Assembly (NCBI GenBank): GCA_028713675.1
Contig: JAQTNV010000010.1
Location: 12,369-76,368, forward strand
Direction of reading: 5' to 3'
DNA: 64,000 nt
Origin: a bacterium
Lineage (GTDB): Bacteria > Desulfobacterota > JAPLJL01
Made by a program: the position numbers and the translations under genes. Positions 1-64,000 of the stretch are shown piece by piece; the first letter of the stretch is position 1; the number at the start of each line of letters is the position of its first letter. The notes under the pieces were generated by a model that made no database searches, was not told where the DNA came from, and saw nothing but the letters and a program-made list of their open reading frames with translations.

Positions 1-51
1 CGGGGGAATCCAGTCTTTCCGCTCTGGATTCCCGCTTTCGCGGGAATGACA
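1..51. repeat. GAAA-loop hairpin repeat (GTCATTCC-YGC-GAAAGC-RGG-GAATCCAG; translates as WIPAFAGMT), extended form
   Basis: The sequence gggggaatccagtctttccgctctggattcccgctttcgcgggaatgac is nearly identical to 34921-34971. Confidence 0.7.
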
Positions 52-75
52 GCTCAAAAAAATCTAAAGCCGTTG

Positions 76-1344
76 CTATTTTCTTCCGGCTTTCTTTTTC
101 CGGACCGGTTTTCGGGAGGCGGCCTTTTTCGCGGCCTTCCCGGTTTTCTTGACCTTGTCCTTAACCTGTTTTCTGGCCTGGACCGGCTTCGGCTTGGCTT
201 CGTCCCGGCCGAGGACATAGACGATATTCGACTGGAGGCAGAAGCCGCTGGTCGCGTGCACCAGCCCCCGGCGGATATCCTTTTTAATCTGGTATTCCCC
301 CGCCTGCCCGGTGAGCTGGCGGGCCGCCTCGACCATCCGGAGCAGGCCGGCCACGAAAATGGGGTTCCCGCAGAGCGCCCCTCCCGAGGCGTTCACGGGA
401 TAAGCTCCGTCCAGGTTCGCGATTCCTTTCTCCACCAGCTTCCGCCCTTCCCCGGCCTCGGCCAGCCCCAGTCCCTCGCAAATCATCAGTTCGGAAAAGG
501 AGAACGGCTCGTAGACCTCGGCGAAATCGGTTTCCTTCCGCGGGTTCCTGATCCCGGCCTGGGCGTAAGCCATCCGGGCCGCCCGGGCCAGCGATTCCGG
601 CCGGGCCAGGTCCCGGTGCCCCAGGTAATAAAGGTCATGGTTGTAGCCGACCCCCTCGATCCAGACCGGATTGGGGGTGATTTTCCGGGCCAGATCGCCG
701 TTGGCCAGGATCAGGGCGCAGGCCGCTTCCGAACGCGGGGAAGCGTCGGCCAGTTTGATCGGGGAAGCCAGTACCGGCGATTTCAAAACCTCCGCTTCGC
801 TGATCGGGATCCGGACCTGGGTGTTGGGGTTTCTCACCCCGTTGGCCCGGTTTTTCACCACCACCTTGGCCGCCGGCCGCTCGTCCAGGTTATACCGGGA
901 AAGGTAACTGTTCGCCTGGAGGGCGAAGGCCGAGACCATCTCCACCCCCAGGGGGCGGAGCAGGAAGGGATCGGTCATCATCCAGGAATAAAACTGGGGA
1001 GGGGTGTCCACGCGTCCGTGAGCCACGATCAGCGCCGTCTTATGGTGGCCGGTGAGGAGCCGGAGGTAGGCGTAAAGGGCGGCATAGGCGCCGTCCTCCT
1101 CCACCTTGGATTCCTCCTTCATGAATCCCCCCATGGACTCGACCACGAAAACGTTGGAGATGCTGGCCCCGTCCATCGTGTCGCAGCTCGCGCTGATGAC
1201 CGTGTCGATGTCCCCGATGGAGAGCCCGCTTTTGTCCAGGGCCGCTTGCACGGTCCGGCCGATCATTTCGGTTTTGTGGATCCGTTCGTCCCGCTCCACG
1301 ATTGGGGATTGGGCCCAGCCGACAATCGCCGCTTTCCGTTCCAC
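76..1344 (-). CDS. Thiolase-like protein of the SCP-x / non-specific lipid-transfer type, with an unusual Lys/Ala/Pro-rich basic C-terminal tail
   Basis: The translation carries thiolase motifs (AAIVGWAQSPI near the N-terminus, NASGGALCGNPIFVAGL near the C-terminus). The likely start is a GTG at 1344, preceded by AGGAGG 6 nt upstream. The ORF track extends to 1530, but that stretch covers intergenic repeats. The C-terminal 40 aa read KPKPVQARKQVKDKVKKTGKAAKKAASRKPVRKKKAGRK. Confidence 0.75.
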   Translation of the reverse strand: MERKAAIVGWAQSPIVERDERIHKTEMIGRTVQAALDKSGLSIGDIDTVISASCDTMDGASISNVFVVESMGGFMKEESKVEEDGAYAALYAYLRLLTGHHKTALIVAHGRVDTPPQFYSWMMTDPFLLRPLGVEMVSAFALQANSYLSRYNLDERPAAKVVVKNRANGVRNPNTQVRIPISEAEVLKSPVLASPIKLADASPRSEAACALILANGDLARKITPNPVWIEGVGYNHDLYYLGHRDLARPESLARAARMAYAQAGIRNPRKETDFAEVYEPFSFSELMICEGLGLAEAGEGRKLVEKGIANLDGAYPVNASGGALCGNPIFVAGLLRMVEAARQLTGQAGEYQIKKDIRRGLVHATSGFCLQSNIVYVLGRDEAKPKPVQARKQVKDKVKKTGKAAKKAASRKPVRKKKAGRK

Positions 1345-1613
1345 CTGCTTCCTCCTTCTGATAAAGCCTTGATATAAATGTTTGGAGTTGGGTGATAGGT
1401 GTTGGGTGCTGGGTAATAAAACTAAAATGCCACCCGAACTTATACCCCGAACTCTAAAAATTTCCTTCTCAGTTCCCTGCTCCGGGCCCTTTGCCTTCGG
1501 CTCCGACTGGGCAGGACGCCTGGATTCCAACCACCCAGCTACCCAACCACCGCGCAGCCAGGCTGCGGCTATCGTTTTGCCCTATGCCCTCTGCCCTATG
1601 CTCTATACTCTTT

Positions 1614-2762
1614 TTAGTACGTGCTGATGATATCCCGGGCGATGATCATGCGCTGGATCTCGCTCGCTCCTTCGCCGATCTCGCCGAGCTTGGCGTCGCG
1701 ATAGAGCCGCTCCACCTTGTATTCCTTCATATAGCCGTAGCCGCCGTGGATCTGGACCGCGTCCGAGGCGATCCGGGTACAGGTCTCGGAGGCGTAAAGC
1801 TTGGCCACCGAGGCCAGGGTGCTGTCGGGCGTGCCCTGGTCAAGCTTCCAGGCCGCCTCGTGAATAACCAGCCGGGCACCGTCCGTGGCCACCTTCATCT
1901 CGGCGATCTTGAAGTGGATCTCCTGGAAACTGGCGAGGGTCTTGCCGAAAGCCTGCCGCTCGGTCGCGTATTTGATCGACTCCTCCAGGCAGGCCTCCGC
2001 TATCCCCAGCGAAAACACCGCCATCCCGATCCGGGCCGGGACCAGGCACTGCATGCACTGGATGAAACCGCCGCCCTCGCTGCCGACCAGGTTGGCGGCC
2101 GGGATCTCGCAGTCCTCGAAAATGAGCTCGGAGGTGGGGCTCCCGCGGACCCCCAGCTTGTCCAGGGGCTTGCCCACGGAAAAGCCCTTGGTCCCCTTCT
2201 CCACCACGAAGCAGGAGATGCCCGAATAGCCCTTGCTGGGATCGGTCTTGGCGTAGATAATCGCGATGTCCGCGATCGGCCCGTTGGTAATGAACATCTT
2301 GGTGCCGTTCAAAACATACTTGTCGCCCTTCCGGATCGCCTTGGTCTTGAGGGACTGGACGTCAGACCCGGCATGGGGCTCAGTCATCGCCATGCACCCG
2401 AACTTGGTTCCCTTGATCAGATCGGGGAGATATTTTTTCTTCTGGGCGTCGGTGCCGAAAATCAGGATCGGGATCCCGGCCAAGCCGACGCTCGCCCCCG
2501 AGGAAAGGTAGGTGGCCGCGCAGGCCTTGGAGAGCTCCTCGCCGGCGACGGAGGTGGTCACGCAGCCCAGGTTGGTCCCGCCGAACTCCTTGGGCATCCC
2601 CATCCCCATGTAGCCGTACTTGCCCAGGGCCTTGATGTTATCGGTGCAGAAGATCATCTCCCGGTCGAGCTTCTCGGCCTTGGGCGCGATCTCCTTTTCG
2701 CAGAAATCCCGAAAACTTCTTTGAATCTCTATCTGTTCCGGAGTGTATGTATAGTCAAACAT
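1614..2762 (-). CDS. Acyl-CoA dehydrogenase
   Basis: 382 aa. ACAD family hallmarks are present: [19 protein letters not shown], a C-terminal QIHGGYGY, and [17 protein letters not shown]. Confidence 0.9.
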
Positions 2763-2789
2763 GTTTCCTCCCTTTTCTTTCCTGCCGTC

Positions 2790-3953
2790 CTAAGAGCCGA
2801 AGCTCATCAGGGTGCGGGCGATGATGGATTTCTGGATCTCGGAGGTTCCGCCGCCGATGGTCGCGATCCGGGAATCCCGGAAGCCCCGCTCCACCGGGTA
2901 CTCCTTGATGTAACCGTAGCCGCCGTGGATCTGGATCGCGAGGTAAGCGGTCTTAATCGCCGCTTCCGAAACGAAGTACTTGCCGATGGCGGCCTGCTGC
3001 ATCGCCTCGAGCTCCCGGCCCTGGTCGATCATCCAGGCCGTCCGGTAGACCAGGTTCTTGCCCACCTCGTAGAATATCTTCAGGTCCACCAGCATGTGCT
3101 GGATGGCCTGGAAATCCGAAATCGGGCGCTTGAACTGGACCCGGGTCTTGGCGTACTTGGTGCACTTGTCCAGGGCCCCTTCCATCCCGCCCACCGCCGG
3201 GGCCAGGAGGCAGGAGCGCTCCCAGGCCAGGATGGTCCGGGCCACGTTCACGAAGCCCATGTCCAGCTCATCCAGAAGGTTCTCCTCCGGGACCTCGCAG
3301 TCCTCAAAGAAAAGCTCCGAGGTGGGGGAGGTCCGCTGGCCGAGCTTGTTCATGTGCTTGCCGGCGGAAAAACCCTTGGAATCGCTTTCCACGATGAAGG
3401 TCGAGACCCCGAACGTCTTTTTCTCCGGGGAAGTGACCGCGATGACAATGAACTGGTGCCCGTAGGGCCCGTTGGTAATAAAGGTCTTGGAGCCGTTCAG
3501 GATGTACTTGTTGCCCTTCTTGACCGCCCGGGTCTGGACATGGGTGGCGTCGCTCCCGGCGTTGGGCTCGGTCATCCCCATCCCGCCGATCCATTCGCCG
3601 GAGCAGATCTTGGGGAGGAATTTTTTCCGCTGTTCCTCGGTCCCGCGGCGCCAGATCGGCACCCCGCAAAGGATGGTGTGGGCTCCCCAGGTCATGGTCG
3701 TCCCCCCGTCCGCCCCGCCGCGGCCCAGGGCCACGCCGGCGACGCAGGTGGTCAGGGCGCCCAGCCCCTGCCCGCCGTACTGGGTCGGGAAGGGCATCCC
3801 CAGGATCCCCATCTGGCCCAGCTTCTTCCAAAGCGCCTGGTCGAACTCCTGCTTCTCGTCCCGCTCCAGAGCGGTCGGGAGCATCTCCTTCTCGGCAAAA
3901 GACCGGAGCTGCTCGTAAATCATTTTTTGTTCATCGGTCAAGGTAAATTCCAT
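2790..3953 (-). CDS. Acyl-CoA dehydrogenase (second paralog, in tandem with the first)
   Basis: 387 aa. ACAD motifs are present: [23 protein letters not shown], and TIGGGTSEIQK. Confidence 0.9.
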   Translation of the reverse strand: MEFTLTDEQKMIYEQLRSFAEKEMLPTALERDEKQEFDQALWKKLGQMGILGMPFPTQYGGQGLGALTTCVAGVALGRGGADGGTTMTWGAHTILCGVPIWRRGTEEQRKKFLPKICSGEWIGGMGMTEPNAGSDATHVQTRAVKKGNKYILNGSKTFITNGPYGHQFIVIAVTSPEKKTFGVSTFIVESDSKGFSAGKHMNKLGQRTSPTSELFFEDCEVPEENLLDELDMGFVNVARTILAWERSCLLAPAVGGMEGALDKCTKYAKTRVQFKRPISDFQAIQHMLVDLKIFYEVGKNLVYRTAWMIDQGRELEAMQQAAIGKYFVSEAAIKTAYLAIQIHGGYGYIKEYPVERGFRDSRIATIGGGTSEIQKSIIARTLMSFGS

Positions 3954-4235
3954 TGGGTCCCTCCCGGGTAAAAGTTAAGCGATTTATTTATCTATATATA
4001 ATGGAGATCTTATATACCGCCGCCTCCGATACTGTCAAGGACAAAAACATAGTATTGGCTATTATCAGTCAAAATCATAATTTATCTGTCGAAGGGCTCA
4101 ATTCAAAACCAAAAAATGACAGGTATTAAATTAATCATCCATTTAAATATCTTTGGCTCTTGTCTTAACCTTTTCTCGCTTTTTAACTTTTCTCGCCATT
4201 TCCTATAATTGACCAAATTCCTCTCGGAATTCATA

Positions 4236-6659
4236 ATGAATCAGATGCCCAAAAAATTACACCGGCTCGCGTTTTTCCTGATTTTCCTCCTGTCCTGTTC
4301 CCGGGACGGGGTCTTGACCTTGACCACTCCCGTCCCCCTGAATGAATCCATCCCCGGGGATGAAATCCGTTTCGGAAAAATCATTTCGGATTCGGAACTG
4401 GTCCCCGGTCCCGGGGCCACCGGCTGGTTCGGTGATTTCAAGCTTTACAATTCCCGGGTCGGTTTCATCCTCCAGGGCAACCTGACCCCCCCCGACCGGC
4501 GCCTGCTTCCCGGAACCATTATCGACGCGGGCTGGGCCGAACCGGGGGCGCTTCCCTCCGGAGATCTTCTCTTCGGCCTTACCCCCTGGCTCGAGGATTC
4601 ACCGGCGCGCGTGGGAAAAATCGAATTCCAGGATGGGGCGGGTCAGGGCCGGGCCACGGTTACCGGAAGGCTGGAACCGCAAAATCTTGATTACCAGGCC
4701 ACTTATGCCCTTTACCCCGGCGATGACCCGCGGGGCCGGGGCCTTCTAATCAAAACCACCATCTCGAACCCCGGCTCTTCCCCCCAGACCGTCAATCCGG
4801 GAGACTGGATTTCGTTCGGGGGAAAACTCGGCCTGCAGGTTCTGGATTTTCCCGGCGGGCACAAACTTCTGGCCGCGATCGGGCCGCGAATATCCTATCT
4901 TTATGTACCTACCGGGCTGGACATCAGCTCCCTGGAAATGACCCCGGGCGGGGCCGGGATCCATTTCCCGGAAACAACCCTGGCCCCCGGGGAATCCTGG
5001 ACCGGCACCCGCTGGCTTCTGATCAGCCGCCATGGGCTTCTGGAAGCGAATCCCATCCTTCCCAACCTCCTCGGTTTCTCCCCGGGAACCCTGCGGGTCC
5101 TGATCCCGAACGTGCAGGCGCAGGAAGATCTTTCCGTGAAAATATTCAGCCCCCCGGATGTTCTGAATGGCATCTGGGCTCCCGACCAGGAGGGAAATCT
5201 TTCGGCCCAGGTTCCGGCCGGTTCCTACCGGGTTAAAATCGAAAGCCCGGGCCTGGAGGATTATTATTTCCCGTCTCCTGTTACCGTCTCCGCCGGCGCC
5301 GAAAAATCGATCACGGTCACGCTCCCGGAGCCTTCCCGGGCGCGGTTCCAGATCTGGGAGGAAAACAACGGCGGCTATGCCACCGGCCCTTCCCCCGCGA
5401 AATTATGTTTCCAGAACCTGCGCCGGCCGGAAATCGTCGTGCGCGCCGTCACCGCGACCGGTTCGGGCGAAACCCTTCTGCCGCCGGGGATTTACGAGGT
5501 TTCCGCGAGCCGGGGGACGGAATACTCCCTGAAGCGGTTCCGATTTGGGCTCCAGCCGGGGGAAACCTTTGCCTTTCACGCTGCCCTCAGGAAGGTTCTG
5601 AATAACGATGGCTACTACTCCTTCGACCCCCGCCAGCGCACCGGCCGCTCCGCCCAGGGCAATCTGGGCCGCGAGGACTGGCTGAAAGACAACCTGGCGG
5701 AGGGCCTTTCCCTCTTGACCCCGGTTGATATCAACGCCGTCACCCAGATCTCTTCCTCCGATTTCCTTCCGGGTTATTCCGCTTCGGCCTCTTCCCTGAC
5801 CGGCCTGGAGATCCTCCCGGAAACCGGGCCTCCGTTTCTGCTCTTCCCCGCCGTTTTCGACCGTCTCTCCGGCTGGGGCGGGGCTCCCCTGGCGGACGAT
5901 CCGGAAACCATCTGGGAGATTTACCCGGCTTACTCCCGGCCCCGTCTCCTGGGGGCCACTCCCGAGTCCCTGGCATACCTGGTTCCTTCCTCCGATCCCG
6001 TCACCGCGCCGGTCCGGTTGGAATTCCCTCTCGATTTCGTCGAGATTTCCGATGCCGCGCCTGACCTCAACCGCTGGTTCGCCCTGCTCAATTCAGGATA
6101 CCTGGTCACCGCCGTCGGCGGATCCGGAGCTGGCAGTGTCGAAGAAGGGATCGGATTCCCCCGGACATTGATCCCCCGGGAAACCGGCTCATCCGATCCG
6201 GAAACCGATCTGGTGAACGCGATCAGGACCCGGAAGGCCCTGGTCTCGGCCGGGCCGCGCCTCCGGATGCGGGCGGATTATTACGGCTTCGATTCCGCCG
6301 CCTTTATTTCCGACACCAGCGGCGATATCGATCTTGAGATCGAGCTGGAAAGCCCGGTCTGGACCCCGGTTTCCGAGCTGATCATCTTCGGCAACGGGCA
6401 GCCCCTGCAAACCATCCCCGTGGATTTTTCCGCCGCTGTCAGCTTGGGAGGCCATCGTTTCTCCCAGCATTACTACCTCAACCTGCCGCTCGCAAAGGAC
6501 ACCTGGTTTGTCGCCCTGGTCCGGGGACAGGATTCGCTCGCGCCCGTTTACCCCGGTCATCCTTTCGCTTTCACCAACCCGATTTGGGTGGACGCTGACG
6601 GGGTGGACCGGGACGGCGACGGGCGTCTTTTCGACGCCCTGAACTCTCCTCTCCCATAG
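4236..6659 (+). CDS. Large hypothetical lipoprotein (about 808 aa) containing carboxypeptidase-regulatory-like beta-sandwich segments
   Basis: Signal peptide with lipobox (MNQMPKKLHRLAFFLIFLLSCS). No recognisable catalytic motif. The ORF track starts at a TTG at 4209. An ATG at 4236 or 4245 is more plausible as the start. Confidence 0.6.
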   Translation: MNQMPKKLHRLAFFLIFLLSCSRDGVLTLTTPVPLNESIPGDEIRFGKIISDSELVPGPGATGWFGDFKLYNSRVGFILQGNLTPPDRRLLPGTIIDAGWAEPGALPSGDLLFGLTPWLEDSPARVGKIEFQDGAGQGRATVTGRLEPQNLDYQATYALYPGDDPRGRGLLIKTTISNPGSSPQTVNPGDWISFGGKLGLQVLDFPGGHKLLAAIGPRISYLYVPTGLDISSLEMTPGGAGIHFPETTLAPGESWTGTRWLLISRHGLLEANPILPNLLGFSPGTLRVLIPNVQAQEDLSVKIFSPPDVLNGIWAPDQEGNLSAQVPAGSYRVKIESPGLEDYYFPSPVTVSAGAEKSITVTLPEPSRARFQIWEENNGGYATGPSPAKLCFQNLRRPEIVVRAVTATGSGETLLPPGIYEVSASRGTEYSLKRFRFGLQPGETFAFHAALRKVLNNDGYYSFDPRQRTGRSAQGNLGREDWLKDNLAEGLSLLTPVDINAVTQISSSDFLPGYSASASSLTGLEILPETGPPFLLFPAVFDRLSGWGGAPLADDPETIWEIYPAYSRPRLLGATPESLAYLVPSSDPVTAPVRLEFPLDFVEISDAAPDLNRWFALLNSGYLVTAVGGSGAGSVEEGIGFPRTLIPRETGSSDPETDLVNAIRTRKALVSAGPRLRMRADYYGFDSAAFISDTSGDIDLEIELESPVWTPVSELIIFGNGQPLQTIPVDFSAAVSLGGHRFSQHYYLNLPLAKDTWFVALVRGQDSLAPVYPGHPFAFTNPIWVDADGVDRDGDGRLFDALNSPLP

Positions 6660-6700
6660 ATCATTCATTCCTCATTTTTGTCATCCCTGTTTCTTTTTTT

Positions 6701-6727
6701 GTCATCCCTGCGAAAGCAGGGATCCAG
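6701..6727. repeat. GAAA-loop hairpin repeat (variant gtcatccctgcgaaagcagggatccag)
   Basis: Preceded by a direct tttgtcatccctg duplication and followed by a G-rich hairpin cluster. Confidence 0.65.
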
Positions 6728-6734
6728 AACAATT

Positions 6735-6865
6735 TTTTCAAGATTCCCGCATCCCTCCCCTCCGGCCTGTAGGCCCTACGGGCTGGAAGCGGGGCAGTAG
6801 GCCCTGCCGGGCCGGAGGCCACATCCTCCCCCTCCCCGCCTTTGACGGAGCAAGCTAAGGGGGAG
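6735..6865. repeat. G/C-rich CCCTCC/GGGAGG nested hairpin cluster; similar clusters lie at 17366-17475, 24345-24455 and 46530-46590
   Basis: The motifs ccctcccctcc ... gggggaggg recur in four intergenic regions. Two of them adjoin GAATGAC-ended elements. Confidence 0.55.
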
Positions 6866-6969
6866 GGAGTAATTAATGCGTTTCTTGCCTCTCTCGCTCT
6901 CTCGCTCTCTCGCTCGTCTCGCCTTTCTATTTGCATCGGTACGATGGACTCTGATATTAGTTGATAATC

Positions 6970-8205
6970 ATGTCCTCATCCGATTACCCCGTTGTGATCG
7001 TCGGGGCCGGCCCGGCCGGCTCGGCCGCCGCCCTCACCCTGGCCCGGAAGGGCCTCCGTCCCCTGCTGGCGGAGCGCTTCACCTTCCCCCGCGAGAAGGT
7101 CTGCGGAGACGGGCTTACATTCCGCTCGCTTTCCATTCTGAAAGAGCTGAATCTTTATGACCGGATTTCCTCCTGTCCCTCCGCCCTTCCGGTTAAAGAA
7201 GCCCGGGCGGTCACGGCAGAGAAAACTGTCTTCGCCGGTCCGATCCCCACTCTCCCGGACGGGTCGGTCGGTTTTATCTCCATCCCCCGGCGCGAGCTCG
7301 ATCAGATTCTCGCCCGGGCCGCGTCCGAGGCCGGAGCGGAGCTTGCGGAAAATTTCTCAGTCTCGGCCGTTCGAAGAAACGGCGGGACCATGGAAGTGAC
7401 CGGAAATCATAAAGGCCGGGAGAAAACCATCAGAACCAACCTGGTCATCGGCGCGGACGGGGCCCAGTCTATCGTCTCCCGGCAGGCCGGGCTTTACCGC
7501 CTTCGGCCCCGTTTCTGCGAGGTGTCCATCAGAGCTTATTTCACCGATCTGGATGAACCGGTCAGATGGCTGGAGCTTTATTACGATAAAAGGGTCATCC
7601 CCGGCTTCGCCTGGCTCTTTCCCCTGGCGGGCGGCATCGCGAACATCGGGATCGGGATCCGGATGGACCATCTGAAAAACCGGTCCCTGAAAAACCTTTA
7701 CCGGGAATTCATCTCCGATTACCCGCCGCTGAAGAAAAGACTGAAAAAAGCAAAAATGCTCGATCATCCCCGGGGGACCCTGATCCCCGGCTACGGACAG
7801 TCGGGAAAAATATTTTCAGACGGCGTCCTGCTCGCGGGTGATGCCGCCTCCCTGTCCGACCCCCTGGTGGGCGAAGGAGTCGGCGAGGCCCTCTTAAGCG
7901 GGGTCGCGGCCGGGGAGACCGCGGCCCGGGCCGTTTCGGCCGGCGATTTTTCCGGGTCTTTCCTCAGGCAGTATCAAAAAGAAATCCGCCGGCGCCTGAA
8001 TCCAGACTTCCGGTTCGCCCCCCTTTTCCAGAACTGGCCCCAGATCCACAAGGCCGCGGCCGCCATGATGCTCCGCGCGGAAAGGGACCCGGATTTCGGC
8101 CGGATCATGATCGGCATGGCTTCCGGGGCCATTTCCAAACGCGAAATCGCCCGGTGGGATTTCCTGGCCCCGACGGTGATGGGATATTGGGGAAGAAAGA
8201 AATAG
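6970..8205 (+). CDS. FAD-dependent oxidoreductase of the geranylgeranyl reductase family
   Basis: N-terminal dinucleotide fold (YPVVIVGAGPAGSAAALTLARKGL), KVCGDGL, and a GDAASLSDPLVGEGVGEA motif typical of GGR / FixC-like flavoproteins. Confidence 0.75.
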   Translation: MSSSDYPVVIVGAGPAGSAAALTLARKGLRPLLAERFTFPREKVCGDGLTFRSLSILKELNLYDRISSCPSALPVKEARAVTAEKTVFAGPIPTLPDGSVGFISIPRRELDQILARAASEAGAELAENFSVSAVRRNGGTMEVTGNHKGREKTIRTNLVIGADGAQSIVSRQAGLYRLRPRFCEVSIRAYFTDLDEPVRWLELYYDKRVIPGFAWLFPLAGGIANIGIGIRMDHLKNRSLKNLYREFISDYPPLKKRLKKAKMLDHPRGTLIPGYGQSGKIFSDGVLLAGDAASLSDPLVGEGVGEALLSGVAAGETAARAVSAGDFSGSFLRQYQKEIRRRLNPDFRFAPLFQNWPQIHKAAAAMMLRAERDPDFGRIMIGMASGAISKREIARWDFLAPTVMGYWGRKK

Positions 8206-8342
8206 TCCGAGATCCTAAGTCGATCTCGTCATTGCGAGTGAGTTTTGCGAGCGAAGCAATCCCGGAAATTTAGATTGCTTCGTCATCCCGTTTTTGACGG
8301 GATTCCTCGCAATGACATTTTGTAACTTCCAATCAAAATTCT

Positions 8343-8379
8343 AAAAACAAAACGGGCCGGTTCCGCCTGGAACCGGCCC
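8343..8379 (-). terminator. Rho-independent terminator (for parA)
   Basis: Hairpin gggccggttcc-gcct-ggaaccggccc, followed on the minus strand by a T-run (gttttgttttt). Confidence 0.6.
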
Positions 8380-8465
8380 GTGATTAATAGAATTATCCTT
8401 CGCTTTTCGTTAGCCCTTTTCCTTTTTTACCCTATCTCCCATCTCCAATCTTCTATCTCCCGGGA

Positions 8466-8490
8466 GCGCAGGCTGAAGCCTGCGGCTACC
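8466..8490 (-). repeat. REP palindrome (GGTAGCCGCAGGCTTCAGCCTGCGC family)
   Basis: The sequence gcgcaggctgaagcctgcggctacc has an 8-bp stem, a 2-nt loop and a terminal CTACC (GTAG on the other strand). Confidence 0.7.
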
Positions 8491-8491
8491 A

Positions 8492-9259
8492 CTATTTCTT
8501 CCGATAGATTTCTTCCGCCAGGCTCCCGATCATCAGCGCGCCCTTGGATGCGGGGTCGAACTCCCAGATCGTCTGGCCGTGGCTCTGGGCCTCATCGATC
8601 TTCACGCTATAGCCGATGACGGTCTTGGCCACCCGCTCCTTGAAATGCTCCTTGAGCTTCCCGTGGATGGCTTCGGCGAGCAGGGTGTTGCGCCAAAAGG
8701 TAGCCACGAACATCGAAATCTGGAGATTGTCAGTAAGCGGGGAGAGGCGCGAGCGCACCAGGTCCACGGTCTCCACGATCTCGGCGCAGCCGTCCAGGGA
8801 AAGGTAGGTCAGCGCCACCGGCACGATCACCTCGTCGCAAGCGACCAGGGCGTTCAGGGTAAAAAGTCCCATGGAGGGAGGTGAATCAATGATCACGTAA
8901 TCGAATCCGCGCAGTTCCTTGAGGCGGTTTCTGAGGAGAAGGTTCCGGTCCGGGAGCGTGGCGGCGGTGATGAAGAAATCCGCGAGGTTCTTGTTGGCGG
9001 CGATGATCTTTAAATTTTCGATCTTGGTCGGGAGGATCGCTTCTTTCAGGGGCAGATCGGGCTTGGTCATGAGCTCGAGAATCGTCACCGGCTGTTCCCG
9101 CACATTTATCCCCAGGGACTTCCCCACCTGTCCTTGCGGGTCCAGGTCAATGAGCAGCACCTGTTTTTTCTTCTTCAGCGCCAGGTAGGAGCCGACATTG
9201 ACGACCAGGGTGGTTTTCCCGGTGCCGCCCTTCTCGTTCACGAAAGCAATCTTGCGCAA
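8492..9259 (-). CDS. ParA/Soj-family ATPase (orphan; no parB in the window)
   Basis: Deviant Walker A motif KIAFVNEKGGTGKTT. Likely TTG start at 9259 with a GGGGG RBS. The ORF track extends to 9304. Confidence 0.8.
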   Translation of the reverse strand: MRKIAFVNEKGGTGKTTLVVNVGSYLALKKKKQVLLIDLDPQGQVGKSLGINVREQPVTILELMTKPDLPLKEAILPTKIENLKIIAANKNLADFFITAATLPDRNLLLRNRLKELRGFDYVIIDSPPSMGLFTLNALVACDEVIVPVALTYLSLDGCAEIVETVDLVRSRLSPLTDNLQISMFVATFWRNTLLAEAIHGKLKEHFKERVAKTVIGYSVKIDEAQSHGQTIWEFDPASKGALMIGSLAEEIYRKK

Positions 9260-9513
9260 CTTAAACAACCCCCTTTTCAGAGTGATGAGACTGATTTTCC
9301 TCAATCTTAAAACAAATCACAAGTATTCAAAAGCTCAAAGGTCAAAGCTGAAAGTTCAAAGGTTAAAGCTCAACGCTCAACGGTTGAAATCTTTATTTCG
9401 GAAGCATAAAGTAAAGATATCCATTCAAGTAAAAAGTAAGAAGTGTTAACCGGAAAAACTAAATAAACCAAAGAAATCAGAAAAACTTATATTCATAAAG
9501 GAAGGAGAAAAAA

Positions 9514-9765
9514 ATGGCGGAGGAAAAAATCGGGGATGTGGAAAAATTCTTCGGCAAGATCTCGGTCGCGATGATCAAGCTCTCGGCCCCTCTCAAGGTG
9601 GGCGACACGATCAAGTTCAAGGGTCACACCACCGATGTCACCCAGACGGTTGACTCGATGCAGATGGCGAACCAAGCCATCCCGGAGGCCAAGGCGGGCG
9701 ACGACGTCGGGCTCAAGACCAAAGACAAGGTCCGGCCCGGGGACACGGTGTATAAAGTAACGTAG
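9514..9765 (+). CDS. Small EF-Tu domain-2-like beta-barrel protein (translation-elongation-factor-like protein, 83 aa)
   Basis: Strong RBS ggaaggag upstream. The GDTIKFKGHTTDVTQTV...GDDVGLK...GDTVY pattern resembles domain 2 of EF-Tu/SelB. Transcribed divergently from parA. Confidence 0.55.
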   Translation: MAEEKIGDVEKFFGKISVAMIKLSAPLKVGDTIKFKGHTTDVTQTVDSMQMANQAIPEAKAGDDVGLKTKDKVRPGDTVYKVT

Positions 9766-9918
9766 ACCGTAGGCGGTAGACGGCATACCGGGGAAAGCCA
9801 GAAGCCCTTTCTCGCGCCTTACGCCTTACCCCTCACGCCTTATGTGTGGTTTCGTTGGGCTTGAGAAAAGAAGCCCCTGCCGATTAAATTTTCTCATATA
9901 ATTCATTCGTTATCATTT

Positions 9919-9983
9919 GTCATTCCTGCGAAAGCAGGAATCCAGGAAAAATATCTGGATCCCGCATCAAGTGCGGGATGACG
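9919..9983. repeat. GAAA-loop hairpin repeat plus an adjacent inverted partner (ctggatcccgcatcaagtgcgggatgacg)
   Basis: The sequence gtcattcctgcgaaagcaggaatccag is followed by a second hairpin that ends in gatgacg. Confidence 0.65.
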
Positions 9984-10002
9984 TAATTGCGGAAAATCGG
10001 TT

Positions 10003-12612
10003 TTGGCTTTAAAGAAAAAATATTTTCTATTTGTCCTCATCCTGGTCTTTTCCGCCTTCTCTTGTGGTGGGGGAAATCAGACCACCGTTGAGCTCGGAAC
10101 CGTCCGGGTGGAAGTCACGAAAAAACCCCCGAAGCTTCGTTTCCTTGATTCCCAGGACCGGCTGATCGCCGAGACCCAGCCGGGAATAATCGAGCTCGCC
10201 CAGGTCGAGGAACAATACAAATGGTTCCAGGGCAATCTCGGCGTAGCCCGAACTACCAAATCCATGATCGACCTTTCGGAAGGATCCCTGAAAATCAAGG
10301 AGGAAGGCGACGTTCTCGAACTAACCCTCTCTGATAATTCCGGACATCAAGTGGCCACCCTTAAACTCCAAAACGGGCCTCGCTATAACACGATCAGTAG
10401 TATCATGCCTTACGGACCAGGGTCACAAGACACACTGAAAATGGAGTTTTCCACCCTGGCCGCGGAAAATCCCTCCACCGATGAAATCAACGAGGTCCAT
10501 TTTCTATTCGTCTGCCAGCCGGGCGAAGGTTTTTACGGTCTTGGGGGTCAGTCCGACAAGTCCGAGCACCGCGGCGAGACTGTCCCCATCCGGTCGACCG
10601 AACAAGGCATCCTGAAGGATGCCGGTCTGCGCGAGGATGATATTTCCCTGGTGGGAAGGGGTCACATTCACGACGCCTACTTCCCCCTGCCTTACGTGGT
10701 GGTGCATAAAACGGACGCGGAACCCCGGACCCATGGCTGGCTCCTGGATACCATTTCCCGAAGCCGTTTCCTGCTTTGCTCAGAGGATCCAGACCGTCTG
10801 GAAATCCAGGCCCGTCTGGCCCGGTTTTTAGGGGAGAGTCTTCTGACGTTATACCCCGCCGCTGATCTCTACCTTCTGCCAGGACCCGATCCCAAGAGTG
10901 TGGTCGGTCAATATACCGCCATCGAGGGACTGCCCCTGCCCCTGCCCCGCTGGGCCTTCGGCCCCTGGGTAGCCATTAAAGGCGAGCCCCTGGACGTGGC
11001 GGCCCAGCTGGAATCTCTACGGACATTCGATATCCCCGCCACCGCCATCTGGGACCAGGACTTCCAGGAATACGATCACCCCGACCTGTCCGTGCTAGTG
11101 GACAGGGCTCACGCTCTCGGCTTCCGACTCCTGACCTATTTCAACACCTTCCTTCATACCGACGTGCCAGCGCACCTGGATGCCATTAATTCCGGCTACT
11201 CGGTCAAAACCGAAGCCGGAGACCCGTACATGTTTCTCCAGGTCTCCCAAGAGAGCTCGCTGGTCGATTTTTCGAACTCAAAAGGGATGGCGTGGATGTT
11301 CGATCACCTGAAGGAAGCCTGGAATCTGGGAATAGACGGCTGGATGGCCGACTACGGGGAATGGGTGGCTCCCGATATGGTCTTTAAAGGTGTAGAAACT
11401 AATTTTCATACCAGCGGGATGGAAAATTATTACTCTTTCTTCTGGGCCGGGATAAACGACGCGGTCCTCCGCGATGCCCATCCGAACGACTCGGGAAATT
11501 ATCTTTTCTTCAGCCGCTCCGGCTACCTGGGCTCCAACCGCTACCTCCGCGTAACCTGGCCTGGAGACCAGGTTACGAGCTTTGACCAGTATGATGGCCT
11601 GCCGAGCGTCATCCCCTATGGGACCAGCCTGGGGCTTTCCGGGGTCAGCGCCTTCGGGCCGGACATCGCCGGCTACACCCCCATCGCCGCCCCGCCTTCC
11701 ACCAAGGAACTATATTTCCGCTGGACCGAGCTAGGCGCCTTCATGCCCGTGATGCGTACCCACCGCGGCTTCGACTACGAGCGTAACTGGAACTGGAACA
11801 AGGACCTCGACACCATCGCCCTTTTCCGGCGCTACGCGCTTTTACACCTGCGGATGGCTCCTTACCTCGAGGCGCTCCACCAGGAGGCAACCGAAACCGG
11901 CATCCCCGCCATCCGCCACCTGATGCTTGAATTCCCCGCCTGGACCGGGGTGGCCGAAAGTCATTATGAATGGATGCTCGGTCCTTCCCTCGTCGTCGCC
12001 CCGGTGATCGAGGCAGGCGCGCTCACCCGGACGCTCCGCCTGCCCCCGGGGACCTGGTATGACCTTTTCACCGGCAAACGCTATGAAGGCGATTCCGAAT
12101 TCACGGTTGACGCCCCGCTGGATTCCATCCCGGTCTTCCTGCGGGCCGGGGGCATCGTGCCCCTCCTCGACGAGCGGGTCCGCGGGGCCGAGCCCGGCCC
12201 GGACGCCCCCGAGCGGATCGCGGCCTCGGATATCGAGGATGAGCGCCTGGAGATCTGGATCGGGAGCTTCAGCGCCTCTGAAGCGATCCCGCCTGAGGCG
12301 GTGAGCGGCTCCGGACAGTTCACGCTTCTGGATGGGACGTCGATCACGCTGGAGGAAGATTCGACCCTTCCCGCCAATTCAGGGATAAATGAGGAAGGGA
12401 CTGTCCTGGCCGTTTGTCCGACCGGGACCGATCCCTGGGATTCGGACTGCTTCCAGGAAACCGACTCGGGTCAAATTTTGGTGGCGGCCCGCACCGGGCC
12501 GGGCGAAATTACCTTCGGCGGGGGATCCACCAATGGAATCGGGGTAAGAATCACCCTTTCGGGCGGCCCCTCTGGAAGGAGATATAAAATCCGGATTTTC
12601 CGGGGAATTTAA
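10003..12612 (+). CDS. Glycoside hydrolase family 31 lipoprotein (alpha-glucosidase / alpha-xylosidase-like)
   Basis: Lipoprotein signal (LVFSAFSCGGG). GH31 catalytic signatures GIDGWMADYGEW and SRSGYLGSNRYLRVTWPGDQVTSFD. Confidence 0.75.
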   Translation: MALKKKYFLFVLILVFSAFSCGGGNQTTVELGTVRVEVTKKPPKLRFLDSQDRLIAETQPGIIELAQVEEQYKWFQGNLGVARTTKSMIDLSEGSLKIKEEGDVLELTLSDNSGHQVATLKLQNGPRYNTISSIMPYGPGSQDTLKMEFSTLAAENPSTDEINEVHFLFVCQPGEGFYGLGGQSDKSEHRGETVPIRSTEQGILKDAGLREDDISLVGRGHIHDAYFPLPYVVVHKTDAEPRTHGWLLDTISRSRFLLCSEDPDRLEIQARLARFLGESLLTLYPAADLYLLPGPDPKSVVGQYTAIEGLPLPLPRWAFGPWVAIKGEPLDVAAQLESLRTFDIPATAIWDQDFQEYDHPDLSVLVDRAHALGFRLLTYFNTFLHTDVPAHLDAINSGYSVKTEAGDPYMFLQVSQESSLVDFSNSKGMAWMFDHLKEAWNLGIDGWMADYGEWVAPDMVFKGVETNFHTSGMENYYSFFWAGINDAVLRDAHPNDSGNYLFFSRSGYLGSNRYLRVTWPGDQVTSFDQYDGLPSVIPYGTSLGLSGVSAFGPDIAGYTPIAAPPSTKELYFRWTELGAFMPVMRTHRGFDYERNWNWNKDLDTIALFRRYALLHLRMAPYLEALHQEATETGIPAIRHLMLEFPAWTGVAESHYEWMLGPSLVVAPVIEAGALTRTLRLPPGTWYDLFTGKRYEGDSEFTVDAPLDSIPVFLRAGGIVPLLDERVRGAEPGPDAPERIAASDIEDERLEIWIGSFSASEAIPPEAVSGSGQFTLLDGTSITLEEDSTLPANSGINEEGTVLAVCPTGTDPWDSDCFQETDSGQILVAARTGPGEITFGGGSTNGIGVRITLSGGPSGRRYKIRIFRGI

Positions 12613-12698
12613 GCCCCGGCGCCACTTCCTTCCAATACCGAATTTATTCACTATTTATTCACTTGCAAACTCTTTCTATTTGTTATATCAAGCCTGTG

Positions 12699-13886
12699 AT
12701 GAATTTGCTGAGGGCCAGTTTTCTGTTCCTGCTCATTTCTCTATCCTTGCTTTCTCCCGCCGTCCTGGCCGAGGAATATAAGAACCCGTTGGATCCGCCC
12801 GCCCGTTCGGATGACCCCGCCTGGGCCGAGGCCCTGTCTTTCTGGGACCAGCGCGCTGATGTCGACAACGCGAAAAAGGCCCTGAATATTTTTATTACCC
12901 TGGCCGCCGGTCATCCCGACCAGGTCGAGCCCGAGCTCTGGCTCTGCCGGGTCTATTACTACCTCGGACTGGAAGAGGGAAGACATAGAAGGCCCGCCCT
13001 CCTGGCCGATTCGGTCGCACACGGGAAAAAGGCCCTGGCCCTCCGGCCGGGAAACTTTTACGCCCTCTACTGGACGGTCGGCGCCTACTACCACTTTGAT
13101 AACCTGAAGGAAATTCCCCCCGAGGTTAAGGAGCTGGCAGCCAAGCTTCCCCGGGGGCAGCGCGAGATTGCCGTCCCCGCCGGCAACCCGGAATGGAAAA
13201 AGGCCCTGGCCCTCTGGGACGCACGCGCAGATCGGGAAAAGGCCTGGCAGGCCGCTGAATTCTTCTGGAAGCTGACCAAAGATAACCCCCAATCCCTGGA
13301 GGCCCGGCTCTGGCTTACCCGCGTCTATTACTGGCTCGGACGGACCGGGAAAACCCCGGAAGAACGCAAAAAGATTTATTACCAGGGTTATAAATACGGC
13401 CTGGAGGCGGTAAAACTGAGCCCCCGGAACCCCGCCGCCAATTACTGGACCATGTGCCACCTGGCCCGTTACGGTGAGCTGGGTTCATTCATGAAGAAAG
13501 CCTCTCTCGCCTTAGACATTATCAACCTCATCCACCTGGTCGACCTGGAAGACCCGATTTATTTTTTCAGCGGCATTCCCAGCGTGCTCATCTGGTCCCT
13601 GGCCGATACCCATGAGCTCACCCGCAAACTCGTCCCCACTATCCTCGGCATCCCGGCCGACATGCGGCAAACGCTGAGAATGGCGTTTATCCTGGAACCG
13701 AATTACTTTGACGTCAGGGTGGGATTCGTGAAATGGTATATCTCGATCAAGGATTACCAAAATGCCCGGGAAGAGATCAATTACATTATTAAAACCCCGG
13801 CCCGCTCCCTCCCCGGCTACGAGGCGGAAAATATTTTAAGCCAGGACATCGCCCGGGACCTGCTCGAGCAGATCAAGGATAAATAA
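12699..13886 (+). CDS. Secreted protein with two internally duplicated TPR-like domains
   Basis: Signal peptide MNLLRASFLFLLISLSLLSPAVLA. Two homologous segments of about 120 aa (WAEALSFWDQRADVDNAKKAL... and WKKALALWDARADREKAWQAA...). Confidence 0.6.
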   Translation: MNLLRASFLFLLISLSLLSPAVLAEEYKNPLDPPARSDDPAWAEALSFWDQRADVDNAKKALNIFITLAAGHPDQVEPELWLCRVYYYLGLEEGRHRRPALLADSVAHGKKALALRPGNFYALYWTVGAYYHFDNLKEIPPEVKELAAKLPRGQREIAVPAGNPEWKKALALWDARADREKAWQAAEFFWKLTKDNPQSLEARLWLTRVYYWLGRTGKTPEERKKIYYQGYKYGLEAVKLSPRNPAANYWTMCHLARYGELGSFMKKASLALDIINLIHLVDLEDPIYFFSGIPSVLIWSLADTHELTRKLVPTILGIPADMRQTLRMAFILEPNYFDVRVGFVKWYISIKDYQNAREEINYIIKTPARSLPGYEAENILSQDIARDLLEQIKDK

Positions 13887-13894
13887 TCATTGAT

Positions 13895-14080
13895 AAGGTG
13901 ATAGGTGTTGGGTCATGGGTCATAGGTAAAATCAAAACCTAAAACCCAACACCCAAAACCTAATACCTAAAAATAAAAAACCCGAGGTTCCCCGGGTTTT
14001 AAGCTTCTTAACTTTTGGTTTTTCGCCTCTTGCTTCTTGCCTTTTGCCTATAACCTATGACCTATCACCTATGACCTATG
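13895..14080. repeat. Inverted pair of TAGGT-unit heptamer repeats (gtgataggtgttgggtcatgggtcataggt ... acctatgacctatcacctatgacctatgacc) flanking a terminator
   Basis: A related motif (gggtgataggtgttgggtgctgggt) occurs at 1392-1418. Confidence 0.6.
13971..14003. terminator. Bidirectional intrinsic terminator between the convergent 12699..13886 gene and mutS2
   Basis: Hairpin aaaaaacccgaggttccccgggtttt, with an A-run and a T-run on either side. Confidence 0.6.
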
Positions 14081-14082
14081 AC

Positions 14083-16467
14083 CTATTTTAGCCTGACCAC
14101 CGTCACCCCCTGCCCGCCTTCCTTGTCTTCGCCCGGGCGGGAAGAATGAACGTAGACAGAGCCCTTCAGGTAAGCGCGGATCCCTTCCCGTAACCGTCCC
14201 GTCCCCGATCCGTGGATGATAAAGACAAAGCCCAGGTTCCGCAGGTAAGCCTGGTCCAGGAAAGCCTCGAGCCGGGCAATCCCGTCCTCCACGATTTCCC
14301 CGCGGATGTCGAGCGTGTTTTCCTCGGTCCGGATATCGGCGGAGCCGTCCCCCCCGTCCGGGAAAGAAACCTTCCGGGCCGGCTTCTCTTCGGCCGGGGC
14401 CCCGGTCATCCCGGCCAGGTACCGCCGATCCACCCGGATCTTTAAAACCCCGACCCGGACCATCGCGCTTTCCGGATCCAGGGAGACAATCGTTCCCGGC
14501 TTTTTCAGGGTTTTTACCCAGACCGAAGCCCCGGCTTTCATTACTGCCGGCGGCCTCTCTTCCTCGGCTTCCCCTCCCAGGTCCAGCTCCCGCTCCAGCT
14601 TCTCCTTGACCTTCCGGAGTTCCTGCCGGACCGGTTCCGCCTCTTTGCGGGTTTTTATCTCCCGTAATTTCAGGATGATCTGGGCGGCCTCCCGGTCAAT
14701 CCGGTTGATCAGGGCCTGCCCTTCCCGTTTCAGCTCCTCCCGGGCCCGGGACTTTTTCTGGGCCGTCTGCCTGAGCTCCTCCTCGAGGCGTTCCCGCATC
14801 AGGCCCTGCCTTTCCTGCTCGGCGTCCAGCTCGGCTTTCTGCTCCCGGCGCTGGTTTTCGAGCTCATGCAGCCGGGAGAGGATCTCCTCGATGTTGTTAT
14901 GGGAATCCGTGACCCCGGAAACGGCCGCGGTTACGATTTCCTCCCTGATCCCCAGGCGCCGGGCGATTTCCAGGCCGTAGCTCCGGCCCGGGAACCCCCG
15001 CTCCACCCGGTAGGTGGGCGACATGGCCTTCAGGTCGAAGGCCACCGCCGCCGCCTCGAACCGCGCGTCCTCGAGCGGCAACAGCTTGAGCTCGGGAAGA
15101 TGGGTGGTGGCCAGGACCACCGCCCCCCGCTCGACCAGGGCCTGCAGAACCGCCCGCCCCAGCAGGGCCCCCTCGTGGGGATCCGTCCCCACGAACAGGT
15201 CGTCGAGCAGAACCAGGGAGCCCGGGATCACCTCATCCCAGACCTCGCGCACCCGCACCACGTAGGCGGAAAAAGCGGAAAGACCCCGCTCCAGCGATTG
15301 CTCCTCGCCGATTACCGCCAGGATCCGGCGGAAGACCGGCAGGCGCGAGCCGTCGGAGAGGGCGGGGATGATTCCCGACTGGAAAAGCGCCGCGGAGAGC
15401 CCGACCATTTTCATGGTCACGGTCTTCCCCCCGGTGTTGGGCCCGGAGATGACGATCCCCCGACGCTCCCCTTCCAGGGAAAGATCGTTGGGCACCACCT
15501 CGGTTTTATGGAGGATGAGCAGGGGGTGCCGTCCGCCGCGGAGCTCAAAACCGGGGAATTCCCCCAGGGTCACCTCCCCTCCCCCCAGGAGCCGGGAAAA
15601 CCTCCCCTTGGCCAGGAGCAGATCGAACTCCCCGATCCGGACGAAGATTTCCTCGATTTCCTCCGCCTGTTCCCCGACCAGGAGGGAAAGGTCTTTCAGG
15701 ATCCGGCCTTCCTCGCGCCGGACCTCACCCTCGGCCACCCGAAGGTTGTTGTTCAGTTCCACCACGAATTCCGGCTCGATGAAAACCGTGGCCCCGCTCG
15801 AGGAAAAATCGTGGACGATACCTTTGAAGTCGGCCCGCCGCTCGGCCTTGACCGGGAGCACGTACCGGCCCAGGCGGAGGGTGTAATATTTTTCCTGCAG
15901 GATGTCTTCCCACTCCGGGGAAACAATCATTTCCTGGAGCCGCTCCTTGATTTCGTTTTCCAGGAAATCCCGCTTTTTTCGGAGGCGCGCCAGATCGGGG
16001 CTGGCCTCGTCCCGGATCCTCCCGGAGGGATCGATCGCCTCCCGGAGTTTTTCCTGCACCCGGGGAATGCCCGCCAGCCGCCCGAAATGCTCCCGGACCC
16101 GGGGAAGTCTTCCGGGCCGGGTTTTCAGAAACCGCCGCACCGTTTCCGCGCCCTCCAGGACCCAGCCGACCCGGAGGAGTTCCTCCGGTTCCAGGACCGC
16201 GTCCTTCCGGACCCGGGCCAGGATCGGGGTGATTTCTTCAATCGCGGCCAGCTGGGGGAGGGACTCGCCCAGCTCCAGTTCGGCGCGGATTTCCCCGGTT
16301 TCCTCGAGCGCGCGCTGGACCTCCCCGGCCCGGGCTGAAGGTTTCAGCTCCGCGACCAGGCCCCGGCCCGCCGGGGTCTGGCAGAACTCCTCCAGCTTCT
16401 TCCGGATTTCCGGGAACTCCAGCTCGCTTTCGGAGCGGGCGGAGAGGCAGTCGATTTCCGGTTCCAT
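14083..16467 (-). CDS. mutS2: Endonuclease MutS2 (MutS domain plus C-terminal Smr domain)
   Basis: 794 aa. Walker A motif ISGPNTGGKTVTMK. C-terminal Smr domain (LDIRGEIVEDGIARLEAFLDQAYLRNLGFVFIIHGSGTGRLR). Confidence 0.9.
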   Translation of the reverse strand: MEPEIDCLSARSESELEFPEIRKKLEEFCQTPAGRGLVAELKPSARAGEVQRALEETGEIRAELELGESLPQLAAIEEITPILARVRKDAVLEPEELLRVGWVLEGAETVRRFLKTRPGRLPRVREHFGRLAGIPRVQEKLREAIDPSGRIRDEASPDLARLRKKRDFLENEIKERLQEMIVSPEWEDILQEKYYTLRLGRYVLPVKAERRADFKGIVHDFSSSGATVFIEPEFVVELNNNLRVAEGEVRREEGRILKDLSLLVGEQAEEIEEIFVRIGEFDLLLAKGRFSRLLGGGEVTLGEFPGFELRGGRHPLLILHKTEVVPNDLSLEGERRGIVISGPNTGGKTVTMKMVGLSAALFQSGIIPALSDGSRLPVFRRILAVIGEEQSLERGLSAFSAYVVRVREVWDEVIPGSLVLLDDLFVGTDPHEGALLGRAVLQALVERGAVVLATTHLPELKLLPLEDARFEAAAVAFDLKAMSPTYRVERGFPGRSYGLEIARRLGIREEIVTAAVSGVTDSHNNIEEILSRLHELENQRREQKAELDAEQERQGLMRERLEEELRQTAQKKSRAREELKREGQALINRIDREAAQIILKLREIKTRKEAEPVRQELRKVKEKLERELDLGGEAEEERPPAVMKAGASVWVKTLKKPGTIVSLDPESAMVRVGVLKIRVDRRYLAGMTGAPAEEKPARKVSFPDGGDGSADIRTEENTLDIRGEIVEDGIARLEAFLDQAYLRNLGFVFIIHGSGTGRLREGIRAYLKGSVYVHSSRPGEDKEGGQGVTVVRLK

Positions 16468-16539
16468 CCTGATAATTTCCCCTTGGTTTAACCCGAACTT
16501 ATATTAATATAAAAGAGTCCTTATAATAAGCGCACGCAA

Positions 16540-17274
16540 ATGGAAACCCTGATCGTAATCCCGGCCCGCTTCGCCTCTTCCCGGCTCCCGGGCAAGCCCC
16601 TGCGAAAAATCGCCGGCCGGCCCATGATCCAGCATGTTTACCAGCGGGCGCTGGAAGCCCGGGTCGCCCCCCGGGTGGTGGTGGCCACGGAGAGCGAGGA
16701 GATCCGCTCGGCGGTCCTGGCTTTCGGGGGCGAATGCCTCCTCACCCGCGCCGACCACCCCACCGGCTCGGACCGGGTGGCCGAAGTGGCGGGGAAAATC
16801 CGGGCGGATATCTACCTGAACCTCCAGGGTGACGAGCCCCTGATGGACCCGCTGATGCTCTCGGAGGTGCTCGCCCCCTTCGCGGACCCGGACACCCCGG
16901 TCGCCACTTTGAAAAGCCGGTTTCCGCCGGAAGAAAAAATCGGAAATCCCAACCTGGTCAAGGTGGTGGTCGACCGGCAGGACTGGGCCCTGCTCTTTTC
17001 CCGCGCCCCCATCCCCCATTACCGGAACCCCGAGCCCGATCCCATCCATTATCTTCATCACGGGATCTACGCTTACCGCCGCGAGCCCCTGCTCGCCTTC
17101 GGGAAATCCGCCCCCACCCCGCTCGAAAGGGCGGAAAGCCTGGAACAGCTCCGCTTCCTGGAGCTCGGATTCCGGATCAAGGCCCCGACCACCTCCCGCC
17201 GCTCAATCGGGGTGGACACGGAGGAAGACCTCGCCCGGGTGGAAAAGATCATCTCCAAAAACCCGGATTTATGA
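16540..17274 (+). CDS. kdsB: 3-deoxy-manno-octulosonate cytidylyltransferase (CMP-KDO synthetase)
   Basis: Motifs IVIPARFASSRLPGKPL and LQGDEPL. Sits in the KDO/LPS neighbourhood. Confidence 0.9.
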   Translation: METLIVIPARFASSRLPGKPLRKIAGRPMIQHVYQRALEARVAPRVVVATESEEIRSAVLAFGGECLLTRADHPTGSDRVAEVAGKIRADIYLNLQGDEPLMDPLMLSEVLAPFADPDTPVATLKSRFPPEEKIGNPNLVKVVVDRQDWALLFSRAPIPHYRNPEPDPIHYLHHGIYAYRREPLLAFGKSAPTPLERAESLEQLRFLELGFRIKAPTTSRRSIGVDTEEDLARVEKIISKNPDL

Positions 17275-17507
17275 GTTAATATGAGGAAATATAAGTAGTT
17301 AGAACCTATCGGATAACTTGCGGGAAAAGACAAATTGGGACTTGAACAGGAAAACCTCCGGAATGACCCCCTCTCCCCCACCCTCCCCCTTCCCGCCTCT
17401 GGCGGGACAAGCCGAGGGGGGCCTGCCCGAGCCGGCCGCTCGGGTCGGCCAGGGAGGGAAAGGGTGAGGGTGAAAATAATTATCTGAACAGTTATGATTA
17501 AAACGCC

Positions 17508-18347
17508 ATGAAGGAATTTTCCCTGGGTAAAATCCGGCTGGGGGCGCAAAGCCCCCTGGCCCTGATCGCCGGACCCTGCGTAATCGAGGATCTGCAATTG
17601 ACCCTCGAGATCGCCGCCGAGCTGAAGCGGATTTCCGCCCGGCTCCGCCTGCCCGTAATCTTTAAAGCCTCTTACGACAAGGCCAACCGGAGTTCGCTCA
17701 AGGCTTACCGGGGGGTGGGTCTGAAAAAGGGTCTGGAGATCCTGGCCCGGGTCCGGGAAAAAACCGGGCTCCCGGTGATCTCCGACATCCATTGCCGGGA
17801 GGAGGTGGAACCGGCTTCCCGGGTCCTGGACGCCCTGCAGATCCCGGCGTTTCTCTGTCGCCAAACCGACCTCCTCCTCGCCGCCGGGAAAACCGGCCTG
17901 CCGGTCAACGTGAAAAAGGGGCAGTTTCTCGCCCCCGAGGACATGCAGGAGGTCGCCCGGAAAATCGCCTCCACCGGGAATGAAAAGATCCTGCTCTCCG
18001 AGCGCGGGACTTTCTTCGGCTACCACAACCTGGTCGTGGATTTCCGCTCCCTGGTGGTCATGGGCCGCCTGGGCTACCCGGTCTTCTTTGATGCCACCCA
18101 TTCAGTCCAGACCCCCGGGGAACATGGAAGCTGCTCCGGCGGGCACCGGGAATTCATCCCCGGCCTGGCCCGGGCCGCGGCCGCGGTCGGGGTGGATGGA
18201 CTCTACATGGAGGTCCACCCGAAACCGGAGAAATCCCCTTGTGACGGATCGAATATCTTTCCCCTGGGAAAACTCGCCCAGCTGCTCTCCGAGATCATCG
18301 CGATCGACCGGCTGACCAAAGGCGGCTCTAAAAGGATGAAAAAATGA
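17508..18347 (+). CDS. kdsA: 2-dehydro-3-deoxyphosphooctonate aldolase (KDO8P synthase)
   Basis: 279 aa. Conserved along its length (AGPCVIE, VIFKASYDKANRSS, DATHSVQ). Confidence 0.9.
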   Translation: MKEFSLGKIRLGAQSPLALIAGPCVIEDLQLTLEIAAELKRISARLRLPVIFKASYDKANRSSLKAYRGVGLKKGLEILARVREKTGLPVISDIHCREEVEPASRVLDALQIPAFLCRQTDLLLAAGKTGLPVNVKKGQFLAPEDMQEVARKIASTGNEKILLSERGTFFGYHNLVVDFRSLVVMGRLGYPVFFDATHSVQTPGEHGSCSGGHREFIPGLARAAAAVGVDGLYMEVHPKPEKSPCDGSNIFPLGKLAQLLSEIIAIDRLTKGGSKRMKK

Positions 18348-19396
18348 AAACCATTCCCGCCAATCCCTGGCCCAAAACGGGAAAAGCCCCCAAGGCCGAA
18401 TCGGATACCGTCCGCAACATTACCCGTTTCGACCCGGTCATCAGCGCGCGGAAGGTCCTGAAAACCGAGGCCGAGGCGATTTTGAACCTGATTGATCGCC
18501 TGGACGACAGTTTCCGGAACGCCGTCAACCTGATCCTCGCCTGCGAGGGCAAGGTGGTGGTCACCGGGCTTGGGAAATCCGGGATCATCGCCCACAAGTT
18601 CGCCTCCACCCTCTCCTCCACCGGAACCCCCTCGGTCTTCCTCCATCCCACCGATGCCAGCCACGGCGGCCTGGGCATTCTCTCGGGGCGGGACATGCTC
18701 GTCGCCCTGTCCAACTCCGGGGAAACCGAGGAAATGGTCGATATTCTCCCCGTCATCAAGCGCCTGGGCCTGAAACTCATCGCCATCACCGGGAACCCTC
18801 ATTCCACCCTCTCCCAAGCAGCCGATATCTGCCTAGACGCGAGCGTCCCGAAAGAGGCCTGCCCCTTCGGGCTTTCTCCCACCGCCAGCACCACCGCGAC
18901 CCTGGCCCTCTCCGATGCCCTCGCCATCGCCCTGATGGAAAGGCGGGGGATCAGCCAGGAGGACCTGGCGCTGATTCACCCGGGCGGAATCATCGGCCGC
19001 CGCCTCCTCCTCCGGGTTGAGGACGTGATGCACACCGGCGAGGAAATCCCCCTGGCCGCGGCCGGGTTAAAAATGCGGGATATTCTCCTGGTCATCACCG
19101 GAAAACGTCTGGGGGTGGCCGGGATCACCAATCCCCGCGGGGAACTGATCGGGGTTATTACCGACGGCGACCTCCGCCGGGCCCTGGAGCGCTACCCTGA
19201 TCTCCTGGAGCGCCACGTCGAGGAAATCATGAACCGCGATCCCAAGAATATTGAACGCCAGGCCCTGGCCGCCCAGGCCCTGCACATCATGGAGCAAAAC
19301 TCGATCACCTCCCTGTTTGTCTACGACCAGGAGAGGGTCGACGTGCCGGTCGGGGTTGTCCACATGCACGATCTGATCCGGGCCGGGATTCTCTGA
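18344..19396 (+). CDS. kdsD: Arabinose-5-phosphate isomerase (SIS domain plus two CBS domains)
   Basis: SIS motif VVVTGLGKSGIIAHKFASTLSSTGTPS, followed by a CBS pair. Overlaps kdsA by 4 bp (ATGA). Confidence 0.85.
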   Translation: MKTIPANPWPKTGKAPKAESDTVRNITRFDPVISARKVLKTEAEAILNLIDRLDDSFRNAVNLILACEGKVVVTGLGKSGIIAHKFASTLSSTGTPSVFLHPTDASHGGLGILSGRDMLVALSNSGETEEMVDILPVIKRLGLKLIAITGNPHSTLSQAADICLDASVPKEACPFGLSPTASTTATLALSDALAIALMERRGISQEDLALIHPGGIIGRRLLLRVEDVMHTGEEIPLAAAGLKMRDILLVITGKRLGVAGITNPRGELIGVITDGDLRRALERYPDLLERHVEEIMNRDPKNIERQALAAQALHIMEQNSITSLFVYDQERVDVPVGVVHMHDLIRAGIL

Positions 19397-19530
19397 GAAA
19401 TCCGTCCGCATTCAAGCAATCCTGATTCCGTAATTAATTTTCAAAATACTCTTCCCGGCTGTTCTGTCTTTCCCGCTTCAAATGAATAATAAAATTTGCC
19501 TGATCATTTTTCGGGATTAAAATTGAGGTT

Positions 19531-20187
19531 GTGACCAGAAGCCAAGACATGCCGGGGAAATTACCCCTCCGGACCTATATCCTGATTATCGTCCTCCTGG
19601 GCACCGGGATTTTCTTTTACTTCCATACCGGGAAGAATCTGATCGGGACAAAGGTTCCTCCCCGGGACCAGGCCGGCTTCCAAAGCAGCGTAAGGATTGC
19701 GGACGTTTTCTATGCCCGGAACGAGGGGGAAAGACTCGCCCTGAAAGTCCGCGCCGACTCGGCGGAATACCGGGAAAATCCCCGGATCGCCACCCTGGAG
19801 AAAATCCGGGCCCGGGTCTACCCCAAATCAGGCGGCGAGATCAGTATCTTCAGCGACTTGGGGCAGTATGATCTCGACCGGGAAATCCTCTCCCTCCCCG
19901 GGGGCGTCACCGCGGTCACCCAGGACGGGCTCAAAATCGGTGCCGGGAAGGGGTCTTTTAACAACAAATTGAAAGAGCTGGTTTTCGAAACCTTCCTGAC
20001 CGTGACCGGGCCCAACCTTTACGCCCGGGGCGAACGGCTCAGGATCGACACCCATTCCGGCAAGCTTACGATCGAAAACGGCATCGAGGCCGACCTCACC
20101 CCGTCCCGGATCCGCACGCTCCTCAAGGTTCAGAATCCGGACGGAAATCCCGGCGCGGTTCAACCGGCCCAATCGGGTGGAGGGTAA
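19531..20187 (+). CDS. lptC: LptC-like LPS export protein (N-terminal membrane anchor plus OstA-like beta-jellyroll)
   Basis: Single N-terminal TM helix (YILIIVLLGTGIFFYF) followed by a beta-rich domain. Position after kdsD matches the kdsD-lptC convention. Start uncertain: GTG at 19531 or ATG at 19549. Confidence 0.55.
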   Translation: MTRSQDMPGKLPLRTYILIIVLLGTGIFFYFHTGKNLIGTKVPPRDQAGFQSSVRIADVFYARNEGERLALKVRADSAEYRENPRIATLEKIRARVYPKSGGEISIFSDLGQYDLDREILSLPGGVTAVTQDGLKIGAGKGSFNNKLKELVFETFLTVTGPNLYARGERLRIDTHSGKLTIENGIEADLTPSRIRTLLKVQNPDGNPGAVQPAQSGGG

Positions 20188-20251
20188 GGCCGGGCTGGCA
20201 ACCATTACGAATGCGTTTTTCCCCGCCTGACCGGGAAACCAACCACGCTCA

Positions 20252-23134
20252 ATGAAAACCCTGCTTTTTTCCCTGCTCCTGTCCCTGCTCGCCGTCCCGC
20301 CCGGCCAGAAATTCTTCCGCCTGGAAACCGAGCATTTCGTGGTCAACTTCCCCGCCGGGGAGGAAAGCCTGGCGGCCGAAATTTCCGGGATGGCCGAGGA
20401 CGTCCATCGGCGCCTTTCCCCCCTGCTGGATTACACCCCGTTGGAAAAAACCCAGATCGTCCTCACCAGCCATACCGACATCGCCAACGGCCTGGCCACC
20501 CCCTTTCCCCTGAACACGATCGAGATCTATCCCGCTCCCCCGCCGGTGGAATCCTTCCTCGCTTACCGGGACTGGATCTACACCCTGGTCCTGCACGAAT
20601 ACACCCACATCCTCCACCTGGACCAGGCCCGCGGGTTGACCGCGGTCTTCCGGAAAATCCTCGGGCGGGTGATCTTTCCCAATATGGTCGAACCCACCTG
20701 GCTCATTGAGGGGATTGCCGCTCACACCGAGACCGAGCTGGGCGGCAAGGGCCGGGGCCGGAGTCCCTTCTCGGACCTCGTGCTCCAAACCGCGGCGCGG
20801 GAAAAACGCTTTCCCCCGATTGACCGGGGCAGCGGGACCCTGGCCAGCTGGCCGGGCGGCAAATACCCCTACATCTTCGGATCGGGGTTCTACCGCTACC
20901 TGATCGAGACCTACGGCGCGGAAACCCCTTACCGACTTGAGATCTCCCACTCCCGGAGGATTTTTCCTTTCCTGATCAGTCTGAACTCAAGGAAAATCCT
21001 GGGTAAAAGCTACCCGACCCTCTGGCGGGAATGGGGGCAGTCCCTCCGGGATAAATCCCTGTCCCCGGAGGTTTCCCCGGCCGGAAACCCGGAACCCCGG
21101 CCGCTCACCGCTTCTCACGAATTCACTTACGGGGCGAGGTACTCCCCTTCGGGCCGGGAGATCGTCTATACCCAGGAAAATCCCCGGGAGTATCCGGGGC
21201 TTTTCCTGATCCCGGGCGACCGGCCCGACTCCCCGCGAAAACTCGTCTTCCGCAACTCGGGGTCCACCCTGACCTTCGGCCCGGAAGGAAAATCCCTGAT
21301 CTTCGACCAGGAGGAAATCAACTGGAAAACCGAGATCGTTTCGGACCTCTACCGGTTCGACCTGGAGGAGAAACACCTGGTCCGCCTCACCCGCGGACGG
21401 CATTTGACCTATCCCGATTATTCCCCGGCCCGGGACGCGCTCGCGGCCACGCGCCTGAAACCCGGGCGGAGCGAGATTGTCCTGCTCGACGGGCAAGGCC
21501 ACAACCCGGAAACCGTCTGGTCCGGAACCGCGGCGCTCCCTCTCGCCTTCGAGCCCCGTTTTTCCCCCGACGGGCAAAACCTCGTCTTCTCCGCGGCCGA
21601 CGCCTCCGGGAACCTGGACCTTTACCTCCTGGATCTTTCGACCCGGAATCTCGAACGCCTGACCTCCGATCCCGGGGATGACATCTCCCCAACCTGGTCC
21701 CCGGACGGGAAAGAGATCTTTTTCTCCTCCAGCCGGAACGGGAAATACAACCTTTACGCTTATTCCCCGTCCGGGAAAAATCTCCGCCAGGTCACCGATC
21801 TTGAAACCGGGGCCTTCGCCCCCGCCGTCTCCCCGGACGGAAAGGAAATCCTTTTTTCGGGCTACCGGGCTTCGGGATTCGATCTTTTTACTATTCCCTG
21901 CGAACCGGAGAAATGGCACTCACTTCCTCCCGAATACCCCGAGCCAGTTTCAGCAACCAATTCTCAACCTCTCCAACTCACGGATCCTTCTGCTTTCCAA
22001 CTCACCAACTCACTAACTCACCAACCTGCCAACTCTTCAACGCTCCGACTCTCTAACTCACCCTCTTCATATTCCCCCTGGGCGGGGCTGATTCCCCGTT
22101 TCTGGCTCCCGTTCCTGTACTCCGAACAGGTCAATAACGACCTGAAAGGGGTCGCTGCCGGCATAATCACCTACGGCCGGGATGTCCTGGGCCGGCATCT
22201 TTACATCCTGAATCCCTTCTATCACACGGGGGCGAAGCGGGCGGGCGGATACGTCTATTATGAGGAGAATTCCTTTTATCCCCGGCTTTCCCTTTCCGCC
22301 TCCCTGGACTACCTTCCCAAGGAATGGGGGCAGGGTGAATCCCGGCGATTTTTCTGGCTGCATTCCCAGGAAAGCCGGGCGGCGGTCACTCTCCCTTTCC
22401 CTTCTTATCAAAAATCAGCGGCGTTCGTGCTCGCTTTTAATCAAAACTATAAAAAACCCCTTTCCGTCTTCCTGCCCTCCGGGGATAAACCCCAGCCGAT
22501 CTGGCTCCTGGGACCGGAGGTGGCCTTCATCTACGACTCCGCCCGGGCCTTTCCCCTTTCCCCGGGAACCATCCAGGGGCAATGGGCGATGCTGGGGGCG
22601 GAAAAGACGTTCAGCATCCGGGATGGCGAAGTGGAGGATATCACCCGTTTCCGGGCGGACGAAATCCTCTTTTTTCCCCTCCCCGCCCGGGCCGCGGCTT
22701 CCGTCCGGACCGGTCTCAGCTACCGGCCCGACAGTTCCTACCAGCTTACCCCGCGGGGGTACCCTGACCCCGACATCTTCCCCAAATATGCCGCGCTGGT
22801 CGGCCTCAACCTGAAAACCATGCCCTGGGTCATCGAGCGCGGCCTTTTCACGCTCCCGGTCTACCTCAACCTGATATACGCTTCGGTCTTTTCGGATCTC
22901 GGGCTTTCCGGGGCCGATCTTTATGAATTGCATTCCTTCCGGACCGGGGTGGGAGGCTCCCTCAATCTGAAAACCACCCTGGGCTACTCGATCCCGGTGG
23001 TTTTCAGTTTTACCTTGGCCCGGGGATTGAACCAGGATGGTGAAACCCAACTTTATGCTACAATGAATTACGATCTTTTTGGGTTAAACAATGAATATAG
23101 AAGAAATCCGGAAATATTTCCCCGTCGTAGATGA
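20252..23134 (+). CDS. Large secreted multidomain protein: HExxH zinc-peptidase-like domain, PD40/TolB-like beta-propeller repeats and a C-terminal outer-membrane beta-barrel-like region
   Basis: Signal peptide MKTLLFSLLLSLLAVPPG. HEYTH with a downstream Glu (EGIAAHTE). Three or more SPDG(K/Q)E(I/L)xFS PD40 repeats. The C-terminal roughly 350 aa are aromatic-rich and end in an aromatic residue (...YATMNYDLF), typical of OM barrels. Confidence 0.55.
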   Translation: MKTLLFSLLLSLLAVPPGQKFFRLETEHFVVNFPAGEESLAAEISGMAEDVHRRLSPLLDYTPLEKTQIVLTSHTDIANGLATPFPLNTIEIYPAPPPVESFLAYRDWIYTLVLHEYTHILHLDQARGLTAVFRKILGRVIFPNMVEPTWLIEGIAAHTETELGGKGRGRSPFSDLVLQTAAREKRFPPIDRGSGTLASWPGGKYPYIFGSGFYRYLIETYGAETPYRLEISHSRRIFPFLISLNSRKILGKSYPTLWREWGQSLRDKSLSPEVSPAGNPEPRPLTASHEFTYGARYSPSGREIVYTQENPREYPGLFLIPGDRPDSPRKLVFRNSGSTLTFGPEGKSLIFDQEEINWKTEIVSDLYRFDLEEKHLVRLTRGRHLTYPDYSPARDALAATRLKPGRSEIVLLDGQGHNPETVWSGTAALPLAFEPRFSPDGQNLVFSAADASGNLDLYLLDLSTRNLERLTSDPGDDISPTWSPDGKEIFFSSSRNGKYNLYAYSPSGKNLRQVTDLETGAFAPAVSPDGKEILFSGYRASGFDLFTIPCEPEKWHSLPPEYPEPVSATNSQPLQLTDPSAFQLTNSLTHQPANSSTLRLSNSPSSYSPWAGLIPRFWLPFLYSEQVNNDLKGVAAGIITYGRDVLGRHLYILNPFYHTGAKRAGGYVYYEENSFYPRLSLSASLDYLPKEWGQGESRRFFWLHSQESRAAVTLPFPSYQKSAAFVLAFNQNYKKPLSVFLPSGDKPQPIWLLGPEVAFIYDSARAFPLSPGTIQGQWAMLGAEKTFSIRDGEVEDITRFRADEILFFPLPARAAASVRTGLSYRPDSSYQLTPRGYPDPDIFPKYAALVGLNLKTMPWVIERGLFTLPVYLNLIYASVFSDLGLSGADLYELHSFRTGVGGSLNLKTTLGYSIPVVFSFTLARGLNQDGETQLYATMNYDLFGLNNEYRRNPEIFPRRR

Positions 23135-24227
23135 GCTGATCTACCTTGACCACGCCGGGGTGTCCCCCCTTTCCACCCGGGTGGTGGGAGCGGTGGAGGG
23201 ATTTCTCCAGCGGGCCTGCGAAGGCGCGGGCATCTTCACCCAGGAATTCGACCAGGAGGTGGAAAGGGTCCGCGACCAGGCCGCTTCCATACTTGGGGCC
23301 CACCCGGACGAAATCGCTTTTGCCAAGAACACCTCGGAGGCCCTTTCCTGGGTGGCCGCGGGCATCAATTGGTTCCCGGAAGACAAGGTCATCATCAACG
23401 ACCTGGAGTTTCCCTCCAATGTTTATCCCTGGATGAATCTGAAGGAAATCGGCGTGGAGCTGAAAACCATCTCCGCCGCCGACGGCCGGATTACCCCGGA
23501 GATGATCGAATCCCAACTCGATCCCCGCACCCGCCTGGTCGCCCTTTCCTCGGTCCAGTACCAGAACGGCTTCCGGGCCAACCTGGCGCAGATCGGGAAG
23601 ATCTGCCGGGAACGGGGCATTCTCTTCTGCGTGGACGGAATCCAGAGCGTGGGGGCGATCCCCCTGGATGTCCATGACGAGAAAATTGACTTCCTCGCCG
23701 CCGACGGCCACAAGTGGATGCTGGCCCCGGAGGGGGTGGCGATTTTCTACTGCCGCCGGGAGAACCTGGAGCTGCTCAAACCCCTCTCGGTCGGGTGGAA
23801 AAGTGTGGTCAAGCCCCGGGAGTTCGACCGGATTGATTTTACCCTCCGCTCGGACGCCGCCCGCTTCGAAGGCGGAAGCCTGAACATCATGGGCATCTTC
23901 GCCCTCGGTTCCGCCCTCGACCTTCTGATTGAAATCGGGATCGAGTCGATCTACGAGCGGATCCTCACCCTGACCAACTACATTTACAAGGAAGCCAAGG
24001 AACGCGAGGTTCCGGTGCTTTCTCCCTGGGGGAAGGGCGAACGTTCGGGGATCGTGAGTCTCAAGGTGCAGGATCCCAAGTTCATCCACCGCAAGCTTCT
24101 CACCGAAAAGATCGTGACCGCGGTCCGGGGCAACGCCCTGCGGCTCTCCCCGCATTTCTACAACACCGAAGCCGAAATCCAGCAATTTTTTGAAACCCTG
24201 GAAAGACTGACCGCCAAGAAGCAATAA
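23091..24227 (+). CDS. Class V aminotransferase / cysteine-desulfurase-like PLP enzyme
   Basis: Motif ELIYLDHAGVSPL and the PLP-lysine motif DFLAADGHKWMLAPEG. Overlaps the upstream gene by 44 nt. Confidence 0.85.
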   Translation: MNIEEIRKYFPVVDELIYLDHAGVSPLSTRVVGAVEGFLQRACEGAGIFTQEFDQEVERVRDQAASILGAHPDEIAFAKNTSEALSWVAAGINWFPEDKVIINDLEFPSNVYPWMNLKEIGVELKTISAADGRITPEMIESQLDPRTRLVALSSVQYQNGFRANLAQIGKICRERGILFCVDGIQSVGAIPLDVHDEKIDFLAADGHKWMLAPEGVAIFYCRRENLELLKPLSVGWKSVVKPREFDRIDFTLRSDAARFEGGSLNIMGIFALGSALDLLIEIGIESIYERILTLTNYIYKEAKEREVPVLSPWGKGERSGIVSLKVQDPKFIHRKLLTEKIVTAVRGNALRLSPHFYNTEAEIQQFFETLERLTAKKQ

Positions 24228-24309
24228 TCCCAGTCGGTGTCAGTGTCGGTGACGGGGATAAGAGTATAGGGCATAGGGCAAAGATCAAAAAGCAAAGAAT
24301 ATAAATGAT

Positions 24310-24340
24310 AAAAAAGGCGGCCTTGCGGCCGCCTTTTTTT
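24310..24340 (+). terminator. Rho-independent terminator downstream of the aminotransferase gene
   Basis: Hairpin aaaaaaggcggcc-ttgc-ggccgccttttttt. Confidence 0.7.
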
Positions 24341-24574
24341 ATCATAAATAATCCTCCCCTCCCTGGAGGGGAGGGGACTGAGGGGAGGGTGAACGATGCG
24401 TTTTCTCACCCTCTCCTTCATCCTCCCCCCTCAAGGGGGAGGAAAAATTTACAAATAAAAATACGACAAAGGACGGACAAGACGAGAAAAAAAGGCGGGG
24501 ATAAACCCCGCCCCTACAAAAACAATTTATTTAATAACGTAGGGGAGCCCCTGGTGGGCTCCCTCAATTTAATA

Positions 24575-24631
24575 CGCAGGCTTCCCTCGGCCATAATGCC
24601 TCGGGATCTGATCGAAAAGCCTGCGTCTACC
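24575..24631 (-). repeat. Long-loop REP variant (57 nt), copy 1 of 3
   Basis: The reverse complement matches the copies at 49887-49943 and 53719-53775 (GGTAGMCGCAGGCTTTTCGATCAGATCCCGAGGYATTRTGRYCGAGGGAAGCCTGCG). Outer stem GCAGGCTT/AAGCCTGC and inner stem TCGATCA/TGATCGA. Confidence 0.75.
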
Positions 24632-24697
24632 GCTTTTAACCTTGAACCGTGAACACTGAACCTCTTAACCTCTGATTTCCACCTTTCTCGCTACTAT

Positions 24698-27295
24698 TTA
24701 TTCGCACTTGGAGAATCCGCAGGCCCGGCAGAAGAAGCAGCCGCTGGCGGATTCCATCTGCCCGCCGCATTCCGGGCAGGCGCGGATATCCGTCTTCCCG
24801 GAAGCCGGGGCGTGCTCCCGGGCGGTTTCCGGGGCGGCCAGATGCGGTTCCTCCACCGGGACCGGGTCGGGGGCCGGCGCGGTCTCCGCCGTTCCCGCCC
24901 CGGGGGCGGTGGCGATCATCTCCGGCGGCTCTTTTTCCTTATCCTTCAGGTAACGCGCGGTGGCCTTGGCGATCGCGTCCGCGCAGGAAAGAATCATGCC
25001 GCCGCCCTTTTCCCAGGCCGGCGACGGGCAGCGCACGCTCTGGAGCTGGCGGATGATGGACTCGGTATCCACCCCGGCCCGGAGCGAAAGGGAAATCAGG
25101 CGGCTGATCGCTTCCGCCTGGGAAGCGGCGCAGCCCCCGGCCTTTCCCATGGTGGTGAAAACCTCGAAGAGGCCGTGCTCGTCCTCGTTGATGGTGATGT
25201 AGAGATTTCCGCAGCCGGTGGTCATCCTCCGGGTGTTCCCGTTGATCACTTCCGGGCGCGGGCGGGGGGTCAGCCCCCGGGCGGCGACCTCGCCGGCCGA
25301 CAGGGGCTTCGTTTCCTGTTCCTTCGTTTCCGGGCCCGGGGCCGCCTGGCCCAGTCCCGAGGTTAGCACCTGGTTCTCCCGGCTGCCGTCCCGGTAGACC
25401 GTCACCCCTTTGCACCCCAGCTCGAAAGCCTGGAGGTAAACCCGGGCCACGTCTTCCCGCGAGGCCGAGCGGGGAAAGTTCACGGTTTTGCTGACCGCGT
25501 TTTCGGTATGCCGCTGAAAGGCCGCCTGCATCTTCATGTGCCAGTCGGGAGTAATATCATGGGCGCAGACAAAAACCCTCCGCCAAGCGGACGGGATCTT
25601 GGACACTTTCTGCGCGTTCCCCTCCCGGGCCACTTCCTGGATCAGATCGTCGGAATAAAAGCCCTCTTCCCGGGCGATCTGCTGGAAAACCGGATTGATA
25701 TCGGGAAGCTTGTCGTTATCCATCACGTTCCGGGTGTAAACCAGGGCATAAAAAGGCTCGATCCCGGAGGAACAACCGGCGATGATGCTGATTGTCCCGG
25801 TGGGGGCGATGGTGGTGACAGTGGCGTTCCGGCGGGGGGGAAGGCCGAGTTTCGCCCAGCGGCTCCCGGGGAAATTCGGGAACGGCCCCCGGGCGGCGGC
25901 GAGCTCCTCGGACATCTTCACCGCCTCGGAATTGACGAAGCCCATGACTTCCTCGGCTGCCTGCAGGCCGGGTTCGGAATCGTAGGGAATCCCGAGCAGG
26001 GCGAGCAGGTCGGCGAAGCCCATGACCCCGAGCCCGACCTTGCGGTTGGCCCGGGTCATCTGCGCGATCTCGGGAAGCGGATAGCGGTTCACCTCGATCA
26101 CGTTGTCCAGAAAACGGACCGCGGTCCGGACCGTCCGGCGGAGGTGGGCATAGTCCACCCGGTAGCGCCGGGAAGCAAAACTCTTGGCGGTGGAGTAATC
26201 CCGGACTTCCTCGGGGATCCCCACCCCGTTGCTGGTGACCATCCGGGCCAGGTTGATCGAGCCCAGGTTGCAGGATTCATAGGGAAGCAGGGGCTGCTCG
26301 CCGCAGGGATTGGTGCTTTCGATCTCCCCGATTTCCGGGGTCGGGTTTTCCTGGTTGATCCGGTCGATATAGATCACCCCCGGTTCGCCGTTGAGCCAGG
26401 CTTTTTCCATGATCCGGCGGTAAACCTCCGGGGCCGAAAGCCGTCCCGCCGCCTTGCCGGTCCGGGGATTTAACAGGTTGTATTCCTCCCCCCGGGCCAG
26501 GGCCTCCATGAACTTATCGGTCACGGCTACCGAGATATTGAAATTATTCAGGCGGTCGGATTTGGTTTTGGCCTCGATAAAATCGAGGATGTCCGGGTGA
26601 TCCACCCGCAGGATCCCCATGTTGGCCCCGCGGCGGGTCCCTCCCTGCTTGATCGTTTCGGTGGCGGCGTCAAAAACCGTCATGAAGGAAACCGGCCCCG
26701 AGGAAACCCCCTTGGTGGAAAGCACGGTATCGTTCTTGGGCCGGACCCGGGAGAAGGAAAAACCAGTACCGCCCCCGCTCTTGTGAATCAGGGCGGTATG
26801 CTTGATGGCGTCGAAAATGCTTTCCATCGAGTCGCCCACCGGCAGGACAAAACAGGCCGAAAGCTGTCCGAGTTCCTTCCCCGCGTTCATCAGGGTTGGG
26901 GAATTGGGAACGAAATCCAGGGTGGCCAGGGCCTCATAAAATTCCTGGGCGACTTCCCCGGGTTCCCGGCCTCCGGTCACCTTTTCCTCCGCGGCGGCAA
27001 TCGCCCGGGCGACCCGGACGTACATCTCCCGGGGGTTTTCGATCACCTGGCCGTCTTCGTCCTTTTTCAGGTATCTCCGTTCGAGCACCCGGCGGGCGTT
27101 CTCGGAAACTGAAACCGGGGGGCTGGAAAAAGGCTGCGATCCCCGGGGAGCCAGCGGTCCCGGATGCGGATCGGAAAGATTGACCGGTATCTTGAAGGTT
27201 TTTTCCTCAACCGCGAGCGGCCGGGAATTGGCTTCCTGGTTTTCCGCGGACTTTGACCTCTCGGAATGAAATTCCTGTCCCGTTCGTGAACTCAT
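24698..27295 (-). CDS. nrdJ: Adenosylcobalamin-dependent (class II) ribonucleotide reductase with a C-terminal Zn-ribbon
   Basis: 865 aa. Class II RNR motifs are present (FVPNSPTLMNAGK, LSACFVLPVGDSMESIF, NPCGEQPLLPYESCNLGSINL). C-terminal CPECGG...CFFCRACG. The N-terminal roughly 70 aa are low-complexity, so the start may be downstream. Confidence 0.9.
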   Translation of the reverse strand: MSSRTGQEFHSERSKSAENQEANSRPLAVEEKTFKIPVNLSDPHPGPLAPRGSQPFSSPPVSVSENARRVLERRYLKKDEDGQVIENPREMYVRVARAIAAAEEKVTGGREPGEVAQEFYEALATLDFVPNSPTLMNAGKELGQLSACFVLPVGDSMESIFDAIKHTALIHKSGGGTGFSFSRVRPKNDTVLSTKGVSSGPVSFMTVFDAATETIKQGGTRRGANMGILRVDHPDILDFIEAKTKSDRLNNFNISVAVTDKFMEALARGEEYNLLNPRTGKAAGRLSAPEVYRRIMEKAWLNGEPGVIYIDRINQENPTPEIGEIESTNPCGEQPLLPYESCNLGSINLARMVTSNGVGIPEEVRDYSTAKSFASRRYRVDYAHLRRTVRTAVRFLDNVIEVNRYPLPEIAQMTRANRKVGLGVMGFADLLALLGIPYDSEPGLQAAEEVMGFVNSEAVKMSEELAAARGPFPNFPGSRWAKLGLPPRRNATVTTIAPTGTISIIAGCSSGIEPFYALVYTRNVMDNDKLPDINPVFQQIAREEGFYSDDLIQEVAREGNAQKVSKIPSAWRRVFVCAHDITPDWHMKMQAAFQRHTENAVSKTVNFPRSASREDVARVYLQAFELGCKGVTVYRDGSRENQVLTSGLGQAAPGPETKEQETKPLSAGEVAARGLTPRPRPEVINGNTRRMTTGCGNLYITINEDEHGLFEVFTTMGKAGGCAASQAEAISRLISLSLRAGVDTESIIRQLQSVRCPSPAWEKGGGMILSCADAIAKATARYLKDKEKEPPEMIATAPGAGTAETAPAPDPVPVEEPHLAAPETAREHAPASGKTDIRACPECGGQMESASGCFFCRACGFSKCE

Positions 27296-27321
27296 TTCCC
27301 TCTCCTGAATTGAATGAATTT

Positions 27322-27370
27322 TACCCAGATATTGTTATCCTTCGACCTGATCATACTACATATTGTATTT
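27322..27370. promoter_or_regulatory. Candidate tandem NrdR boxes upstream of nrdJ
   Basis: Two ATATTGT-containing 16-mers with centres 31 bp apart. The distal one (27353-27368, atactacatattgtat) matches 13 of 16 positions of the acaCwAtATaTwGtgt consensus as recalled. The proximal one is weaker (9 of 16). Confidence 0.3.
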
Positions 27371-27559
27371 TTTCTTGTCAAGACTTTTCTGGCCAGCAAC
27401 GGAAAAACAACCCCCTGCCGGGATCATTTTCGGCCTGCCCTTGGCGGGAGACATCTATTCTTCCTTTATTGTCATCCCCGTCCCGCATATGAGTGCGGGA
27501 CAAACTTCAGCGGGGGTCCCAAAAATAATGCAAATTAAATTTTTCCTTATTATTAATTT

Positions 27560-27587
27560 CTGGATTCCTGCTTCCGCAGGAATGACG
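27560..27587. repeat. GAAA-loop hairpin repeat family (ctggattcctgcttccgcaggaatgacg)
   Basis: Located in the nrdJ-gcvH intergenic region. Generates the spurious peptide FWIPASAGMT in shadow ORF 27363..27623. Confidence 0.65.
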
Positions 27588-27605
27588 TCTATAAAAAGGA
27601 ATCCT

Positions 27606-27646
27606 TCAAAAATAAAAAAATGAGGCCCGCTGATCAGCGGGCCCGG
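27606..27646 (-). terminator. Rho-independent terminator for gcvH
   Basis: Perfect 20-bp palindrome ggcccgctgatcagcgggcc, followed on the minus strand by tcatttttttatttttg. Confidence 0.65.
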
Positions 27647-27677
27647 GTAAAGCCACGGAAACCGAATCGAAATTAAT

Positions 27678-28067
27678 TTATTCTTCCTCTTCGGTAATCT
27701 CTTCCTGGTATTCGCCGTAATCCAAAAGGGACTGGAGTTCGTTGGCGTCGGTCGGGGAAATCAGGACCAGCCAGCCTTCCTGGTAAGGGTCATCGCTGAT
27801 CAGGCCGGGTTCATCCTCGAGATTCGGGTTCACCTCCAGCACCGCCCCCGAGATGGGCGCGATCAGGTCGAAGGCTTTTTCAAAAGCCTCGATTTCTCCG
27901 AAGGGGGCGTCCTTTTCCAGTTCATCCCCTTTGACGGGAAGGTCCACCGCGGTGATCCCCGGGAATCCCTTCTTGATGAAATTGGAGACCCCGATCCGGG
28001 CGTTCTTTCCTTCGAGCCGGACCCAGATATGATCCTCACTGAAAAGCAAATCATCCAAATCAACCAT
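27678..28067 (-). CDS. gcvH: Glycine cleavage system H protein (lipoyl carrier)
   Basis: Lipoyl-attachment region EIEAFEKAFDLIAPISGAVLEVN. The likely start is the second Met at 28067. The ORF track extends to 28094. Confidence 0.8.
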   Translation of the reverse strand: MVDLDDLLFSEDHIWVRLEGKNARIGVSNFIKKGFPGITAVDLPVKGDELEKDAPFGEIEAFEKAFDLIAPISGAVLEVNPNLEDEPGLISDDPYQEGWLVLISPTDANELQSLLDYGEYQEEITEEEE

Positions 28068-28265
28068 ACCAAAACCTCCCCCAAGCCGATCCATTCCGGG
28101 CCTAACCCGGGTTTTCCGAAAAAAAGATTCCGGAGATTATTTACCGGTTAACAAACCCCCTTGTCAAGACCCCTCCCCGCCCGTCGAATATTTTTCCGCT
28201 CCCCGGGAGGATTTGATTGACTATCTTCGCGCACCTGTGGCATATTTGCGGAGAGGAAAAGCGAT

Positions 28266-29024
28266 TTGATCCAAGATTATCTCACCCTGATTTCCCTGAC
28301 TATCATCTCTGCGAATCCCGGGATTTCCCAGTCCGGCGGCGTCGGCGAGCTGGTGGCCCGGGCCGGGCCGGTGGTGAAATTTGTTCTCCTCCTCCTCTTT
28401 CTACTCTCGGTGGCCACCTGGGCGATCATCTTTTTCAAATACCTGCAGCTCCGGCTGGCGCGCACCCGCTCCCAGGCCTTCCTGAACATTTTCTGGGAAA
28501 AGAAGCGGCTGGAAGTGATCATGGAGGAGACCCAGAAACTTTCCGGCTGCCCCCTGCGCGCCCTCTTCCAATCCGGTTTCTCGGAGCTGACCAAGGTCCA
28601 GAAAATCAAGAGCCGCCACCCCGAGGCCGAGTCCGAAACCGGTTTGACTCCCCCGGAAGGGGGGGGGATCGAAAATGTCGAGCGGTCCCTGCGCCGGGCT
28701 TTTACCTCGGAAACCTCCCGGCTGGAATCCTACCTGACCTTTCTGGCCACCACCGCTTCCGCCGCCCCCTTCATCGGGCTTTTCGGAACCGTCTGGGGCA
28801 TTATGGACACTTTCCAGGGAATCGGCCGATCCGGGTCAGCCTCCCTGGCCGTAGTCGCCCCCGGAATTTCCGAGGCCCTGATCGCCACCGCCTTCGGCCT
28901 CGCCGCCGCGATCCCGGCGGTCCTGGCCTACAATTATTTTGTCAACATGGTGCGCAACCTCTCGAACCAGATGGAAGGGTTTACCCAGGACTTCCTGAAT
29001 ATCTGCCAGAGGCACTTCATATAA
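28266..29024 (+). CDS. tolQ: TolQ (MotA/TolQ/ExbB proton-channel family)
   Basis: Three TM segments, with a C-terminal ALIATAFGLAAAIPAVLAYNYF motif. First gene of a tolQRAB-pal-cpoB series. Confidence 0.85.
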   Translation: MIQDYLTLISLTIISANPGISQSGGVGELVARAGPVVKFVLLLLFLLSVATWAIIFFKYLQLRLARTRSQAFLNIFWEKKRLEVIMEETQKLSGCPLRALFQSGFSELTKVQKIKSRHPEAESETGLTPPEGGGIENVERSLRRAFTSETSRLESYLTFLATTASAAPFIGLFGTVWGIMDTFQGIGRSGSASLAVVAPGISEALIATAFGLAAAIPAVLAYNYFVNMVRNLSNQMEGFTQDFLNICQRHFI

Positions 29025-29058
29025 AGTTTCGAGTTTCTAGTTTAGGGTTTCGGGTTTG
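29025..29058 (+). repeat. Stop-codon-adjacent GTTTCGA-heptamer element (sense orientation, 3' of tolQ)
   Basis: The sequence agtttcgagtttctagtttagggtttcgggtttg starts the nucleotide after the tolQ TAA. Confidence 0.65.
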
Positions 29059-29111
29059 TTAATTGAGATTTGTTTGATAATTGGAGCTTGACAATTGGTG
29101 ATTGATTAAAA

Positions 29112-29519
29112 ATGAAGATTTCCGGAAAAGAATATAAAAGCCTGGCCGAGATCAATGTCACCCCCATGGTGGACGTAATGCTGGTCCTCCTGATCATTTT
29201 CATCGTCGCCGCCCCGCTCCTGGAACAGGGGATGGGGGTCTCCCTGCCCCAGGCCGAGGCCCCGGCGGTGGAAATCAAAAACGAGGACCTGATCATCAGC
29301 ATCGGTAAGAACCGGGTGGTCATGATCGGAAACGCGGCGGTACCCCTCGCGGAACTGGGAAAAAAACTCAAGCTGATCGGGGAGCAGACCGGCAAGAAAC
29401 AGATCTTCCTGCGCGCCGACCGGGACGTTCCTTACGGCCTGGTCGTTAAGGTCATGTCCGATATCAAGGGAGCCGGTTTTCCCGACCTGGGGATCGTGAC
29501 CGAACCGCCGGAGAAATAA
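29112..29519 (+). CDS. tolR: TolR (ExbD/TolR family)
   Basis: Motif NVTPMVDVMLVLLIIFIV, with the typical size and position for TolR. Confidence 0.85.
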   Translation: MKISGKEYKSLAEINVTPMVDVMLVLLIIFIVAAPLLEQGMGVSLPQAEAPAVEIKNEDLIISIGKNRVVMIGNAAVPLAELGKKLKLIGEQTGKKQIFLRADRDVPYGLVVKVMSDIKGAGFPDLGIVTEPPEK

Positions 29520-29689
29520 AACATCAAACTGAAGTTGGTAGGTTCACCGTTCCCATTCGCAGGGCTCAGGGCAAGCAAGGTTCAAAGGTTGAATACGGAA
29601 AAATCCAAAGGCAAAGTCCGGAAACACCTTAACCTTGAACTCTGGACTTTGAACCCTGAACCTGGATACCTACAAAGTAGAAGTAAGAA

Positions 29690-30502
29690 ATGACGTATTT
29701 ACAAGCGGAAGCCTTTTCCCTGAAAAAAGCCCTGACCATTTCCCTCCTGATTCATTTCCTGGTCATTTTATACATCGTGTTCGAGCCCCGGCTTTTTCCT
29801 TCCCCCGCCATCCCCCTGATCCCGGTCTACCGGGTCAACCTGGTTTCCCTCCCGGCCCCTCCCGCGCCCGAGGTGGTCACGCCGTCGCCGACGGTTGAGG
29901 CTCCCGCGCCTGTTCCCCCGGCCCCGCCCGTCCAGGCGGCACCCCCGGTCAAGGCCGCCCCGCCCGTCCAGGCCGCACCCCCGGTCAAGGCCAGTCCCAA
30001 ACTTCATTCCCAGGCCGTGAAAAAATCCCCGGCCTCAACCCGGCCGGCGAAAAAAACCGCGGCCGCTAAAACCGCGGCCGCCAAAGCCAAAGATTCCTTC
30101 GCAAAATCCCTGGACCACAGCCGGGAGCTGGGCCAGGCGATCGCCTCGATCAAGAAAAACCTGATCGAAAAGATCGAGTCCCAGACGGAATCGGACCTGG
30201 TGGTTCTGAATCCCAGCGCCGGATCGGAAAATTCCGACCCGGAGTTTCAGCGCTATCTCGAGGGGGTCTCCCGGAAAATCAAATCCGCCTGGGCCTATCC
30301 AGCGGCCAAGCCCCGGCAGCAGCTGATCGTGAGCATCAAGATCCGCGCGGATGGTCAGGTCACGGACGCCAAGATTGAAAAAAGCTCCCTGGACCAGGCC
30401 TACGACGCCTCGGCCCTCCGGGCCCTGCAGAAGGCCAATCCGCTGCCGCCCCTGCCCTCGCTTCGCTATGGACGAATCCTGGAAATCGGGTTACGTTTTT
30501 GA
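29690..30502 (+). CDS. tolA: TolA (membrane anchor, Pro/Ala-rich repeat linker, TonB/TolA C-terminal domain)
   Basis: N-terminal TM helix. Tandem PVQAAPPVKAAPPVQAAPPVKA repeats. C-terminal domain ending ...ALRALQKANPLPPLP. Confidence 0.75.
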   Translation: MTYLQAEAFSLKKALTISLLIHFLVILYIVFEPRLFPSPAIPLIPVYRVNLVSLPAPPAPEVVTPSPTVEAPAPVPPAPPVQAAPPVKAAPPVQAAPPVKASPKLHSQAVKKSPASTRPAKKTAAAKTAAAKAKDSFAKSLDHSRELGQAIASIKKNLIEKIESQTESDLVVLNPSAGSENSDPEFQRYLEGVSRKIKSAWAYPAAKPRQQLIVSIKIRADGQVTDAKIEKSSLDQAYDASALRALQKANPLPPLPSLRYGRILEIGLRF

Positions 30503-30757
30503 AAGAAGGTGTTACATGCAGCAATTTAAGCCTTCGATATTACAGGAAAAAATGAAAAGCTCTAACATCATCAAACCCTTTGGAGTACATTAGCTTGCTG
30601 ATGCGATGCGTCCCGCCAGTGGCGGGAGGCACTCTAAAAATACTATTATGGATTGCAATAGTTTTCTGATACTCTGCAAAAGCAAGCTTTTGCGCTCCAT
30701 AAAGATATATCTGATAAGAATATTTGTAACACCCTCTAAAAACCAAAGGAGGAGATA

Positions 30758-32107
30758 ATGGAAAACCGATCAAATTCTCTCCCGACGAACCCCAAACGGA
30801 ATCTCCGGAAACTTCCCGGGTTATTCCTTTTGGCTGCTCTGTTTATCCTCGGGCCACTGATTCTGGCCTCCGTGGCGGAAAAGGTCTACATCGATATCGG
30901 AAGCCCGGGAGCCAAAAAGTTCCCGATCGCCATTCCCGCCCCGGCTCCGACCGCCGGCGCCCCCGCGGCCCTGGCGGGGAAGATCGCCTCGACCCTGAAA
31001 TTCGATCTCGAGCTTTCCGGCCTCTTCAAGATTCTTCCTCCCGAGTCCTACCTGAAACCGGGGCTCCCCTCGGGGGCCGAGGATTTCGCCTCCTGGCGCA
31101 CAATCGGGGCGGAGGGCCTGGTCCGGGTTAAATATGCCCAGAAGGACCAGAAGCTCTCCATTACCGCCGAGATCTACGATCCGGTCCAGGGCATTTCCCT
31201 CTCCGGAAAGGTTTTTACCGGCAGCCCCGAGAGCTGCGCGGCCCTCACCCACCAGCTCGCCAACGAGGTGGTGCGGGCCTTTACCGGCACCCCCGGCCTC
31301 TTCGGCAGCCGGATCGCCTATGAATCCAACCGGAGCGGGCGCAAGGAAATCTTCATTTCCGATCTCGATCAGACCCACGAGCTGCAGATCACCAGCAATC
31401 GCCGGCTGAATTTGAGCCCGGCCTGGTCCCCGGACGGCTCGCAGATCCTTTACACCTCCTATCTCAAACGCAACCCCGACCTGTACCGCTACGACCTCCG
31501 GTCCGGCAAATCGGAAAGCGTCGCCCACTTCCCGGGCCTGAACCTGGGGCCGGTCTTCTCCCCGTCGGGAAAAGAGCTCGCCCTGACCCTTTCCCGGGAT
31601 AACGACGCGGAAATCTACGTGCAGAACCTGGCCAGCAAGGAAATGACCCGCCTGACCAACAACCAGGTGATCGACGTGCAGCCCTCCTATTCCCCCGACG
31701 GGAAGAAAATCGCCTTTACCAGCTCCCGGGCGGGCTCGCCCCAGATTTACGTCATGGATTCCGACGGGAAAAACGCCGTCCGGCTGACCTTCCAGGGCTC
31801 CTACAACTGCTCCCCGGCCTGGTCCCCGCGGGGCGACCGGATCGCCTACACCCGCCAGGAAAATAACCGCTTCTCGCTCTTTACCATCAAACCCGACGGC
31901 ACGGAGGACACCCTCCTGGTGGGGGACGCGGGCAGCAACGAAGACCCGGCTTGGTCCCCGGATGGGCGCCTGATCGCTTTCTCCACGAACCGCACCGGCG
32001 ACTATGACATCTGGGTGGTGAATTTCGACGGCAGCACCCCCCGGGCGCTGATCACCCGGAAGGGATCGAACGAAACCGCGCCGGCGTGGTCCGCGGTCGC
32101 TCCCTGA
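30758..32107 (+). CDS. tolB: TolB periplasmic beta-propeller protein
   Basis: Signal peptide. Repeated PAWSPDG, PSYSPDGKKIAFTSSR and PAWSPRGDRIAYT blades. Confidence 0.9.
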   Translation: MENRSNSLPTNPKRNLRKLPGLFLLAALFILGPLILASVAEKVYIDIGSPGAKKFPIAIPAPAPTAGAPAALAGKIASTLKFDLELSGLFKILPPESYLKPGLPSGAEDFASWRTIGAEGLVRVKYAQKDQKLSITAEIYDPVQGISLSGKVFTGSPESCAALTHQLANEVVRAFTGTPGLFGSRIAYESNRSGRKEIFISDLDQTHELQITSNRRLNLSPAWSPDGSQILYTSYLKRNPDLYRYDLRSGKSESVAHFPGLNLGPVFSPSGKELALTLSRDNDAEIYVQNLASKEMTRLTNNQVIDVQPSYSPDGKKIAFTSSRAGSPQIYVMDSDGKNAVRLTFQGSYNCSPAWSPRGDRIAYTRQENNRFSLFTIKPDGTEDTLLVGDAGSNEDPAWSPDGRLIAFSTNRTGDYDIWVVNFDGSTPRALITRKGSNETAPAWSAVAP

Positions 32108-32206
32108 ACGGGTCCCGAAAATGATTGTCAATATATGTTAAGATGAAAAAGAGGAAGCATTATGACTGAAGAAAACCAGAAAGATAAAGTAAAAAAGGAG
32201 GGTGGG

Positions 32207-33109
32207 ATGAATTTGTTCCAAAAGAGAATGTTTGGATCTCTTTTAGTTACCCTGGGAGTCGCGGCGCTGGTAATCCTCTCCGCCTGCGCCAAGCCCCCGA
32301 TCAAGGAAATCGCCACCGCCGAAGCGGCCCTGGAAAAGGCGCGCACGGCCGAGGCCCCCACCTACGCCCCGGAAACTTTCAAGAGCGCCGAGGACATCCT
32401 CGCCCAGGCCAAGACCGAGATGCAGAAAAAGAAATACAAACCGGCCAAGAAAGACGCCATCAACGCCCGGCTCCTGGCCGAGCGGGCCCTGGATGAGGCC
32501 GTCAAGAACAAGGCCGCCCAGGAGGCCGTACAGCCCAAAGCCCCCGGTCTGACCGAGGAGGAAAAAGCCGCCGGCCCCACTGTCCAGCCGCAGGAAATCT
32601 CGGTGGCCGAGCTCCAGAAACAGCAGACCGGGACCGGCTCCCTGGATGAAGGAATGAAGATTTCGTCCCTGGAAGCTGTCCATTTCAATTTCGACGATTT
32701 CAGCCTCTCTGAAGAAGCCCGCCAGACCCTGGCCAAGAACGCGGAATGGTTGAAAAAATACAATGTCGTGATCCAGATCGAAGGCCACTGCGACGAGCGC
32801 GGCGCCAACGAATACAACCTCGCCCTGGGCGAGAAAAGGGCCAAGACCGCCCGCGATTACCTGGTGGCTCTCGGCATTGACGCTTCCCGGCTGACGATCA
32901 TCAGTTACGGGGAAGAAATCCCGGTCGACCCCGGCAGCAGCGAAGCCGCCTGGGCCAAGAACCGGCGGGCCGAATTCATTGTCACAAAAATGAACGACAA
33001 GCAGCCGGAGACCGGTGTCAAACAGCCGGAAACCGGCATCAAGCAGCCGGAGGCCGGGATTACACAGCCGGAAACCGGCATTAAGCAGCCGGAAACCGGC
33101 AGCAAGTAG
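32207..33109 (+). CDS. pal: Peptidoglycan-associated lipoprotein Pal (OmpA-like domain) with five C-terminal KQPETGI heptapeptide repeats
   Basis: Lipobox LVILSAC. OmpA-like core (NVVIQIEGHCDERGANEYNLALGEKRAKTARDYL). RBS aaggaggg before the ATG at 32207. Tandem 21-bp repeat at 32995-33100. Confidence 0.85.
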   Translation: MNLFQKRMFGSLLVTLGVAALVILSACAKPPIKEIATAEAALEKARTAEAPTYAPETFKSAEDILAQAKTEMQKKKYKPAKKDAINARLLAERALDEAVKNKAAQEAVQPKAPGLTEEEKAAGPTVQPQEISVAELQKQQTGTGSLDEGMKISSLEAVHFNFDDFSLSEEARQTLAKNAEWLKKYNVVIQIEGHCDERGANEYNLALGEKRAKTARDYLVALGIDASRLTIISYGEEIPVDPGSSEAAWAKNRRAEFIVTKMNDKQPETGVKQPETGIKQPEAGITQPETGIKQPETGSK

Positions 33110-33115
33110 AAAGAA

Positions 33116-33152
33116 ACCAGTTTCTAGTTTCGAGTTTCGGGTTTCGAGTTTG
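33116..33152 (+). repeat. Stop-codon-adjacent GTTTCGA-heptamer element (3' of pal)
   Basis: The sequence ccagtttctagtttcgagtttcgggtttcgagtttg begins 7 nt after the pal TAG. Confidence 0.65.
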
Positions 33153-33271
33153 AAATTCTCGGAATTTTTTACGGAATGTCATTTCTGCGAACATGTCCGA
33201 CGACCTGTCCTCCGAAGCCTTGGCGTAGGAGGGAGCCTTGGCGAAGTCGGAAGCAGGAATCCAGGGGTTTT

Positions 33272-34126
33272 ATGAAGATTTCTTTTCGCTTTCTTCTTTT
33301 CACTCTTTGCTCCCTGCTCCCTGCCCTTTGTCTATTCCCCGGCTGTCTGCTCCTGACCAGTAACGACGGCATCGTCATCTCCGCCCGGCTGGATACCCTC
33401 GAGTCCAAGGTCAACCGGCTGGACCAGGACCTGCCCCGGCTCAAGGCCCAGAGCGAAGCCAACCAGAAGGAGCTCGAGCGGCTCACCCGCCAGCAGGCCG
33501 ACCTGCTGAACCAGATCGAGCAGATCAAGCAGACCATCCTCTCCCTCGGGGGAAAATTCGAGGAAGGGGAATCCCTGTTTGCCCGGCTGAAAACCCTGGA
33601 AGGGGAAGTCCAGGAACAGGCCGCCCAGGTCAAGCTGCATGCCGACCGGGCCCGGGAGCAGAACGACCGCCTGGCCAAGTTGGAAGGGATCATTTCCCCG
33701 GGCGGGCAGGTAGACGCCCAGAAACTGACCCCGAAATGGGCCAACGAGGAAGCCGGCTACCGGGAAGCCTACTCGAATTATCAGGGGAAAAAATACGATC
33801 TGGCCCGGGCCAAGTTTGAAAAGCTCATCGAGCTTTACCCCGGAGGCCAGTTCTCCGAAAGCGCCCGTTATTGGATCGGGGAATGTTACTTCAACCTCAA
33901 GGATTACGAGCGGGCTCTACTGAGTTTCAACGAAGTGATCGAGAAGTATCCGAAAAGCGACAAGGTCCCCGGCGCTTATCTGAAACTGGGGCTTTCCTTC
34001 CTCGAGCTTGGCCAGCAGAAGGAAGCCCAGATGGCCTTCGAAACCCTGCTTTCCAAGTTTCCCAAATCCGACGCCGCCAAAACCGCCAAGGAAAAGCTGA
34101 AAAAAATGAGGAAGAAGGGAAAGTGA
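33272..34126 (+). CDS. cpoB: Tol-Pal system protein CpoB/YbgF (coiled coil plus TPR)
   Basis: Signal peptide MKISFRFLLFTLCSLLPALC, a long coiled-coil region, and a C-terminal TPR (YWIGECYFNLKDYERALLSFNEVIEKYPKSDKVPGAYLKLG). Confidence 0.8.
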   Translation: MKISFRFLLFTLCSLLPALCLFPGCLLLTSNDGIVISARLDTLESKVNRLDQDLPRLKAQSEANQKELERLTRQQADLLNQIEQIKQTILSLGGKFEEGESLFARLKTLEGEVQEQAAQVKLHADRAREQNDRLAKLEGIISPGGQVDAQKLTPKWANEEAGYREAYSNYQGKKYDLARAKFEKLIELYPGGQFSESARYWIGECYFNLKDYERALLSFNEVIEKYPKSDKVPGAYLKLGLSFLELGQQKEAQMAFETLLSKFPKSDAAKTAKEKLKKMRKKGK

Positions 34127-34138
34127 TCAACTGTTTAA

Positions 34139-34309
34139 GGTAGGTGGTAGGTAGCAGGTGGTAGGTGGTAGGTGGTAGGTGGTAGGTGGTAGGTGGTAGG
34201 TGATAGGTGGTAGGTAGTAGGTAGTAGGTAGTAGGTAGTAGGTAGTAGGTAGTAGGTAGTAGGTAGTAGGTAGTAGGTAGTAGGTAGTAGGTAGTAGGTA
34301 GTAGGTAGT
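34139..34309. repeat. Long tandem heptanucleotide array (GGTAGGT / AGTAGGT, about 24 units)
   Basis: About 170 bp of perfect 7-nt periodicity immediately after cpoB, bordering the AT-rich islet. Confidence 0.9.
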
Positions 34310-34356
34310 AGACCCCCGGAAACCGATTTAACTCTTTTTTAAAATTCCATTTAAAT

Positions 34357-34842
34357 TTAATGACCCAGTGAAAATCCTAATATTTTGCCATTAGTACGAT
34401 CTATAAATACAAAACCATTAAACGCACCTGGAATAGGAGGAAATACTTTTAATTGAAAATAAATTGCCCAATAATTCTTCCCTCCTAAATGCATTTCTTG
34501 AATATTTGGTGAAAGCCAAATCCTTGGATTTCTATATACTTCGTCGTTCCATCTAGTATTATTGTCATCTGCTTTTATTCCAACTGTTTCTTTACCCCAA
34601 GATGGATCGTTTGTCTTTTTTATCAAACCAGCTCTAGCAATTTTTATCGCTTCCGACAAAGTGATGTTCGTTGTTTTCCCGGAAGGATAAGAAAATTCTA
34701 TCGATTTTATAGGAGAAGGATTCTTCTCCGCCTTTGAAGCTTCAGGAGTATGACTGGGAGAGCAATTCAAACATACCAGGAAGGTACAAACAACCCATAG
34801 TGAACAAACAACTCGCATAGAGGTATTATAAATCATTTTCAA
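34357..34842 (-). CDS. Hypothetical small secreted protein encoded in an AT-rich islet
   Basis: The ORF lies entirely in a roughly 530-bp segment of markedly lower GC (visually about 35-40%) than its surroundings. N-terminal hydrophobic Cys-rich signal (VVCSLWVVCTFLVCLNCS). Confidence 0.5.
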   Translation of the reverse strand: MKMIYNTSMRVVCSLWVVCTFLVCLNCSPSHTPEASKAEKNPSPIKSIEFSYPSGKTTNITLSEAIKIARAGLIKKTNDPSWGKETVGIKADDNNTRWNDEVYRNPRIWLSPNIQEMHLGGKNYWAIYFQLKVFPPIPGAFNGFVFIDRTNGKILGFSLGH

Positions 34843-34920
34843 CTTGATAATTCCTCGCGGCTGCGGGGTTGCCTTATTCCGTCATTCCGGGCTTGACTAA
34901 GCCTGCCCCGGACCTGATCC

Positions 34921-34971
34921 GGGGGAATCCAGTATTTTTTCCGCCTGGATTCCTGCTTCCGCAGGAATGAC
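34921..34971. repeat. GAAA-loop hairpin repeat, extended form
   Basis: The sequence gggggaatccagtattttttccgcctggattcctgcttccgcaggaatgac flanks the AT-rich islet. Confidence 0.7.
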
Positions 34972-35043
34972 AACAGACAAAATAAAGGTTTAATAAATTA
35001 GATACCCCGCGGCTTTCCACGGGAAGATTAATTCGGATGTGGA

Positions 35044-36489
35044 CTATTTTCCCAGGCGGGATTTGAGGAGCTCGCCCACCCGCTTGGGGTTGGCCTTGCC
35101 TTTGCTTTTCTTCATTACCTGACCGGTTAGAAACTGAAGAAGTTTCTCCTCACCGGATTTGAAGCGTTCCACTTCCTTGGGGCTATCCTTGATTACTTCG
35201 TCAATGATTCCGATCAGGGCCGACTCGTCCGAAACCTGGGACAGGCCCTGCTCCTGAACGATTTTCTCCGGGTCCTGGCCGTTCTTATACGACTCCTCGA
35301 GCACCTTTTTTCCGACCAGCCCGGAAATTTTCCCCTCATCCACCATCTTGATGATCCGCGCCAGGTTTTGCGGGGTCATCTTGACCGGGCCTCCGCCCTC
35401 CGCCCAGTAAATTCTTAAAAATTCTCCGGTCACCCAGTTGCTCACCTTCTTGGGCTCCGGATGGATTTTGACGGTTTCGTCAAAAAAATCGGAGACGGGC
35501 TTGGCGGCCACCAGGACCTCGGCGTCATATCGGGTCAGGCCCAGGTCCCGGACGAAGCGGTCCGCTTTTTCCTGGGGAAGCTCAGGTATTTTCTTTTTCA
35601 GCTCTTCCACCCAGGAATTTTCCAGAACCAGGGGCAGAAGGTCGGGCTCGGGAAAATAGCGGTAGTCATGGGCCTCTTCCTTGCCCCGCATCGGCAGGGT
35701 GACCTCATTATCGGGATCCCAGAGCAGGGTTTCCTGAACCACCTTTTTCCCCTCCGAGACGAGCGCGATCTGCCTTTGGATCTCCTTGGCCAGGGCTTTC
35801 TCCACGTTTTTGAAGGAGTTCATGTTCTTGAGCTCGGTCTTGACCCCCAGGGCGGTTTCGCCGCGGCGGCGGACGGAAACGTTAGCGTCGCAGCGAAGGG
35901 ACCCCTCCTCCATTTTCCCGTCGCAAACCCCCAGGTAAACCAGGATCGCGGCCAGGCGGCGGAGATAATCCCCGGCCTCCTCCGGAGTCCGGAGATCCGG
36001 TTCCGAAACGATCTCCATCAGAGGCACCCCGGCACGGTTCAGGTCCACGAAGCTCGATCCGGAATCCGCGCCTTCCCCGTGCACGAGCTTCCCGGCATCC
36101 TCCTCCAGATGGACCCGGGTGATCCCGATCTTCCGGAGCCCGTTCCCGCCCGCGGGGATCTCGAGCGAGCCCCGGAGCGCCAGGGGTGACTCATACTGGG
36201 AGATCTGGTAGCCCTTGGGCAGGTCCGGGTAGAAATAATTCTTCCGGGCGAAGACCGAGCGGGGAGGGATTTCCTCGCAATGCAGGGCCAGGGAGGTCAT
36301 GATCGCGAATTCCACCACCTTCCGGTTGATTACCGGCAGGACCCCGGGCATCCCCAGGCAGACCGGGCAGGTATGGCTGTTCGGCTGGTCCCCGAACCGG
36401 GTCGAGCAGCCGCAGAAGATCTTGGACTGGGTCTGGAGCTGGGCGTGGACCTCGAGGCCGATTACTGATTCAAAAGCTTTATCATTCAT
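35044..36489 (-). CDS. gatB: Asp-tRNA(Asn)/Glu-tRNA(Gln) amidotransferase subunit B
   Basis: Motif [19 protein letters not shown]...[13 protein letters not shown]-terminal YqeY-like tail. Confidence 0.9.
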
Positions 36490-36645
36490 AGTTCAAAGTC
36501 CAAAGGTCAAAGGTCAAAGTTCGAAGGAAAGATATAAAACAGCATCAGCAAGCTGATGCGCTCCAAAAAAGAAAACCCTGAATTCCGGCTTCCTCCTGCG
36601 CCGAGGCTTCGGAGGACAAGTCCGCCGGAATGACGATATTTATTT

Positions 36646-36680
36646 TTTACTGCTTACTGCCTACTCCTTACTGTTTACTG
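36646..36680. repeat. Tandem heptamer array (TTACTGC / CTACTCC units)
   Basis: Sequence ttactgcttactgcctactccttactgtttactgg. Confidence 0.7.
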
Positions 36681-36716
36681 GGAGCGAAGCTCCCTGCTGC
36701 CTACTTCTTACTGACA

Positions 36717-36741
36717 GCGCAGCCTAAAGGCTGCGGCTACC
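36717..36741 (-). repeat. REP palindrome with compensatory stem changes
   Basis: The sequence gcgcagcctaaaggctgcggctacc has the same architecture and CTACC end as the other copies. The stem is GCAGCCT/AGGCTGC rather than CAGGCT/AGCCTG. Confidence 0.6.
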
Positions 36742-36763
36742 TTAGAATGACAAATAAATATAT

Positions 36764-36806
36764 TTCAATCGTCAATCGTAAATCGTCAATCGTCAATCGT
36801 CAATTT
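36764..36806. repeat. Tandem heptamer array (AATCGTC units); a second copy lies at 36891-36922
   Basis: The sequence caatcgtcaatcgtaaatcgtcaatcgtcaatcgtcaatt is repeated about 85 bp downstream. Confidence 0.7.
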
Positions 36807-36920
36807 GCGCCTTGCGCTCTGCTTTTCGCAAGGCTAAAGCCTTGCCCTACATTTGCCCTATGCCCTTTGCGATCACAAATCAGGTTTTCACTCGTCAATC
36901 GTAAATCGTCAATCGTCAAT

Positions 36921-37856
36921 TTATTTTATGACTCCTTTGAGGATGGGGGCGAGTGTCTTTTTCAGCCGAGCAGGGATGGCTTTCGGGTCGGTGACAATGG
37001 CGTCCTTCAAGGCCTGGCTGCAGACGCAATTCCTCGCTTCCGGCAAATGGGGGATCGCGCCCGCGATCATTTCCTTGGCCTTGCCGATGGTGGCCTTCAT
37101 TACCTTGATCACATCCTCGATCTCGACCTCGCCTTCCCGCTCGTTCCAGCAGTCGTAGTCGGTGACCATCGCCACCGTGGCGTAGCAGATCTCGGCCTCG
37201 CGGGCGAGGCGGGCTTCCGGGAGGTTGGTCATCCCGATCACCGAAACCCCCCACTGGCGGTAGATGTCGGACTCCGCCCGGGTGGAAAACTGCGGCCCCT
37301 CGATGCAGATGTAGGTCCCCTGCCGGTGCAGCCGGAAGCCCTTTTCCTCGCCGACCCGGGCCAGGATCCCGGCCATGACCGGGCAGACCGGGTGGGCCAG
37401 GGCCACGTGCGCGACGATCTCTCGGGAGAAAAAGGTGCGGGGCCGGGCGGCGGTCCGGTCGAAGAACTGGTCGGGCAGAACGATATCGCCGGGATGGATC
37501 TCCTCGCGCATGCTCCCCACCGCGCTGACCGAGAAGATGCGCTCGGTGCCGAGCAGCTTGAAGCCGAAGATGTTGGCGCGGAAATTGATATCCCCGGGCG
37601 GGATCCGGTGGCCGCGGCCGTGGCGGGCCAGGAAGGCCAGGCGCCGGCCGCCCATCCGGCCGATCACGAACGGGTCGGAGGGTTCCCCGAAGGGGGTCTT
37701 GACCCTGACCTCCCGGATGTCGGTAAGTCCGGGCATCTCGTAAAGCCCCACCCCCCCGATCACCCCGATGGTCCCGGCCTCAAAAATTTTATTGCTTTTT
37801 TTACCAACCGAAATGTGGGGTTTCTTTTTCTTGCGTTTCATTCGTTTCCCCTTCAT
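36921..37856 (-). CDS. mtnP: S-methyl-5'-thioadenosine phosphorylase (purine nucleoside phosphorylase family)
   Basis: TIGVIGGVGLYE near the N-terminus, plus PNP-family motifs. The basic N-terminal extension of the ORF (MKGKRMKRKKKK...) is probably not translated, so the start is uncertain. Confidence 0.8.
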   Translation of the reverse strand: MKGKRMKRKKKKPHISVGKKSNKIFEAGTIGVIGGVGLYEMPGLTDIREVRVKTPFGEPSDPFVIGRMGGRRLAFLARHGRGHRIPPGDINFRANIFGFKLLGTERIFSVSAVGSMREEIHPGDIVLPDQFFDRTAARPRTFFSREIVAHVALAHPVCPVMAGILARVGEEKGFRLHRQGTYICIEGPQFSTRAESDIYRQWGVSVIGMTNLPEARLAREAEICYATVAMVTDYDCWNEREGEVEIEDVIKVMKATIGKAKEMIAGAIPHLPEARNCVCSQALKDAIVTDPKAIPARLKKTLAPILKGVIK

Positions 37857-37909
37857 TTAATCGAGATTGCTTCGTCGCTTGCGCTTCTCGCAATGACAAT
37901 TCTTCCAGA

Positions 37910-37980
37910 CTGGATTCCCGCTTTCGCGGGAATGACGGAATTAGCATGGATACTCCCGCCTTGGGCGGTACGGGAATGAC
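37910..37980. repeat. GAAA-loop hairpin repeat (ctggattcccgctttcgcgggaatgacgg) followed by a second gggaatgac end
   Basis: Lies between mtnP and ndk. Generates the spurious peptide WIPAFAGMT at the C-terminus of shadow ORF 36630..37979. Confidence 0.65.
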
Positions 37981-37987
37981 TTTCGAG

Positions 37988-38024
37988 AAAACAACCCGAA
38001 ACCAGAAACCCGAAACTCGGAACT
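37988..38024 (-). repeat. Stop-codon-adjacent GTTTCGA-heptamer element (3' of ndk, sense on the minus strand)
   Basis: The reverse complement reads agttccgagtttcgggtttctggtttcgggttgttt. Lies 15 nt 3' of the ndk stop. Confidence 0.65.
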
Positions 38025-38038
38025 GATTTATGCTTGAA

Positions 38039-38467
38039 TTACCCGGCCTGGATCCCGATGATCTCCAGCCGGTTGAAGAAGTTGGGAATCTCGTAGTCCG
38101 CCGAGGCTTTCGAATCGGAGCCGTGGATGATGTTGTACCGGATGGAATCCGCGAATTCATTCCGGATGGTGCCCTTCTCGGCCTTCTTGGGATCGGTGGT
38201 GCCCATGATCTGCCGCACCCGGGTAATCGCCCTTTCCCCTTCCAGCACGCAGGCGATGATGGGGCCGGAGGTCATGAACTGGACCAGTTCCTCGAAAAAG
38301 GGCTGTTCCTTGTGAACCTGGTAAAAGCCCTCCGCCTGGGACCGGTTGATCCGGACCAGCTTGATGGCCCGGATATCCAGGCCGTTGCTCTCGAAACGCT
38401 TGAGGATCTCACCGACCAGATGCTTCTTGACTCCATCCGGCTTGATCAAAATCAGGGTCTGCTCCAT
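38039..38467 (-). CDS. ndk: Nucleoside diphosphate kinase
   Basis: Motifs ILIKPDGV and NIIHGSD (active-site His). Confidence 0.9.
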   Translation of the reverse strand: MEQTLILIKPDGVKKHLVGEILKRFESNGLDIRAIKLVRINRSQAEGFYQVHKEQPFFEELVQFMTSGPIIACVLEGERAITRVRQIMGTTDPKKAEKGTIRNEFADSIRYNIIHGSDSKASADYEIPNFFNRLEIIGIQAG

Positions 38468-38567
38468 TTTTCCTTTCCTTCTTGGATCTGCTGAAAAAAT
38501 CCGGTCTGAATTTAGACTTTATCGCGGGCGATTCCTTGGTTTCGGCGGGTTTTGGGGTATTTCCAAT

Positions 38568-39164
38568 CTATTTGATCCGGGAAAGCATTTTCTTCCCGTA
38601 TTTGTATCCCTGCTCAAAGGCCTTGAAGTTCAATTCCTCGGTCCCCTTGGGCACCAGGTCCTGGATTGCCTTCTTGGCCGACTCCGGCTTCAGGTATTCG
38701 GTCACGGCGGAGAAAAAACCCACCATCACGATATTGACCACCAGACGCTTGCCCAACTCCTCGGCCAGCCGGGTGGCCGGGATGCCCAGGGCCCGGTTAC
38801 CCCAGGAAGCGACTTCATCCTTGTTGACCCGGACAATATCCTCCTCGTAAAGGAGCAGGGCATGGGGCCCCAGGTAGCCGCCGTACTTGCGGTAGGCCTC
38901 GTCGGACATGCAGACCTGGATCCGGGGCTGGGCCACGTAGGGGTAGTCGATCCGGTTATCGGAGATGATCACCTGGACACTGCAGGAGCCGCCCCGGGCC
39001 TCCGGCCCGAAGCTCTGGGTCAGAACCGTCTGCTTCCCTTCGTAGAGCGCCGCGGCCCGGCCGATGATAAACCCGGACATAATCACGCCCTGGCCCCCGA
39101 ACCCGCTGATCCGGATCTCGATCTGCGGGTTTTCCAGCTTTACCTTTTTTAATAACTTGGGCAT
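38568..39164 (-). CDS. korC: 2-oxoacid:ferredoxin oxidoreductase, gamma subunit
   Basis: Gamma-subunit motif GFGGQGV, typical of POR/KOR. The kor gene symbol is inferred from the adjacent sucCD/sdh/fum/mdh genes. Confidence 0.75.
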   Translation of the reverse strand: MPKLLKKVKLENPQIEIRISGFGGQGVIMSGFIIGRAAALYEGKQTVLTQSFGPEARGGSCSVQVIISDNRIDYPYVAQPRIQVCMSDEAYRKYGGYLGPHALLLYEEDIVRVNKDEVASWGNRALGIPATRLAEELGKRLVVNIVMVGFFSAVTEYLKPESAKKAIQDLVPKGTEELNFKAFEQGYKYGKKMLSRIK

Positions 39165-39183
39165 TCCCTCTCCGGATGAATTC

Positions 39184-40083
39184 CTACTTTTCCCAGAACG
39201 AAGGCCGCTGGTAGCGGGCCCCCATCGCCTTCCCGAGATGCTCGTCCATGGCCTGGATATATCCGGGCCGTTCCCGGTCCACGAATTTCCCGACGATGAT
39301 TTCCTGGCGTTTCTGCTCGATCGCCACCGACCGGGTTTCGGCGCCGTTCTGGATCCGCGAGTTTTCCTTCAGGTAAACCATTTCCTGCAAGGCGTCCCCC
39401 AGCCGGTTCCGGCGCAGGTAAAGCTCCGGGCAGGGGCTGATCACCTCGATGAAGCTCAAACCGTCCTTGTTCATGGCTTCGACCATCGCCCGGGTCAGCT
39501 GGCGGACATGGTAAACGGTCCAGCGGGCCACGTAGTTGGCCCCGCAGACATCCATCAGGTAAGGCAGGTTCAACGGGTATTCGTAGTTGCCGTAGGGGGC
39601 AGTGGTCCCGAAAGCCTCGTGCGGGGTGGTCGGGCCGAACTGTCCGCCGGTCATCCCGTAATTCAGGTTATTGACGAGGATCACGGTGAGGTCCACATTC
39701 CTCCGGGCCGCGTGAATCAGGTGGTTGCCGCCGATCGAGGTCAGGTCCCCGTCGCCCGAGTAAACCACCACCTTGAGCTTGGGATTGGCGAGTTTGAGGC
39801 CGGTGGCGAAGGGAATGGCCCGGCCATGGGTGGTATGGAACGAATCCAGGCGGAGATACCCGGCGACCCGGCCGGTGCAGCCGATCCCGGAAACCACTGA
39901 GAGCAAATTCTGGTCGATGCCGCTCTCCAGCACCGCCCGGGCAAAAGCCCCCATCGAGATCCCGATCCCGCAGCCCGGGCACCACATGTGGGGCAGGCGC
40001 TCCATCCGGATCAGGCTCTCAATCGGGTTTTGCGGCCGCGGCTCGATACTGAGCGGCGTTTCCTTTTTCGTCTGCTTCTTCAC
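39184..40083 (-). CDS. korB: 2-oxoacid:ferredoxin oxidoreductase, beta subunit (TPP-binding)
   Basis: TPP motif YSGDGDLTSIGGNHLIHAARRN. Motif WCPGCGIG near the N-terminus. Confidence 0.8.
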   Translation of the reverse strand: MKKQTKKETPLSIEPRPQNPIESLIRMERLPHMWCPGCGIGISMGAFARAVLESGIDQNLLSVVSGIGCTGRVAGYLRLDSFHTTHGRAIPFATGLKLANPKLKVVVYSGDGDLTSIGGNHLIHAARRNVDLTVILVNNLNYGMTGGQFGPTTPHEAFGTTAPYGNYEYPLNLPYLMDVCGANYVARWTVYHVRQLTRAMVEAMNKDGLSFIEVISPCPELYLRRNRLGDALQEMVYLKENSRIQNGAETRSVAIEQKRQEIIVGKFVDRERPGYIQAMDEHLGKAMGARYQRPSFWEK

Positions 40084-40162
40084 TATTATTCTTTAGGTTT
40101 ATTTATTTTATTTTTTTCTCTTCGCTTTCAGCTCTATGCGCTTTGCTCTCTGCTCGATGCCA

Positions 40163-41362
40163 CTACAGCCTGACTATCTCCCGGATCGCCCGGAGAATGT
40201 CCTCCGGCTGGTGCACCGTGCCTCCGCCGTGGGGAACGAGGGTAACCGGCACCTTGCCGGCCACCAGCCGCTCCACTTCCAGGGAAATCTGGCCGTAATT
40301 CAGCTCGGGCACGACGAATCCTCCCGCCATCCCCGCCAGCTGGCGGATCCGCTTCTCGGGAAACGGCCAGACCACGATCGGGCGGAAACGGCCGACCTTG
40401 ATCCCCTGCTTGCGGGCCATTTCCACCGCCCGGCTCGCCACCCGCGAGGTGATCCCGTAGGAAAGCACGATCACCTCCGCGCCCTCGCAGTCCTCTTCCT
40501 CGAAGCGCACGATCTGTTCCGCGTTGGTCCGGATCTTTTCGACCAGGCGGTGGACCAGCTTGCCCTGGGCCTCGGCGTTCATGGTCGGGTAACCGCGCTC
40601 GTCGTGCGTCAGCCCGGTGATGTGGAACCTCCGGCCGGTCCCGGCCTTGACGAACCAGGGCACCAGGTCCTTGCCGGTCCGGTAGGGAAGGTATTCCTCG
40701 ATCGGCAGGGTGGTATAACGGCGGTTGAAAACCTTGATTTTTTCCGCCGGCGGGATCACCACCCGCTCGGCCATGTGCCCGACGCATTCGTCCATCATCA
40801 CGAAGGTCGGGACCCGGAACTCCTCGGAGAGGTTGAAGGCCTGGATGGTCAGGTCAAAACATTCCTGGGGCGAATTCGGCACCAGGGCGATGACTTCGTA
40901 ATCCCCGTGGGAGCCCCAGCGCACCTGCATCATGTCCGCCTGGCCGGGGAGCGTGGGGAGACCGGTGGAGGGCCCGGCCCGCTGGACATCGATGATCACG
41001 CAGGGGGTTTCCAGCATCGCGGCCAGCCCGATGTGTTCCATCATCAGGGTAAACCCGGGCCCCGAGCTGACGGTCATGGTCTTCAGCCCGGCCCAGGCCG
41101 CGCCCTGGATGGCGATCGAACTGGCGAGTTCATCCTCCATCTGGATGAAGACCCCGCCGACCGTGGGGATCCGGGAGGCAAAGCGCTCCACGATCTCGGT
41201 GGAGGGAGTGATCGGATAACCCGCCACGAACCGGCAGCCCGCGGCCAGGGCACCCTCGCAGGCGGACTGGTCGCCATTCATGAAATGGACGCCGGTCAGC
41301 ACCCCCTTGGGATCGGCGGTGGCGTGATTCAGATCCTTAGCTTTCGGATTCGTCTTTTTCAC
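40163..41362 (-). CDS. korA: 2-oxoacid:ferredoxin oxidoreductase, alpha subunit
   Basis: Motifs GYPITPSTEI and SSGPGFTLMMEHIGLAAMLETP. Confidence 0.8.
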   Translation of the reverse strand: MKKTNPKAKDLNHATADPKGVLTGVHFMNGDQSACEGALAAGCRFVAGYPITPSTEIVERFASRIPTVGGVFIQMEDELASSIAIQGAAWAGLKTMTVSSGPGFTLMMEHIGLAAMLETPCVIIDVQRAGPSTGLPTLPGQADMMQVRWGSHGDYEVIALVPNSPQECFDLTIQAFNLSEEFRVPTFVMMDECVGHMAERVVIPPAEKIKVFNRRYTTLPIEEYLPYRTGKDLVPWFVKAGTGRRFHITGLTHDERGYPTMNAEAQGKLVHRLVEKIRTNAEQIVRFEEEDCEGAEVIVLSYGITSRVASRAVEMARKQGIKVGRFRPIVVWPFPEKRIRQLAGMAGGFVVPELNYGQISLEVERLVAGKVPVTLVPHGGGTVHQPEDILRAIREIVRL

Positions 41363-41588
41363 TGATCAACTTCTCCGACCAGATGGCGAAATCAGGGCAG
41401 ACCATCCCGCACATGTTGCAGCCGCTGCACTTATCCGGGGTGACGATCTCGGGGAAGTGAAAACCTCCCCGGTTCATGGTCCCGGAGGCCCGGAGGGCTT
41501 TCAGCGGACAGAATTCGATGCAGAAACCGCAGCCCTTGCAGCGGTCCGCCACCGTATGTACTTTGCCTCTCGGTCCCTTGGCTGGCAT
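41337..41588 (-). CDS. korD: 2-oxoacid:ferredoxin oxidoreductase, delta subunit (2x[4Fe-4S] ferredoxin)
   Basis: Two CxxCxxCxxxCP motifs (CKGCGFCIEFCP and CSGCNMCGMVCP). Overlaps the korA start. Confidence 0.8.
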   Translation of the reverse strand: MPAKGPRGKVHTVADRCKGCGFCIEFCPLKALRASGTMNRGGFHFPEIVTPDKCSGCNMCGMVCPDFAIWSEKLISEKDESES

Positions 41589-41769
41589 ATTATTATTCTT
41601 CTAAAAATTCAATTTGAGATATTAAACATTTAGGCCGCCGATGTCCAGAGGCATTCCTTCGACCTCCGGGCTGAGATAAGCCATCCGTTATCCTATTGAA
41701 AAAGGGAGCCCACAGAGGGGTTCATCCTGAAAGGATTCACCCTGAAGGGCTCCCTTGAATTTATTCAAT

Positions 41770-41805
41770 CAAACTATAAACTCGAAACCAGAAACTCGAA
41801 ACTTT
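41770..41805 (-). repeat. Stop-codon-adjacent GTTTCGA-heptamer element (3' of sucD, sense on the minus strand)
   Basis: The reverse complement reads aaagtttcgagtttctggtttcgagtttatagtttg. Ends 1 nt from the sucD stop. Confidence 0.65.
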
Positions 41806-41806
41806 C

Positions 41807-42691
41807 TTATTTAATCTTCAGCATCTTGGCGACCGTGGAACCGATCTCGGCCGGGCTCTGGGCCACTGCCACCCCGCATTCCTTAAAGGTGTTGATCTTC
41901 TCGGTCGCGGTACCCTTGCCGCCGCTGATGATCGCTCCGGCATGCCCCATCCGGCGCCCCGGAGGCGCGGTCATCCCGGCCACGAAAGCGGCCACCGGTT
42001 TCTTCATCTTGGCCTTGACCAGGCGGGCGGCGTCCTCCTCGGCGTTGCCCCCGATCTCGCCGATCACCATCACCCCGTCGGTCTCCGGGTCGGCCTCAAA
42101 CAGGGGAAGCAGGTCGGTGAAAATCGAACCCACGATCGGATCGCCGCCGATCCCGATCGCCGTGCTCTGGGCGATCCCGAGTTCGGAAAGCTGCTTGACC
42201 GCCTCGTAGGTCAGGGTCCCGCTCCGGGAGATCACACCCACCTTCTTTTTCCCTTTGGCGAGGAAAATATCGCCGGGCATGATCCCGATCTTGCACTTCC
42301 CCGGGCTGATGATCCCCGGGCAGTTGGGCCCGATCAGGCGGGCCTTCTTCTCCGCGACATACCGGGAGGCCTTGACCATATCCAGGGGGGGTATCCCCTC
42401 GGTAATGCAGATGATGACGGCAATCCCGGCGTCGGCCGATTCCAGGATCGCGTCGGTGGCAAAGGACGCGGGCACGAAGATGATCGAGGCGTTGGCCCCT
42501 TCCTTCTTGACCGCTTCCGCCACCCCGTTGAAAACCGGGGTGCCTTCATGTTGGGTTCCGCCTTTGCCCGGCGTAACCCCGGCCACCACTTTGGTTCCGT
42601 AGGCCTTCATCTGGGCGGCGTGGAAGCTGCCCTCCCCGCCGGTAATCCCCTGGACCACAACCCGAGTATTCTGATCGACGATTATGCTCAT
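41807..42691 (-). CDS. sucD: Succinyl-CoA synthetase alpha subunit
   Basis: Motifs [14 protein letters not shown] and the GHAGAII phospho-histidine loop. Confidence 0.9.
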
Positions 42692-42703
42692 GGTTTTTCT
42701 TCC

Positions 42704-43870
42704 TTATTTTTTGATGAAACTGACGACTTTTTCCGCCGCCGCTTTTAATCCCTTGGCCTCAACGATATTCAGCTTCGATTCCTTCAGGATCTGCCCGGCC
42801 TCTTTAGCGTTGGTCCCTTCGAGCCTGACCACCAGGGGCACCTGCAGGCCGCCCGGAAGGCTCTGGGCCGCCTGTACGATCCCGGTCGCGACCCGGTCGC
42901 AGCGGACGATCCCGCCGAAAATATTGACCAGGATCGCTTTCACCTTGGGATCGCCGAGGATGATCCGGAAACCGTTCCCGATGGTTTCCGCGCTGGCCCC
43001 GCCCCCGACATCCAGGAAGTTGGCCGGCTCGCCGCCGGAATACTTGATGATATCCATGGTGGCCATGGCCAGGCCCGCACCGTTGACCATGCAGCCCACG
43101 TTCCCGTCCAAGTGAATATAGTTCAGATTGAACTTGCTGGCCTCGACCTCGAGGGGATCCTCCTCCGCCAGGTCCCGGAGCTTGACCTGATCGGGATGGC
43201 GGAAGAGCCCGTTGTCATCCAGGTTCAGCTTGGCGTCCAGGGCCATGATGTCGCCTTCGGGGGTGACGATCAGGGGGTTGATCTCGGCCAGGGTGCAGTC
43301 CTCCTTCTGGAAACAGTTCACCAGTCCCTGGATCACCGCGGCGAACGCCTTGGTTTGCTCCTTGGTGATCCCGAGGGCCGCGGTCAGCCGGCGGAGCTGG
43401 AAAGAGAGAAGGCCGGTGATGGGGCTGATCCCCTCGCGCAGGATCTTTTCCGGGTTCTTCTTCGCCACTTCCTCGATCTCCATCCCGCCTTCCGCGCTGG
43501 CGATCAAGACCGGCTGGGCGGTATTGCGATCCACCACCACGCCGATGTAAAGCTCGCGGGCCACGTTCGAGGCCTCTTCCACCAGGACCGATTTGACCTT
43601 CCGGCCTTCCGGCCCGGTCTGATGGGTGACCAGGGTCATCCCGATGATCTGGCCCGCGACCTTCTCGGCTTCCGCGGGGTTATCGGCGGTTTTGATTCCG
43701 CCGCCCTTGCCCCGGCCGCCGGCGTGGATCTGGGCCTTGACCACCACTTTCTTGCCGATGGTCTCCGCCACCTTCCGGGCTTCCTGCGGATTGAAAGCCA
43801 CCTGGCCCTTGGGGATCTTGACCCCATAGCGGGCGATGATTTCCTTCGCCTGATATTCATGGATCTTCAT
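42704..43870 (-). CDS. sucC: Succinyl-CoA synthetase beta subunit (ATP-grasp)
   Basis: Motifs MKIHEYQAKEII and VVVKAQIHAGGRGKGGG. Confidence 0.9.
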   Translation of the reverse strand: MKIHEYQAKEIIARYGVKIPKGQVAFNPQEARKVAETIGKKVVVKAQIHAGGRGKGGGIKTADNPAEAEKVAGQIIGMTLVTHQTGPEGRKVKSVLVEEASNVARELYIGVVVDRNTAQPVLIASAEGGMEIEEVAKKNPEKILREGISPITGLLSFQLRRLTAALGITKEQTKAFAAVIQGLVNCFQKEDCTLAEINPLIVTPEGDIMALDAKLNLDDNGLFRHPDQVKLRDLAEEDPLEVEASKFNLNYIHLDGNVGCMVNGAGLAMATMDIIKYSGGEPANFLDVGGGASAETIGNGFRIILGDPKVKAILVNIFGGIVRCDRVATGIVQAAQSLPGGLQVPLVVRLEGTNAKEAGQILKESKLNIVEAKGLKAAAEKVVSFIKK

Positions 43871-43959
43871 GTTTTCCTCAAATTGGGTTGCACCGGCTGT
43901 CCGTTCGGATCCTGGTCCAAAAGTCTCCCAGGATTTGAAGGCCAGCCGGCGATTGCCAT

Positions 43960-44661
43960 TTAGAATTTATTCGACAAAATCTTCCGGGAAAGCGCGGTGA
44001 TCGCCTCGGTGGGATTGATCTTCTTCGGGCATGCCTCCACGCAGTTGAAGATCTTCCGGCAGCGGAATACCCCGCTCGGATCGTTGACAATCGCCAGCCG
44101 CTCCTCCTCCGCCTCGTCCCGGGAATCGACCACGAAGCGGTAGGCCTTCAGGATGGCCGCCGGTCCCAGGTAATTCTCGTCGTGCCAGTAGCGCGGACAG
44201 CTGGCGCTGCAGGAACCGCAAAGGATGCAGGTTATTGCCTCGGACAGCAGGCGGTGTTCTTCCTGGCTCTGGGGCACCTCGCGATCGGAGGTCGGGGTCT
44301 TGTGCACCATATAAGGCATGACCGCCTTGAGCTTGGCGAAAAACGGCTCCATGTCCACCACCAGGTCGCGGATGACCTGGTAACCCCGGAGCGGCTCCAG
44401 GGTGATGACCTTGGAACGCAGTTCCTGGATCTGGGTATAACAGGCCAGGCCCGCCATCCGGTTGATCATCATGGAGCAGGACCCGCAGATCGCGCTCCGG
44501 CAGCTCCGGCGGAAGGCCAGGGTCCCGTCCAGCTCGCCCCGGACCTGGATGAGACCATCCAGGATCGTGGTGCCCTCCTGCACGTCGATCTCGTAATCCT
44601 GGTTGTACGCTTTCCGGTCTTTCTCCGGATCAAACCTTTTGATTCTTAAGATTGCTTTCAT
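43960..44661 (-). CDS. sdhB: Succinate dehydrogenase / fumarate reductase iron-sulfur subunit
   Basis: 2Fe-2S motif CRSAICGSC, 4Fe-4S motif CILCGSCSASCP, and 3Fe-4S motif CRKIFNCVEACP. Confidence 0.9.
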   Translation of the reverse strand: MKAILRIKRFDPEKDRKAYNQDYEIDVQEGTTILDGLIQVRGELDGTLAFRRSCRSAICGSCSMMINRMAGLACYTQIQELRSKVITLEPLRGYQVIRDLVVDMEPFFAKLKAVMPYMVHKTPTSDREVPQSQEEHRLLSEAITCILCGSCSASCPRYWHDENYLGPAAILKAYRFVVDSRDEAEEERLAIVNDPSGVFRCRKIFNCVEACPKKINPTEAITALSRKILSNKF

Positions 44662-44734
44662 ATTTCTCCCTGCTCTGTTTTCCCGCTCTTTATTCTCTAA
44701 CCACCAAGCTACCTAGCCACCTTGTTTTTCTTTT

Positions 44735-44766
44735 AACCGGTTACCGGTTACTTGCTACCGGCAACT
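44735..44766 (-). repeat. Intercistronic ACCGGTT-unit element (3' of the sdhA stop)
   Basis: The sequence aaccggttaccggttacttgctaccggcaac contains AACCGGTT palindromes. Confidence 0.6.
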
Positions 44767-44769
44767 TGT

Positions 44770-46482
44770 TTAGTATTTCCTCTCCTGCGGCTGATACCGG
44801 GTGATCCGGACCGGCTTGTAATCGAACCGGAGCGTGTCCCCGTCCCGGTAGACCAGGGTGTGTTTCAGCCAGTTCACGTCGTCGCGCTTGGGGAAATCCT
44901 TCCGGAAGTGGGCGCCCCGGCTTTCCTTCCGGTTGAGCGCCCCGGCGACAATCATCTCGGCGAAACCGAGAACGTTACCCAGCTCGATGGCCTCGATCAG
45001 GTCCAGGTTGAAAATCGAATTCCGGTCGATCGCCCGGATCTTCCGGTAACGCTCTTTCAGGGTCTGGATCTTCTCCTGCACCTGCCGCAATCCCTCTTCC
45101 TGGCGGAAGACCCCGCAGCCCGTGGTCATGGACGCCTGGAGCTCCCTCTGGATGGCCGCCGGCATTTCCGAGCCGTTCTTGGACCAGATCTCGTCGATCC
45201 GTTTCTGGGAATCATCCGGGGAATCTTCGGGCAGGGAAGACAAAACCTCGTCGCGCAGGAACCTGACGGCCGAGCGCCCGGCCCGCCGTCCGTAAAGCGT
45301 GGCCTCCAAAAGGGAATTGGTCCCGAGCCGGTTGCCTCCGTGCACCGAAACGCAGGCGCATTCCCCGGCGGCATAAAGTCCGATTACCTTCTTGTCCTTC
45401 CCGTCCAACAGCACCTCGGCGTCATTGTTGGTGGGAATCCCCCCCATGGAGTAATGGGCGGTGGGCTGGATCGGAACCGGGGCGGTCACGCAATCGACTC
45501 CCAGATATTTCTGGGCCAGGTCCTTGATTTGGGGGATGCGCTCCAGGATCTTCTGCTCGCCCAGGTGCCGGATGTCCAGGTAGACATAATCCTGCCCGTT
45601 GATCCCGCGGCCCTCGTCCACCTCGGTCTGGATCGAGCGGGAGATCACGTCGCGGGGGGCTAGTTCCATCTTGCCGGGGGCGTATTTTTCCATGAACCTC
45701 TGGCCTAAGTTGTTGGTCAGGTAAGCCCCTTCCCCGCGGGCGCCTTCCGAAAGAAGAATCCCCTGTTTATAAAGACCGGTGGGATGGAACTGGACGAATT
45801 CGATATCCTCAATCGGGATCCCGGCCCGCGACGCGAGGGCCAAGCCGTCTCCGGTGTTGGCGAGCGCGTTGGTGGTAATCTTGTAGGCCCGTCCGTAACC
45901 GCCGGTGCCCAGGATCACGGCCTTGGCGTGGAAGACATGGAGCCCGCCTTTCTGCGTGTCCCAGGCCACCACCCCGCGGCAGACCCCGTCGCGGATGATC
46001 AGGCTCATGGTGTAGAACTCGGAGAAAAACTTGACATCCTGCTTGATGCACTGTTCGTACAGGGTGTGGAGGAGAACATGGCCGGTGTAATCCATGCAGT
46101 ATACCGCCCGGGGCCGGGAATGCCCGCCGAAGGGGCGCTGGGCCAATCGTCCGTCGGCCATGCGGTCAAAGGGAACCCCGAAGTGCTCGTACTCATAAAT
46201 GATTTCGGGGGCTTCCGAGATCAGGATCTCGATCGCGTCCTGATCCCCCAGGTAGTCGCTCCCCTTCACCGTGTCGAAGATATGCTCTTCGAGGGAATCG
46301 GGGGAGGCGTTGCCCAGGGCCGCCGCGATCCCGCCCTGCGCCGCCCCGGAATGGGAACGGGAGGGATAGACCTTGGTCAGGACACAGGCTTTGGAAACCG
46401 GGGCGACTTCGAGAGCAGCCCGGAGGCCGGCCAATCCGGCACCCACTACTAAGACGTCATACTGATGTTTTGTCGCTTTCAT
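44770..46482 (-). CDS. sdhA: Succinate dehydrogenase / fumarate reductase flavoprotein subunit
   Basis: Motifs [26 protein letters not shown] (His for covalent FAD) and HYSMGGI. Confidence 0.9.
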
Positions 46483-46598
46483 TCAACCCCCAAATTTCTA
46501 TTTTCGAATTTCGAAATCCTATACCCTACCCCCTCTCCCTTCCTTCCCCCTCGACAGGGGAGGGCTTGGGTGGGGGTGAATTCGTTTATTTGTTTTCC

Positions 46599-46988
46599 CT
46601 ACATCTTGAACGGGATGACCGTCAAAAGCCCCAGGGTGAGGATAACCCCGCCCAGGCAGAGCAGCGCGGAAACCACCGTCACCTTGAGCCAGTCCTTTTT
46701 AATGTAGTCCGAAGCGATCATCCAGACCCCGTTCAGGCCGTGAAATGTCCCCATGACCAGGAAGAGGGAATCAATAATCTTCCATAAGGGGGTGGCCACT
46801 CTCTTCGCCACCAGCTCATAGGAAAGTTCATGCCCGCCCAGAGTGAAGTGCTCCACCAGCATGTGGACCAGCAGAAGCGCAAGCAGAAGGAAGCCGGTGA
46901 GCCTTTGCAGGAACCAGACATAAACGCCGCCGTTTTTGTAACTGTATTTGTGCATGTTCCTGACCTTCTTTTCGGTTAAGGTAACCAA
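46599..46988 (-). CDS. sdhD: Succinate dehydrogenase hydrophobic membrane-anchor subunit
   Basis: 129 aa with three TM helices. Sits between sdhC and sdhA. Confidence 0.6.
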   Translation of the reverse strand: MVTLTEKKVRNMHKYSYKNGGVYVWFLQRLTGFLLLALLLVHMLVEHFTLGGHELSYELVAKRVATPLWKIIDSLFLVMGTFHGLNGVWMIASDYIKKDWLKVTVVSALLCLGGVILTLGLLTVIPFKM

Positions 46989-47389
46989 CTAGGGATAAGA
47001 CCTTTAAAAATCTCGTTATCAAAAAGCTGCCACGGGAAGAGCTCGATCCCTCCAAGCACACACAGGACGAAACTGAGCCCGATCACCCACCAGAACATCT
47101 GCTCCTGGTGCCGTGCCCCGATCCCCAGATCCACCAGCAGGATCCGCACCCCGTTCAAAGAATGATAAACAATGGCCGCCAGGAGGCCGATCTCCCCGAT
47201 CCGGAAGGCGGGATGCATGAGGAGCTTCATCATCTGGTCAAACGCCTCCGGGCTTTTCCCCAGATGATGGGTAACCCAGACGTGGATCGTCAGGTAGAAG
47301 ATCAGGGCTCCCCCCGTGATCCGGTGCAGGAGCCAGGCAATCGTCCCCGAGTGCCAGGCGTACTTCGTGAATGGAATGTCCAGTCTCAT
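46976..47389 (-). CDS. sdhC: Succinate dehydrogenase cytochrome b subunit
   Basis: 137 aa with TM helices and conserved His residues (LHRITG, HHLGKS, YHSLNG). Confidence 0.65.
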   Translation of the reverse strand: MRLDIPFTKYAWHSGTIAWLLHRITGGALIFYLTIHVWVTHHLGKSPEAFDQMMKLLMHPAFRIGEIGLLAAIVYHSLNGVRILLVDLGIGARHQEQMFWWVIGLSFVLCVLGGIELFPWQLFDNEIFKGLIPSWLP

Positions 47390-47411
47390 AGTCTTACCTC
47401 TCTTCGTATTA

Positions 47412-47446
47412 TTGATAGCCGGTTATCGGTAACCGGCGACCGGTTA
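47412..47446 (-). repeat. Intercistronic ACCGGTT-unit element (abutting the fumB stop, before sdhC)
   Basis: Sequence agccggttatcggtaaccggcgaccggttac. Confidence 0.6.
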
Positions 47447-48001
47447 CTTCTGGTATTTTTTTACCCCTTCCTCGTAAAGGTCCGCCCCGGTGACATCGTT
47501 GATCACCACCAGGGGGAAATCCTCCACCTCCAGCATGTTGACGGCTTCCGGGCCCAGTTCCGGGTAGGCAATGACCTGGCCTTTTTTCACCACCCGGGCG
47601 ATCAGGGCGGCCGCGCCGCCGGTGGCCCCGAAATAGACCGCCTTGTGCTTTTTCATCGCCTCGATCACTTCCTTGCCCCGCGAGCCCTTACCGATCATTC
47701 CCTTCAGGCCCTTCTCGATCAGGCGGGGGGCGTAGGAATCCATCCGGTAGCTGGTGGTCGGCCCCACCGAGCCGATCGGATTTCCCGGGCGGGTCGGGGA
47801 AGGCCCGGCGTAGTAGATCACCGTGCCGGCGATCTCCATCGGGGTTTTTTCGCCCTTGTCCATGGCATCGACGATCCGCTTGTGCGCCGCGTCACGGGAG
47901 GTATAAATCACCCCGGAGAGCAGAACCCGGTCCCCGATTTTCAACTTGGAAACCTGTTCGCTCGTGAGCGGAGTTTTGAGTTTGATCGCTTTTTCTTTCA
48001 T
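47444..48001 (-). CDS. fumB: Class I (Fe-S) fumarate hydratase, beta subunit (C-terminal domain)
   Basis: Motif GTVIYYAGPSPTRPGNPIGSVGPTTSYRMD, typical of Fe-S hydro-lyase beta subunits. Confidence 0.85.
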   Translation of the reverse strand: MKEKAIKLKTPLTSEQVSKLKIGDRVLLSGVIYTSRDAAHKRIVDAMDKGEKTPMEIAGTVIYYAGPSPTRPGNPIGSVGPTTSYRMDSYAPRLIEKGLKGMIGKGSRGKEVIEAMKKHKAVYFGATGGAAALIARVVKKGQVIAYPELGPEAVNMLEVEDFPLVVINDVTGADLYEEGVKKYQK

Positions 48002-48040
48002 TTTTCTTCCGTTTTAAAGTCTTCTGGCCTTCGAGCTTCT

Positions 48041-48892
48041 TTAAATGACCGCCTCTTTATGCCGGTGCGAATGGCAATTGATGTTGATCGCCACCGGGAG
48101 GCTCGCGATGTGGCAATTCGTCATTTCGATATGCACCGCCAGGGCGGTGGTCCGTCCTCCCAGCCCGGCCGGCCCGATCCCCAGGCGGTTCACCTTTTCC
48201 AGGATCTCCTGTTCCAGGTTGGCCAGCTCGAGACTCGGGTTGGGGTTGCCGAGCGGCCGCAGGAGCGACCGCTTGGCCAGGATGGCCGACTGTTCCAGGT
48301 TGCCGCCGATCCCGACCCCGACGACAATCGGGGGACATGGATTGGAGCCGGATTCCCGGACCCGGTCCACCACCAGTTTCTTCACGCCTTCCACCCCGGC
48401 CGCCGGGGGCAGGAGCTGCACCCGGCTCATGTTCTCGCTGCCTCCCCCCTTGGGGGCGCAGACGATATGGATCTTTTCTCCCGGAACGATCCGGACATGC
48501 AGGATGCAAGGGGTATTATCCCCGGTATTCTTCCGGGTGAAGCAATCGCAGACCGACTTGCGGAGAAAGCCCTCCTTGTAAGCCTGCCGCACGCCCTCGT
48601 TGACCGCCTCTTCCAAACTTCCCCCCACCAGGTGCACGTCCTGGCCCAGGTCGATGAAAACGACCGCGAGGCCGCAATCCTGGCATAGCGGGTAGACTCC
48701 CTCCCGGGCAATCTTGGCGTTCTCGATGATTTCATCCAGGATCGCCACCCCGATGGGGGACTCTTCCGCTTTCCGGGCCCGGTCCAGGGCCTCGATCACA
48801 TCCTCGCCCAGGTTGTAGCAGGCCGATTGGAAAAGCTCCCGGAGCTTCGCAGTTATTTCTTTTACTTGGATTTCTCTCATTTTGTTCGTCAC
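48041..48892 (-). CDS. fumA: Class I (Fe-S) fumarate hydratase, alpha subunit (N-terminal domain)
   Basis: Fe-S hydro-lyase alpha motifs (CQDCGLAVVF, ...CHSHRH). GTG start at 48892. Confidence 0.85.
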   Translation of the reverse strand: MTNKMREIQVKEITAKLRELFQSACYNLGEDVIEALDRARKAEESPIGVAILDEIIENAKIAREGVYPLCQDCGLAVVFIDLGQDVHLVGGSLEEAVNEGVRQAYKEGFLRKSVCDCFTRKNTGDNTPCILHVRIVPGEKIHIVCAPKGGGSENMSRVQLLPPAAGVEGVKKLVVDRVRESGSNPCPPIVVGVGIGGNLEQSAILAKRSLLRPLGNPNPSLELANLEQEILEKVNRLGIGPAGLGGRTTALAVHIEMTNCHIASLPVAININCHSHRHKEAVI

Positions 48893-48919
48893 CGGTTTCC
48901 GGTTACCGGCTACCGGTTA
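48893..48919 (-). repeat. Intercistronic ACCGGTT-unit element that fills the entire mdh-stop to fumA-start spacer
   Basis: Sequence cggtttccggttaccggctaccggtta. Confidence 0.6.
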
Positions 48920-49858
48920 CTAGAATCCTTTGCCTTTCATCTCCTGGACGGTTTTCTTGACCGAATCCAGCGACTTCTGGAAGGCCGCCTTTTCCTCTGC
49001 GTTGAGGTCGATCTCCACCACCTTCTGCACGCCCGTGGCGCCGAGAACGGCGGGAACGCCCATGAAATAACCGCCGACGCCGTATTCCTTCTCGCACCAG
49101 ACCGAGCAGGGCATGACGCGCCGCTGGTCATTGAGGATGGCCTCGGCCATCGTCACCGTGGCGCTCCCGGGGGAGAAGTAGGCGCTCCCGGTTTTGAGCA
49201 AAGCCACGATCTCGCCCCCGGCCTTCCGGGTCCGGTCAACCATGGCCGCAAGCCGGTCCTTCGGGATCAGGTTTTCCACCGGCACTCCGTTCACCTGGGT
49301 CCGCCGGACGAGCGGGACCATGTCGTCGCCGTGACCGCCGAGCACCAGGGTCTGCACGTCGCGCGGGCTGACCTTGAGCTCCATCGCGATGAAACAGGCG
49401 AAGCGAGCCGAGTCGAGCACCCCGGCCGAGCCGATCACGCGGTTCTTGGGGAAGCCGGTGACCGAGGCGGTCAGGTAAACCATCGAATCCAGCGGGTTCG
49501 AAACCACCAGGACAATCGAATTGGGGGCGAATTTCTTGATCGCCTCCGCGACCGGTTTCACGATCTTGATGTTGGCGTCGAGCAGGTCCTCCCGGGTCAT
49601 CCCCGGCTTCCGGGCCATCCCGGCGGTGACGATGACCAGGTCGGACCCGGCGATATCGTCATACTTGGTCGTGCCCATGATATCCACATCGATCCCCGAG
49701 AACGAGCGGCATTCCATCAGGTCGAGGGCCTTGCCCTGCGGCATCCCCTCCACGATATCGGTGATGACCACATCACCCAGGTTCTTGACCGCCGCCACAT
49801 GGGCGCAGGTCTGCCCCACGTTCCCGCCGCCGATTACCGCAATTTTCTTTCTAGCCAT
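48920..49858 (-). CDS. mdh: Malate dehydrogenase (LDH-like MDH)
   Basis: Motifs KIAVIGGGNVGQT, VSNPLD and GGHGDDMVP. Confidence 0.9.
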   Translation of the reverse strand: MARKKIAVIGGGNVGQTCAHVAAVKNLGDVVITDIVEGMPQGKALDLMECRSFSGIDVDIMGTTKYDDIAGSDLVIVTAGMARKPGMTREDLLDANIKIVKPVAEAIKKFAPNSIVLVVSNPLDSMVYLTASVTGFPKNRVIGSAGVLDSARFACFIAMELKVSPRDVQTLVLGGHGDDMVPLVRRTQVNGVPVENLIPKDRLAAMVDRTRKAGGEIVALLKTGSAYFSPGSATVTMAEAILNDQRRVMPCSVWCEKEYGVGGYFMGVPAVLGATGVQKVVEIDLNAEEKAAFQKSLDSVKKTVQEMKGKGF

Positions 49859-49886
49859 GTTTACCTCGCTTTTTTTAACCGTTATG

Positions 49887-49943
49887 GGTAGCCGCAGGCT
49901 TTTCGATCAGATCCCGAGGCATTGTGATCGAGGGAAGCCTGCG
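49887..49943 (+). repeat. Long-loop REP variant, copy 2 of 3 (between the porin-like gene and mdh)
   Basis: Near-identical to 53719-53775. Confidence 0.75.
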
Positions 49944-49966
49944 TTTCTCCGCATCTCCATCCGAAT

Positions 49967-51121
49967 TTAGAACGCCACCTGGGCCTGGGTATAGAGCGTA
50001 AAAAGGTTCTCCGGGTCCTTCAGGTCTTCAACGGCATTGAGGGAAAGCATGGCGTTCGTGCCGATAATGTAATAATTAACCCCTCCGGTCAGCCGGATGA
50101 TTTCGTCATTATCCCCATCCAGGTTCGGCTCATAGTACTCGACGCGCACCATGGGTTCAACCTTCGGCACCACCTTGTAACCCGCTTGCCCATAGACAGC
50201 AATGCCGTTGATGTTATCAGGATCGTTCTCATCCATCGCGTAGAGGATCTCGGCCAGGGCGGTCAGATTGCTGACCGTTGCCCGGAGGAAAGCCCCGGCC
50301 CGGAAACCCGTAAGATAATCGCTGGTTCCGGTCACGCCCGTCCTCCCGATAGTCGCATATACCGCCGTTTCGATCTTGTCATTAGGTTTAACATTGAGCC
50401 GGACGAGGAAATCCTTCCAGTTATCCGCGTCCTTCCAGGTGTTCTGGCAATTTTGGGAAACGCTATTGTAAATCCCGACGTTCAGGCTGGAAATCCCGAG
50501 CTTGGTGGTGCTCTGAATTCCGACCTGGCGCCACATCGCATACTTGGAGGTCAACAGCGGATAACTGACAAAATCAAGCTTGGAAACCAGCTGGGGCTGG
50601 TAGTAAGTGAAATTCGGGAGGAACCGCCCGACCTGGATTTCGGTTTGGGGAAGAGCATTGACGAAAATTAACCGGGCATCCAGAAGCCAGGGGACCACGG
50701 TACCACTACCCCCCTGAACTGCATCACCCTGGAATACATATTTGACCTTGTCGGGCAGAATGCTCCCCATCAGGAATATCCGGGCCCGGCTCATATTGAA
50801 CGAATTATTCAGCTCGGTATCGTAACCAACCGTATCATCTCCAACCTGGGTTTGGGCAAGAGTGAAATATGCCTGCAGAATAGCGGAGATCTTCATGTCC
50901 CCGATCCCTACCATCACTCCGCTTCCTTTCGGCGGTTCCGGGGCGGGAGCCGGCTGGACAACGGGAGCGGGTTCCGGTGCAGGAGCGGGTTCCGGTGCCG
51001 GCTGGACTGCGGGAGCGGGTTCCGGTGCCGTCTTTCCTTTTCCCGCCGCGCCGGCCGATAACGGCAATGAAATAACCAAAGCCAATGTCAGCAGACTGAC
51101 AATTCCGAATAACCTTTTCAT
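49967..51121 (-). CDS. Putative outer-membrane beta-barrel porin with a Pro/Ala-rich (PEPAPA) linker
   Basis: GGAGGA RBS and ATG at 51121. Signal peptide MKRLFGIVSLLTLALVISLPLSAGAA. Repeats PEPAPAVQPAPEPAPAPEPAP. Alternating beta pattern ending ...TQAQVAF with a terminal Phe. Confidence 0.55.
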   Translation of the reverse strand: MKRLFGIVSLLTLALVISLPLSAGAAGKGKTAPEPAPAVQPAPEPAPAPEPAPVVQPAPAPEPPKGSGVMVGIGDMKISAILQAYFTLAQTQVGDDTVGYDTELNNSFNMSRARIFLMGSILPDKVKYVFQGDAVQGGSGTVVPWLLDARLIFVNALPQTEIQVGRFLPNFTYYQPQLVSKLDFVSYPLLTSKYAMWRQVGIQSTTKLGISSLNVGIYNSVSQNCQNTWKDADNWKDFLVRLNVKPNDKIETAVYATIGRTGVTGTSDYLTGFRAGAFLRATVSNLTALAEILYAMDENDPDNINGIAVYGQAGYKVVPKVEPMVRVEYYEPNLDGDNDEIIRLTGGVNYYIIGTNAMLSLNAVEDLKDPENLFTLYTQAQVAF

Positions 51122-51278
51122 CGTCTCCTCCCTTTCTCTGTTTCCGATAAAATTTAACATTTATTACTTGTCCAATCGCTTTTCACCCGCCAGCTTCACT
51201 GCTAGGGATGACCAGCCGGGATTATCTTTATTAGATTTAAAATGGGATGTCAAGAGATGTATACAACAAGCGGTCGTT

Positions 51279-52292
51279 TTAGCAGATTCGGGGGAATTGT
51301 TCGCCGCTCAGCGGTTCCAGAATCCGGTGACCCCCGATCCGGGTCTGGAGAAGAACCCGGCCCGGGTTTTCCCCGGATACCTGGCCGATTATTACCGCAT
51401 CTTTCCCCAGGGGATGAGATCTCATCCGTAAAACCAGCCTGTCCGCCGCCCCTTCCGGGCAGATCGCGATCAATTTGCCTTCATTGGCCAGAAAATAAGG
51501 ATCGAAGCCCAGGAGTTCGCAAACCCCCCTGACCTCGCTTTTGACCGGGATGAGCTCTTCCCGCGCCACCATCCCCACCCCCGAAGCGTTGGCAATCTCC
51601 CAGAGGACCGTGGCCATTCCTCCCCGGGTGGGATCACGCAGGGAATGGAGCTCCGGGACCGTTTCGAGCATCATCTCCACCAGCCCGTTCAGGGGGGCGC
51701 AGTCGCTTTTTACCTCACCCTTGATGGAAAACTCCCCCCGGGCGATCAAAACCGCCACCTCGTGTTCGCCGATAAAGCCGCTGAGAATGATCCGGTCCCC
51801 CGGCCGGGCTTTCCGGCTCTGGATCTCCACCCCTTCCGGGACTATCCCCACCCCGGCGGTGGTAATGAACAATCCCTCCGCCGCCCCTTTCTCCACCACC
51901 TTGGTATCACCGGTCACGATCTTGACCTGCGCCTCCCGGGCGGCTTCCTGCATGGATTGAAGAATCTTTTCCAGGGTTTCCTCCGGAAAACCTTCCTCGA
52001 TAATAAAAGCGGCCGAAAGGCCGAGCGGCTTCGCCCCCGCCATGGCCAGGTCGTTGACCGTGCCGCAGATCGCCAGGCGGCCGATATCCCCGCCCGGAAA
52101 AAACAGGGGTTTGACCACGAAGGAATCGGTGGTGAAAGCCAGACGGCCGGCCTTTTCGCTGGAAAAAACCGCGCTGTCGTCCATCTGGCGGAGAAGATCA
52201 TTATCAAAGTAAGGGAGAAAAAGCCGGTGAACCAAATCGTGGGAGAGTTTTCCCCCCGCCCCGTGGGCTAAAAGTATTTTTTTTGTTTTCAT
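51279..52292 (-). CDS. hypE: [NiFe]-hydrogenase maturation protein HypE
   Basis: AIR-synthase-like fold motifs, with a C-terminal ...PRIC typical of HypE. Confidence 0.85.
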   Translation of the reverse strand: MKTKKILLAHGAGGKLSHDLVHRLFLPYFDNDLLRQMDDSAVFSSEKAGRLAFTTDSFVVKPLFFPGGDIGRLAICGTVNDLAMAGAKPLGLSAAFIIEEGFPEETLEKILQSMQEAAREAQVKIVTGDTKVVEKGAAEGLFITTAGVGIVPEGVEIQSRKARPGDRIILSGFIGEHEVAVLIARGEFSIKGEVKSDCAPLNGLVEMMLETVPELHSLRDPTRGGMATVLWEIANASGVGMVAREELIPVKSEVRGVCELLGFDPYFLANEGKLIAICPEGAADRLVLRMRSHPLGKDAVIIGQVSGENPGRVLLQTRIGGHRILEPLSGEQFPRIC

Positions 52293-52295
52293 ATA

Positions 52296-52372
52296 TGAGA
52301 TTCAGGGTTTAAGGCTCAAGACTCAAAGTTCAAAGAGAGTCATTTTACCTTTGAGCTTTGACCTTTCACCTG
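52296..52372. repeat. CAAAGGTCAAAG / CTTTGACCTTTG imperfect inverted repeat; other copies lie at 9330-9395, 29570-29665 and 36485-36530
   Basis: AAGGTCA-type heptamer units in direct and inverted arrangement, lying in 5' regions of hypE, parA/9514, tolA and gatB. Confidence 0.55.
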
Positions 52373-53458
52373 CTTTGCCATTAGCTCCCTTCCATATTTA
52401 TAATAAGCGGCGCAGGTCCCTTCGGAGGAAACCATGCAGGGTCCCACCGGCAGGTCAGGGGTGCAGGCCCGGGAAAAAAGCGCGCATTCGGGGGGGCGGA
52501 TCAGGCCCTGGAGAACTTCCCCGCACCGGCATCCGGGCGGTTCTCCCGGGTCGGGCAGTTCAAGCGGAAACACCCGGGCCGCGTCCCGCCCGGAGAGCTC
52601 TTCCCGGAGAAAAAGGCCGCTGTCCGGGATTTCTCCCAGGCCCCTCCAGAGAGCCGGGGCGGGCCGGAACATCTCCTCCATCACCTTGAGAGCCAGGACA
52701 TTCCCTTCCGGTTTTACCACCCGCCGATACTGGATCTCGATGGCCGCCCGTTTTTCCCGGACCTGCCGGGCCAGCATTTCAATCCCTTCCAGGATATCGA
52801 GGGGATCGAACCCGGTGATGACCCCGGGGATGCCGTATTCCCGGGCGATGAACTCATAGGGATGGCTGCCGATGATCACGCTCACATGCCCGGGAAGGAT
52901 GAACCCGTCGATTCTGGTTTTCTTCCCGGAAAGAAGCGCCCGGATCGCCGGGGGAACCAGGCGCTGGGATGAATAGATGAAAAAGTTTTTCAGTTCCAGG
53001 CGCCCGGCTTCCCGGACCGCGAAAGCGGTAGCCGGAGAGGTGGTCTCGAAACCGACCGCGAAAAAAATCACCCGCTTTCCGGGATTATCCTGGGCGAGCC
53101 TGACTGCATCCAGGGGAGAAAGCACCACCCGGATGTCGCCGCCTTCCGATTTTTCCTCGTAAAGGGAGGAGTCCGAACCGGGAACCCGGAGCAGGTCCCC
53201 GAAAGTCGCCAGGATGGTGTTTTCCATCCGGCTGTAGACAATGGCGCGGTCAATCTCCTTCTGCGGGGTGATGCAGACCGGGCAGCCCGGCCCGGAAATC
53301 AGCTCAATTTTCGCGGGGAGAAGCGATTTTATCCCGGTGCGGAAGATGGCGATGGTGTGGGTCCCGCAAACCTCCATGAGCCGCAGGGGCCGGTCCGACA
53401 GAAGAGCGATCTTCTCCAGCCGGCTCCGGGCTTCTCCGGCTTCATCCAGCTTTTTCAT
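52340..53458 (-). CDS. hypD: [NiFe]-hydrogenase maturation protein HypD
   Basis: Motifs MEVCGTHT, GPGCPVC and FETT, plus the C-terminal CPVGPCMVSSEGTCAAYY Fe-S motif. Confidence 0.9.
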   Translation of the reverse strand: MKKLDEAGEARSRLEKIALLSDRPLRLMEVCGTHTIAIFRTGIKSLLPAKIELISGPGCPVCITPQKEIDRAIVYSRMENTILATFGDLLRVPGSDSSLYEEKSEGGDIRVVLSPLDAVRLAQDNPGKRVIFFAVGFETTSPATAFAVREAGRLELKNFFIYSSQRLVPPAIRALLSGKKTRIDGFILPGHVSVIIGSHPYEFIAREYGIPGVITGFDPLDILEGIEMLARQVREKRAAIEIQYRRVVKPEGNVLALKVMEEMFRPAPALWRGLGEIPDSGLFLREELSGRDAARVFPLELPDPGEPPGCRCGEVLQGLIRPPECALFSRACTPDLPVGPCMVSSEGTCAAYYKYGRELMAKQVKGQSSKVK

Positions 53459-53675
53459 CGGGTCCGAGAACCAGTTTCAGAACTTCCCGGGTTTCCAGGG
53501 CGTCTTTCTCGTCCATTTTCTGGATGGCGAAGCCCACGTGGACGAGCACATAATCACCCACCCGGGCGTCCGGGCAGAGGGCAAGGCTGACTTTTTTATT
53601 CACCCCGCCGAAATCAATCTCGGCGACCTGGTCTTCCTCGATCGAGATTATTTTTCCCGGAATTCCAAGACACAT
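53442..53675 (-). CDS. hypC: [NiFe]-hydrogenase maturation chaperone HypC/HupF
   Basis: N-terminal MCLGIPGKII signature. 77 aa. Overlaps hypD. Confidence 0.85.
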   Translation of the reverse strand: MCLGIPGKIISIEEDQVAEIDFGGVNKKVSLALCPDARVGDYVLVHVGFAIQKMDEKDALETREVLKLVLGPDEKAG

Positions 53676-53718
53676 TTTAAATCAACTCCAGTTATTCATA
53701 ATATATTTCCTTACCACT

Positions 53719-53775
53719 GGTAGCCGCAGGCTTTTCGATCAGATCCCGAGGTATTGTGGCCGAGGGAAGCCTGCG
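53719..53775 (+). repeat. Long-loop REP variant, copy 3 of 3 (3' flank of the RAYT)
   Basis: Sequence ggtagccgcaggcttttcgatcagatcccgaggtattgtggccgagggaagcctgcg. Confidence 0.75.
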
Positions 53776-53782
53776 TACATTT

Positions 53783-54253
53783 TCACCATTCTTCCAAATT
53801 ATAAACGGTCGATCCCTTAAAAGGATACCCCTTACTATCCGCCGCCAAACCCTTTCGAACAGGATTATTTAAGATGTATTTTACCTGCTTGAGAATATCT
53901 TCATCTTTTCTTAGGACATGATCATAAAAATCTTTTTGCCATTTAATGCCGGGATGATTTCGCCCCAACCAGTAACCGGTTTTTTGCTTGAAGTTTTTGA
54001 TAAATTTTAATAGATCAGATTCATCGGACTTACCCTCCACTAAAACATGAAAATGATCCGGCATAAAAAGAAAAACATGGGCTTCGCATTCTTCTTTCTT
54101 TAAAATATTGATTAACAGGTCAGAGAAAATCCGAGTAATATTTTCCTGAGCAAATAGAGGATACCTCTCTGCAATACAAACCGTAAAAGTAATTATTATT
54201 TTTCCTCGATATAACTTCGTTGATAAACGGTGTCTGCGTTCTCGGATTTCCAT
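53783..54253 (-). CDS. REP-associated tyrosine transposase (RAYT; IS200/IS605-like Y1 HuH transposase)
   Basis: 156 aa. HuH motif FMPDHFHVLV. Catalytic Tyr / NP motif KYILNNPVRKGL. N-terminal YRGKIIITFTV. Flanked on both sides by GTAG-type REP palindromes. Confidence 0.8.
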   Translation of the reverse strand: MEIRERRHRLSTKLYRGKIIITFTVCIAERYPLFAQENITRIFSDLLINILKKEECEAHVFLFMPDHFHVLVEGKSDESDLLKFIKNFKQKTGYWLGRNHPGIKWQKDFYDHVLRKDEDILKQVKYILNNPVRKGLAADSKGYPFKGSTVYNLEEW

Positions 54254-54261
54254 TCAAAACC

Positions 54262-54512
54262 CGCAACCTGCCTGTCCTGAGCTTGTCGAAGGGAAGGTTG
54301 CGCCTACCAAACATTCAAAATCTTATTCTTGTATCGGTAGCCACAGGCTTCAGCCTGCGCAATTCCGCAACCTAAAGGTTGCGCCTACCAAACATTCAAA
54401 ATCTTATTCTTGTATCGGTAGCCGCATGCTTCAGCCTGCGCTATTCCGCAACCTAAAGGTTGCGCCTACCAGAATGTAATTATTTTTACGCAGGCTAAAG
54501 CCTGCAGCTACC
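54262..54512. repeat. BIME-like cluster of six REPs in alternating orientation, including an approximately 84-bp direct duplication
   Basis: REPs at 54262-54308 (-, long loop), 54336-54360 (+), 54365-54389 (-, stem GCAACCT/AGGTTGC), 54417-54441 (+), 54446-54470 (-) and 54488-54512 (-). Each has a GGTAG or CTACC terminus. Confidence 0.75.
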
Positions 54513-54535
54513 TTTTGATGACTTAGGACTTCGGA

Positions 54536-56797
54536 CTATTGATGCATTGCATAATACGCCTGCCCCAGCGAGATCCCCCCATCGTTGGCCGGGACCAGGC
54601 GGTTGATGTAAATCGAAAAACCCGATCCTTCCAGAAGCTCGAAAACCCGGCCCAACAGGAAGTGGTTCTGGAACACCCCCCCGCTCAAAATCAGACTTGA
54701 GTGCCCGGTCCGATCCCGCATCCAGCCCGCCACCCGGGCAATCACCCGGGCCACCGAATTATGAAAGCGGGCGGAGATCACGGATTTATCCGTTCCTTTC
54801 CGGATTTCCTCCACCACCGCCTGGATGACGGGATCCGGATCAATGTTCAAAATCCCTTTGATCTCATCTAAACCGAAAAGATATTCCCCGGGTTCACCCC
54901 GCCGGGCCGCCTGCTCGAGTTCGATGGCCGCCTGGCCTTCATACCTCGCCGCGCCCCGCACCCCGAGCAGGGCGCTGACCGCGTCAAAAAGCCGGCCCGC
55001 GCTCGAGCAGGGCGGGGAATTGATTCCCCGCCTGACCGCCGCCTTCAGGACCGACCATTTCTCCAGATCGAGTTCCCGGACGAAGGGAATATCCAGCCCG
55101 GCCAGCTTTTCCCCGGCTATCCGGTCCAGGTACACGGCCGCCATCCGCCATGGCTCCCTGATCCCCTGCTCCCCTCCCGGCAGCGGGATATAACGGATGT
55201 GCGCGAGCCGCCGGTAGCCCTGCAGAGACACCTCCAGGAACTCTCCGCCCCAGATCGTGCCGTCGTCCCCGTAACCGGTCCCGTCCATCGTCACCGCCAG
55301 CGCCGGACCGGCCAGCCCGTGCTCGGCCATCACGGAGAGCGCGTGGGCATAATGATGCTGGACGCCGACACGGGGTAAAGGGATTTCCCGGGCGTGCCGG
55401 GTGGAGAGATAATCCGGATGCAGGTCGTAGGCGACCAGCCCGGGCTCGATCTCGAAAAAGCGCCGGAAATGCGCGATCCCCTCCTGGAATGATTTCAGGG
55501 TCTCAAAATTCTCCAGGTCCCCGATGTGATGGCTGACGAAGGCCGAACTCCCCTTGGTCAGGCAGAAGGTGTTTTTCAGCTCGGCCCCTAGGGCCAGGAC
55601 GCTTTTTCCGCCCCGCGCGAGGGGAATCGGGGCGGGAACGTAACCCCTCGCCCTTCGTAGGAAAACGGTCCCCCCCCGGAAGGGCTTGATCACGGAATCG
55701 TCGCAGCGGGTGTGGATCTCGCGGTTATGAAAGAGGAAATAATCGGCGATCTCCGCGAGCCGTTTCCGGGCTTCCTCGTCCCGGTAGGCGATCGGCTCAT
55801 CGCTCATGTTCCCGCTGGTCATCACCAGGCAGTCGAGTTCCCCGTCGAAAAGCAGGCGGTGAAGCGGGGTATACGGCAGCATCATCCCCAGGGTGTTTTG
55901 AAAAGGGGCAACAGAAGAGGCGACCCGGGCCCCGGTTTTCATGGGCAGAACCACGATCGGGGCTTCCCGGGATTCCAGCAGTTTCTCCGCCTCCCCGTCC
56001 GCCTCGCAGAGTTCCCGGATGACCCCCAGGTCGCGGGCCATCAGGGCAAAGGGCTTGTCCTCCCGGTATTTCCGGCTCCGGAGCCGGCTGACGGCTTCCT
56101 CGTTCCGGGCCGAAACCGCGAGGTGAAACCCTCCCATCCCCTTGACCGCCACGACCACCCCATTTTTCAAAAGCTTCCGTGTCTCCCCGGCCGGGTCCGG
56201 CCCGGCGATTTCCCGTCCGGCCGGGTCCAGAAGCCGGAGGCCGGGGCCGCAATCCGGGCAGGCATTGGGCTCGGCATGGAAACGGCGGTTTCCCGGGTCG
56301 CGGTATTCCTTTTCGCAGGCCGAGCACATTTTAAAAATCGCCATCGTGGTTTTTTCCCGATCGTAGGGTACGTCCCGGATGATCGTGAAACGCGGCCCGC
56401 AGTTGGTGCAGTTGATAAAAGGATAATGAACGCGGCGGTCCTTCTGATCAGAAAACTCCCGGAGGCAATCCCCGCAAATTGCGATGTCGGGCGGGACGAG
56501 AGCTGATCTCTCCCCGCCCCGTTCGCTTTCCCGGATTTCAAAGCTTTTATCACCAACCGGGGGCAGGTCATGGGTGAGGATATTTTCAATTCGGGCCTGG
56601 GGCGGGCTCGCTTTGAGACTGGAAAGAAAACCCTGGATAATGTCCTTCTCCCCCTCAACCTCAATCTGTACACCCTTCTCATCATTTAAAACCCATCCGG
56701 AGAGGCCGTGTTTTCGGGCGAGGTTATAAACAAAGGGGCGGAATCCCACCCCCTGGACTATTCCCTCGACCAGAATATGAACACGGGATTTAGTCAT
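54536..56797 (-). CDS. hypF: Carbamoyltransferase HypF (acylphosphatase, Zn-fingers, YrdC and Kae1-like domains)
   Basis: 753 aa. Acylphosphatase N-terminus (VHILVEGIVQGVGFRPFVY). Two CxxC...CxxC Zn-finger pairs. YrdC/Kae1 segments. Confidence 0.9.
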   Translation of the reverse strand: MTKSRVHILVEGIVQGVGFRPFVYNLARKHGLSGWVLNDEKGVQIEVEGEKDIIQGFLSSLKASPPQARIENILTHDLPPVGDKSFEIRESERGGERSALVPPDIAICGDCLREFSDQKDRRVHYPFINCTNCGPRFTIIRDVPYDREKTTMAIFKMCSACEKEYRDPGNRRFHAEPNACPDCGPGLRLLDPAGREIAGPDPAGETRKLLKNGVVVAVKGMGGFHLAVSARNEEAVSRLRSRKYREDKPFALMARDLGVIRELCEADGEAEKLLESREAPIVVLPMKTGARVASSVAPFQNTLGMMLPYTPLHRLLFDGELDCLVMTSGNMSDEPIAYRDEEARKRLAEIADYFLFHNREIHTRCDDSVIKPFRGGTVFLRRARGYVPAPIPLARGGKSVLALGAELKNTFCLTKGSSAFVSHHIGDLENFETLKSFQEGIAHFRRFFEIEPGLVAYDLHPDYLSTRHAREIPLPRVGVQHHYAHALSVMAEHGLAGPALAVTMDGTGYGDDGTIWGGEFLEVSLQGYRRLAHIRYIPLPGGEQGIREPWRMAAVYLDRIAGEKLAGLDIPFVRELDLEKWSVLKAAVRRGINSPPCSSAGRLFDAVSALLGVRGAARYEGQAAIELEQAARRGEPGEYLFGLDEIKGILNIDPDPVIQAVVEEIRKGTDKSVISARFHNSVARVIARVAGWMRDRTGHSSLILSGGVFQNHFLLGRVFELLEGSGFSIYINRLVPANDGGISLGQAYYAMHQ

Positions 56798-56818
56798 GAT
56801 CCTCGGTGAATCTGCCGG

Positions 56819-57280
56819 TTACCTGCTCTTGAATTCGTTGAGAACGGTTTCGGTAATCTTCGGAAGCTGGGCTTTTACCTCCGGCGTAAGTTCCATTCCC
56901 ATTTCCATCTCTTTGGGCTCGACGCCGATGATGATCACCTCGGCGTGGAAATCCCCCGCCTGTTTAGCCAGCTGGATCACCTGGAGCGGCCCCATGGCGT
57001 GGAGCGAAAGCGCGGCGTCCACCGGCAGGCTCTCCGGGGTCAGACGGTAAATCGTTCCCGGGGGCGCCCCGGTTCGCAGGGCGTCAATGATTACGATTTT
57101 TTCCGCGGCCTGGATCTGGGGCAGGTAGTCGAGGATCGAGGTTTCCGCCTCTATCACCAGGACCCCCGGGGGGAGCTTTTCCCGCTCGAGGGCATGGACC
57201 GCGTGCATCCCCACTCCCTCATCCTGGAAGATGGTATTACCCACGCCGATGATTAAAGTCTTAGGTGTTTCCATAACCAT
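56819..57280 (-). CDS. Hydrogenase maturation endopeptidase (HyaD/HybD family)
   Basis: Motifs LIIGVGNTIFQDEGVG and IIDAL. 153 aa. Confidence 0.85.
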   Translation of the reverse strand: MVMETPKTLIIGVGNTIFQDEGVGMHAVHALEREKLPPGVLVIEAETSILDYLPQIQAAEKIVIIDALRTGAPPGTIYRLTPESLPVDAALSLHAMGPLQVIQLAKQAGDFHAEVIIIGVEPKEMEMGMELTPEVKAQLPKITETVLNEFKSR

Positions 57281-57344
57281 TTTATCTGATTATAACCGAT
57301 CCGACTTCCCGGATTCCCTATTGATTCATGCCTTTGGATGTAAT

Positions 57345-57374
57345 TGACAATAATAGACCGATCAGTCTATTATT
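57345..57374 (+). promoter_or_regulatory. Putative sigma-70 promoter of tetR with an overlapping TetR operator (TAATAGAC-N6-GTCTATTA)
   Basis: TTGACA at 57345-57350, a 17-bp spacer and a TATTAT-like -10. A perfect 8-bp-arm palindrome at 57351-57372 fills the spacer. Confidence 0.55.
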
Positions 57375-57396
57375 TATTTCCAGGAGAAATTCGGAT

Positions 57397-58023
57397 TTGA
57401 AAACTGCGAAGAAGCTGACGGCCAAGGGGCAGTCAAGAAAGAAAGAATTCCTCGAAAAAGCGTTGGACCTTTTCGGCGAGAAAGGCTATCACGCTACCAC
57501 CATTGACGATATTGTCAGGGCCGGGGCTACCGGCAAAGGCACTTTCTATTGGTATTGGCAAAGCAAGGACGAGATTTTCCTGGAATTGCTCTCAAATAAG
57601 TTCGAGAGTTACATCTCCGCCTTGGAAAATATTCAGCAAATGAAGCTGCCTACCGCCGACAAGCTCATCATGCTGTTCACCGAAATCGGGAATATGCTCG
57701 TGAAATACCGTAAATTATGCAAACTTATTTATCTGTTGATTTCTACCAATGCCGATGAATTCAACTCCGACGTCCTGAAAGTGACCAATGACTATTATTC
57801 CCGTTTTCGCAAGATTCTTGTTCAGTTTATCCAGGACGGTCAGAAGGAAGGCAGCATATCCCGTGATGTTGATGCGCAGCATCTGGCCACCATTTTAATT
57901 TCGATCGTCGACGGCCTTCTGCTTCAAGAAAAAGTAATGAATACCAATTATTTGCATCCGAAAATGGGGGAATCGTTAATTCGAGTGCTGAGAAGTGGAA
58001 TTATGGTTAAATCCGCGGGGTGA
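57397..58023 (+). CDS. TetR/AcrR-family transcriptional regulator
   Basis: HTH region KKEFLEKALDLFGEKGYHATTIDDIVRAGATGKGTFYWYWQSKDEIF. Probable TTG start at 57397 after an AGGAGA RBS. The ORF track begins at 57328, but that stretch covers the operator palindrome. Confidence 0.7.
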   Translation: MKTAKKLTAKGQSRKKEFLEKALDLFGEKGYHATTIDDIVRAGATGKGTFYWYWQSKDEIFLELLSNKFESYISALENIQQMKLPTADKLIMLFTEIGNMLVKYRKLCKLIYLLISTNADEFNSDVLKVTNDYYSRFRKILVQFIQDGQKEGSISRDVDAQHLATILISIVDGLLLQEKVMNTNYLHPKMGESLIRVLRSGIMVKSAG

Positions 58024-58042
58024 TATTTTTTTCAAGCATAAC

Positions 58043-58059
58043 TAGACCGGCTAGTCTAT
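58043..58059 (+). promoter_or_regulatory. Second TAGAC-N6-GTCTA operator-like palindrome, about 30 bp upstream of the aldehyde dehydrogenase start
   Basis: The sequence tagaccggctagtcta shares half-sites with the site at 57351-57372. Confidence 0.5.
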
Positions 58060-58089
58060 TGTCAGTCCAGAACCGGAAAGGAGAAAAAG

Positions 58090-59640
58090 ATGAGCAATCC
58101 GACTCACAAAGAGAATAAATCGCCGAATGAAGCCCAGTCGAAAATCCGGGTCAATAGTCCTCTGGACGGGTCTTTGGTCGGCGAAGTTCCCGCCTTCAGT
58201 ATCGAAGAAGCCAGGCAGAAGCTCGCCGAAGTCCGCCGGGCCCAGCTCGCGTGGGCCCGGACTTCGTTCCCCCAAAGACGCCGGATCATGCATGAATTTC
58301 TAAAACATCTGGTGCGAAGGTCCGACGAGCTGGCTGAACTCATCTCCCGGGAGACCGGAAAAACCCTTTACGAAGCTAATGTTTTCGAAATCATGCCTCT
58401 GATCCGCCTGACCTCCTACTTCGCCAACCGGGCCGGAAAGATCCTGCGAAAAAGAAGGATTTCGATTTCTATCTTCAAGAACCGTTCCAGCTACCTGCAT
58501 TATCGCCCGCGCGGCGTGGTCCTGATCATCGCGCCCTGGAATTTTCCGTTGAACATCCCGGGGGGCGAGGCAATCATGTCATTAATGGCCGGGAACGGGG
58601 TCCTGCTTAAACCCGCTTCCCTCACGCCCCTCATCGCTTACAAGCTCCGAGAGATATTCGACGAAGCCGGATTGGATAAAAATCTTTTTCAAATTGTTTC
58701 CGGTCCGGGAGTGATCGCCTCGGAGCTGATCGAGAGCGGAGTGGATTACGTTAATTTCACCGGCTCAACCGCGGTCGGCAAAAAAGTCTCCGAGTTATGC
58801 GGCCGCAAGCTGACGCCCTGCTCAATGGAACTGGGAGGAAAGGCGCCGGCGATCATCTGTGAAGACGCCGACCTTGAATATACTTCGAAATCAATCGTCT
58901 GGGGGGCATTCGCCAATTCCGGTCAGATTTGCGCTTCGGTGGAACGGGTTTACGTGCCTGAAAATATTTACGATTCCTTCCTGAAAAAGGCTTTGAGCCA
59001 CGCCCGAACCATCCGGCAGGGAAACCCCTTGAAGGGCGAGATGGACATGGGGGCCATGACCGACCCCCGGCAGCTGGAAATCCTGGAGGGAATGATTACC
59101 GAAGCCAGGGAGAAAGGGGCGAAAATACTTCTCGGCGGCCGCCGGTCGCCCCAGGGCAAGATGTTCTTCGAGCCCACCGTGATCGCCGATGCCGACGAAA
59201 GCATGCGGGTCGGCTGCGAGGAATCCTTCGGACCGCTCCTGACCATAATGAAGGTAAAAAATGAAGAGGAAGCCATCCGACGGGCAAACGACAGCAGTTA
59301 CGGCTTGATCGCTTACGTTTACTCCGCCAATTGCTCCCAGGCTAGGAAGATCGCCGAGCGGCTCGAAGCCGGCACGGTCATGATCAACGAAGTCCTGATG
59401 AGCCACGCCTTCCCGGAAGCGCCCTGGCAAGGGGTAAAGGAAAGCGGGGTCGGCCGGGTCCACTCCGATGACGGCCTCCGAGACCTCACCTACCCCTACC
59501 ATGTCAATTACGAACTTATCCCCCTGAGGGTCCCCGTAGGTTATCCCTATAGCAATAACAAAGCGAAACTGCTGGTAAAAACCATGGCCAGGATCAATCG
59601 GGGTGGTTTGGGGAAAATCGTCGACATTCTGCTGAAATAG
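58090..59640 (+). CDS. NAD(P)-dependent aldehyde dehydrogenase
   Basis: ALDH motifs: catalytic Glu (ELGGKAP) and catalytic Cys region (GQICASVERVYV). 516 aa. Confidence 0.85.
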   Translation: MSNPTHKENKSPNEAQSKIRVNSPLDGSLVGEVPAFSIEEARQKLAEVRRAQLAWARTSFPQRRRIMHEFLKHLVRRSDELAELISRETGKTLYEANVFEIMPLIRLTSYFANRAGKILRKRRISISIFKNRSSYLHYRPRGVVLIIAPWNFPLNIPGGEAIMSLMAGNGVLLKPASLTPLIAYKLREIFDEAGLDKNLFQIVSGPGVIASELIESGVDYVNFTGSTAVGKKVSELCGRKLTPCSMELGGKAPAIICEDADLEYTSKSIVWGAFANSGQICASVERVYVPENIYDSFLKKALSHARTIRQGNPLKGEMDMGAMTDPRQLEILEGMITEAREKGAKILLGGRRSPQGKMFFEPTVIADADESMRVGCEESFGPLLTIMKVKNEEEAIRRANDSSYGLIAYVYSANCSQARKIAERLEAGTVMINEVLMSHAFPEAPWQGVKESGVGRVHSDDGLRDLTYPYHVNYELIPLRVPVGYPYSNNKAKLLVKTMARINRGGLGKIVDILLK

Positions 59641-59654
59641 TTTATTCAGCGATT

Positions 59655-59695
59655 AAAAAGCCTGCCTTCCCCAGATCGGGAAAGACAGGCTTTTT
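59655..59695. terminator. Bidirectional intrinsic terminator between the convergent aldehyde dehydrogenase and hydrogenase large-subunit genes
   Basis: Near-perfect 41-bp palindrome aaaaagcctgccttccccagatcgggaaagacaggcttttt. Confidence 0.7.
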
Positions 59696-59724
59696 ATAAC
59701 GCTTTAATATTCAGTATTCCGGAC

Positions 59725-61284
59725 TTATTCCACGATGAACTTGCGGACCTCGTTGGTCTGCGGATCGATCAGGTGGATCGCGCAGGCCGAGCAGGGGTCG
59801 AAGGAGCGGATGATCCGGACCAGGTTGATCGGGTTCTTCGGGTCCTTCACCGGGGCCCCGATCAGGGCCTCTTCGAACTGTCCCCGCACGCCGCTCTCGT
59901 CCCGGGGCGAGCTGTTCCAGGTGGTCGGGACCACGGCCGAGTAGTTCGCGATCTTCTTGTCCTTGATCGAGATCCAGTGCCCGAGGGCTCCCCGCGGCGC
60001 CTCGTAGAACCCGGCGCCCATCCCGTCGGTGGGTTCCCAGTGGTCGGTGTCGTGGATTCTGAAACCGGGCTTGGCCATCTGGGACTGGAGCTGGTCGATC
60101 CATTTGTAGCAGGCGTCGAGGACCAGTTTGGTCTCGAGCGCCCGGGCCGCGTGCCGGGCCACCACCCCGGGCTTGGCTCCCTTGGCAACCAGGTCGAGAA
60201 GATCGGGGTTTTTGGCCACCAGCAGGCGGGCCATCGGCCCCACTTCCATCGGCTTCCCGTCATACCGGGGGGCCTTGGAGAAGGAATAGGCTTCCTTCTT
60301 GTCCAGGTTGAAAACCTGCCGGCCATCCTTCGGATGGCCGGGCTGGGCGTCCTGGTACCAGCCGTACTTGACCGACTCGGTGATCTTGGCCGGGTCGCAA
60401 GGATCAACCTTAATGCTGGCCGGGTTGAGCCCGAGAATCACTCCGCCGGGGAAGAGCTGGGTCTTGCCTTCCGGATCCATTTCGAAACCGCCGTAGGCCA
60501 GGTAATTCAGATGCCCGGCGCCGAGCCCCGCCTTGGCCAGAGGGAAGAGCGGACCGGTCCCGACCGCCAGCACATCCTTCAGGTAAACGTTTTCGATAAA
60601 ATTCTTCTGTTCGTCCAGCATTGTCCGGAACTTTTTAACCTGTTCCGCATCCGGCTGCTGGGTGAAACCGCCCGCCACGATGCTCTGGTAATGCGGGGTG
60701 CGCCCGCCGAAGATGGCCCCCATGTTCCTGGCCTTGGCGTGCATGATCAGGGCGTCGAGGTAATGCTTGACCAGGGTGGTCACCACCTCGGGGTCCTTCA
60801 CGCAGTATTCGTCCGGCTCGTACCGGGGGGTAAGCGGGAAGGTGTCCTTGGCGTTGACCAGGCCGACAATCTTGTCCTTTACCCCGAGCAGGGCCTTGTC
60901 ACTGCCCTTGTAATTCGCCACCGCCATGATGTCCAGGTAATCCAGGGCGGAGAGCTGGTAGAAATGCAGGGGATGGTCATAAAGGTACTGCGCCCCCATC
61001 ACCAGGTTCCGGAGCAGGATCCCGCCGTAAGGGACCTTGGCCCCGACCGCGGATTCGATCGCTCGGGCCGAACAGATCTGGTGCACCGAGTAGCAGACCC
61101 CGCAGAAGCGGCTGGTCACGTAGGGGGCGTCCCGGGGGTCCTTGTCCTTGAGCAGGGCTTCAATCCCGCGGGCCATCGTGCCGCTGACCCAGGCGTTCTT
61201 GACCTGATCCTTTTCCAGCTCAACCTCGATTTTATAATGTCCCTCCAGCCTGGTTACTGGATCGATTACGATTCTCTTGGTCAT
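59725..61284 (-). CDS. [NiFe]-hydrogenase large subunit
   Basis: N-terminal RLEGH and RFCGVC motifs. C-terminal DPCSACAIH Ni-binding motif, followed by a 15-aa cleavable extension. Cys rather than Sec at that position indicates a NiFe type, not NiFeSe. Confidence 0.9.
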   Translation of the reverse strand: MTKRIVIDPVTRLEGHYKIEVELEKDQVKNAWVSGTMARGIEALLKDKDPRDAPYVTSRFCGVCYSVHQICSARAIESAVGAKVPYGGILLRNLVMGAQYLYDHPLHFYQLSALDYLDIMAVANYKGSDKALLGVKDKIVGLVNAKDTFPLTPRYEPDEYCVKDPEVVTTLVKHYLDALIMHAKARNMGAIFGGRTPHYQSIVAGGFTQQPDAEQVKKFRTMLDEQKNFIENVYLKDVLAVGTGPLFPLAKAGLGAGHLNYLAYGGFEMDPEGKTQLFPGGVILGLNPASIKVDPCDPAKITESVKYGWYQDAQPGHPKDGRQVFNLDKKEAYSFSKAPRYDGKPMEVGPMARLLVAKNPDLLDLVAKGAKPGVVARHAARALETKLVLDACYKWIDQLQSQMAKPGFRIHDTDHWEPTDGMGAGFYEAPRGALGHWISIKDKKIANYSAVVPTTWNSSPRDESGVRGQFEEALIGAPVKDPKNPINLVRIIRSFDPCSACAIHLIDPQTNEVRKFIVE

Positions 61285-61321
61285 TTCCTTTTCTCCTTTC
61301 TAAAGGATTGGAATCCGGCCC

Positions 61322-62317
61322 TTAACCCTTGACCGAGATCAATCCGGCCTGCTTCTTCGCCAAAATCTTTTTCGAGACCTCTCCCTCCGATGTGAAGAGG
61401 GGGGTCATCTGGCCGTAGAAAGTCGGCTCGGCACACCCCTGGCACCCCGCTCCGCAGTCGATGCAGAAGTTGGTCTTGTCATTCCAAAGGCGGACAGGGC
61501 AATCGGAATTGGTATTCGGCCCCTTGCAGCCTTTTTCGAAAAGGCAGTAATCCTTCTGGGCCGGATCGTTCCAGTCCTTTAAAAACTTCGAGTCGTCGAA
61601 ATTTTGTCTCCGCTTGCAGTTTTCGTGGACCACCGGGCCGAAGAAAATCTTGGGCCGGCCGTTGTCGTCGAGTTCGGGGGCCTTGCCGGTAGTCAGGATC
61701 TGGACAATGGTTCCGACCAGGTGCTCGGGATGCACCGGGCAGGTGGAAAGGTTGATCACGGTCTTTTCCGGAAGGAGCTTCTTGACCCCCATCCCCCTGC
61801 TCGGGGAGGCCGCGGGGATCCCGCCGAAGGAGGCGCAGGCCCCCACCGCCAGGATCATGCTGGCCTTGCCCGCCGCCTCTTGTACGATCTTCTTGAAGGG
61901 GCGCCCGCCGATCATGCAGAAACGATCGTCCGCCTCGGGGATCGAGCCTTCCACCACCAGGAGATAACCGCCCTTCTTGAGGGCGTCCTGGTAGGCGCTT
62001 TCCGCGACCTCACCGGACGCCGCCATGATGGTCTCGTGATACCGGATCGAGAGCTTGTCCAGGATCAGGGAAGCCACCGGCGGGTTCAGGGAGCCGGTCA
62101 GCGAGATGGTGCAGCCCGTGCAGTCCTGGCCGTTGAGCCAGACCACCGGGAGTTTCCCGCTTCCGCCTTTTTCCGCGGCCTGCGCGAGGCTCTTGAGAAT
62201 GGCCGACTCGGAAAGGCCGGTCATGGCCCCCAGGATCCCTATATACTTGAGGAAATCCCGGCGCGAGACACCCCTTAACTCGAGATCCTTCTCCATAATT
62301 TTTTCATAATCGTCCAT
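61322..62317 (-). CDS. [NiFe]-hydrogenase small subunit with a Tat signal (periplasmic)
   Basis: Twin-arginine motif SRRDFLKYIG. Fe-S Cys clusters (CTGCT..., CPVHPEH, CIDCGAGCQGCAEP). Confidence 0.9.
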   Translation of the reverse strand: MDDYEKIMEKDLELRGVSRRDFLKYIGILGAMTGLSESAILKSLAQAAEKGGSGKLPVVWLNGQDCTGCTISLTGSLNPPVASLILDKLSIRYHETIMAASGEVAESAYQDALKKGGYLLVVEGSIPEADDRFCMIGGRPFKKIVQEAAGKASMILAVGACASFGGIPAASPSRGMGVKKLLPEKTVINLSTCPVHPEHLVGTIVQILTTGKAPELDDNGRPKIFFGPVVHENCKRRQNFDDSKFLKDWNDPAQKDYCLFEKGCKGPNTNSDCPVRLWNDKTNFCIDCGAGCQGCAEPTFYGQMTPLFTSEGEVSKKILAKKQAGLISVKG

Positions 62318-62463
62318 TTTCCCTCCTCGGTTTGGACAAATATTATTCTCGACAATATAGAGGTATTTTGTTCCGACTCAGTTAGTATTGCTTAACCTTT
62401 CCGAAAAATGATTTTTATAATTAAATAAATTAGGTTTTACCGCCCACGCTGGAGGTAAATTCC

Positions 62464-62490
62464 TGACATATGTCAAGATTGACATATAAG
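62464..62490. promoter_or_regulatory. Perfect 12-bp palindrome TGACATATGTCA plus a direct TGACATAT repeat in the modE-like / hydrogenase small-subunit intergenic region
   Basis: The sequence tgacatatgtcaagattgacatataag lies about 150 bp upstream of the hynA start. It is a candidate operator for the hydrogenase operon. Confidence 0.35.
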
Positions 62491-62596
62491 TTAAAAATAA
62501 CAACCCCCCTGCAACCTGGTTTTTCCGAACAACCAGAATGTATGAATTTAACCGGGCCGGGAGGCGGAACCCGGGAAACCCGCCGCGATCGCCGTC

Positions 62597-63004
62597 TTAT
62601 TCCTTCTTGCGGGACACTCCCTTTTTAACGGAAGGCTTTTCTTCTGAGGCGTACTTGTTTATGTGTGCTTGAAAAATATTTTTTGCTTCTTTCAAAGCGA
62701 CGGCTTCCACGGTATCAAACCATTTCAGGAACCTGTCTCTCATTTCTTTTCCTTCCTGGGTCAGCTGGTATCCTTCGCGCTTTTCTCCCCGGCGCTTGAG
62801 CAGTTTAACCCCCGTGGCTTTTTGGGTGGCTTTGATCTTTCCCCAGGCGGCCCGGTACGACATCCCCAGTTTGTCCGCGGCTTTCCGCAGAGACCCGAGT
62901 TCTTCGATGGCGTTAAGCAATTGGACGCGCCCGATGCCGAAATAAATGCCCTGGTTATCTTCCAGCCAGAGGTGCAGCCGCAAAGTGAGGTTTTTCCGAT
63001 CCAT
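62597..63004 (-). CDS. ModE-like winged-HTH transcriptional regulator (N-terminal-domain-only type)
   Basis: HTH motif GSLRKAADKLGMSYRAAWGKI, typical of the ModE N-terminal domain. 135 aa. Lies upstream of the hydrogenase structural genes. Confidence 0.55.
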   Translation of the reverse strand: MDRKNLTLRLHLWLEDNQGIYFGIGRVQLLNAIEELGSLRKAADKLGMSYRAAWGKIKATQKATGVKLLKRRGEKREGYQLTQEGKEMRDRFLKWFDTVEAVALKEAKNIFQAHINKYASEEKPSVKKGVSRKKE

Positions 63005-63220
63005 CTTTGCTCCTTCTATATTTTTTGCCCGATAATTTTCCGCCGGTTCAAGTAAAGAAGCATCCAGATTATATGTTAGGAATAATATGCAAGCAAAGAA
63101 ACGACCACGATCAACTTTGCTTTAATGACAGGTCGGGAGAAGATTCGCTACCGAAAATTAAAGGGGCGGCCCCAACGAGCCGCCCCTTGTATATATTCGC
63201 GATCGGGTAAAAACCGATTC

Positions 63221-64000
63221 TTATTTATGGCAGGCCAGGCAGACCCCGGCTTTGTTCTGGCTCAGGTTGCTCTCCCATCCTTTGGGATGTGGGCTCACCC
63301 CGCCCGCGACGCCGCCGATCTGATGGCACTGGATGCAGTTGGAACTCATGCCCTGGTCGTGACAGGCCGCGCACTTGAGGATATCCCTCCGGGCGTCCCG
63401 GCCATGATCGTTCTGCCATCCCGCCGGATGAGGATTGGCGGGTGAATTGGAATAACCCCGGGCCACTCCCTCGCGCGCGTGACACGCGTTACAGCTGGAT
63501 AACCCGTGGCATTGCAGGCAGAGGCTCTGGTCCGTCCGGGCATCGATGGAATGCTGGGTCCGATAATCTCCCCGGTGGATGAATTGTCTTTCGAGCGCTT
63601 CGGGGTATTTTACGCTCGGTTTTAAAACCTCCTTCTTCGAATGGCAGTCCGAGCAGAAGGCCTGGTCGTGGCACTGCCCGCAGACCTCCACCCCGACTCC
63701 CTTCAAAGCCGATTCCCGGTGTTCCTTCAGGTAATTGCCCTTATGGGAAAACTTGGTGATCGGTTTGAGCTTCATCTGCTGCAGGTCCGGGTGGCATTTG
63801 GAACACTGGAGGTCGGTGAACATCTGGGCGTGGCAGGCCTGGCACTCTTGATGGCCCGGAAGCGTGAAGCTGTCCCGGGTCTTGCTGATGTCTTTGCGCT
63901 GATGACAGGCCTGGCACTCCGCTTTGGACGCTTCCGTATGCAGTTTGTGGGAGAAATTCATTTCCAGTTTGTCGATTTTCACCTGAAGCGGTTTCTGGGG
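63221..64000 (-). CDS. Multiheme cytochrome c (10 or more CxxCH motifs); 5' end runs off the window
   Basis: Ten CxxCH motifs in 253 aa. No stop codon between 63982 and the window edge and no signal peptide is seen, so the N-terminus lies outside the window. Confidence 0.8.
   Translation of the reverse strand, partial: PQKPLQVKIDKLEMNFSHKLHTEASKAECQACHQRKDISKTRDSFTLPGHQECQACHAQMFTDLQCSKCHPDLQQMKLKPITKFSHKGNYLKEHRESALKGVGVEVCGQCHDQAFCSDCHSKKEVLKPSVKYPEALERQFIHRGDYRTQHSIDARTDQSLCLQCHGLSSCNACHAREGVARGYSNSPANPHPAGWQNDHGRDARRDILKCAACHDQGMSSNCIQCHQIGGVAGGVSPHPKGWESNLSQNKAGVCLACHK

Follow-up and report, generated by a model that had tools for sequence, protein, structure and literature searches.

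Results

Hairpin repeats in a 64-kb stretch of bacterial DNA

We analyzed a 64-kb stretch of contig JAQTNV010000010.1 (hereafter the window), in which short hairpins recur beside genes that include a thiolase-like gene, an 816-aa gene, gcvH, gatB and ndk. The motif GTCATTCCYGCGRAAGCRGGAATCCAG occurs six times, at the coordinates given in the original prediction, with 0 occurrences expected by chance. Searching with its 27-nt form, GTCATTCCYGCGAAAGCRGGAATCCAG, and allowing up to 3 mismatches, we found six matches (24-50, 27560-27586, 34945-34971 and 37910-37936 on the minus strand; 6701-6727 and 9919-9945 on the plus strand) against 0.00 in shuffled sequences, and each of the six predicted intervals contains one of them. 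The consensus as originally typed, the 28-nt GTCATTCCYGCGAAAGCRGGGAATCCAG, carries one surplus G and finds 0 matches even at 3 mismatches, so that only the 27-nt form stands. Around eight more divergent relatives adjoin these six canonical copies. The features are as follows, with NTS and SRM denoting published repeats that are introduced below:

1..13, plus strand: 3' end only (CGGGGGAATCCAG) of an inverted partner hairpin, truncated by the window edge; aligns with 34920-34932; left half of the dimer that includes 24-50
24..51, minus strand: canonical copy TGTCATTCCCGCGAAAGCGGGAATCCAG, 25 nt past the stop of the thiolase-like gene, sense; 27/28 to the NTS consensus; matches the published SRM search pattern; DNA hairpin of -10.5 kcal/mol, z -4.25
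6680..6689, plus strand: 5' half-copy (GTCATCCCTG), 21 nt upstream of a full copy, a layout seen again in other genomes
6701..6727, plus strand: copy GTCATCCCTGCGAAAGCAGGGATCCAG, whose stem is doubly compensated, 41 nt past the stop of the 816-aa gene
8228..8262, plus strand: tag-family relative, hairpin CGTCATTGCGAG-N14-GAAGCAATC
8273..8316, minus strand: inverted GTCATTGCGAG...GAAGCAATC hairpin with a second hairpin nested in its loop; 8224-8320 as a whole folds at -27.5 kcal/mol, z -7.5
8282..8303, plus strand: the nested hairpin, CGTCATCCCGTTTTTGACGGGAT
9919..9945, plus strand: canonical copy, TGC/GCA stem, GAAA loop; left arm of an inverted dimer
9955..9983, minus strand: its dimer partner CGTCATCCCGCACTTGATGCGGGATCCAG, 8-bp stem, 5-nt loop CTTGA; matches the published SRM pattern; the CCAG tails of the two arms face inward across a 9-nt spacer
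27560..27587, minus strand: canonical copy CGTCATTCCTGCGGAAGCAGGAATCCAG, 91 nt past the gcvH stop, with a terminator-like hairpin (27644-27623) in between
34881..34932, plus strand: a long hairpin, the left-arm partner in a dimer that folds at -26.1 kcal/mol, z -5.4; it reads CGTCATTCC...CCCCGGA-CCTGA-TCCGGGGGAATCCAG and contains one additional small hairpin as an insertion
34945..34971, minus strand: canonical copy, TGC/GCA stem, GGAA loop, 72 nt past the gatB stop, with a terminator-like hairpin (35024-35005) in between
36582..36634, minus strand: long-loop relative CGTCATTCCGGC-N34-GCCGGAATTCAG, z only -1.5
37865..37897, minus strand: hairpin of the GTCATTGCGAG-N13-GAAGCAATC type, origin of a ...LLAMT shadow peptide
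37910..37937, minus strand: canonical copy CGTCATTCCCGCGAAAGCGGGAATCCAG, 28/28 to the Neisseria NTS consensus
37947..37980, minus strand: degenerate relative GTCATTCCCGTACCGCCCAAGGCGGGAGTATCCA

By GC3-based gene calls and Pfam, all six canonical copies are intergenic, as had been claimed. They also show the strand bias relative to flanking genes for which a check had been suggested: each is sense-oriented, 25-153 nt past a stop codon. The copies share the layout GTC-AT(T/C)CC(C/T)GC-G(A/G)AA-GC(G/A)GG(A/G)AT-CCAG, with which their predicted folds agree. The 8-bp stem is perfect in 6/6 copies and its variants are compensated; all three of the pairings first reported (TCCCGC/GCGGGA, TCCTGC/GCAGGA and CCCTGC/GCAGGG) are present. 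The loop is GAAA or GGAA. The tag reads CGTC at 27560, 37910 and 9955 and TGTC at 24, 6701, 9919 and 34945. In 9955-9983 and all six canonical copies, GTC directly precedes the palindrome and C directly follows it; this C is replaced by T in 8282-8303 and 36582-36634.

Three of the six canonical copies sit in inverted dimers. The 51-nt extended form noticed earlier at 1-51 and 34921-34971 does align, and it consists of a partner-hairpin tail, a T-rich spacer of 10-12 nt and a canonical copy, i.e. half an inverted dimer; a third dimer of the same kind occupies 9919-9982. All three have a tails-facing geometry, an arrangement counted 93 times versus 35 for the opposite one. The canonical repeat had further been said to share its terminus with nested palindromes and with a G-rich cluster at 17366, and here the two cases part. 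The palindromes at 8228-8316 are hairpins of the YGTCATTGCGAG...GAAGCAATC type, one of which holds a GTCATCCCG hairpin within its loop, and the GTCAT tag common to them and the canonical repeat does link the two. More than 120 viral contigs also carry the 8228..8262 type, and the base before its GTC is T or C in 173/181. At 17360-17367 there is a lone GTCATTCC 8-mer without a partner arm, of which about three are expected by chance in the window, and we rejected it as a shared terminus.

The repeat yields spurious reading frames, as was predicted. WIPAFAGMT is encoded at 25-51 and 37911-37937 on the plus strand and at 6700-6726 and 9918-9944 on the minus strand; WIPASAGMT, which differs from it by one substitution, is encoded at 27561-27587 and 34946-34972, and VIPAKAGIQ is read from the opposite strand. 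The ORF at 6661..6936 is open on the minus strand only. This is a known, ordinary repeat that matters mainly for the masking of false genes, and the advice to mask it holds.

Relation to the CGTC-1/NTS/SRM family

Judged by its sequence, the repeat belongs to family 1 of the CGTC-tagged REPs (CGTC-1), the same as Neisseria dRS3/NTS, Rickettsia RPE-6 and the 'Ssn-related motif' (SRM). Calling it a 'second dispersed element' implies a novelty that it lacks, for the family was described in 2000, 2013 and 2025. CGTC-1 is defined by an unpaired terminal tag (CGTC or TGTC), a stem of 8 bp whose first two pairs are A-T and T-A, a loop of 4 nt and a tail that reads CCA, and it has been equated with dRS3 and RPE-6 (Di Nocera et al., 2013, BMC Genomics, PMC3733652). 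The window copies have this tag, stem, loop and tail, and they are intergenic, gene-downstream, often in inverted dimers and without a flanking transposase. REPs, too, lie mostly downstream of ORFs (Di Nocera et al., 2013, PMC3733652). The NTS consensus is CGTCATTCCCGCGMAVGCGGGAATCYRG (Chenal, 2025, Nat Commun, PMC11893778). The degenerate SRM pattern published with it, HGTCWYN(0-2)YYVSBRHN(0-5)WNVSBRGN(0-2)RNCYNB, matches three window copies versus 0.47 expected. Four of the six canonical copies, three with TGC/GCA stems and the one with CCCTGC, fall outside it, differing from the matching ones by compensated stem pairs only.

The repeat is not confined to this contig, and its variation preserves structure. 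The exact TGC-variant 27-mer occurs in more than 120 genome stretches from over 15 phyla, with hosts that include Dehalococcoidia, Nitrospirota, Thermodesulfobacteriota, Planctomycetota, Rickettsia, Xanthomonadales and Patescibacteria, and the motif also has matches in more than 120 viral stretches. Among 76 distinct 27-mers, double changes occur at 6/8 stem pairs and 96% of cells pair, values that 0/500 shuffles reach. In the viral-contig copies, 3/3 Watson-Crick pairs are kept at unconstrained positions in 169/178. In 406 family copies, GTC is preceded by C 212 times, by T 178 times, by A 9 times and by G 7 times.

The Ssn nuclease as putative partner

The suggestion of a 'protein-recognised hairpin' was the right idea, and the protein known for the family is SsnA, a 94-aa GIY-YIG nuclease that binds the ssDNA hairpin of the NTS, cuts just upstream of it and affects transformation in Neisseria (PMC11893778). 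It is inactive on dsDNA and RNA (PMC11893778). Activity on ssDNA is known for the enzymes of N. meningitidis, N. elongata, N. wadsworthii and Wolbachia. The NTS/SRM system as published includes a genomic gene for a single-domain GIY-YIG protein of this kind (Ssn, cd10448), typically bracketed by the motif (Chenal, 2025). The GTC 5' and the C 3' of the palindrome are critical for binding and cleavage by SsnA (Chenal, 2025, PMC11893778). Swapping the palindrome abolishes the activity of N. meningitidis SsnA even though the hairpin is kept (Chenal, 2025), so cleavage of the stem variants in the window would need a co-adapted enzyme.

We found no Ssn or GIY-YIG homologue in the window by regular expression, tblastn or HMM search (--max, all ORFs of at least 45 aa). 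As the window is 1-2% of a genome, the absence of a single-copy gene from it is uninformative, and the cognate protein is one that we infer for this organism. The best relatives of its GatB in metagenomes share only 57% identity. Elsewhere, GIY-YIG ORFs (PF01541) lie between two inverted copies whose tags point outward (loci L196, L100, L045, L001 and L226); the PF01541 queries were the full-length 96-aa ORF of L196 and three tblastn match segments of 74-81 aa. At L196 the GIY-YIG gene occupies the dimer spacer, and the spacer of neighbouring gene-less dimers equals its two gene-proximal flanks joined. An Ssn-like gene is present at only 6/240 SRM-bearing loci, which is expected for a system of one gene and many sites but is no proof of one.

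Discussion

Collectively, these data favor a model, to which we give a probability of roughly 0.8, in which each copy is a CGTC-1/NTS/SRM repeat that serves, at the level of ssDNA, as a site for an Ssn nuclease encoded elsewhere, the copies being gene-less derivatives of an SRM-ssn-SRM unit. When replication, repair or DNA uptake made the tagged strand single-stranded, the hairpin with its 8-bp stem and 4-nt loop would form. It would be recognized by a small Ssn-family nuclease (cd10448) with GIY-YIG as its single domain, putatively encoded elsewhere in the genome, through contacts that include the C immediately 3' and the GTC immediately 5' of the stem, and this enzyme would nick the strand a few nucleotides upstream. 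The binding and cleavage steps are modeled on SsnA (PMC11893778); an active Ssn in this organism is presumed. Copies and inverted dimers would most likely be gene-less derivatives of the cassette, the dimers arising by deletion, that accumulated in gene-downstream intergenic DNA. No family member has a demonstrated mechanism for raising its copy number.

There is some chance, though a small one, that the copies are instead fossils of a past SRM-ssn invasion, with the nuclease gene lost and the hairpins now neutral intergenic DNA. The window does lack an ssn gene, an SsnA homologue is found in 81% of genomes with more than 200 SRMs and missing from the other 19% (PMC11893778), and CGTC families have been proposed to be possibly going extinct (Di Nocera et al., 2013, PMC3733652). 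Degenerate, split or insertion-bearing copies also exist (34881-34932, 36582-36634, 37947-37980 and the half-copy at 6680). However, perfect stems, compensated variants and intact GTC and C contact bases in 6/6 canonical copies are unexpected of DNA that has long been neutral, and a window of this size says little about a single-copy gene.

The reading preferred in the original prediction, a structured RNA with a GAAA tetraloop, we consider improbable. Such a hairpin would be transcribed in the 3' UTR and act as an mRNA stabilizer or a GNRA-tetraloop motif, and it would fit the stable fold, the window loops and the sense orientation just past a gene in 6/6 copies; many REPs have been suggested to be transcribed and to act as RNA (Di Nocera et al., 2013, PMC3733652). 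Yet the covariance search that had been proposed, run over the whole window with the Rfam 15 models at gathering score, gave 0 matches. The loop follows G-N-A-N in the 406 family copies (GAAA, GGAA, GCAG, GAAG, GTAG), and since GCAG, GAAG and GTAG are common, it is not of the GNRA type. With 15 G:T mispairs to 10 A:C ones, the two kinds are of similar frequency, so neither strand behaves as an RNA strand with a wobble signature. Dimer partners are antisense, and SsnA binds the ssDNA and not the RNA form of the motif (PMC11893778). At gcvH, gatB and ndk, moreover, a terminator-like hairpin with a T-run stands between the stop codon and the repeat. The repeat itself is not an intrinsic terminator: no copy is among the terminator-like sites (GC-rich hairpin plus T-run), and the separate ones lie gene-proximal. 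An RNA role could coexist with the ssDNA-site model as a side effect.

That the repeats are REPIN-type elements moved by the RAYT of the window, an IS200-like Y1 transposase (53783-54253; Y1_Tnp, E 8.7e-11), is very unlikely, even though REP/RAYT systems likewise use tagged hairpins and inverted dimers. The repeats flanking the RAYT gene are of a different type, GGTAGCCGCAGGCTTCAGCCTGCG, with a GTAG tag where the repeat studied here has YGTC; no GTCAT hairpin lies within 15 kb of that gene, and the 2013 survey found no tyrosine transposase gene with a CGTC repeat beside it (Di Nocera et al., 2013, PMC3733652).

Comparison with known systems

GTAG REP/REPIN-RAYT systems resemble the SRM system in having a short tagged hairpin, inverted dimers, a repeat-bracketed cognate gene and recognition of an ssDNA hairpin, whereas they differ in enzyme, a HUH Y1 transposase rather than a GIY-YIG nuclease, as well as in tag. 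The subterminal hairpins of IS200/IS605 and their MITE-like derivatives are similar in that a small gene lies between left and right hairpins that differ from each other and in that the gene-less dimers, as near L196, resemble internal deletions. In contrast, Ssn has no known strand-transfer activity, and neither a target-site rule nor excision has been demonstrated.

The window repeats agree with NTS/SRM (PMC11893778) in sequence, in the GTC tag that gives orientation and in the C that follows the palindrome, in intergenic placement, in hundreds of copies per genome by extrapolation, and in that the same 27-mers flank GIY-YIG genes on both sides in other genomes. They differ in that no ssn gene is seen in the window, in the 4/6 copies whose stems (TGC/GCA or CCCTGC/GCAGGG) go beyond the published pattern, and in their host, a diderm lineage of 59% GC that is neither Neisseria nor an alphaproteobacterium; the transformation role is known for Neisseria only. 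With the CGTC-1 REP they share the tag, the 8-bp stem from AT, the 4-nt loop, the CCA tail, one preferred type of inverted dimer and a place downstream of genes with no adjacent transposase, and we see no structural difference. What differs is the range: 5 phyla were listed in the 2013 survey (PMC3733652), and the exact 27-mer here occurs in many more.

Tagged hairpins and their relatives in the window

The hairpin repeat of the window belongs to a family that has been described before and whose cognate enzyme is known. The 28-nt consensus of the original prediction, as typed, carries one G too many and finds no match in the window even when three mismatches are allowed. The 27-nt form GTCATTCCYGCGAAAGCRGGAATCCAG, with a GTC tag, an 8-bp stem, a 4-nt loop and a CCAG tail, has six matches, each within an interval that had been proposed, compared to 0.00 in dinucleotide shuffles. 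By scanning for hairpins that start with GTCAT, and by reading the flanks of the canonical copies, we also found divergent relatives and a second type of hairpin.

Canonical copies (matches to the 27-nt form) and relatives (GTCAT hairpin scan and flank reading) in the window
24-50, minus strand, canonical copy
6701-6727, plus strand, canonical copy
9919-9945, plus strand, canonical copy
27560-27586, minus strand, canonical copy
34945-34971, minus strand, canonical copy
37910-37936, minus strand, canonical copy
9955-9983, minus strand, divergent relative with 8-bp stem and 5-nt loop
34881-34932, plus strand, divergent relative with long loop
36582-36634, minus strand, divergent relative with long loop
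37947-37980, minus strand, degenerate relative
8282-8303, plus strand, divergent relative inside the loop of 8273-8316
8228-8262, plus strand, second-type hairpin YGTCATTGCGAG-N-GAAGCAATC
8273-8316, minus strand, second-type hairpin with a nested hairpin in its loop
37865-37897, minus strand, second-type hairpin

The window contains three inverted dimers (1-50, 9919-9983 and 34881-34971), in which the tags point outward and the CCAG tails face each other. The 51-nt extended form described earlier for two of the copies is genuine: it consists of a canonical copy joined by a T-rich spacer to the tail of its inverted partner hairpin. The proposed link to a cluster at 17366 did not hold up: GTCATTCC stands alone at 17360-17367, without a partner arm, and as about three such 8-mers are expected by chance, we do not count it as a family member.

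The second hairpin family, YGTCATTGCGAG-N(4-30)-GAAGCAATC, has its tag in common with the canonical repeat and often contains a GCGAAGC mini-hairpin motif. It is very widespread, occurring in at least 120 viral contigs (L321-L440; L-numbers denote loci from other genomes or contigs). The base before GTC is T or C in 173 of 181 of these hairpins among the matches listed, and an Ssn-like gene, of the GIY-YIG nuclease type, is present in only 1 of the 120 listed loci. Long C-rich/G-rich inverted repeats at 6750-6840 and 17368-17470, with arms CCCTCCCC...GGGGAGGG and internal GC-rich hairpins, adjoin the hairpin repeats and may be a third repeat class.

The repeats also give rise to spurious peptides, as had been predicted: WIPAFAGMT occurs four times in the window and WIPASAGMT twice, with VIPAKAGIQ read from the opposite strand. 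Peptides ending in LLAMT derive from the second-type hairpins. The open reading frame predicted at 6661..6936 is open on the minus strand alone. A literature search for the peptide IPAFAGMT was without result. As these hairpins yield conserved-looking 'hypothetical proteins' in many phyla, the earlier advice to mask them before gene calling is sound.

The stem covaries across distant genomes

A search of viral contigs that put no constraint on the inner 10 nt recovered at least 120 stretches, with 178 copies among the matches listed. In 169 of those 178, all three unconstrained inner pairs are Watson-Crick, using CGC/GCG, CAC/GTG, GGC/GCC, TGC/GCA, ATC/GAT, AGC/GCT and CGT/ACG. When the anchor fixed GTCAT and ATCCAG alone, we obtained 76 distinct 27-mers, over which 96% of cells in the 8-bp helix pair and 6 of 8 pairs have changed on both sides. 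These values were not reached in any of 500 shuffles, and every slid register was far worse.

Among species-representative genomes, the exact TGC-variant 27-mer of the window is found in at least 120 stretches; the matches listed include Dehalococcoidia, Nitrospirota, Thermodesulfobacteriota, Planctomycetota, Rickettsia, Xanthomonadales, Patescibacteria, Elusimicrobia, Omnitrophota and others. Thus, the element occurs beyond contig JAQTNV010000010.1 and undergoes compensatory change, and neither of the two outcomes that the original prediction had named as counting against it, confinement to this contig and a lack of structure-preserving variation, is observed. The exact bacterial 27-mer is also present in a contig binned as archaeal (L198, Candidatus Bathyarchaeum MAG SOJY01000058.1) and in two CPR-binned contigs (L175 and L193, Patescibacteria MAGs), which may be due either to genuine horizontal spread or to contamination of the bins.

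Genomic setting and alternative explanations

Gene calls from GC3 and Pfam place the window in a core chromosomal region, with every element of the repeat family intergenic. Its genes include acyl-CoA dehydrogenases, MutS2, Kdo/Lpt genes, class II RNR, GcvH, Tol-Pal, GatB, NDK, 2-oxoacid:ferredoxin oxidoreductase, SDH/FRD and hyp/[NiFe]-hydrogenase genes, along with a multihaem cytochrome at 63221-63982 (strand not given); no tRNAs were found in the window. Tol-Pal, Kdo/Lpt, the ferredoxin oxidoreductase, fumarate reductase/SDH, the hydrogenase and hyp genes and the cytochrome point to a diderm anaerobe or microaerophile as the source organism. The source lineage is poorly sampled. No close relative was found when window proteins were compared with the 120 genome loci listed, and the best GatB relatives in a metagenome scan (L241-L320) are 47-57% identical, too distant for comparing the presence or absence of insertions at orthologous 'empty sites'. 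The copies lie on both strands and GC skew is uniformly negative across the region, with no evident replication-strand bias.

All six canonical copies are downstream of genes in the sense orientation, as would suit a structured RNA, one of the two roles originally suggested. However, the dimer partners of these copies are antisense, and G:T and A:C mispairs are about equally frequent. Across the family the loop follows G-N-A-N and not GNRA, a scan of the window at Rfam gathering thresholds gave no matches, and at gcvH, gatB and ndk the stop codon is separated from the repeat by terminator-like hairpins with T-runs. Together these observations weaken the RNA explanation, and a secondary effect of the hairpins on mRNA 3' ends is possible.

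Mobilization by a RAYT-type transposase encoded in the window was also considered.

RAYT and GTAG-tagged REP copies in the window
53783-54253, minus strand, RAYT-type IS200-like Y1 transposase (PF01797, E 8.7e-11), between hypC and hypF
54336-54359, 54417-54440, 54489-54512, 8467-8490 and 36718-36741, strand not given, GTAG REP GGTAGCCGCAGGCTTCAGCCTGCG
near 53719, strand not given, further GTAG REP found by reading

Copies of another repeat, the GTAG-tagged GGTAGCCGCAGGCTTCAGCCTGCG, flank this transposase and are interspersed with a second hairpin, GGTAGGCGCAACCTTTAGGTTGCGGAAT; we therefore rule out the transposase as the mobilizer of the GTCAT hairpins. It belongs to a separate REP/RAYT system, with GTAG-REP/RAYT and CGTC-REP systems coexisting in one genome.

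Ssn genes and the spread of the repeats

SsnA is a 94-aa single-domain GIY-YIG protein (cd10448). It binds its target motif, NTS, exclusively on the tagged strand in single-stranded DNA form, cutting a few nucleotides upstream of it, and is inactive on dsDNA, the reverse strand and RNA (PMC11893778). The motif typically brackets ssn genes, and an SsnA homologue is encoded by 81% of the genomes that have over 200 motifs (PMC11893778). No Ssn-like gene was found in the 64-kb window by regex, by HMM with --max, or by tblastn with E. coli YhbQ, which served only as a seed, and three GIY-YIG sequences derived from the loci; loci matches found by the YhbQ seed were confirmed as PF01541. From the density of the motif and the 81% reported in the literature, we infer that the source organism has an active Ssn. 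It is possible instead that the copies are relics, remaining after ssn was lost from the genome.

In five loci that were fetched by DNA pattern alone (L196, L100, L045, L001 and L226), GIY-YIG ORFs (PF01541) are bracketed by two inverted copies whose tags point outward; at L147, the sequence ends after the 5' copy. L196 (Thermodesulfobacteriota MAG OZ245366.1) shares its TGC 27-mer with the window. At this locus the spacer of a heterodimer is occupied exactly by a 96-aa GIY-YIG ORF (5306-5596, strand not given); the left arm of the dimer has a 4-nt loop and the right arm a 5-nt loop, the layout also seen in window dimer 9919-9983. A PDB sequence search with the L196 protein gave no matches. 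Tandem heterodimer arrays with a 112-113 nt period surround this gene (L196 4673-6260 and, from the same MAG, L174 5221-6038), and the spacer of gene-less dimers in the 113-nt units of L196, TATTGGTTAACCAGTTGAATA, is the two gene-proximal flanks joined, which gives these dimers the look of MITE-style deletion products. Among all collected copies, partners face by their tails in 93 cases versus by their tags in 35.

The joined flanks fit a model in which the inverted dimers arose, like MITEs, by internal deletion from a selfish SRM-ssn-SRM cassette (SRM, Ssn-related motif), and in which the ~95-aa GIY-YIG ssDNA nuclease of the cassette would drive an uncharacterized copy-and-insert pathway, mechanistically unlike HUH/RAYT transposition. 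We consider this model as a whole unlikely, with a probability of roughly one in four. An analogy to insertion sequences has been raised without demonstration (Chenal et al., 2025; PMC11893778). Traces of such a pathway would be hairpins nested in loops (8273-8316) and 5' half-copies upstream of full copies. In the window, such a half-copy, which comprises YGTCAT and the 5' arm of the stem, lies at 6680-6689 on the same (plus) strand as the full copy at 6701-6727. On unrelated contigs, 21 of 404 copies have a same-strand half-copy 18-24 nt upstream, with cases in L016, L023, L028, L061, L078, L088, L103, L147 and L196. The intervening sequence varies from genome to genome, and the half-copy may be a footprint of propagation or of cleavage and repair. 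We regard the L196 dimers, the nested hairpin and the recurrent half-copies as small leads on repeat multiplication, not findings.

Comparison with known repeat families

The anatomy of the window repeat is that of the CGTC-1 REP, defined by an unpaired CGTC/TGTC tag, an 8-bp stem with A-T and T-A as first pairs, a 4-nt loop and a CCA tail; across 406 collected copies, the base before GTC is C in 212 and T in 178, with A or G very rare. CGTC-1, equated with Neisseria dRS3 and Rickettsia RPE-6, prefers one inverted-dimer type, lies downstream of ORFs and has no transposase association (Di Nocera et al., 2013; PMC3733652). Its oriented form was redefined as NTS, CGTCATTCCCGCGMAVGCGGGAATCYRG (Chenal et al., 2025; PMC11893778), which 37910-37937 matches at 28 of 28 positions and 24-51 at 27 of 28. 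The C directly 3' of the palindrome is most critical for SsnA binding, and the three bases 5' of it for cleavage (PMC11893778); this C and the GTC are kept in all six canonical copies. The other originally suggested role, a protein-recognized hairpin, was right, with SsnA as the family's known enzyme.

The published degenerate SRM pattern matches three window copies, with 0.47 expected, and excludes the TGC/GCA and CCCTGC stems, which deviate by compensated pairs only. As TGC/GCA variants are widespread yet missed, SRM counts from that pattern are underestimates. The window also extends the SRM/Ssn host range by a further lineage that is poorly sampled.

Follow-up and report, generated by a model that had tools for sequence, protein, structure and literature searches.

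Results

The region analysed here, the window, is one 64-kb stretch of bacterial DNA whose spacers hold tandem arrays of 7-nt units together with several kinds of hairpin. The host's GatB is ~60% identical to GatB of Desulfobacterota, Nitrospirota and other phyla. The whole sample was this window and ~60 kb from relatives, which are given L numbers. The arrays were as follows.

1379–1414, minus: CACCCAA-type array, 5.1 units, in the 5′ end of ORF 76–1530 and probably before its true start; GGTGGTTGGGTAGCTGGGTGG at 1531–1550 is its inverted partner
1578–1606, minus: (AUAGGGC) x4.1, 7 nt past acyl-CoA dehydrogenase stop codon; REP hairpin adjoining
8434–8461, minus: (GGGAGAU) x4, 30 nt past parA-like stop codon; abuts REP hairpin
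9328–9385, minus: (CTTTGAN) x7, sense orientation, ends 25 nt upstream of parA-like gene start
9762–9783, plus: (GUAGACG) x3.1, overlaps stop codon of ORF 9514–9765
9815–9842, plus: (CGCCTTA) x4, C-rich, apparent inverted partner of the 9762 array
13887–13930, plus: UAGGUGA/UGGGUCA array, begins at TPR gene stop codon; inverted partner of 14047–14086
13934–13972, plus: (AAAACCT) x5.6, adjoins bidirectional terminator hairpin
14012–14049, minus: (GCAAAAG/GCAAGAG) x5.3, downstream of mutS2; kept in L211
14047–14086, minus: (AUAGGUC) x5.7, first unit contains the mutS2 stop codon; orthologous array in L211
24266–24280, plus: (AUAGGGC) x2.1, 38 nt past aminotransferase stop codon
24638–24675, minus: UUCAAGG/UUCAGUG-type x5, 22 nt past ribonucleotide reductase stop codon; REP hairpin adjoining
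29025–29057, plus: (AGUUUCG) x4.7, 0 nt past tolQ stop codon; junction 0 nt in L082
29560–29662, plus: inverted TTCAAGG/CTTGAAC-type pair, fills tolR-tolA spacer; junction 0 nt in L082
33119–33151, plus: (AGUUUCG) x4.7, 9 nt past pal stop codon, then GTCATTCC hairpin element; same unit at orthologous site in L081
34140–34311, plus: (GGTAGGT) then (AGTAGGT), 24.6 units, 13 nt past cpoB stop codon; no counterpart in L081 or L082
36485–36526, minus: (CUUUGAC/A/G) x6, ends 2 nt before gatB ATG, which lacks a Shine-Dalgarno site
36647–36720, minus: (CAGUAAG) array split by small hairpin GGGAGCTTCGCTCCC, then REP hairpin
36765–36804, minus: (AUUGACG) x5.7
36888–36920, minus: (AUUGACG) x4.7, 0 nt past pnp stop codon
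37993–38023, minus: (GUUUCGG/GUUUCUG) x3.4, 22 nt past ndk stop codon, then GTCATTCC element; orthologous array in L082/L084
40120–40160, minus: period-21 (3 x 7) array, korA-korB spacer
41777–41803, minus: (AGUUUCG) x3.7, 3 nt past sucD stop codon; absent from L082
44690–44769, minus: GUAACCG/GGUAGCA array and GGTGGCTAGGTAGCTTGGTGG after sdhA stop codon; both kept in L082
46493–46515, minus: (UUCGAAA) x3.3, 10 nt before sdhA start; CCCTCC hairpin adjoining
47390–47443, minus: CCGGTNN-type heptamer run, fills spacer; found by eye, below TRF threshold
48891–48920, minus: (GUAACCG) x4.3, whole mdh-fumarase spacer, overlaps mdh stop codon
52301–52335, minus: (CUUUGAN)-type array, ends ~8 nt before hypE ATG, without Shine-Dalgarno site
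52342–52371, minus: (AGGUCAA) x4.1, encodes final hypD residues and stop codon; inverted partner of hypE leader array (predicted hairpin −24 kcal/mol, z −2.2)

Hairpins of the CCCTCC/GGGAGG kind lie, as the first-pass annotation had it, in four intergenic regions (no strand assigned).

6752–6868: nested hairpin
17369–17473: nested hairpin; related hairpin at the orthologous site in L211
24353–24443: nested hairpin
46530–46585 (approximate): hairpin seen by eye, uncalled by the repeat tool that found the other three

A Y1 transposase gene (53783–54253) has REP hairpins with GGTAGCC heads on its flanks, and at four of the six REP sites outside this RAYT cassette a REP hairpin abuts an array. At two independent loci RGTTTCK arrays are followed by an identical T-rich linker and the GTCATTCC hairpin.

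Abundance and unit families

The heptamer tandems, already described as unusually abundant in the first-pass annotation, proved so by count. TRF (score ≥30) found 31 period-7 arrays in the window versus 1.53 in 30 dinucleotide shuffles, and seven period-21 arrays versus 0; other periods were enriched only 2–5x over shuffles. An independent self-match detector returned 14 arrays of at least four units at period 7, compared with 0–4 at periods 4–12. Intergenic autocorrelation had maxima at lags 7, 14, 21 and 28 (0.351, 0.334, 0.304 and 0.286; baseline ~0.26), and coding DNA showed 3-base periodicity alone. Arrays of period 7, 14 or 21 occupied 989 of 7,291 intergenic bases (13.6%) versus 0.46% of coding bases, and array density was 0.48 per kb versus 0.058 per kb in 80 unrelated control loci (1.32 Mb), a difference of ~8x. 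The families and hairpins annotated earlier do exist, but the statement that almost every spacer longer than 100 bp holds a repeat was too broad for heptamer arrays, which TRF detected in 13 of 27 such spacers. Most arrays consist of 4–6 imperfect units; the array at 34140–34311 is long and nearly perfect (95% matches, TRF), in two homogeneous blocks.

There are at least ten different unit families, among them all seven that had been listed from the sequence: GGTAGGT (34140–34311, 24.6 copies), GTTTCGA (29025, 33119, 37993 and 41778), AAGGTCA/CAAAGGT (9330, 36485 and 52316–52371), AATCGTC (36765 and 36888), TTACTGC (36647), ACCGGTT (44736 and 48891) and ATAGGGC/TAGGTCA (1578, 24266, 13909 and 14047). 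Units generally have a conserved core of 5–6 nt and one or two wobble positions. Across 32 units the position after the CTTTGA core is a balanced wobble, taking A, C or G but not once T, and GTTT is invariant in 29 units. A fixed core with balanced wobble would be expected of a recognised motif no less than of unit turnover. Pairs of arrays with an identical unit numbered seven versus ~0.3 by chance (the chance figure being our estimate); identical units at unrelated sites above chance are a point against the microsatellite reading. Quadruplex potential was weak at best, and confined to GGTAGGT.

Position and orientation

Arrays crowd gene ends, at a mean distance of 30 nt where random placement predicts 53 nt (Fisher combined p = 2e-4), and fall into two positional classes, post-stop (UAGG, GGUCAAA and RGUUUCK) and pre-start (CUUUGAN). 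Of 18 stop-proximal arrays, 16 had more G than C on the mRNA strand (p = 0.0013). Their anti-Shine-Dalgarno complementarity in sense equalled or exceeded that in antisense in 18 of 18, hand-added arrays included (means −6.6 and −1.7 kcal/mol). RGTTTCK arrays past stop codons read in sense at all four of their loci, which include both DNA strands. GC skew keeps one sign throughout the window, which was therefore taken as a single replichore. Array orientation tracks the direction of transcription, not that of replication.

The CTTTGAN arrays stand in place of the gatB Shine-Dalgarno site and also abut three other starts. Such an array, without a Shine-Dalgarno site, adjoins the gatB ATG in the window, L081, L082, L212 and L213; in L089 a different heptamer unit, GAAACTC, does so, again without that site. 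The gatB leaders of L081 and L082 differ by substitutions at the wobble position. In L086, L087 and L090 the spacer upstream of gatB is short and has Shine-Dalgarno-like sequence.

Comparison with relatives

Array counts over the 16-gene syntenic block sdhB..tolB are 11 in the window (13.9 kb), two in L082 (GatB 87%; 13.1 kb) and 0 in L086 and L087 (GatB 73% and 72%; 11.9 kb), the last two having spacers of 4–20 nt at most operon junctions. These comparisons indicate that the ancestral operons were compact, with 0–20 nt spacers containing Shine-Dalgarno sites, and that the heptamer arrays are, judged from the sequences, recent arrivals in the window's lineage. The tolQ/tolR/tolA junctions are 0 nt in L082, and the window and L081 carry unrelated inserts of 87–187 nt placed exactly between stop and start; neither a target-site duplication nor a donor was identified for them. 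New DNA has come to lie precisely between the stop codon of one gene and the start codon of the next, and its content differs in sister species. Slippage has no substrate at a 0-nt junction, where the first DNA must therefore come by insertion or duplication.

Downstream of mutS2 the arrays of the window and L211 are orthologous with differing unit number, and L211 has an additional (CGACCGC) array. Most arrays are unconserved between species at 87–93% GatB identity. No indels were found in 18 kb among the four conspecific contigs L082–L085 (99.5–99.9% identical), and two further contigs showed one 1-nt gap in 9.7 kb. The alignments show that array length varies in steps of a whole unit and that from one species to another arrays disappear or give way to different ones, while being stable within species.

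An assembly artefact confined to the window's contig was virtually ruled out, because independent metagenome assemblies of relatives (ENA, JGI and Logan) carry arrays at orthologous sites (L081, L082–85, L089 and L211); the families are not found in one contig only.

Discussion

The window's arrays belong to an already described class, the STRR or long-SSR type of heptanucleotide satellite. Like the STRRs of the cyanobacteria Calothrix and Nostoc, with which the first-pass annotation compared them, they are tandem 7-nt units of several families per genome, dispersed and mostly intergenic. Cyanobacterial STRRs also have small hairpin elements within or beside arrays, as in the window, and the STRR2 unit TTGGTCA is one mismatch from the window's TGGGTCA. 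The window's host is not a cyanobacterium, its units differ, and transcription-linked orientation and gene-end crowding have been measured for its arrays. That such repeats would be notable outside cyanobacteria was an overstatement, as heptamer repeats are known from Xanthomonas, Burkholderia, Beggiatoaceae, Bacteroidetes and G. metallireducens, and according to Mrazek 2007, as cited in PMC4679880 and PMC4692102, heptanucleotides outnumber every other class of long SSR in most prokaryote genomes rich in SSRs. Long SSRs such as Xanthomonas GGGAATC and Nostoc GGGGAYT (PMC4692102) share with the window a statistical excess of 7-nt SSRs between genes, loci at which close species differ in repeat length and sequence, some inverted pairs and several G-rich units, but the window has many unit families instead of one dominant G-rich unit. 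Beggiatoaceae TAACTGA repeats, which end 1 nt before start codons lacking a Shine-Dalgarno site and for which S1, Csp and CsrA have been proposed as binders (PMC4679880), are likewise short forward arrays just before starts, essential genes included. They have 2–6 units versus 4–7 in the window, where the start-side unit is CTTTGAN, one of at least ten families, and where most arrays follow stop codons. The Gmet_H4## elements of G. metallireducens (four or five tandem heptanucleotides, PMC2700814) resemble the window in having ~4 heptamers per element, tens of copies, some pairs on opposite strands and an anaerobic host of the metal or sulfur-cycle type; their units are GGACCGG and MTYCTGA, they also lie inside genes, and they have been proposed as regulator-binding sites or RNA elements, whereas the window's arrays have been dated by comparison with relatives.

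We consider it somewhat probable (about 0.55) that the arrays are heptanucleotide microsatellites of this class, recently amassed in the spacers of one uncultured lineage alongside REP, GTCATTCC and CCCTCC hairpins. We infer slippage, Rho avoidance and initiation without a Shine-Dalgarno site from sequence comparison. Slipped-strand replication or unequal exchange would drive array growth and turnover, and a heptamer bias, as already proposed for bacterial DNA polymerases, would favour 7-nt units; polymerase slippage has been suggested as the cause of heptamer long SSRs (PMC4679880, PMC4692102). Because the arrays would be transcribed inside operon mRNAs, selection may retain only units and orientations harmless at the RNA level. 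A G-rich, C-poor mRNA strand past the stop codon would not recruit Rho, and shows complementarity to the anti-Shine-Dalgarno tail. CUUUGAN may provide an unstructured leader for gatB, letting ribosomes initiate there in the absence of a Shine-Dalgarno site, and this probably extends to hypE and tolA.

The arrays might instead be periodic RNA sites bound by an oligomeric protein of the HutP or TRAP kind, or by the ribosome (S1, cold-shock proteins, the anti-Shine-Dalgarno tail), with post-stop and pre-start arrays controlling coupling, stability or initiation in many operons. HutP-type proteins read UAG-N4 repeats, and TRAP-type proteins read GAG-N2-3 repeats. Orientation with transcription, the two positional classes, the conserved cores with wobble positions, the wobble substitutions in the L081 and L082 gatB leaders, retention of the gatB array in at least four species, and precedents in Beggiatoaceae TAACTGA (PMC4679880) and in Nostoc, where recF/recO reporters respond to heptamer repeats close to start codons (bioRxiv 10.1101/2022.06.06.494920), all fit such a role. 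However, a set of at least ten different units would call for many binders, the window yielded no candidate for a binding protein, relatives run the same housekeeping operons without any array, most arrays are unconserved even at 87–93% GatB identity, and whole-unit turnover could mimic the core and wobble pattern; we regard this role as an outside prospect. Somewhat less probable still is that the arrays are arms or remnants of small, MITE-like foldback elements with heptamer-built terminal inverted repeats, inserted and then decayed to single arms. Insertion of unrelated DNA exactly at junctions of 0 nt in a relative speaks for it, as do the inverted pair 13887/14047 (duplex −50.6 kcal/mol, z −7.9), the pairs at hypD/hypE, between tolR and tolA, and between pnp and gatB in L082, inverted pairs of ~4.3 units in Acidobacteriota and other loci, the linker and GTCATTCC hairpin shared by two RGTTTCK loci, and, in G. 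metallireducens, pairs of tandem-repeat sites lying a fixed distance from IS elements (PMC2700814). Yet most window arrays are unpaired, complementarity of spacer ends reached significance in just 6 of 28 spacers, the 24-unit array appears amplified in place, and no target-site duplications, transposase or alignable full-length copies were found.

A link to the resident RAYT, whether the arrays were by-products of cleavage and rejoining at GTAG motifs or preferred landing pads, appears improbable. The flanked Y1 transposase gene, the abutting of REP hairpins and arrays, the small hairpin splitting the TTACTG array, and GTAG or ATAG in several units (GGTAGGT, GTAGACG, GTAGCCG) would accord with it, but GTAG is missing from most families (AGTTTCG, CTTTGAC, AATCGTC, TTACTGC), arrays are non-palindromic, L081 has arrays but no REP tail in 8 kb, and insertion of hairpins into older arrays explains the adjacency equally well. 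The phase-variation mechanism raised earlier fared worse: contingency loci, in which fast copy-number change switches neighbouring genes on or off, are most improbable here. Tandem repeats near start codons are the classic arrangement and one array is long and nearly perfect, but the lack of indels within species, the mostly 4–6 imperfect units and the housekeeping neighbours (TCA cycle, tol-pal, gatB and hyp) count against them.

As heptanucleotide microsatellites of the STRR or long-SSR class, the arrays add details that are new here, namely crowding at gene ends, a G-rich mRNA strand after stop codons, CTTTGAN at starts, and units built of a fixed core with wobble.

Abundance and location of heptanucleotide arrays

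TRF (score cut-off ≥30) called 93 tandem arrays in the window, 31 of them at period 7 and seven at period 21. Dinucleotide-preserving shuffles (n = 30) gave 1.53 period-7 arrays and no period-21 arrays, and other periods were just 2–5-fold enriched in the window. A self-match detector, separate from TRF, found 14 period-7 arrays with four or more units, versus 0–4 arrays at each other period from 4 to 12. The identical TRF run on 80 unrelated bacterial loci (1.32 Mb, from a genome-collection scan with GatB) yielded a period-7 array density of 0.058 per kb; that of the window was 0.48 per kb. Arrays covered 13.6% of intergenic versus 0.46% of coding bases; autocorrelation in intergenic DNA peaked at lags 7, 14, 21, and 28, and coding DNA showed codon periodicity only. 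Seven pairs of arrays had an identical unit in common, where we estimated ~0.3 by chance.

These counts bore out the claim of the first-pass annotation that heptamer arrays are abundant here, and every unit family that it named was found. The CCCTCC/GGGAGG hairpins it placed in four spacers were also present, three detected with the repeat tool and the fourth by eye. Its statement that almost every spacer longer than 100 bp contains a repeat was too strong for heptamers, which formed an array in 13 of 27. The annotation had also allowed for a local assembly artefact. Independent assemblies carried heptamer arrays at orthologous positions (before gatB, and after ndk, sdhA, pal, and mutS2), and the artefact scenario was therefore ruled out.

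Among 32 units of the CTTTGAN family, positions 3–4 were nearly invariant (one change), and position 7 was A, C, or G in near-equal proportions and never T. Among 29 RGTTTCK units, GTTT was almost invariant, position 1 was A or G, and position 7 was G or T. Differences between the gatB leaders of two metagenome relatives (L081 and L082) fell on the wobble position. A fixed core with a wobble would fit a recognised core motif; it would fit equally well a pool of unit variants from which whole units are lost or duplicated.

Recency, turnover, and stability of the arrays

GatB and MutS2 of the window matched the NCBI proteins MDD5223292.1 and MDD5223276.1 at 100% identity, the two being encoded on one 76,789-bp MAG contig. 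The best named relatives of the window's GatB were only ~60% identical and were spread over Deltaproteobacteria, Nitrospirae, and Deferribacteres, so the host represents a poorly sampled lineage. The genome-collection scan with GatB had no match closer than 57% identity among those listed. Metagenome relatives formed a graded series (GatB identities of 93, 87, 80, 73, 72, and 67%), and all shared the gene order sdh-suc-kor-ndk-pnp-gatB-cpoB-pal-tolB.

Period-7 arrays in the sdhB–tolB block of the window and of three metagenome relatives (GatB identity to the window in brackets)
Window: 11 arrays in 13.9 kb
L082 (87%): 2 arrays in 13.1 kb
L086 (73%): 0 arrays in 11.9 kb
L087 (72%): 0 arrays in 11.9 kb

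Most operon junctions in L086 and L087 were 4–20 nt long, with SD-like sequence. In L082, the tolR start directly followed the tolQ stop and the tolA start directly followed the tolR stop. The window and L081 (93%) had 87–187 nt of array-rich DNA exactly between stop and start at the tolQ/tolR/tolA junctions; the two sets of inserts had no alignable sequence in common, and the flanking protein ends were nearly identical. Where orthologous arrays persisted, the difference was in whole units: the array downstream of mutS2 had ~5.5 TAGGTCA-type units in the window and ~4 in the relative L211, which also had an extra (CGACCGC) array. The 24.6-unit array at 34140–34311 consisted of two homogeneous blocks, GGTAGGT then AGTAGGT, and was absent from L081 and L082.

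Within species, four contigs that were 99.5–99.9% identical (L082–L085) had no gaps in 18 kb, and two further mosaic contigs (L212 and L213) had one 1-nt gap in 9.7 kb; all are consensus assemblies. These comparisons indicated that the arrays are recent, with fast turnover between species and stability within them.

The annotation had raised a possible link to a recombination or phase-variation mechanism. Contingency SSRs are perfect repeats that lie in surface or virulence genes, within the ORF or the promoter; the window arrays have imperfect units (68–95% matches) and housekeeping neighbours, and the consensus assemblies of close strains showed no copy-number polymorphism. Within-species stability, imperfect units, and housekeeping neighbours together argue against phase variation.

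L212 and L213 matched L082 at 99.4–99.5% identity downstream of gatB and at 86–90% across gatB, which suggests a recombination boundary near that gene. The pnp–gatB spacer with its arrays was the same by eye in all three contigs.

Position and orientation relative to genes

Arrays lay at a mean of 30 nt from the nearest gene end, compared with 53 nt for random placement within their own spacer (Fisher combined p = 2 × 10^−4), and for six of them the nearest stop or start codon was no more than 3 nt away. This edge preference is partly trivial, because insertion was into very short ancestral spacers. The stop codons of mutS2, mdh, and ORF 9514–9765 were inside or overlapped array units. At the hypD 3' end (52340–52371), the reading frame ran ~10 codons into an (AGGTCAA) array, which supplied its stop codon; the HypD Pfam match ended at residue 356 of 372.

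RGTTTCK stood in mRNA sense after four stops, two of them on the plus strand (tolQ, pal) and two on the minus strand (ndk, sucD). GC skew did not change sign across the window, which we read as a single replichore; the orientation therefore tracks transcription and not replication. Of the 18 stop-nearest TRF arrays, taken without hand-picking, 16 had an mRNA strand with more G than C (p = 0.0013), and the two exceptions were second arrays in their spacer that resembled inverted partners. In a set of 18 arrays that combined TRF stop-proximal arrays with some added by hand, none had weaker complementarity to the 16S anti-SD tail in sense than in antisense (means −6.6 versus −1.7 kcal/mol), a result that is largely the stop-proximal G-richness in another guise. 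C-richness of start-preceding arrays was unsupported (two C-rich versus five G-rich). Because 7 is coprime to 3, a unit with a stop triplet closes all three reading frames. Frame closing was greater in sense than in antisense for 12 arrays and smaller for four, with six ties (p ~0.08, a weak trend); a stop codon in every frame is a possible tolerance filter.

CTTTGAN arrays before start codons

Arrays of the CTTTGAN family preceded four start codons, always in sense. The distance from the array end to the start was 2 nt for gatB (to the ATG), ~8 nt for hypE, 27 nt for tolA, and 25 nt for a parA-like gene. None of these genes had an SD core, which was present at 24 of the 53 called starts. CTTTGAN was the unit touching the gatB ATG in the window, L081, L082, L212, and L213; the relative at 80% (L089) had another unit, GAAACTC, at this position, and three others (L086, L087, and L090) had ordinary short spacers before gatB. 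Where Gln- or Asn-tRNA is made through GatB, the protein is normally essential. Given this essentiality, the array must at least permit efficient initiation. Folding predictions for the leaders were mixed: the gatB array was unpaired, and the hypD/hypE spacer and the L082 pnp–gatB spacer formed long hairpins. The gatB leader carries an array in place of an SD site, and initiation from it would be SD-less.

Hairpins, RAYT, and other repeats

Other repeat features of the window
53783–54253 (−): Y1 transposase gene (IS200-like, RAYT-type), among long REP hairpins with GGTAGCC heads
53676–54535: RAYT region, with an 81-nt unit ×2.2 at 54294–54471, one REP per unit
1–75, 6700–6730, 9955–10000, 27480–27600, 34880–34990, 37870–37990: GTCATTCC(C/T)GC-loop-GCGGGAATCCAG hairpins (the "GAAA hairpins" of the annotation), frequent and often in back-to-back palindromic pairs
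34312–35043: AT-rich island (GC ~0.49 in a 2-kb window), flanked by the 24-unit array on one side and a palindromic GTCATTCC element on the other; absent from L081 (21-nt spacer), other repeats instead in L082
34357–34842 (−): orphan ORF in this island, 161 aa, no Pfam match
30503–30757: tolB–tolA spacer, 255 nt, with GCATCAGCAAGCT-type hairpins, present too at 36541–36562
6889–6922: (CTCTCTCG) ×4.1, period 8, upstream of a FAD-dependent oxidoreductase gene; the only strong non-heptamer tandem repeat in a spacer
32998–33118: 21-nt units in the pal C-terminus
29921–29992: 18/36-nt units in tolA
21997–22062: 8-nt units ×8 in a PD40-repeat protein gene

The last three are coding-region repeats, separate from the intergenic heptamers. 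The tolB–tolA spacer was well conserved between the window and L082 (15239–15503), whereas L081 had only 18 nt there. This spacer is possibly a further element of a mobile or structured kind.

The REP hairpins are imperfect palindromes with GTAG heads, and REPs flank the RAYT gene, as in REP/BIME elements; the heptamer arrays are direct repeats without a palindrome and were rejected as members of that class. Of six REP sites, four had an array directly beside the hairpin; a TTACTG array was split by a small hairpin. At two independent loci, an RGTTTCK array was followed by the same T-rich linker and a GTCATTCC...GGAATCC hairpin. REP-tail counts in the relatives were noisy at one mismatch. The annotation had proposed that the arrays might be linked to the resident RAYT. 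Most units lack GTAG, L081 has arrays without REP tails, and arrays are mostly alone, all of which speaks against the link. We do not read the RAYT as the maker of the arrays; the same stretches of permissive DNA probably gather both hairpin elements and arrays, with an occasional hairpin inserting into an array.

Foldback elements were also considered. Inverted array pairs occurred at 13887/14047 (duplex −50.6 kcal/mol), at hypD/hypE, in the tolR–tolA spacer, and in the L082 pnp–gatB spacer, and a foldback MITE may have been the origin of the first insert at 0-nt junctions. Complementarity between spacer ends was significant in just six of 28 spacers, so a spacer-spanning foldback was rejected as a general architecture, and most arrays were solitary.

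Comparison with known repeat systems

The annotation likened the arrays to cyanobacterial STRRs. The likeness held for tandem heptanucleotide structure (31 arrays versus 1.5 expected) and for dispersed, mainly intergenic location (13.6% versus 0.46% of coding bases), but not for the units or the host. The canonical STRR units CCCCAGT, TTGGTCA, and CAACAGT were absent among the window units, the nearest being TGGGTCA with one mismatch, and STRR hosts are (heterocystous) cyanobacteria, whereas the relatives of the window's GatB are in other phyla. In the korA–korB spacer of L082, positions 6566–6610 (GACCAACAGTCCAAACAGTCCAGCAGACCAACAGTG) contain CAACAGT, which we take to be the cyanobacterial STRR3 unit; the period there is 8–9 nt.

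CRISPR repeats (23–50 nt, with unique spacers) were rejected, the window units being contiguous 7-mers, and the window had no Rfam match at gathering score. Calothrix and Nostoc STRRs are among the described heptamer-repeat cases. Long SSRs in the definition of Mrazek are runs of 1–11 nt units that are longer or more frequent than chance in a genome, and within these 64 kb the arrays exceeded both shuffles and control loci. As summarized in later papers, most prokaryote genomes that are rich in repeats have heptanucleotides as their most abundant long SSRs, and the proposed cause is polymerase slippage over a footprint of 7 nt (Mrazek 2007, via PMC4679880 and PMC4692102). Xanthomonas GGGAATC and Nostoc GGGGAYT repeats differ from one close species to the next and in some cases are arranged as inverted pairs (PMC4692102), and G. 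metallireducens has elements of four or five tandem heptamers (PMC2700814). Heptamer repeats near the start codons of Nostoc recF and recO affect reporter expression (bioRxiv 10.1101/2022.06.06.494920). In Beggiatoaceae, TAACTGA repeats end 1 nt before SD-less starts, and S1, cold-shock proteins, and CsrA have been suggested as binders (PMC4679880). The arrays at gatB (2 nt) and hypE (~8 nt) are similar, being forward arrays that end a few nt before a start without SD; those at tolA (27 nt) and the parA-like gene (25 nt) differ in lying further away, and the unit here is CTTTGAN instead of TAACTGA.

In our control and scan sets, Acidobacteriota and other loci had heptamer arrays of ~4.3 units, often as inverted pairs.

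Inverted, sometimes nested, array pairs in unrelated loci (Acidobacteriota and an uncultured proteobacterium)
L024: 19207–20158
L070: 17775–21300
L008: 5451–5642
L077: 724–799
L078: 9892–9990

The AGTTTCG unit also occurred in the Acidobacteriota locus L024, from which we draw no inference because an exact match is expected by chance with ~1,170 possible unit classes. A metagenome scan for (RGTTTCK)4 matched at least 120 contigs. Among the matches listed, orientation next to stops was 19 sense versus ~11 antisense (counted from the table with crude ORF calls), part of the set looked like telomere-type eukaryotic repeats (TTTAGGG variants), and contigs found through one such array had other heptamer families at 0.36 per kb. 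The scan shows that the unit is widespread, and nothing more. One soil metagenome contig (L162, 12,059 nt) was denser than the window, with 19 period-7 arrays in its 12 kb and many unit types among them. From the described cases and our own control and scan loci, richness in heptamers is thus a trait found widely but sporadically across genomes.

Interpretation

We concluded that the phenomenon itself is known and that the window adds a true and clearly marked example from a new uncultured lineage. Most likely, heptamer satellites prone to slippage have built up in transcribed spacers, recently and specifically in this lineage. Slippage would have generated the arrays, tolerance by operon mRNAs would have acted as a filter leaving a G-rich, C-poor sense strand after stops, and one family, CTTTGAN, would have been co-opted as an SD-less leader.

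A bolder reading, which we consider improbable, is a two-class code at the transcript level. Post-stop arrays that are G-rich and complementary to the anti-SD (UAGG, GGUCAAA, RGUUUCK) would hide the spacer from Rho and/or hold terminating ribosomes, and pre-start CUUUGAN arrays would be SD-independent ribosome landing sites. The reader of this code may be a ring-shaped RNA-binding protein whose binding sites are spaced 7 nt apart. Such a regulatory role would let the lineage inflate its operon spacers and keep translational coupling.

Heptanucleotide repeats are the commonest long microsatellites in bacteria, and the class was already known. Here the same housekeeping operons have no, few, or many arrays in relatives of graded distance; this clean comparison therefore allows the arrays to be dated as recent, seen to be stable within species, and given an orientation rule tied to transcription. 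In the essential gene gatB, an SD site has been swapped for an array. With the graded series and the orientation rule, long-standing questions about heptamer repeats become testable, and tolerance, Rho avoidance, and SD-less initiation could each be addressed with simple reporters. Even if the arrays are only tolerated junk, the result would help the annotation of MAGs, as regards spacers rich in repeats, C-terminal tails encoded by arrays (hypD is an example), and start codons that are misplaced.

What the first reader, a model, noticed from the sequence alone, without database searches (positions are those of the whole stretch)
76..1344. Thiolase carrying a 40-aa histone-H1/AlgP-like Lys-Ala-Pro-rich C-terminal tail
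The SCP-x-type thiolase ends with KPKPVQARKQVKDKVKKTGKAAKKAASRKPVRKKKAGRK. This is a strongly basic, low-complexity extension of the type that binds nucleic acids, polyphosphate or anionic granule surfaces. Metabolic thiolases normally lack such tails. It could target the enzyme to a polyanionic structure such as PHA granules, polyP or the nucleoid, or it could be a misassembled or fused fragment.
Basis: seen in the sequence. Interest (0 to 1): 0.5.

Follow-up and report, generated by a model that had tools for sequence, protein, structure and literature searches.

The report
Polylysine tail on a thiolase-like protein
A thiolase-fold protein from an uncultivated sediment bacterium really does end in a 40-residue lysine-rich, disordered tail; the tail is confined to one narrow lineage, and the protein lacks thiolase catalytic residues, so it is a modest curiosity whose likely role, sticking to DNA, RNA or polyphosphate, is untested.

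Summary
The gene (minus strand, 76-1344) encodes 422 aa: a complete SCP2-thiolase-fold domain, then a tail (aa 384-422) with 15 Lys, 4 Arg and 1 acidic residue.

The tail is not an artefact. The identical protein is NCBI MDD5223267.1. Its 90% cluster has 19 members from four sources, with at least 10 tail variants of 32-50 aa. Three clusters at 66-75% identity carry 115-138 aa tails (net +55 to +67). About 115 more distant homologues, and every other 50%-identity cluster among 1.84 billion representatives, end where the tail begins.

Among close relatives the domain is 96% identical and the tail 64%. Charge is conserved; sequence is not. AlphaFold gives the tail pLDDT 41-56.

"Thiolase" holds for the fold only. 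The nucleophilic Cys is absent (EEDG), HDCF is YEPF, and GHP is GNP. In relatives the gene sits in an operon: ACAD, ACAD, this gene, a second Cys-less thiolase-like gene, two DUF35 genes and two MaoC genes. That layout resembles Ltp2/Sal aldolase systems.

Most likely the tail is a non-specific polycationic tether to nucleic acid or polyphosphate. This is inferred, not shown. No PHA or polyP genes lie nearby.

The parts
76..1344 (-). Complete CDS of the tail-bearing thiolase-fold protein ('thl1'), 422 aa plus stop; GTG start
   Evidence: Identical to NCBI MDD5223267.1.
1351..1357 (-). Shine-Dalgarno-like AAGGAGG, 6 nt upstream of the GTG start
   Evidence: Read directly from the sequence.
199..1344 (-). 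SCP2-thiolase-fold domain, aa 1-382. Catalytic positions are degenerate: nucleophile loop E82-E83-D84-G85 (no Cys), Y278-E-P-F instead of HDCF, G326-N327-P instead of GHP.
   Evidence: Pfam Thiolase_C_1 1.5e-31. NCBIfam PRK06065, PRK08313 and PRK07937 hits are all below their cut-offs. PDB sequence and fold matches. AF2 places strand 77-81 and helix 85-98 around the elbow. Motif mapping.
79..207 (-). C-terminal extension beyond the point where homologues end (aa 380-422, RDEA + polybasic tail)
   Evidence: Alignment A1. Tail statistics.
79..195 (-). Polybasic, predicted-disordered tail proper (aa 384-422): K15 R4 A6 P3 V4, one Asp; about +18
   Evidence: pLDDT 41-56.
1614..2762 (-). Acyl-CoA dehydrogenase, second of a tandem pair, immediately upstream in the same orientation
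   Evidence: Pfam ACAD N/M/C domains. Same gene order in L001 and L007.
2790..3953 (-). Acyl-CoA dehydrogenase, first gene of the operon
   Evidence: Synteny.
24..50 (-). REP-like hairpin repeat in the thl1-thl2 intergenic region. The partner gene thl2 lies beyond the window start.
   Evidence: Five copies in the window against 0 expected. The orthologous intergenic regions of L007 and L008 are about 220-240 bp and are followed by thl2.

Best explanation
The tail is a genuine, lineage-specific, intrinsically disordered polycationic C-terminal extension. It sits on 'thl1', a thiolase-fold protein that has lost the thiolase catalytic residues. thl1 is encoded next to a second Cys-less thiolase-fold paralogue (thl2, with a conserved Tyr in the Y-x-A-F motif) and two DUF35 zinc-ribbon/OB proteins. 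In this lineage the four genes lie inside an operon with two acyl-CoA dehydrogenases and a split MaoC hydratase. That is an Ltp2/Sal-type 'dehydrogenase - hydratase - retro-aldolase' module for a branched or bulky acyl-CoA. thl1 is probably the structural, non-catalytic partner. The tail arose once in a narrow clade of uncultivated anaerobic sediment bacteria. It grows and shrinks by indels and short repeats, and it is constrained in charge, not in sequence. Shown: the tail's existence, distribution, evolutionary pattern and predicted disorder, the degenerate active site and the operon context. Inferred: with +13 to +67 net charge per chain and no conserved periodicity, the tail acts as a non-specific electrostatic tether to cellular polyanions. 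The most probable target is nucleic acid (nucleoid or RNA), or polyphosphate, as for the H1-like tails of AlgP, PhaF, Ku and HupB. Binding would localise or concentrate the complex.
For: Real and conserved as a feature:
- P0001 (98% id) has a near-identical 422 aa tail.
- P0002, P0003 and P0004 (75, 72, 66% id) have 115, 138 and 130 aa tails that are 49-50% K+R.
- The GTDB MAGs L007 and L008 have 50 and 34 aa polybasic tails (54 and 38 aa counted from the VLG motif).
- The 90% cluster has 19 members with at least 10 tail variants, all net +13 to +23.

Restricted distribution:
- All other listed homologues are about 380 aa.
- An exhaustive phmmer search of 1.84e9 representatives finds no other tailed cluster.

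Charge conserved, sequence not:
- The domain is 96.4% identical and the tail 64% across 36 pairs.
- At the DNA level the domain is nearly identical while the tail diverges.
- The long tails contain weak 15-nt repeats.
- Helical amphipathicity is not conserved (muH 1.74 vs 0.49).

Other points:
- Disorder: pLDDT 41-56 in the tail against over 90 for most of the domain.
- Gene-specific: no other K-rich tail in the 64 kb window or in relatives' contigs.
- Degenerate active site and operon. The reference motifs for Ltp2 (YDHF) and Sal (YDCY, Gly at the Cys position) come from PMC12329534.
- Precedent for the function of such tails: the AlgP CTD (+55) binds DNA and localises to polyP granules, and the PhaF CTD binds DNA (PMC9239181). 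Ku PAKKA repeats modulate DNA binding (PMC3553676).
Against: No direct evidence of any binding partner exists; the function rests on physical chemistry and analogy. The tail shows no detectable homology to AlgP, PhaF, H1 or Hc2. Its high sequence and length variability is also what a tolerated, functionless low-complexity expansion would show. A polybasic tail could equally bind anionic phospholipid, which would make sense for a hydrophobic acyl-CoA substrate. The claim that thl1 is non-catalytic rests on motif variability in an alignment, not on an assay. Only about 90 kb of the lineage's genomes was scanned, so a wider habit of K-rich tails in this organism is not excluded.
Confidence: 0.45

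Rival explanations
1. The tail is a tolerated, essentially functionless low-complexity expansion. It would be a Lys-codon-rich runaway repeat at the 3' end of the gene that selection has not removed.
For: Tail identity is 64% against 96% for the domain among close relatives. Length ranges from 32 to 138 aa. The long tails have weak tandem DNA repeats. The extreme C-terminus is replaced in some variants (P0125, P0127).
Against: Every full-length member across 66-98% domain identity keeps an open frame. K+R is 47-53% in most variants, with 38% in one variant shared by P0123, P0127 and P0130, and there is almost no Asp or Glu. No truncated or acidic variant was seen. Random 58% GC sequence would give about 12% K+R and a stop within about 20 codons. 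The feature persists in two sub-clades with independent length changes.
Confidence: 0.2
2. The tail is a polybasic membrane tether. It would bind anionic phospholipids so that the complex sits at the inner face of the membrane, where hydrophobic acyl-CoA substrates are generated.
For: The operon type (paired ACADs, MaoC pair, DUF35, Ltp2/Sal-like proteins) is used for bulky lipid-like substrates such as steroid side chains (PMC12329534). A conserved 816 aa lipoprotein gene is divergently transcribed next to the operon. Polybasic stretches are a known peripheral membrane-binding device (general knowledge).
Against: There are no hydrophobic or aromatic anchor residues. No amphipathic periodicity is conserved between variants. 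Tails of 115-138 aa and +55 to +67 are far longer than known polybasic membrane motifs and look more like nucleic-acid-binding IDRs. The substrate is unknown.
Confidence: 0.2
3. The tail targets the protein specifically to PHA or polyphosphate granules.
For: AlgP, with a +55 H1-like CTD, localises to polyP granules, and PhaF is PHA-granule associated (PMC9239181).
Against: No pha, phasin, ppk or CHAD genes were found in the 64 kb window or in the relatives' contigs. In PhaF the H1-like CTD binds DNA while the N-terminal domain binds PHA (PMC9239181). The tail has no KPAA repeats. The protein is not a PHA-pathway acetoacetyl-CoA thiolase, since it lacks the catalytic Cys and His.
Confidence: 0.08
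4. The tail is an assembly or frameshift artefact, or a fused fragment.
For: The gene lies at the window edge. Low-complexity A-rich DNA is error-prone.
Against: The thiolase domain is complete before the tail. An identical or near-identical tail appears in 19 cluster members from four data sources, and in other clusters at 66-75% identity. The orthologous downstream intergenic region and thl2 follow in L007 and L008.
Confidence: 0.02
5. The tail is an intra-complex electrostatic glue that binds acidic surfaces of the partner subunits.
For: thl1 is expected to assemble with thl2 and DUF35 proteins, by operon structure and by the existence of a natural thiolase-like + 2xDUF35 fusion.
Against: The partners are near neutral (net -7 to +4, pI 5.1-8.8) and are no more acidic than those in tail-less operons. 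A charge of +55 to +67 far exceeds anything the partners could neutralise.
Confidence: 0.05

Closest known systems
AlgP / PhaF C-terminal KPAA-repeat domains (Pseudomonas), 'histone H1-like'
   Same: Both are C-terminal, predicted-disordered, Lys/Ala/Pro-containing polycations with net charge of tens. The domain is attached to a different functional module, and it is variable in sequence. It binds DNA (AlgP also localises to polyP granules) and acts as a tether (PMC9239181).
   Different: There are no KPAA tandem repeats. This tail is richer in Lys and Arg (about 50%) and poorer in Ala and Pro. No sequence homology is detectable. It is attached to a thiolase-fold metabolic protein rather than to a phasin or regulator.
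Lys-rich PAKKA-type tails of actinobacterial Ku, HupB and TopA, and chlamydial Hc1/Hc2
   Same: These are low-complexity basic tails that evolve by repeat gain and loss and modulate nucleic-acid binding (PMC3553676).
   Different: Those proteins already act on DNA, whereas this host protein is a CoA-ester-pathway component. The Pfam HC2 match is not significant (E 4-8).
Ltp2-ChsH2(DUF35) and Sal-Shy(DUF35) steroid side-chain aldolases (PDB 6OK1, 9MYR)
   Same: Both have an SCP2-thiolase fold without the nucleophilic Cys, and a Tyr where thiolases have the HDCF His. Both have a DUF35 partner, a MaoC hydratase and paired ACADs in the same gene cluster (PMC12329534).
   Different: Here there are two thiolase-like paralogues and two free-standing DUF35 proteins. 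The motifs are YEPF and YNAF rather than YDHF or YDCY. Sequence identity is only about 20%. Neither aldolase has a basic tail.
Ltp3/Ltp4 paired thiolase-like proteins of actinobacterial sterol catabolism; ST0096 (PDB 4YZO) and related archaeal 'thiolase domain-containing proteins'
   Same: These are paired thiolase-like genes. The best NCBIfam and structure matches for this protein are PRK06065, PRK08313, PRK07937 and 4yzo. Wilbrink et al. 2012, cited in PMC10398937, report that ltp3 and ltp4 are needed for C24-branched sterol side-chain removal.
   Different: All NCBIfam scores are below the curated cut-offs. I did not verify which PRK model corresponds to which Ltp. No tail is present in those families.

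Membership tests
Catalytically competent SCP2/SCP-x-type thiolase | Thiolase alpha-beta-alpha-beta-alpha fold of the SCP2-thiolase subfamily | tested here: met
   Pfam Thiolase_C_1 1.5e-31. PDB phmmer hits to SCP2 thiolases and archaeal thiolases. Foldseek TM 0.73-0.83 to 6hsp, 6et9, 3zbg and 4bi9.
Catalytically competent SCP2/SCP-x-type thiolase | Nucleophilic Cys at the strand-helix elbow (NNCSTG / AACASG) | tested here: not met
   The elbow between strand 77-81 and helix 85-98 reads V-E-E-D-G-A. KEESKVEEDGAYA is conserved across the family. The paralogue thl2 aligns Gly to the Cys of 6hsj, 7yvy and 6esq.
Catalytically competent SCP2/SCP-x-type thiolase | HDCF motif (His and the acid/base Cys) | tested here: not met
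   The motif reads V-Y278-E-P-F, aligned to 'EVHDAF' of 7yvy and, via thl2, to 'ELHDCF' of zebrafish SCP2 thiolase.
Catalytically competent SCP2/SCP-x-type thiolase | Second catalytic His in the G-H-P loop | tested here: not met
   The loop reads G326-N327-P, aligned to 'GHP' of 4yzo and 7yvy.
Ltp2 / Sal DUF35-dependent retro-aldolases | Thiolase fold lacking the nucleophilic Cys, with a catalytic Tyr at the first position of the Y-D-(H/C)-(F/Y) motif | tested here: inconclusive
   Tyr278 is present in the tailed clade, but this position is Y, H, S or T across the thl1 family. In thl2 the Tyr is conserved in 8 of 8 loci. The reference motifs are from PMC12329534.
Ltp2 / Sal DUF35-dependent retro-aldolases | His (Ltp2) or Cys (Sal) at the third motif position, acting as oxyanion hole or acid | tested here: not met
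   The position is Pro280 in thl1 and Ala in thl2.
Ltp2 / Sal DUF35-dependent retro-aldolases | Encoded with a DUF35 partner, a MaoC hydratase and paired acyl-CoA dehydrogenases | tested here: met
   The L001 operon is ACAD-ACAD-thl1-thl2-DUF35-DUF35-MaoC_N-MaoC_C. L005-L008 agree. In the window itself only the two ACADs and thl1 are visible.
Ltp2 / Sal DUF35-dependent retro-aldolases | Retro-aldol cleavage of a 3-hydroxyacyl-CoA | not testable with these tools
   Needs an enzyme assay.
AlgP/PhaF-type histone-H1-like C-terminal domain | Tandem KPAA (or KPVA, KTAAA) repeats | tested here: not met
   No variant of the tail contains KPAA. TRF finds only weak 12-15 nt repeats in the long tails.
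AlgP/PhaF-type histone-H1-like C-terminal domain | Disordered, strongly cationic Lys/Ala/Pro-rich composition | tested here: met
   K 38%, R 10%, A 15%, P 8%. Net +13 to +67 across variants. pLDDT 41-56.
AlgP/PhaF-type histone-H1-like C-terminal domain | Detectable sequence homology | tested here: not met
   The tail-only search gave no hit at E<=1e-3. Pfam gives only HC2 at E 4.3 and 7.6, against a cut-off of 40 bits.
AlgP/PhaF-type histone-H1-like C-terminal domain | Binds DNA and/or polyphosphate | not testable with these tools
   Needs EMSA, anisotropy or localisation experiments.

The most novel reading that the evidence does not exclude
A catabolic enzyme complex (thl1/thl2/DUF35, Ltp2/Sal-like) is spatially organised by a histone-H1-like disordered polycation. 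The tail would tether the complex to the nucleoid or RNA, or drive coacervation with nucleic acid or polyphosphate. The result would be a membraneless 'metabolon' for a hydrophobic acyl-CoA pathway in an anaerobic bacterium. The pseudo-enzyme subunit thl1 would have been recruited as the carrier of the localisation signal.
Probability: 0.15. Interest if true: 0.6.

Novelty: new variant of a known kind. Interest (0 to 1): 0.35.

Why it matters
If the tail is functional, it would be an example of an H1/AlgP-type polycationic disordered region grafted onto a metabolic protein rather than a DNA-handling one. I found no report of this for thiolase-fold proteins in the searchable literature. That would extend charge-driven subcellular organisation (nucleoid tethering, polyP or RNA coacervates) to a beta-oxidation-like pathway. 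The natural series of tail lengths, 32 to 138 aa on an otherwise nearly constant domain, is a ready-made experiment for testing how charge and length tune localisation.

Separately, the annotation 'thiolase / acetyl-CoA C-acetyltransferase' given by public sources is misleading. Neither paralogue of this widespread thl1-thl2-DUF35-DUF35 module (Asgard archaea, Dehalococcoidia, Syntrophaceae and others) has a thiolase nucleophile. If the tail is merely tolerated, the finding is a minor curiosity.

Tried and rejected
1. Tail-only homology search (128 aa of the P0004 tail): 3670 candidates, none at E<=1e-3. Composition filters make this uninformative.
2. Pfam scan on three tails at E<=10: only HC2 at E 4-8.
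3. Apparent long matches in Asgard loci L024, L026 and L046 suggested tails there. Their ORFs are 383-409 aa with no basic tail, so this was a tblastn artefact.
4. Long representatives P0211, P0237, P0256 and P0176: one is a thiolase-like + 2xDUF35 fusion, two are Arg-rich, apparently frameshifted high-GC ends, and one has an internal insertion. None has a K-rich tail.
5. Charge-complementarity hypothesis: the partner proteins are near neutral.
6. Search for PHA or polyP genes in the window: none found among about 43 ORFs scanned.
7. Conserved amphipathic helix: not conserved among variants.
8. Rfam on the whole window: no hits.
9. Terminator scan: nothing convincing downstream of the gene on the minus strand.
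10. An N-terminal-half PDB search to pin down the Cys position gave only weak FadA5 and KAS III alignments. The mapping was instead made through thl2 and the AF2 secondary structure.
It was repeated with alignment A3.
12. Taxonomy: NCBI labels are only 'bacterium' and 'Proteobacteria bacterium', from Lac Pavin sediment MAGs.
Full report
**1. What is in the sequence**

The finding lies on the minus strand. A GTG at 1344-1342, six bases downstream of AAGGAGG (1357-1351), opens a 422-codon frame that stops at 78-76.

Residues 1-382 match thiolase-fold profiles to their last positions: Pfam Thiolase_C_1 at 1.5e-31, and NCBIfam PRK06065, PRK08313 and PRK07937 aligned to profile ends at aa 378-382. 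After the motif NIVYVLG (ending at aa 379) the protein continues RDEA-KPKPVQARKQVKDKVKKTGKAAKKAASRKPVRKKKAGRK.

The 39-residue basic part (nt 79-195) has 15 Lys, 4 Arg, 6 Ala, 3 Pro and a single Asp. Against the composition of 24 proteins of the same window (K 5.2%, K+R 11.7%), the binomial probability of that many Lys is 4.5e-10. A six-frame scan found no other comparably K-rich stretch in any credible ORF of the 64 kb window.

**2. Not an artefact**

- The domain is complete before the tail. Tail-less homologues terminate 0-3 residues after VLG, so the tail is an addition and not a frameshifted replacement.
- The exact protein is in NCBI as MDD5223267.1, on a 76.8 kb contig.
- Its 90%-identity cluster has 19 members from NCBI, JGI, ENA and Logan.
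- Those members show at least ten different tails of 32-50 aa, all net +13 to +23.
- Two GTDB species representatives from Lac Pavin sediment (L007, L008; 95% identical domain) carry polybasic tails of 50 and 34 aa (54 and 38 aa counted from the VLG motif).
- Three further clusters at 75, 72 and 66% identity (P0002-P0004) carry tails of 115, 138 and 130 aa that are 49-50% K+R, net +55 to +67.

**3. Distribution**

Of the 120 best homologues, only these four clusters exceed about 400 aa. The next relatives, at 60% identity or less, are all about 380 aa. They come from Dehalococcoidia, Asgard archaea, Syntrophaceae, Blastocatellia and unclassified bacteria.

An exhaustive phmmer search with P0004 against 1.84 billion 50%-identity representatives found no second tailed cluster. 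The next hit is 50% identical and 383 aa. The few long hits are a DUF35 fusion or apparent frameshift junk. Apparent long tblastn matches in three Asgard loci proved to be ordinary 383-409 aa proteins. The tail is therefore an innovation of one narrow bacterial clade.

**4. How the tail evolves**

- Among nine members of the window's cluster, the domain is 96.4% identical (minimum 94.2%). The tail is 64% identical (minimum 45.5%).
- In the DNA alignment of the window, L007 and L008, the last 80 bases of the domain are almost invariant. The tail region diverges by substitutions, indels and replacement of the 3' end.
- Variants differ by units such as one extra 'VK' (P0124 vs P0131).
- The long tails contain weak 15-nt (5-aa) tandem repeats.
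- Every variant nevertheless keeps an open frame. K+R is 47-53% in most variants, with 38% in one variant shared by P0123, P0127 and P0130, and there is almost no acidic residue.
- Helical amphipathicity is not conserved: the maximum hydrophobic moment is 1.74 in the window variant and 0.49 in L008.
- AlphaFold2, run with a 27-sequence alignment, gives mean pLDDT 84.5 for the whole chain, mostly above 90 in the domain, and 41-56 for residues 383-422.

This is the signature of a disordered region selected for charge and length class, not for sequence.

**5. What the host protein is**

The fold is that of SCP2-type thiolases. Foldseek gives TM 0.73-0.83 to archaeal thiolases, zebrafish and trypanosomatid SCP2 thiolases, BbsB, PhlC, Sal and Ltp2. 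The best match is the Sulfolobus 'thiolase-like protein' ST0096 (sequence level).

The catalytic apparatus is missing:

- The nucleophilic elbow between strand 77-81 and helix 85-98 reads V-E-E-D-G-A, with no Cys. KEESKVEEDGAYA is conserved across the whole family.
- The HDCF motif is V-Y-E-P-F.
- The GHP histidine is Asn.

In relatives with longer contigs, the gene order is ACAD, ACAD, thl1 (tailed), thl2, DUF35, DUF35, MaoC-N, MaoC-C (L001; L005-L008; NCBIfam).

thl2 aligns full-length to zebrafish SCP2 thiolase, 7YVY and 6ESQ. It has Gly at the nucleophile position, Y-N-A-F for HDCF and A-N-S for GHP. Its HTGGTVGGS and E-[LV]-Y-x-A-F motifs are conserved in all eight loci examined, including an Asgard archaeon.

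According to PMC12329534:

- Ltp2 uses the Tyr of a YDHF motif as the catalytic base.
- Sal uses the Tyr and Cys of YDCY, and has Gly in place of the thiolase nucleophile.
- Both bind a DUF35 domain.

The module here is therefore aldolase-like rather than thiolytic, and no 3-hydroxyacyl-CoA dehydrogenase gene is present in L001.

In thl1 the Tyr position varies (Y, H, S or T) across the family, whereas in thl2 it is invariant. I infer that thl2 is the catalytic subunit and thl1 a structural partner. This is inference only.

The four-gene core thl1-thl2-DUF35-DUF35 also occurs without the ACAD and MaoC genes in tail-less relatives. A natural thiolase-like + 2xDUF35 fusion exists (P0211), which supports physical association.

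In the window only the two ACADs (1614-2762, 2790-3953) and thl1 are visible. By comparison with L007 and L008, thl2 starts about 220-240 bp downstream of thl1's stop, just outside the window.

**6. What the tail probably does**

Nothing here tests function directly. What can be said:

- (i) The tail is gene-specific within about 90 kb of sampled sequence from the lineage.
- (ii) The partner subunits are near neutral (net -7 to +4), so intra-complex charge pairing is unlikely.
- (iii) The window encodes Tol-Pal, NiFe hydrogenase with Hyp maturation, a 2-oxoacid:ferredoxin oxidoreductase, succinyl-CoA synthetase, Sdh/Frd, RNR, GatB and multihaem cytochromes. This points to a diderm anaerobe. 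No PHA or polyphosphate genes are present.
- (iv) Bacterial tails of this composition that have been studied bind DNA and/or polyP. The AlgP CTD (+55) binds DNA and localises to polyP granules. The homologous PhaF CTD binds DNA and tethers PHA granules to the nucleoid, while PhaF's other domain binds PHA (PMC9239181). Ku PAKKA repeats modulate DNA binding (PMC3553676).

A chain carrying +18 to +67 in a disordered segment will bind cellular polyanions almost unavoidably. I therefore favour a non-specific electrostatic tether to nucleic acid or polyP that localises or concentrates the complex (confidence 0.45 for the whole statement).

The main rivals are a tolerated functionless expansion (0.2) and a polybasic membrane tether (0.2). 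Specific PHA or polyP granule targeting (0.08), intra-complex glue (0.05) and artefact (0.02) are less likely.

**7. Comparison with the known, and novelty**

The tail resembles histone H1, AlgP, PhaF and Hc2 in composition only. It has no KPAA repeats and no significant homology. A literature search for thiolase plus lysine-rich C-terminal tails returned nothing relevant.

The host protein works like, but does not pass the motif test for, Ltp2/Sal aldolases. It fails three of four defining features of a catalytic SCP2 thiolase. The combination of an H1-like polycation on a pseudo-thiolase subunit of a DUF35 complex appears undescribed. Each component is of a known kind, so I rate it a new variant of a known kind, with interest 0.35.

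Noticed in passing
window 24-50, 9919-9945, 27560-27586, 34945-34971, 37910-37936: A 27-nt REP-like hairpin repeat (GTCATTCCCGCGAAAGCGGGAATCCAG) occurs five times against 0 expected. The variants carry compensatory stem changes (CCCGCG/CGCGGG to CCTGCG/CGCAGG). The copy at 24-50 lies in the thl1-thl2 intergenic region and is shared, with an insertion, by L008. L007 has a different repeat there. The copy at 37910-37936 falls inside the 3' end of the unannotated ORF 36630-37979.
   Followed up: partly
window 4209-6659 (+); L001 403-2868 (-): An 816 aa predicted lipoprotein (signal ending LLSC) with no Pfam match is divergently transcribed from the ACAD-thl1 operon. It is conserved in the same position in the long-tail lineage (47% identity over 810 aa). 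It may be functionally linked to the pathway, for example in substrate acquisition.
   Followed up: partly
L001 6951-8105; L005-L008, L046, L061, L063 (thl2 genes): The partner paralogue thl2 also lacks all canonical thiolase residues (Cys to Gly, HDCF to Y-x-A-F, GHP to A-N-S). These substitutions are conserved from bacteria to Asgard archaea. The widespread four-gene module thl1-thl2-DUF35-DUF35 is annotated 'acetyl-CoA C-acetyltransferase' in public sources but cannot be a canonical thiolase.
   Followed up: partly
protein P0211 (731 aa): A natural fusion of a thiolase-like domain with two DUF35 (zinc-ribbon/OB) domains. This is consistent with a 1:2 thiolase-like:DUF35 assembly.
   Followed up: no
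window 1345-1613: The intergenic gap between the second ACAD and thl1 is about 270 bp here. In the long-tail lineage (L001, 5335 to 5370) it is about 35 bp. Its content was not analysed.
   Followed up: no
window thl1 aa 61-75 (nt 1120-1164): The AF2 model has a very low-confidence loop (pLDDT below 50) just before the degenerate nucleophile elbow. It may be a partner-dependent or substrate-covering segment.
   Followed up: no
window 6961-8205 (+): A geranylgeranyl-reductase-like flavoprotein (FAD_binding_3 + GGR_cat) lies two genes from the operon. It may hint at an isoprenoid-type substrate.
   Followed up: no
L001 10459-12084; L008 4767-7127: A subtilisin-like S8 peptidase gene follows the DUF35/MaoC genes in both tailed sub-lineages. 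In L008 it is 786 aa with a C-terminal hydrophobic anchor and a basic end.
   Followed up: no
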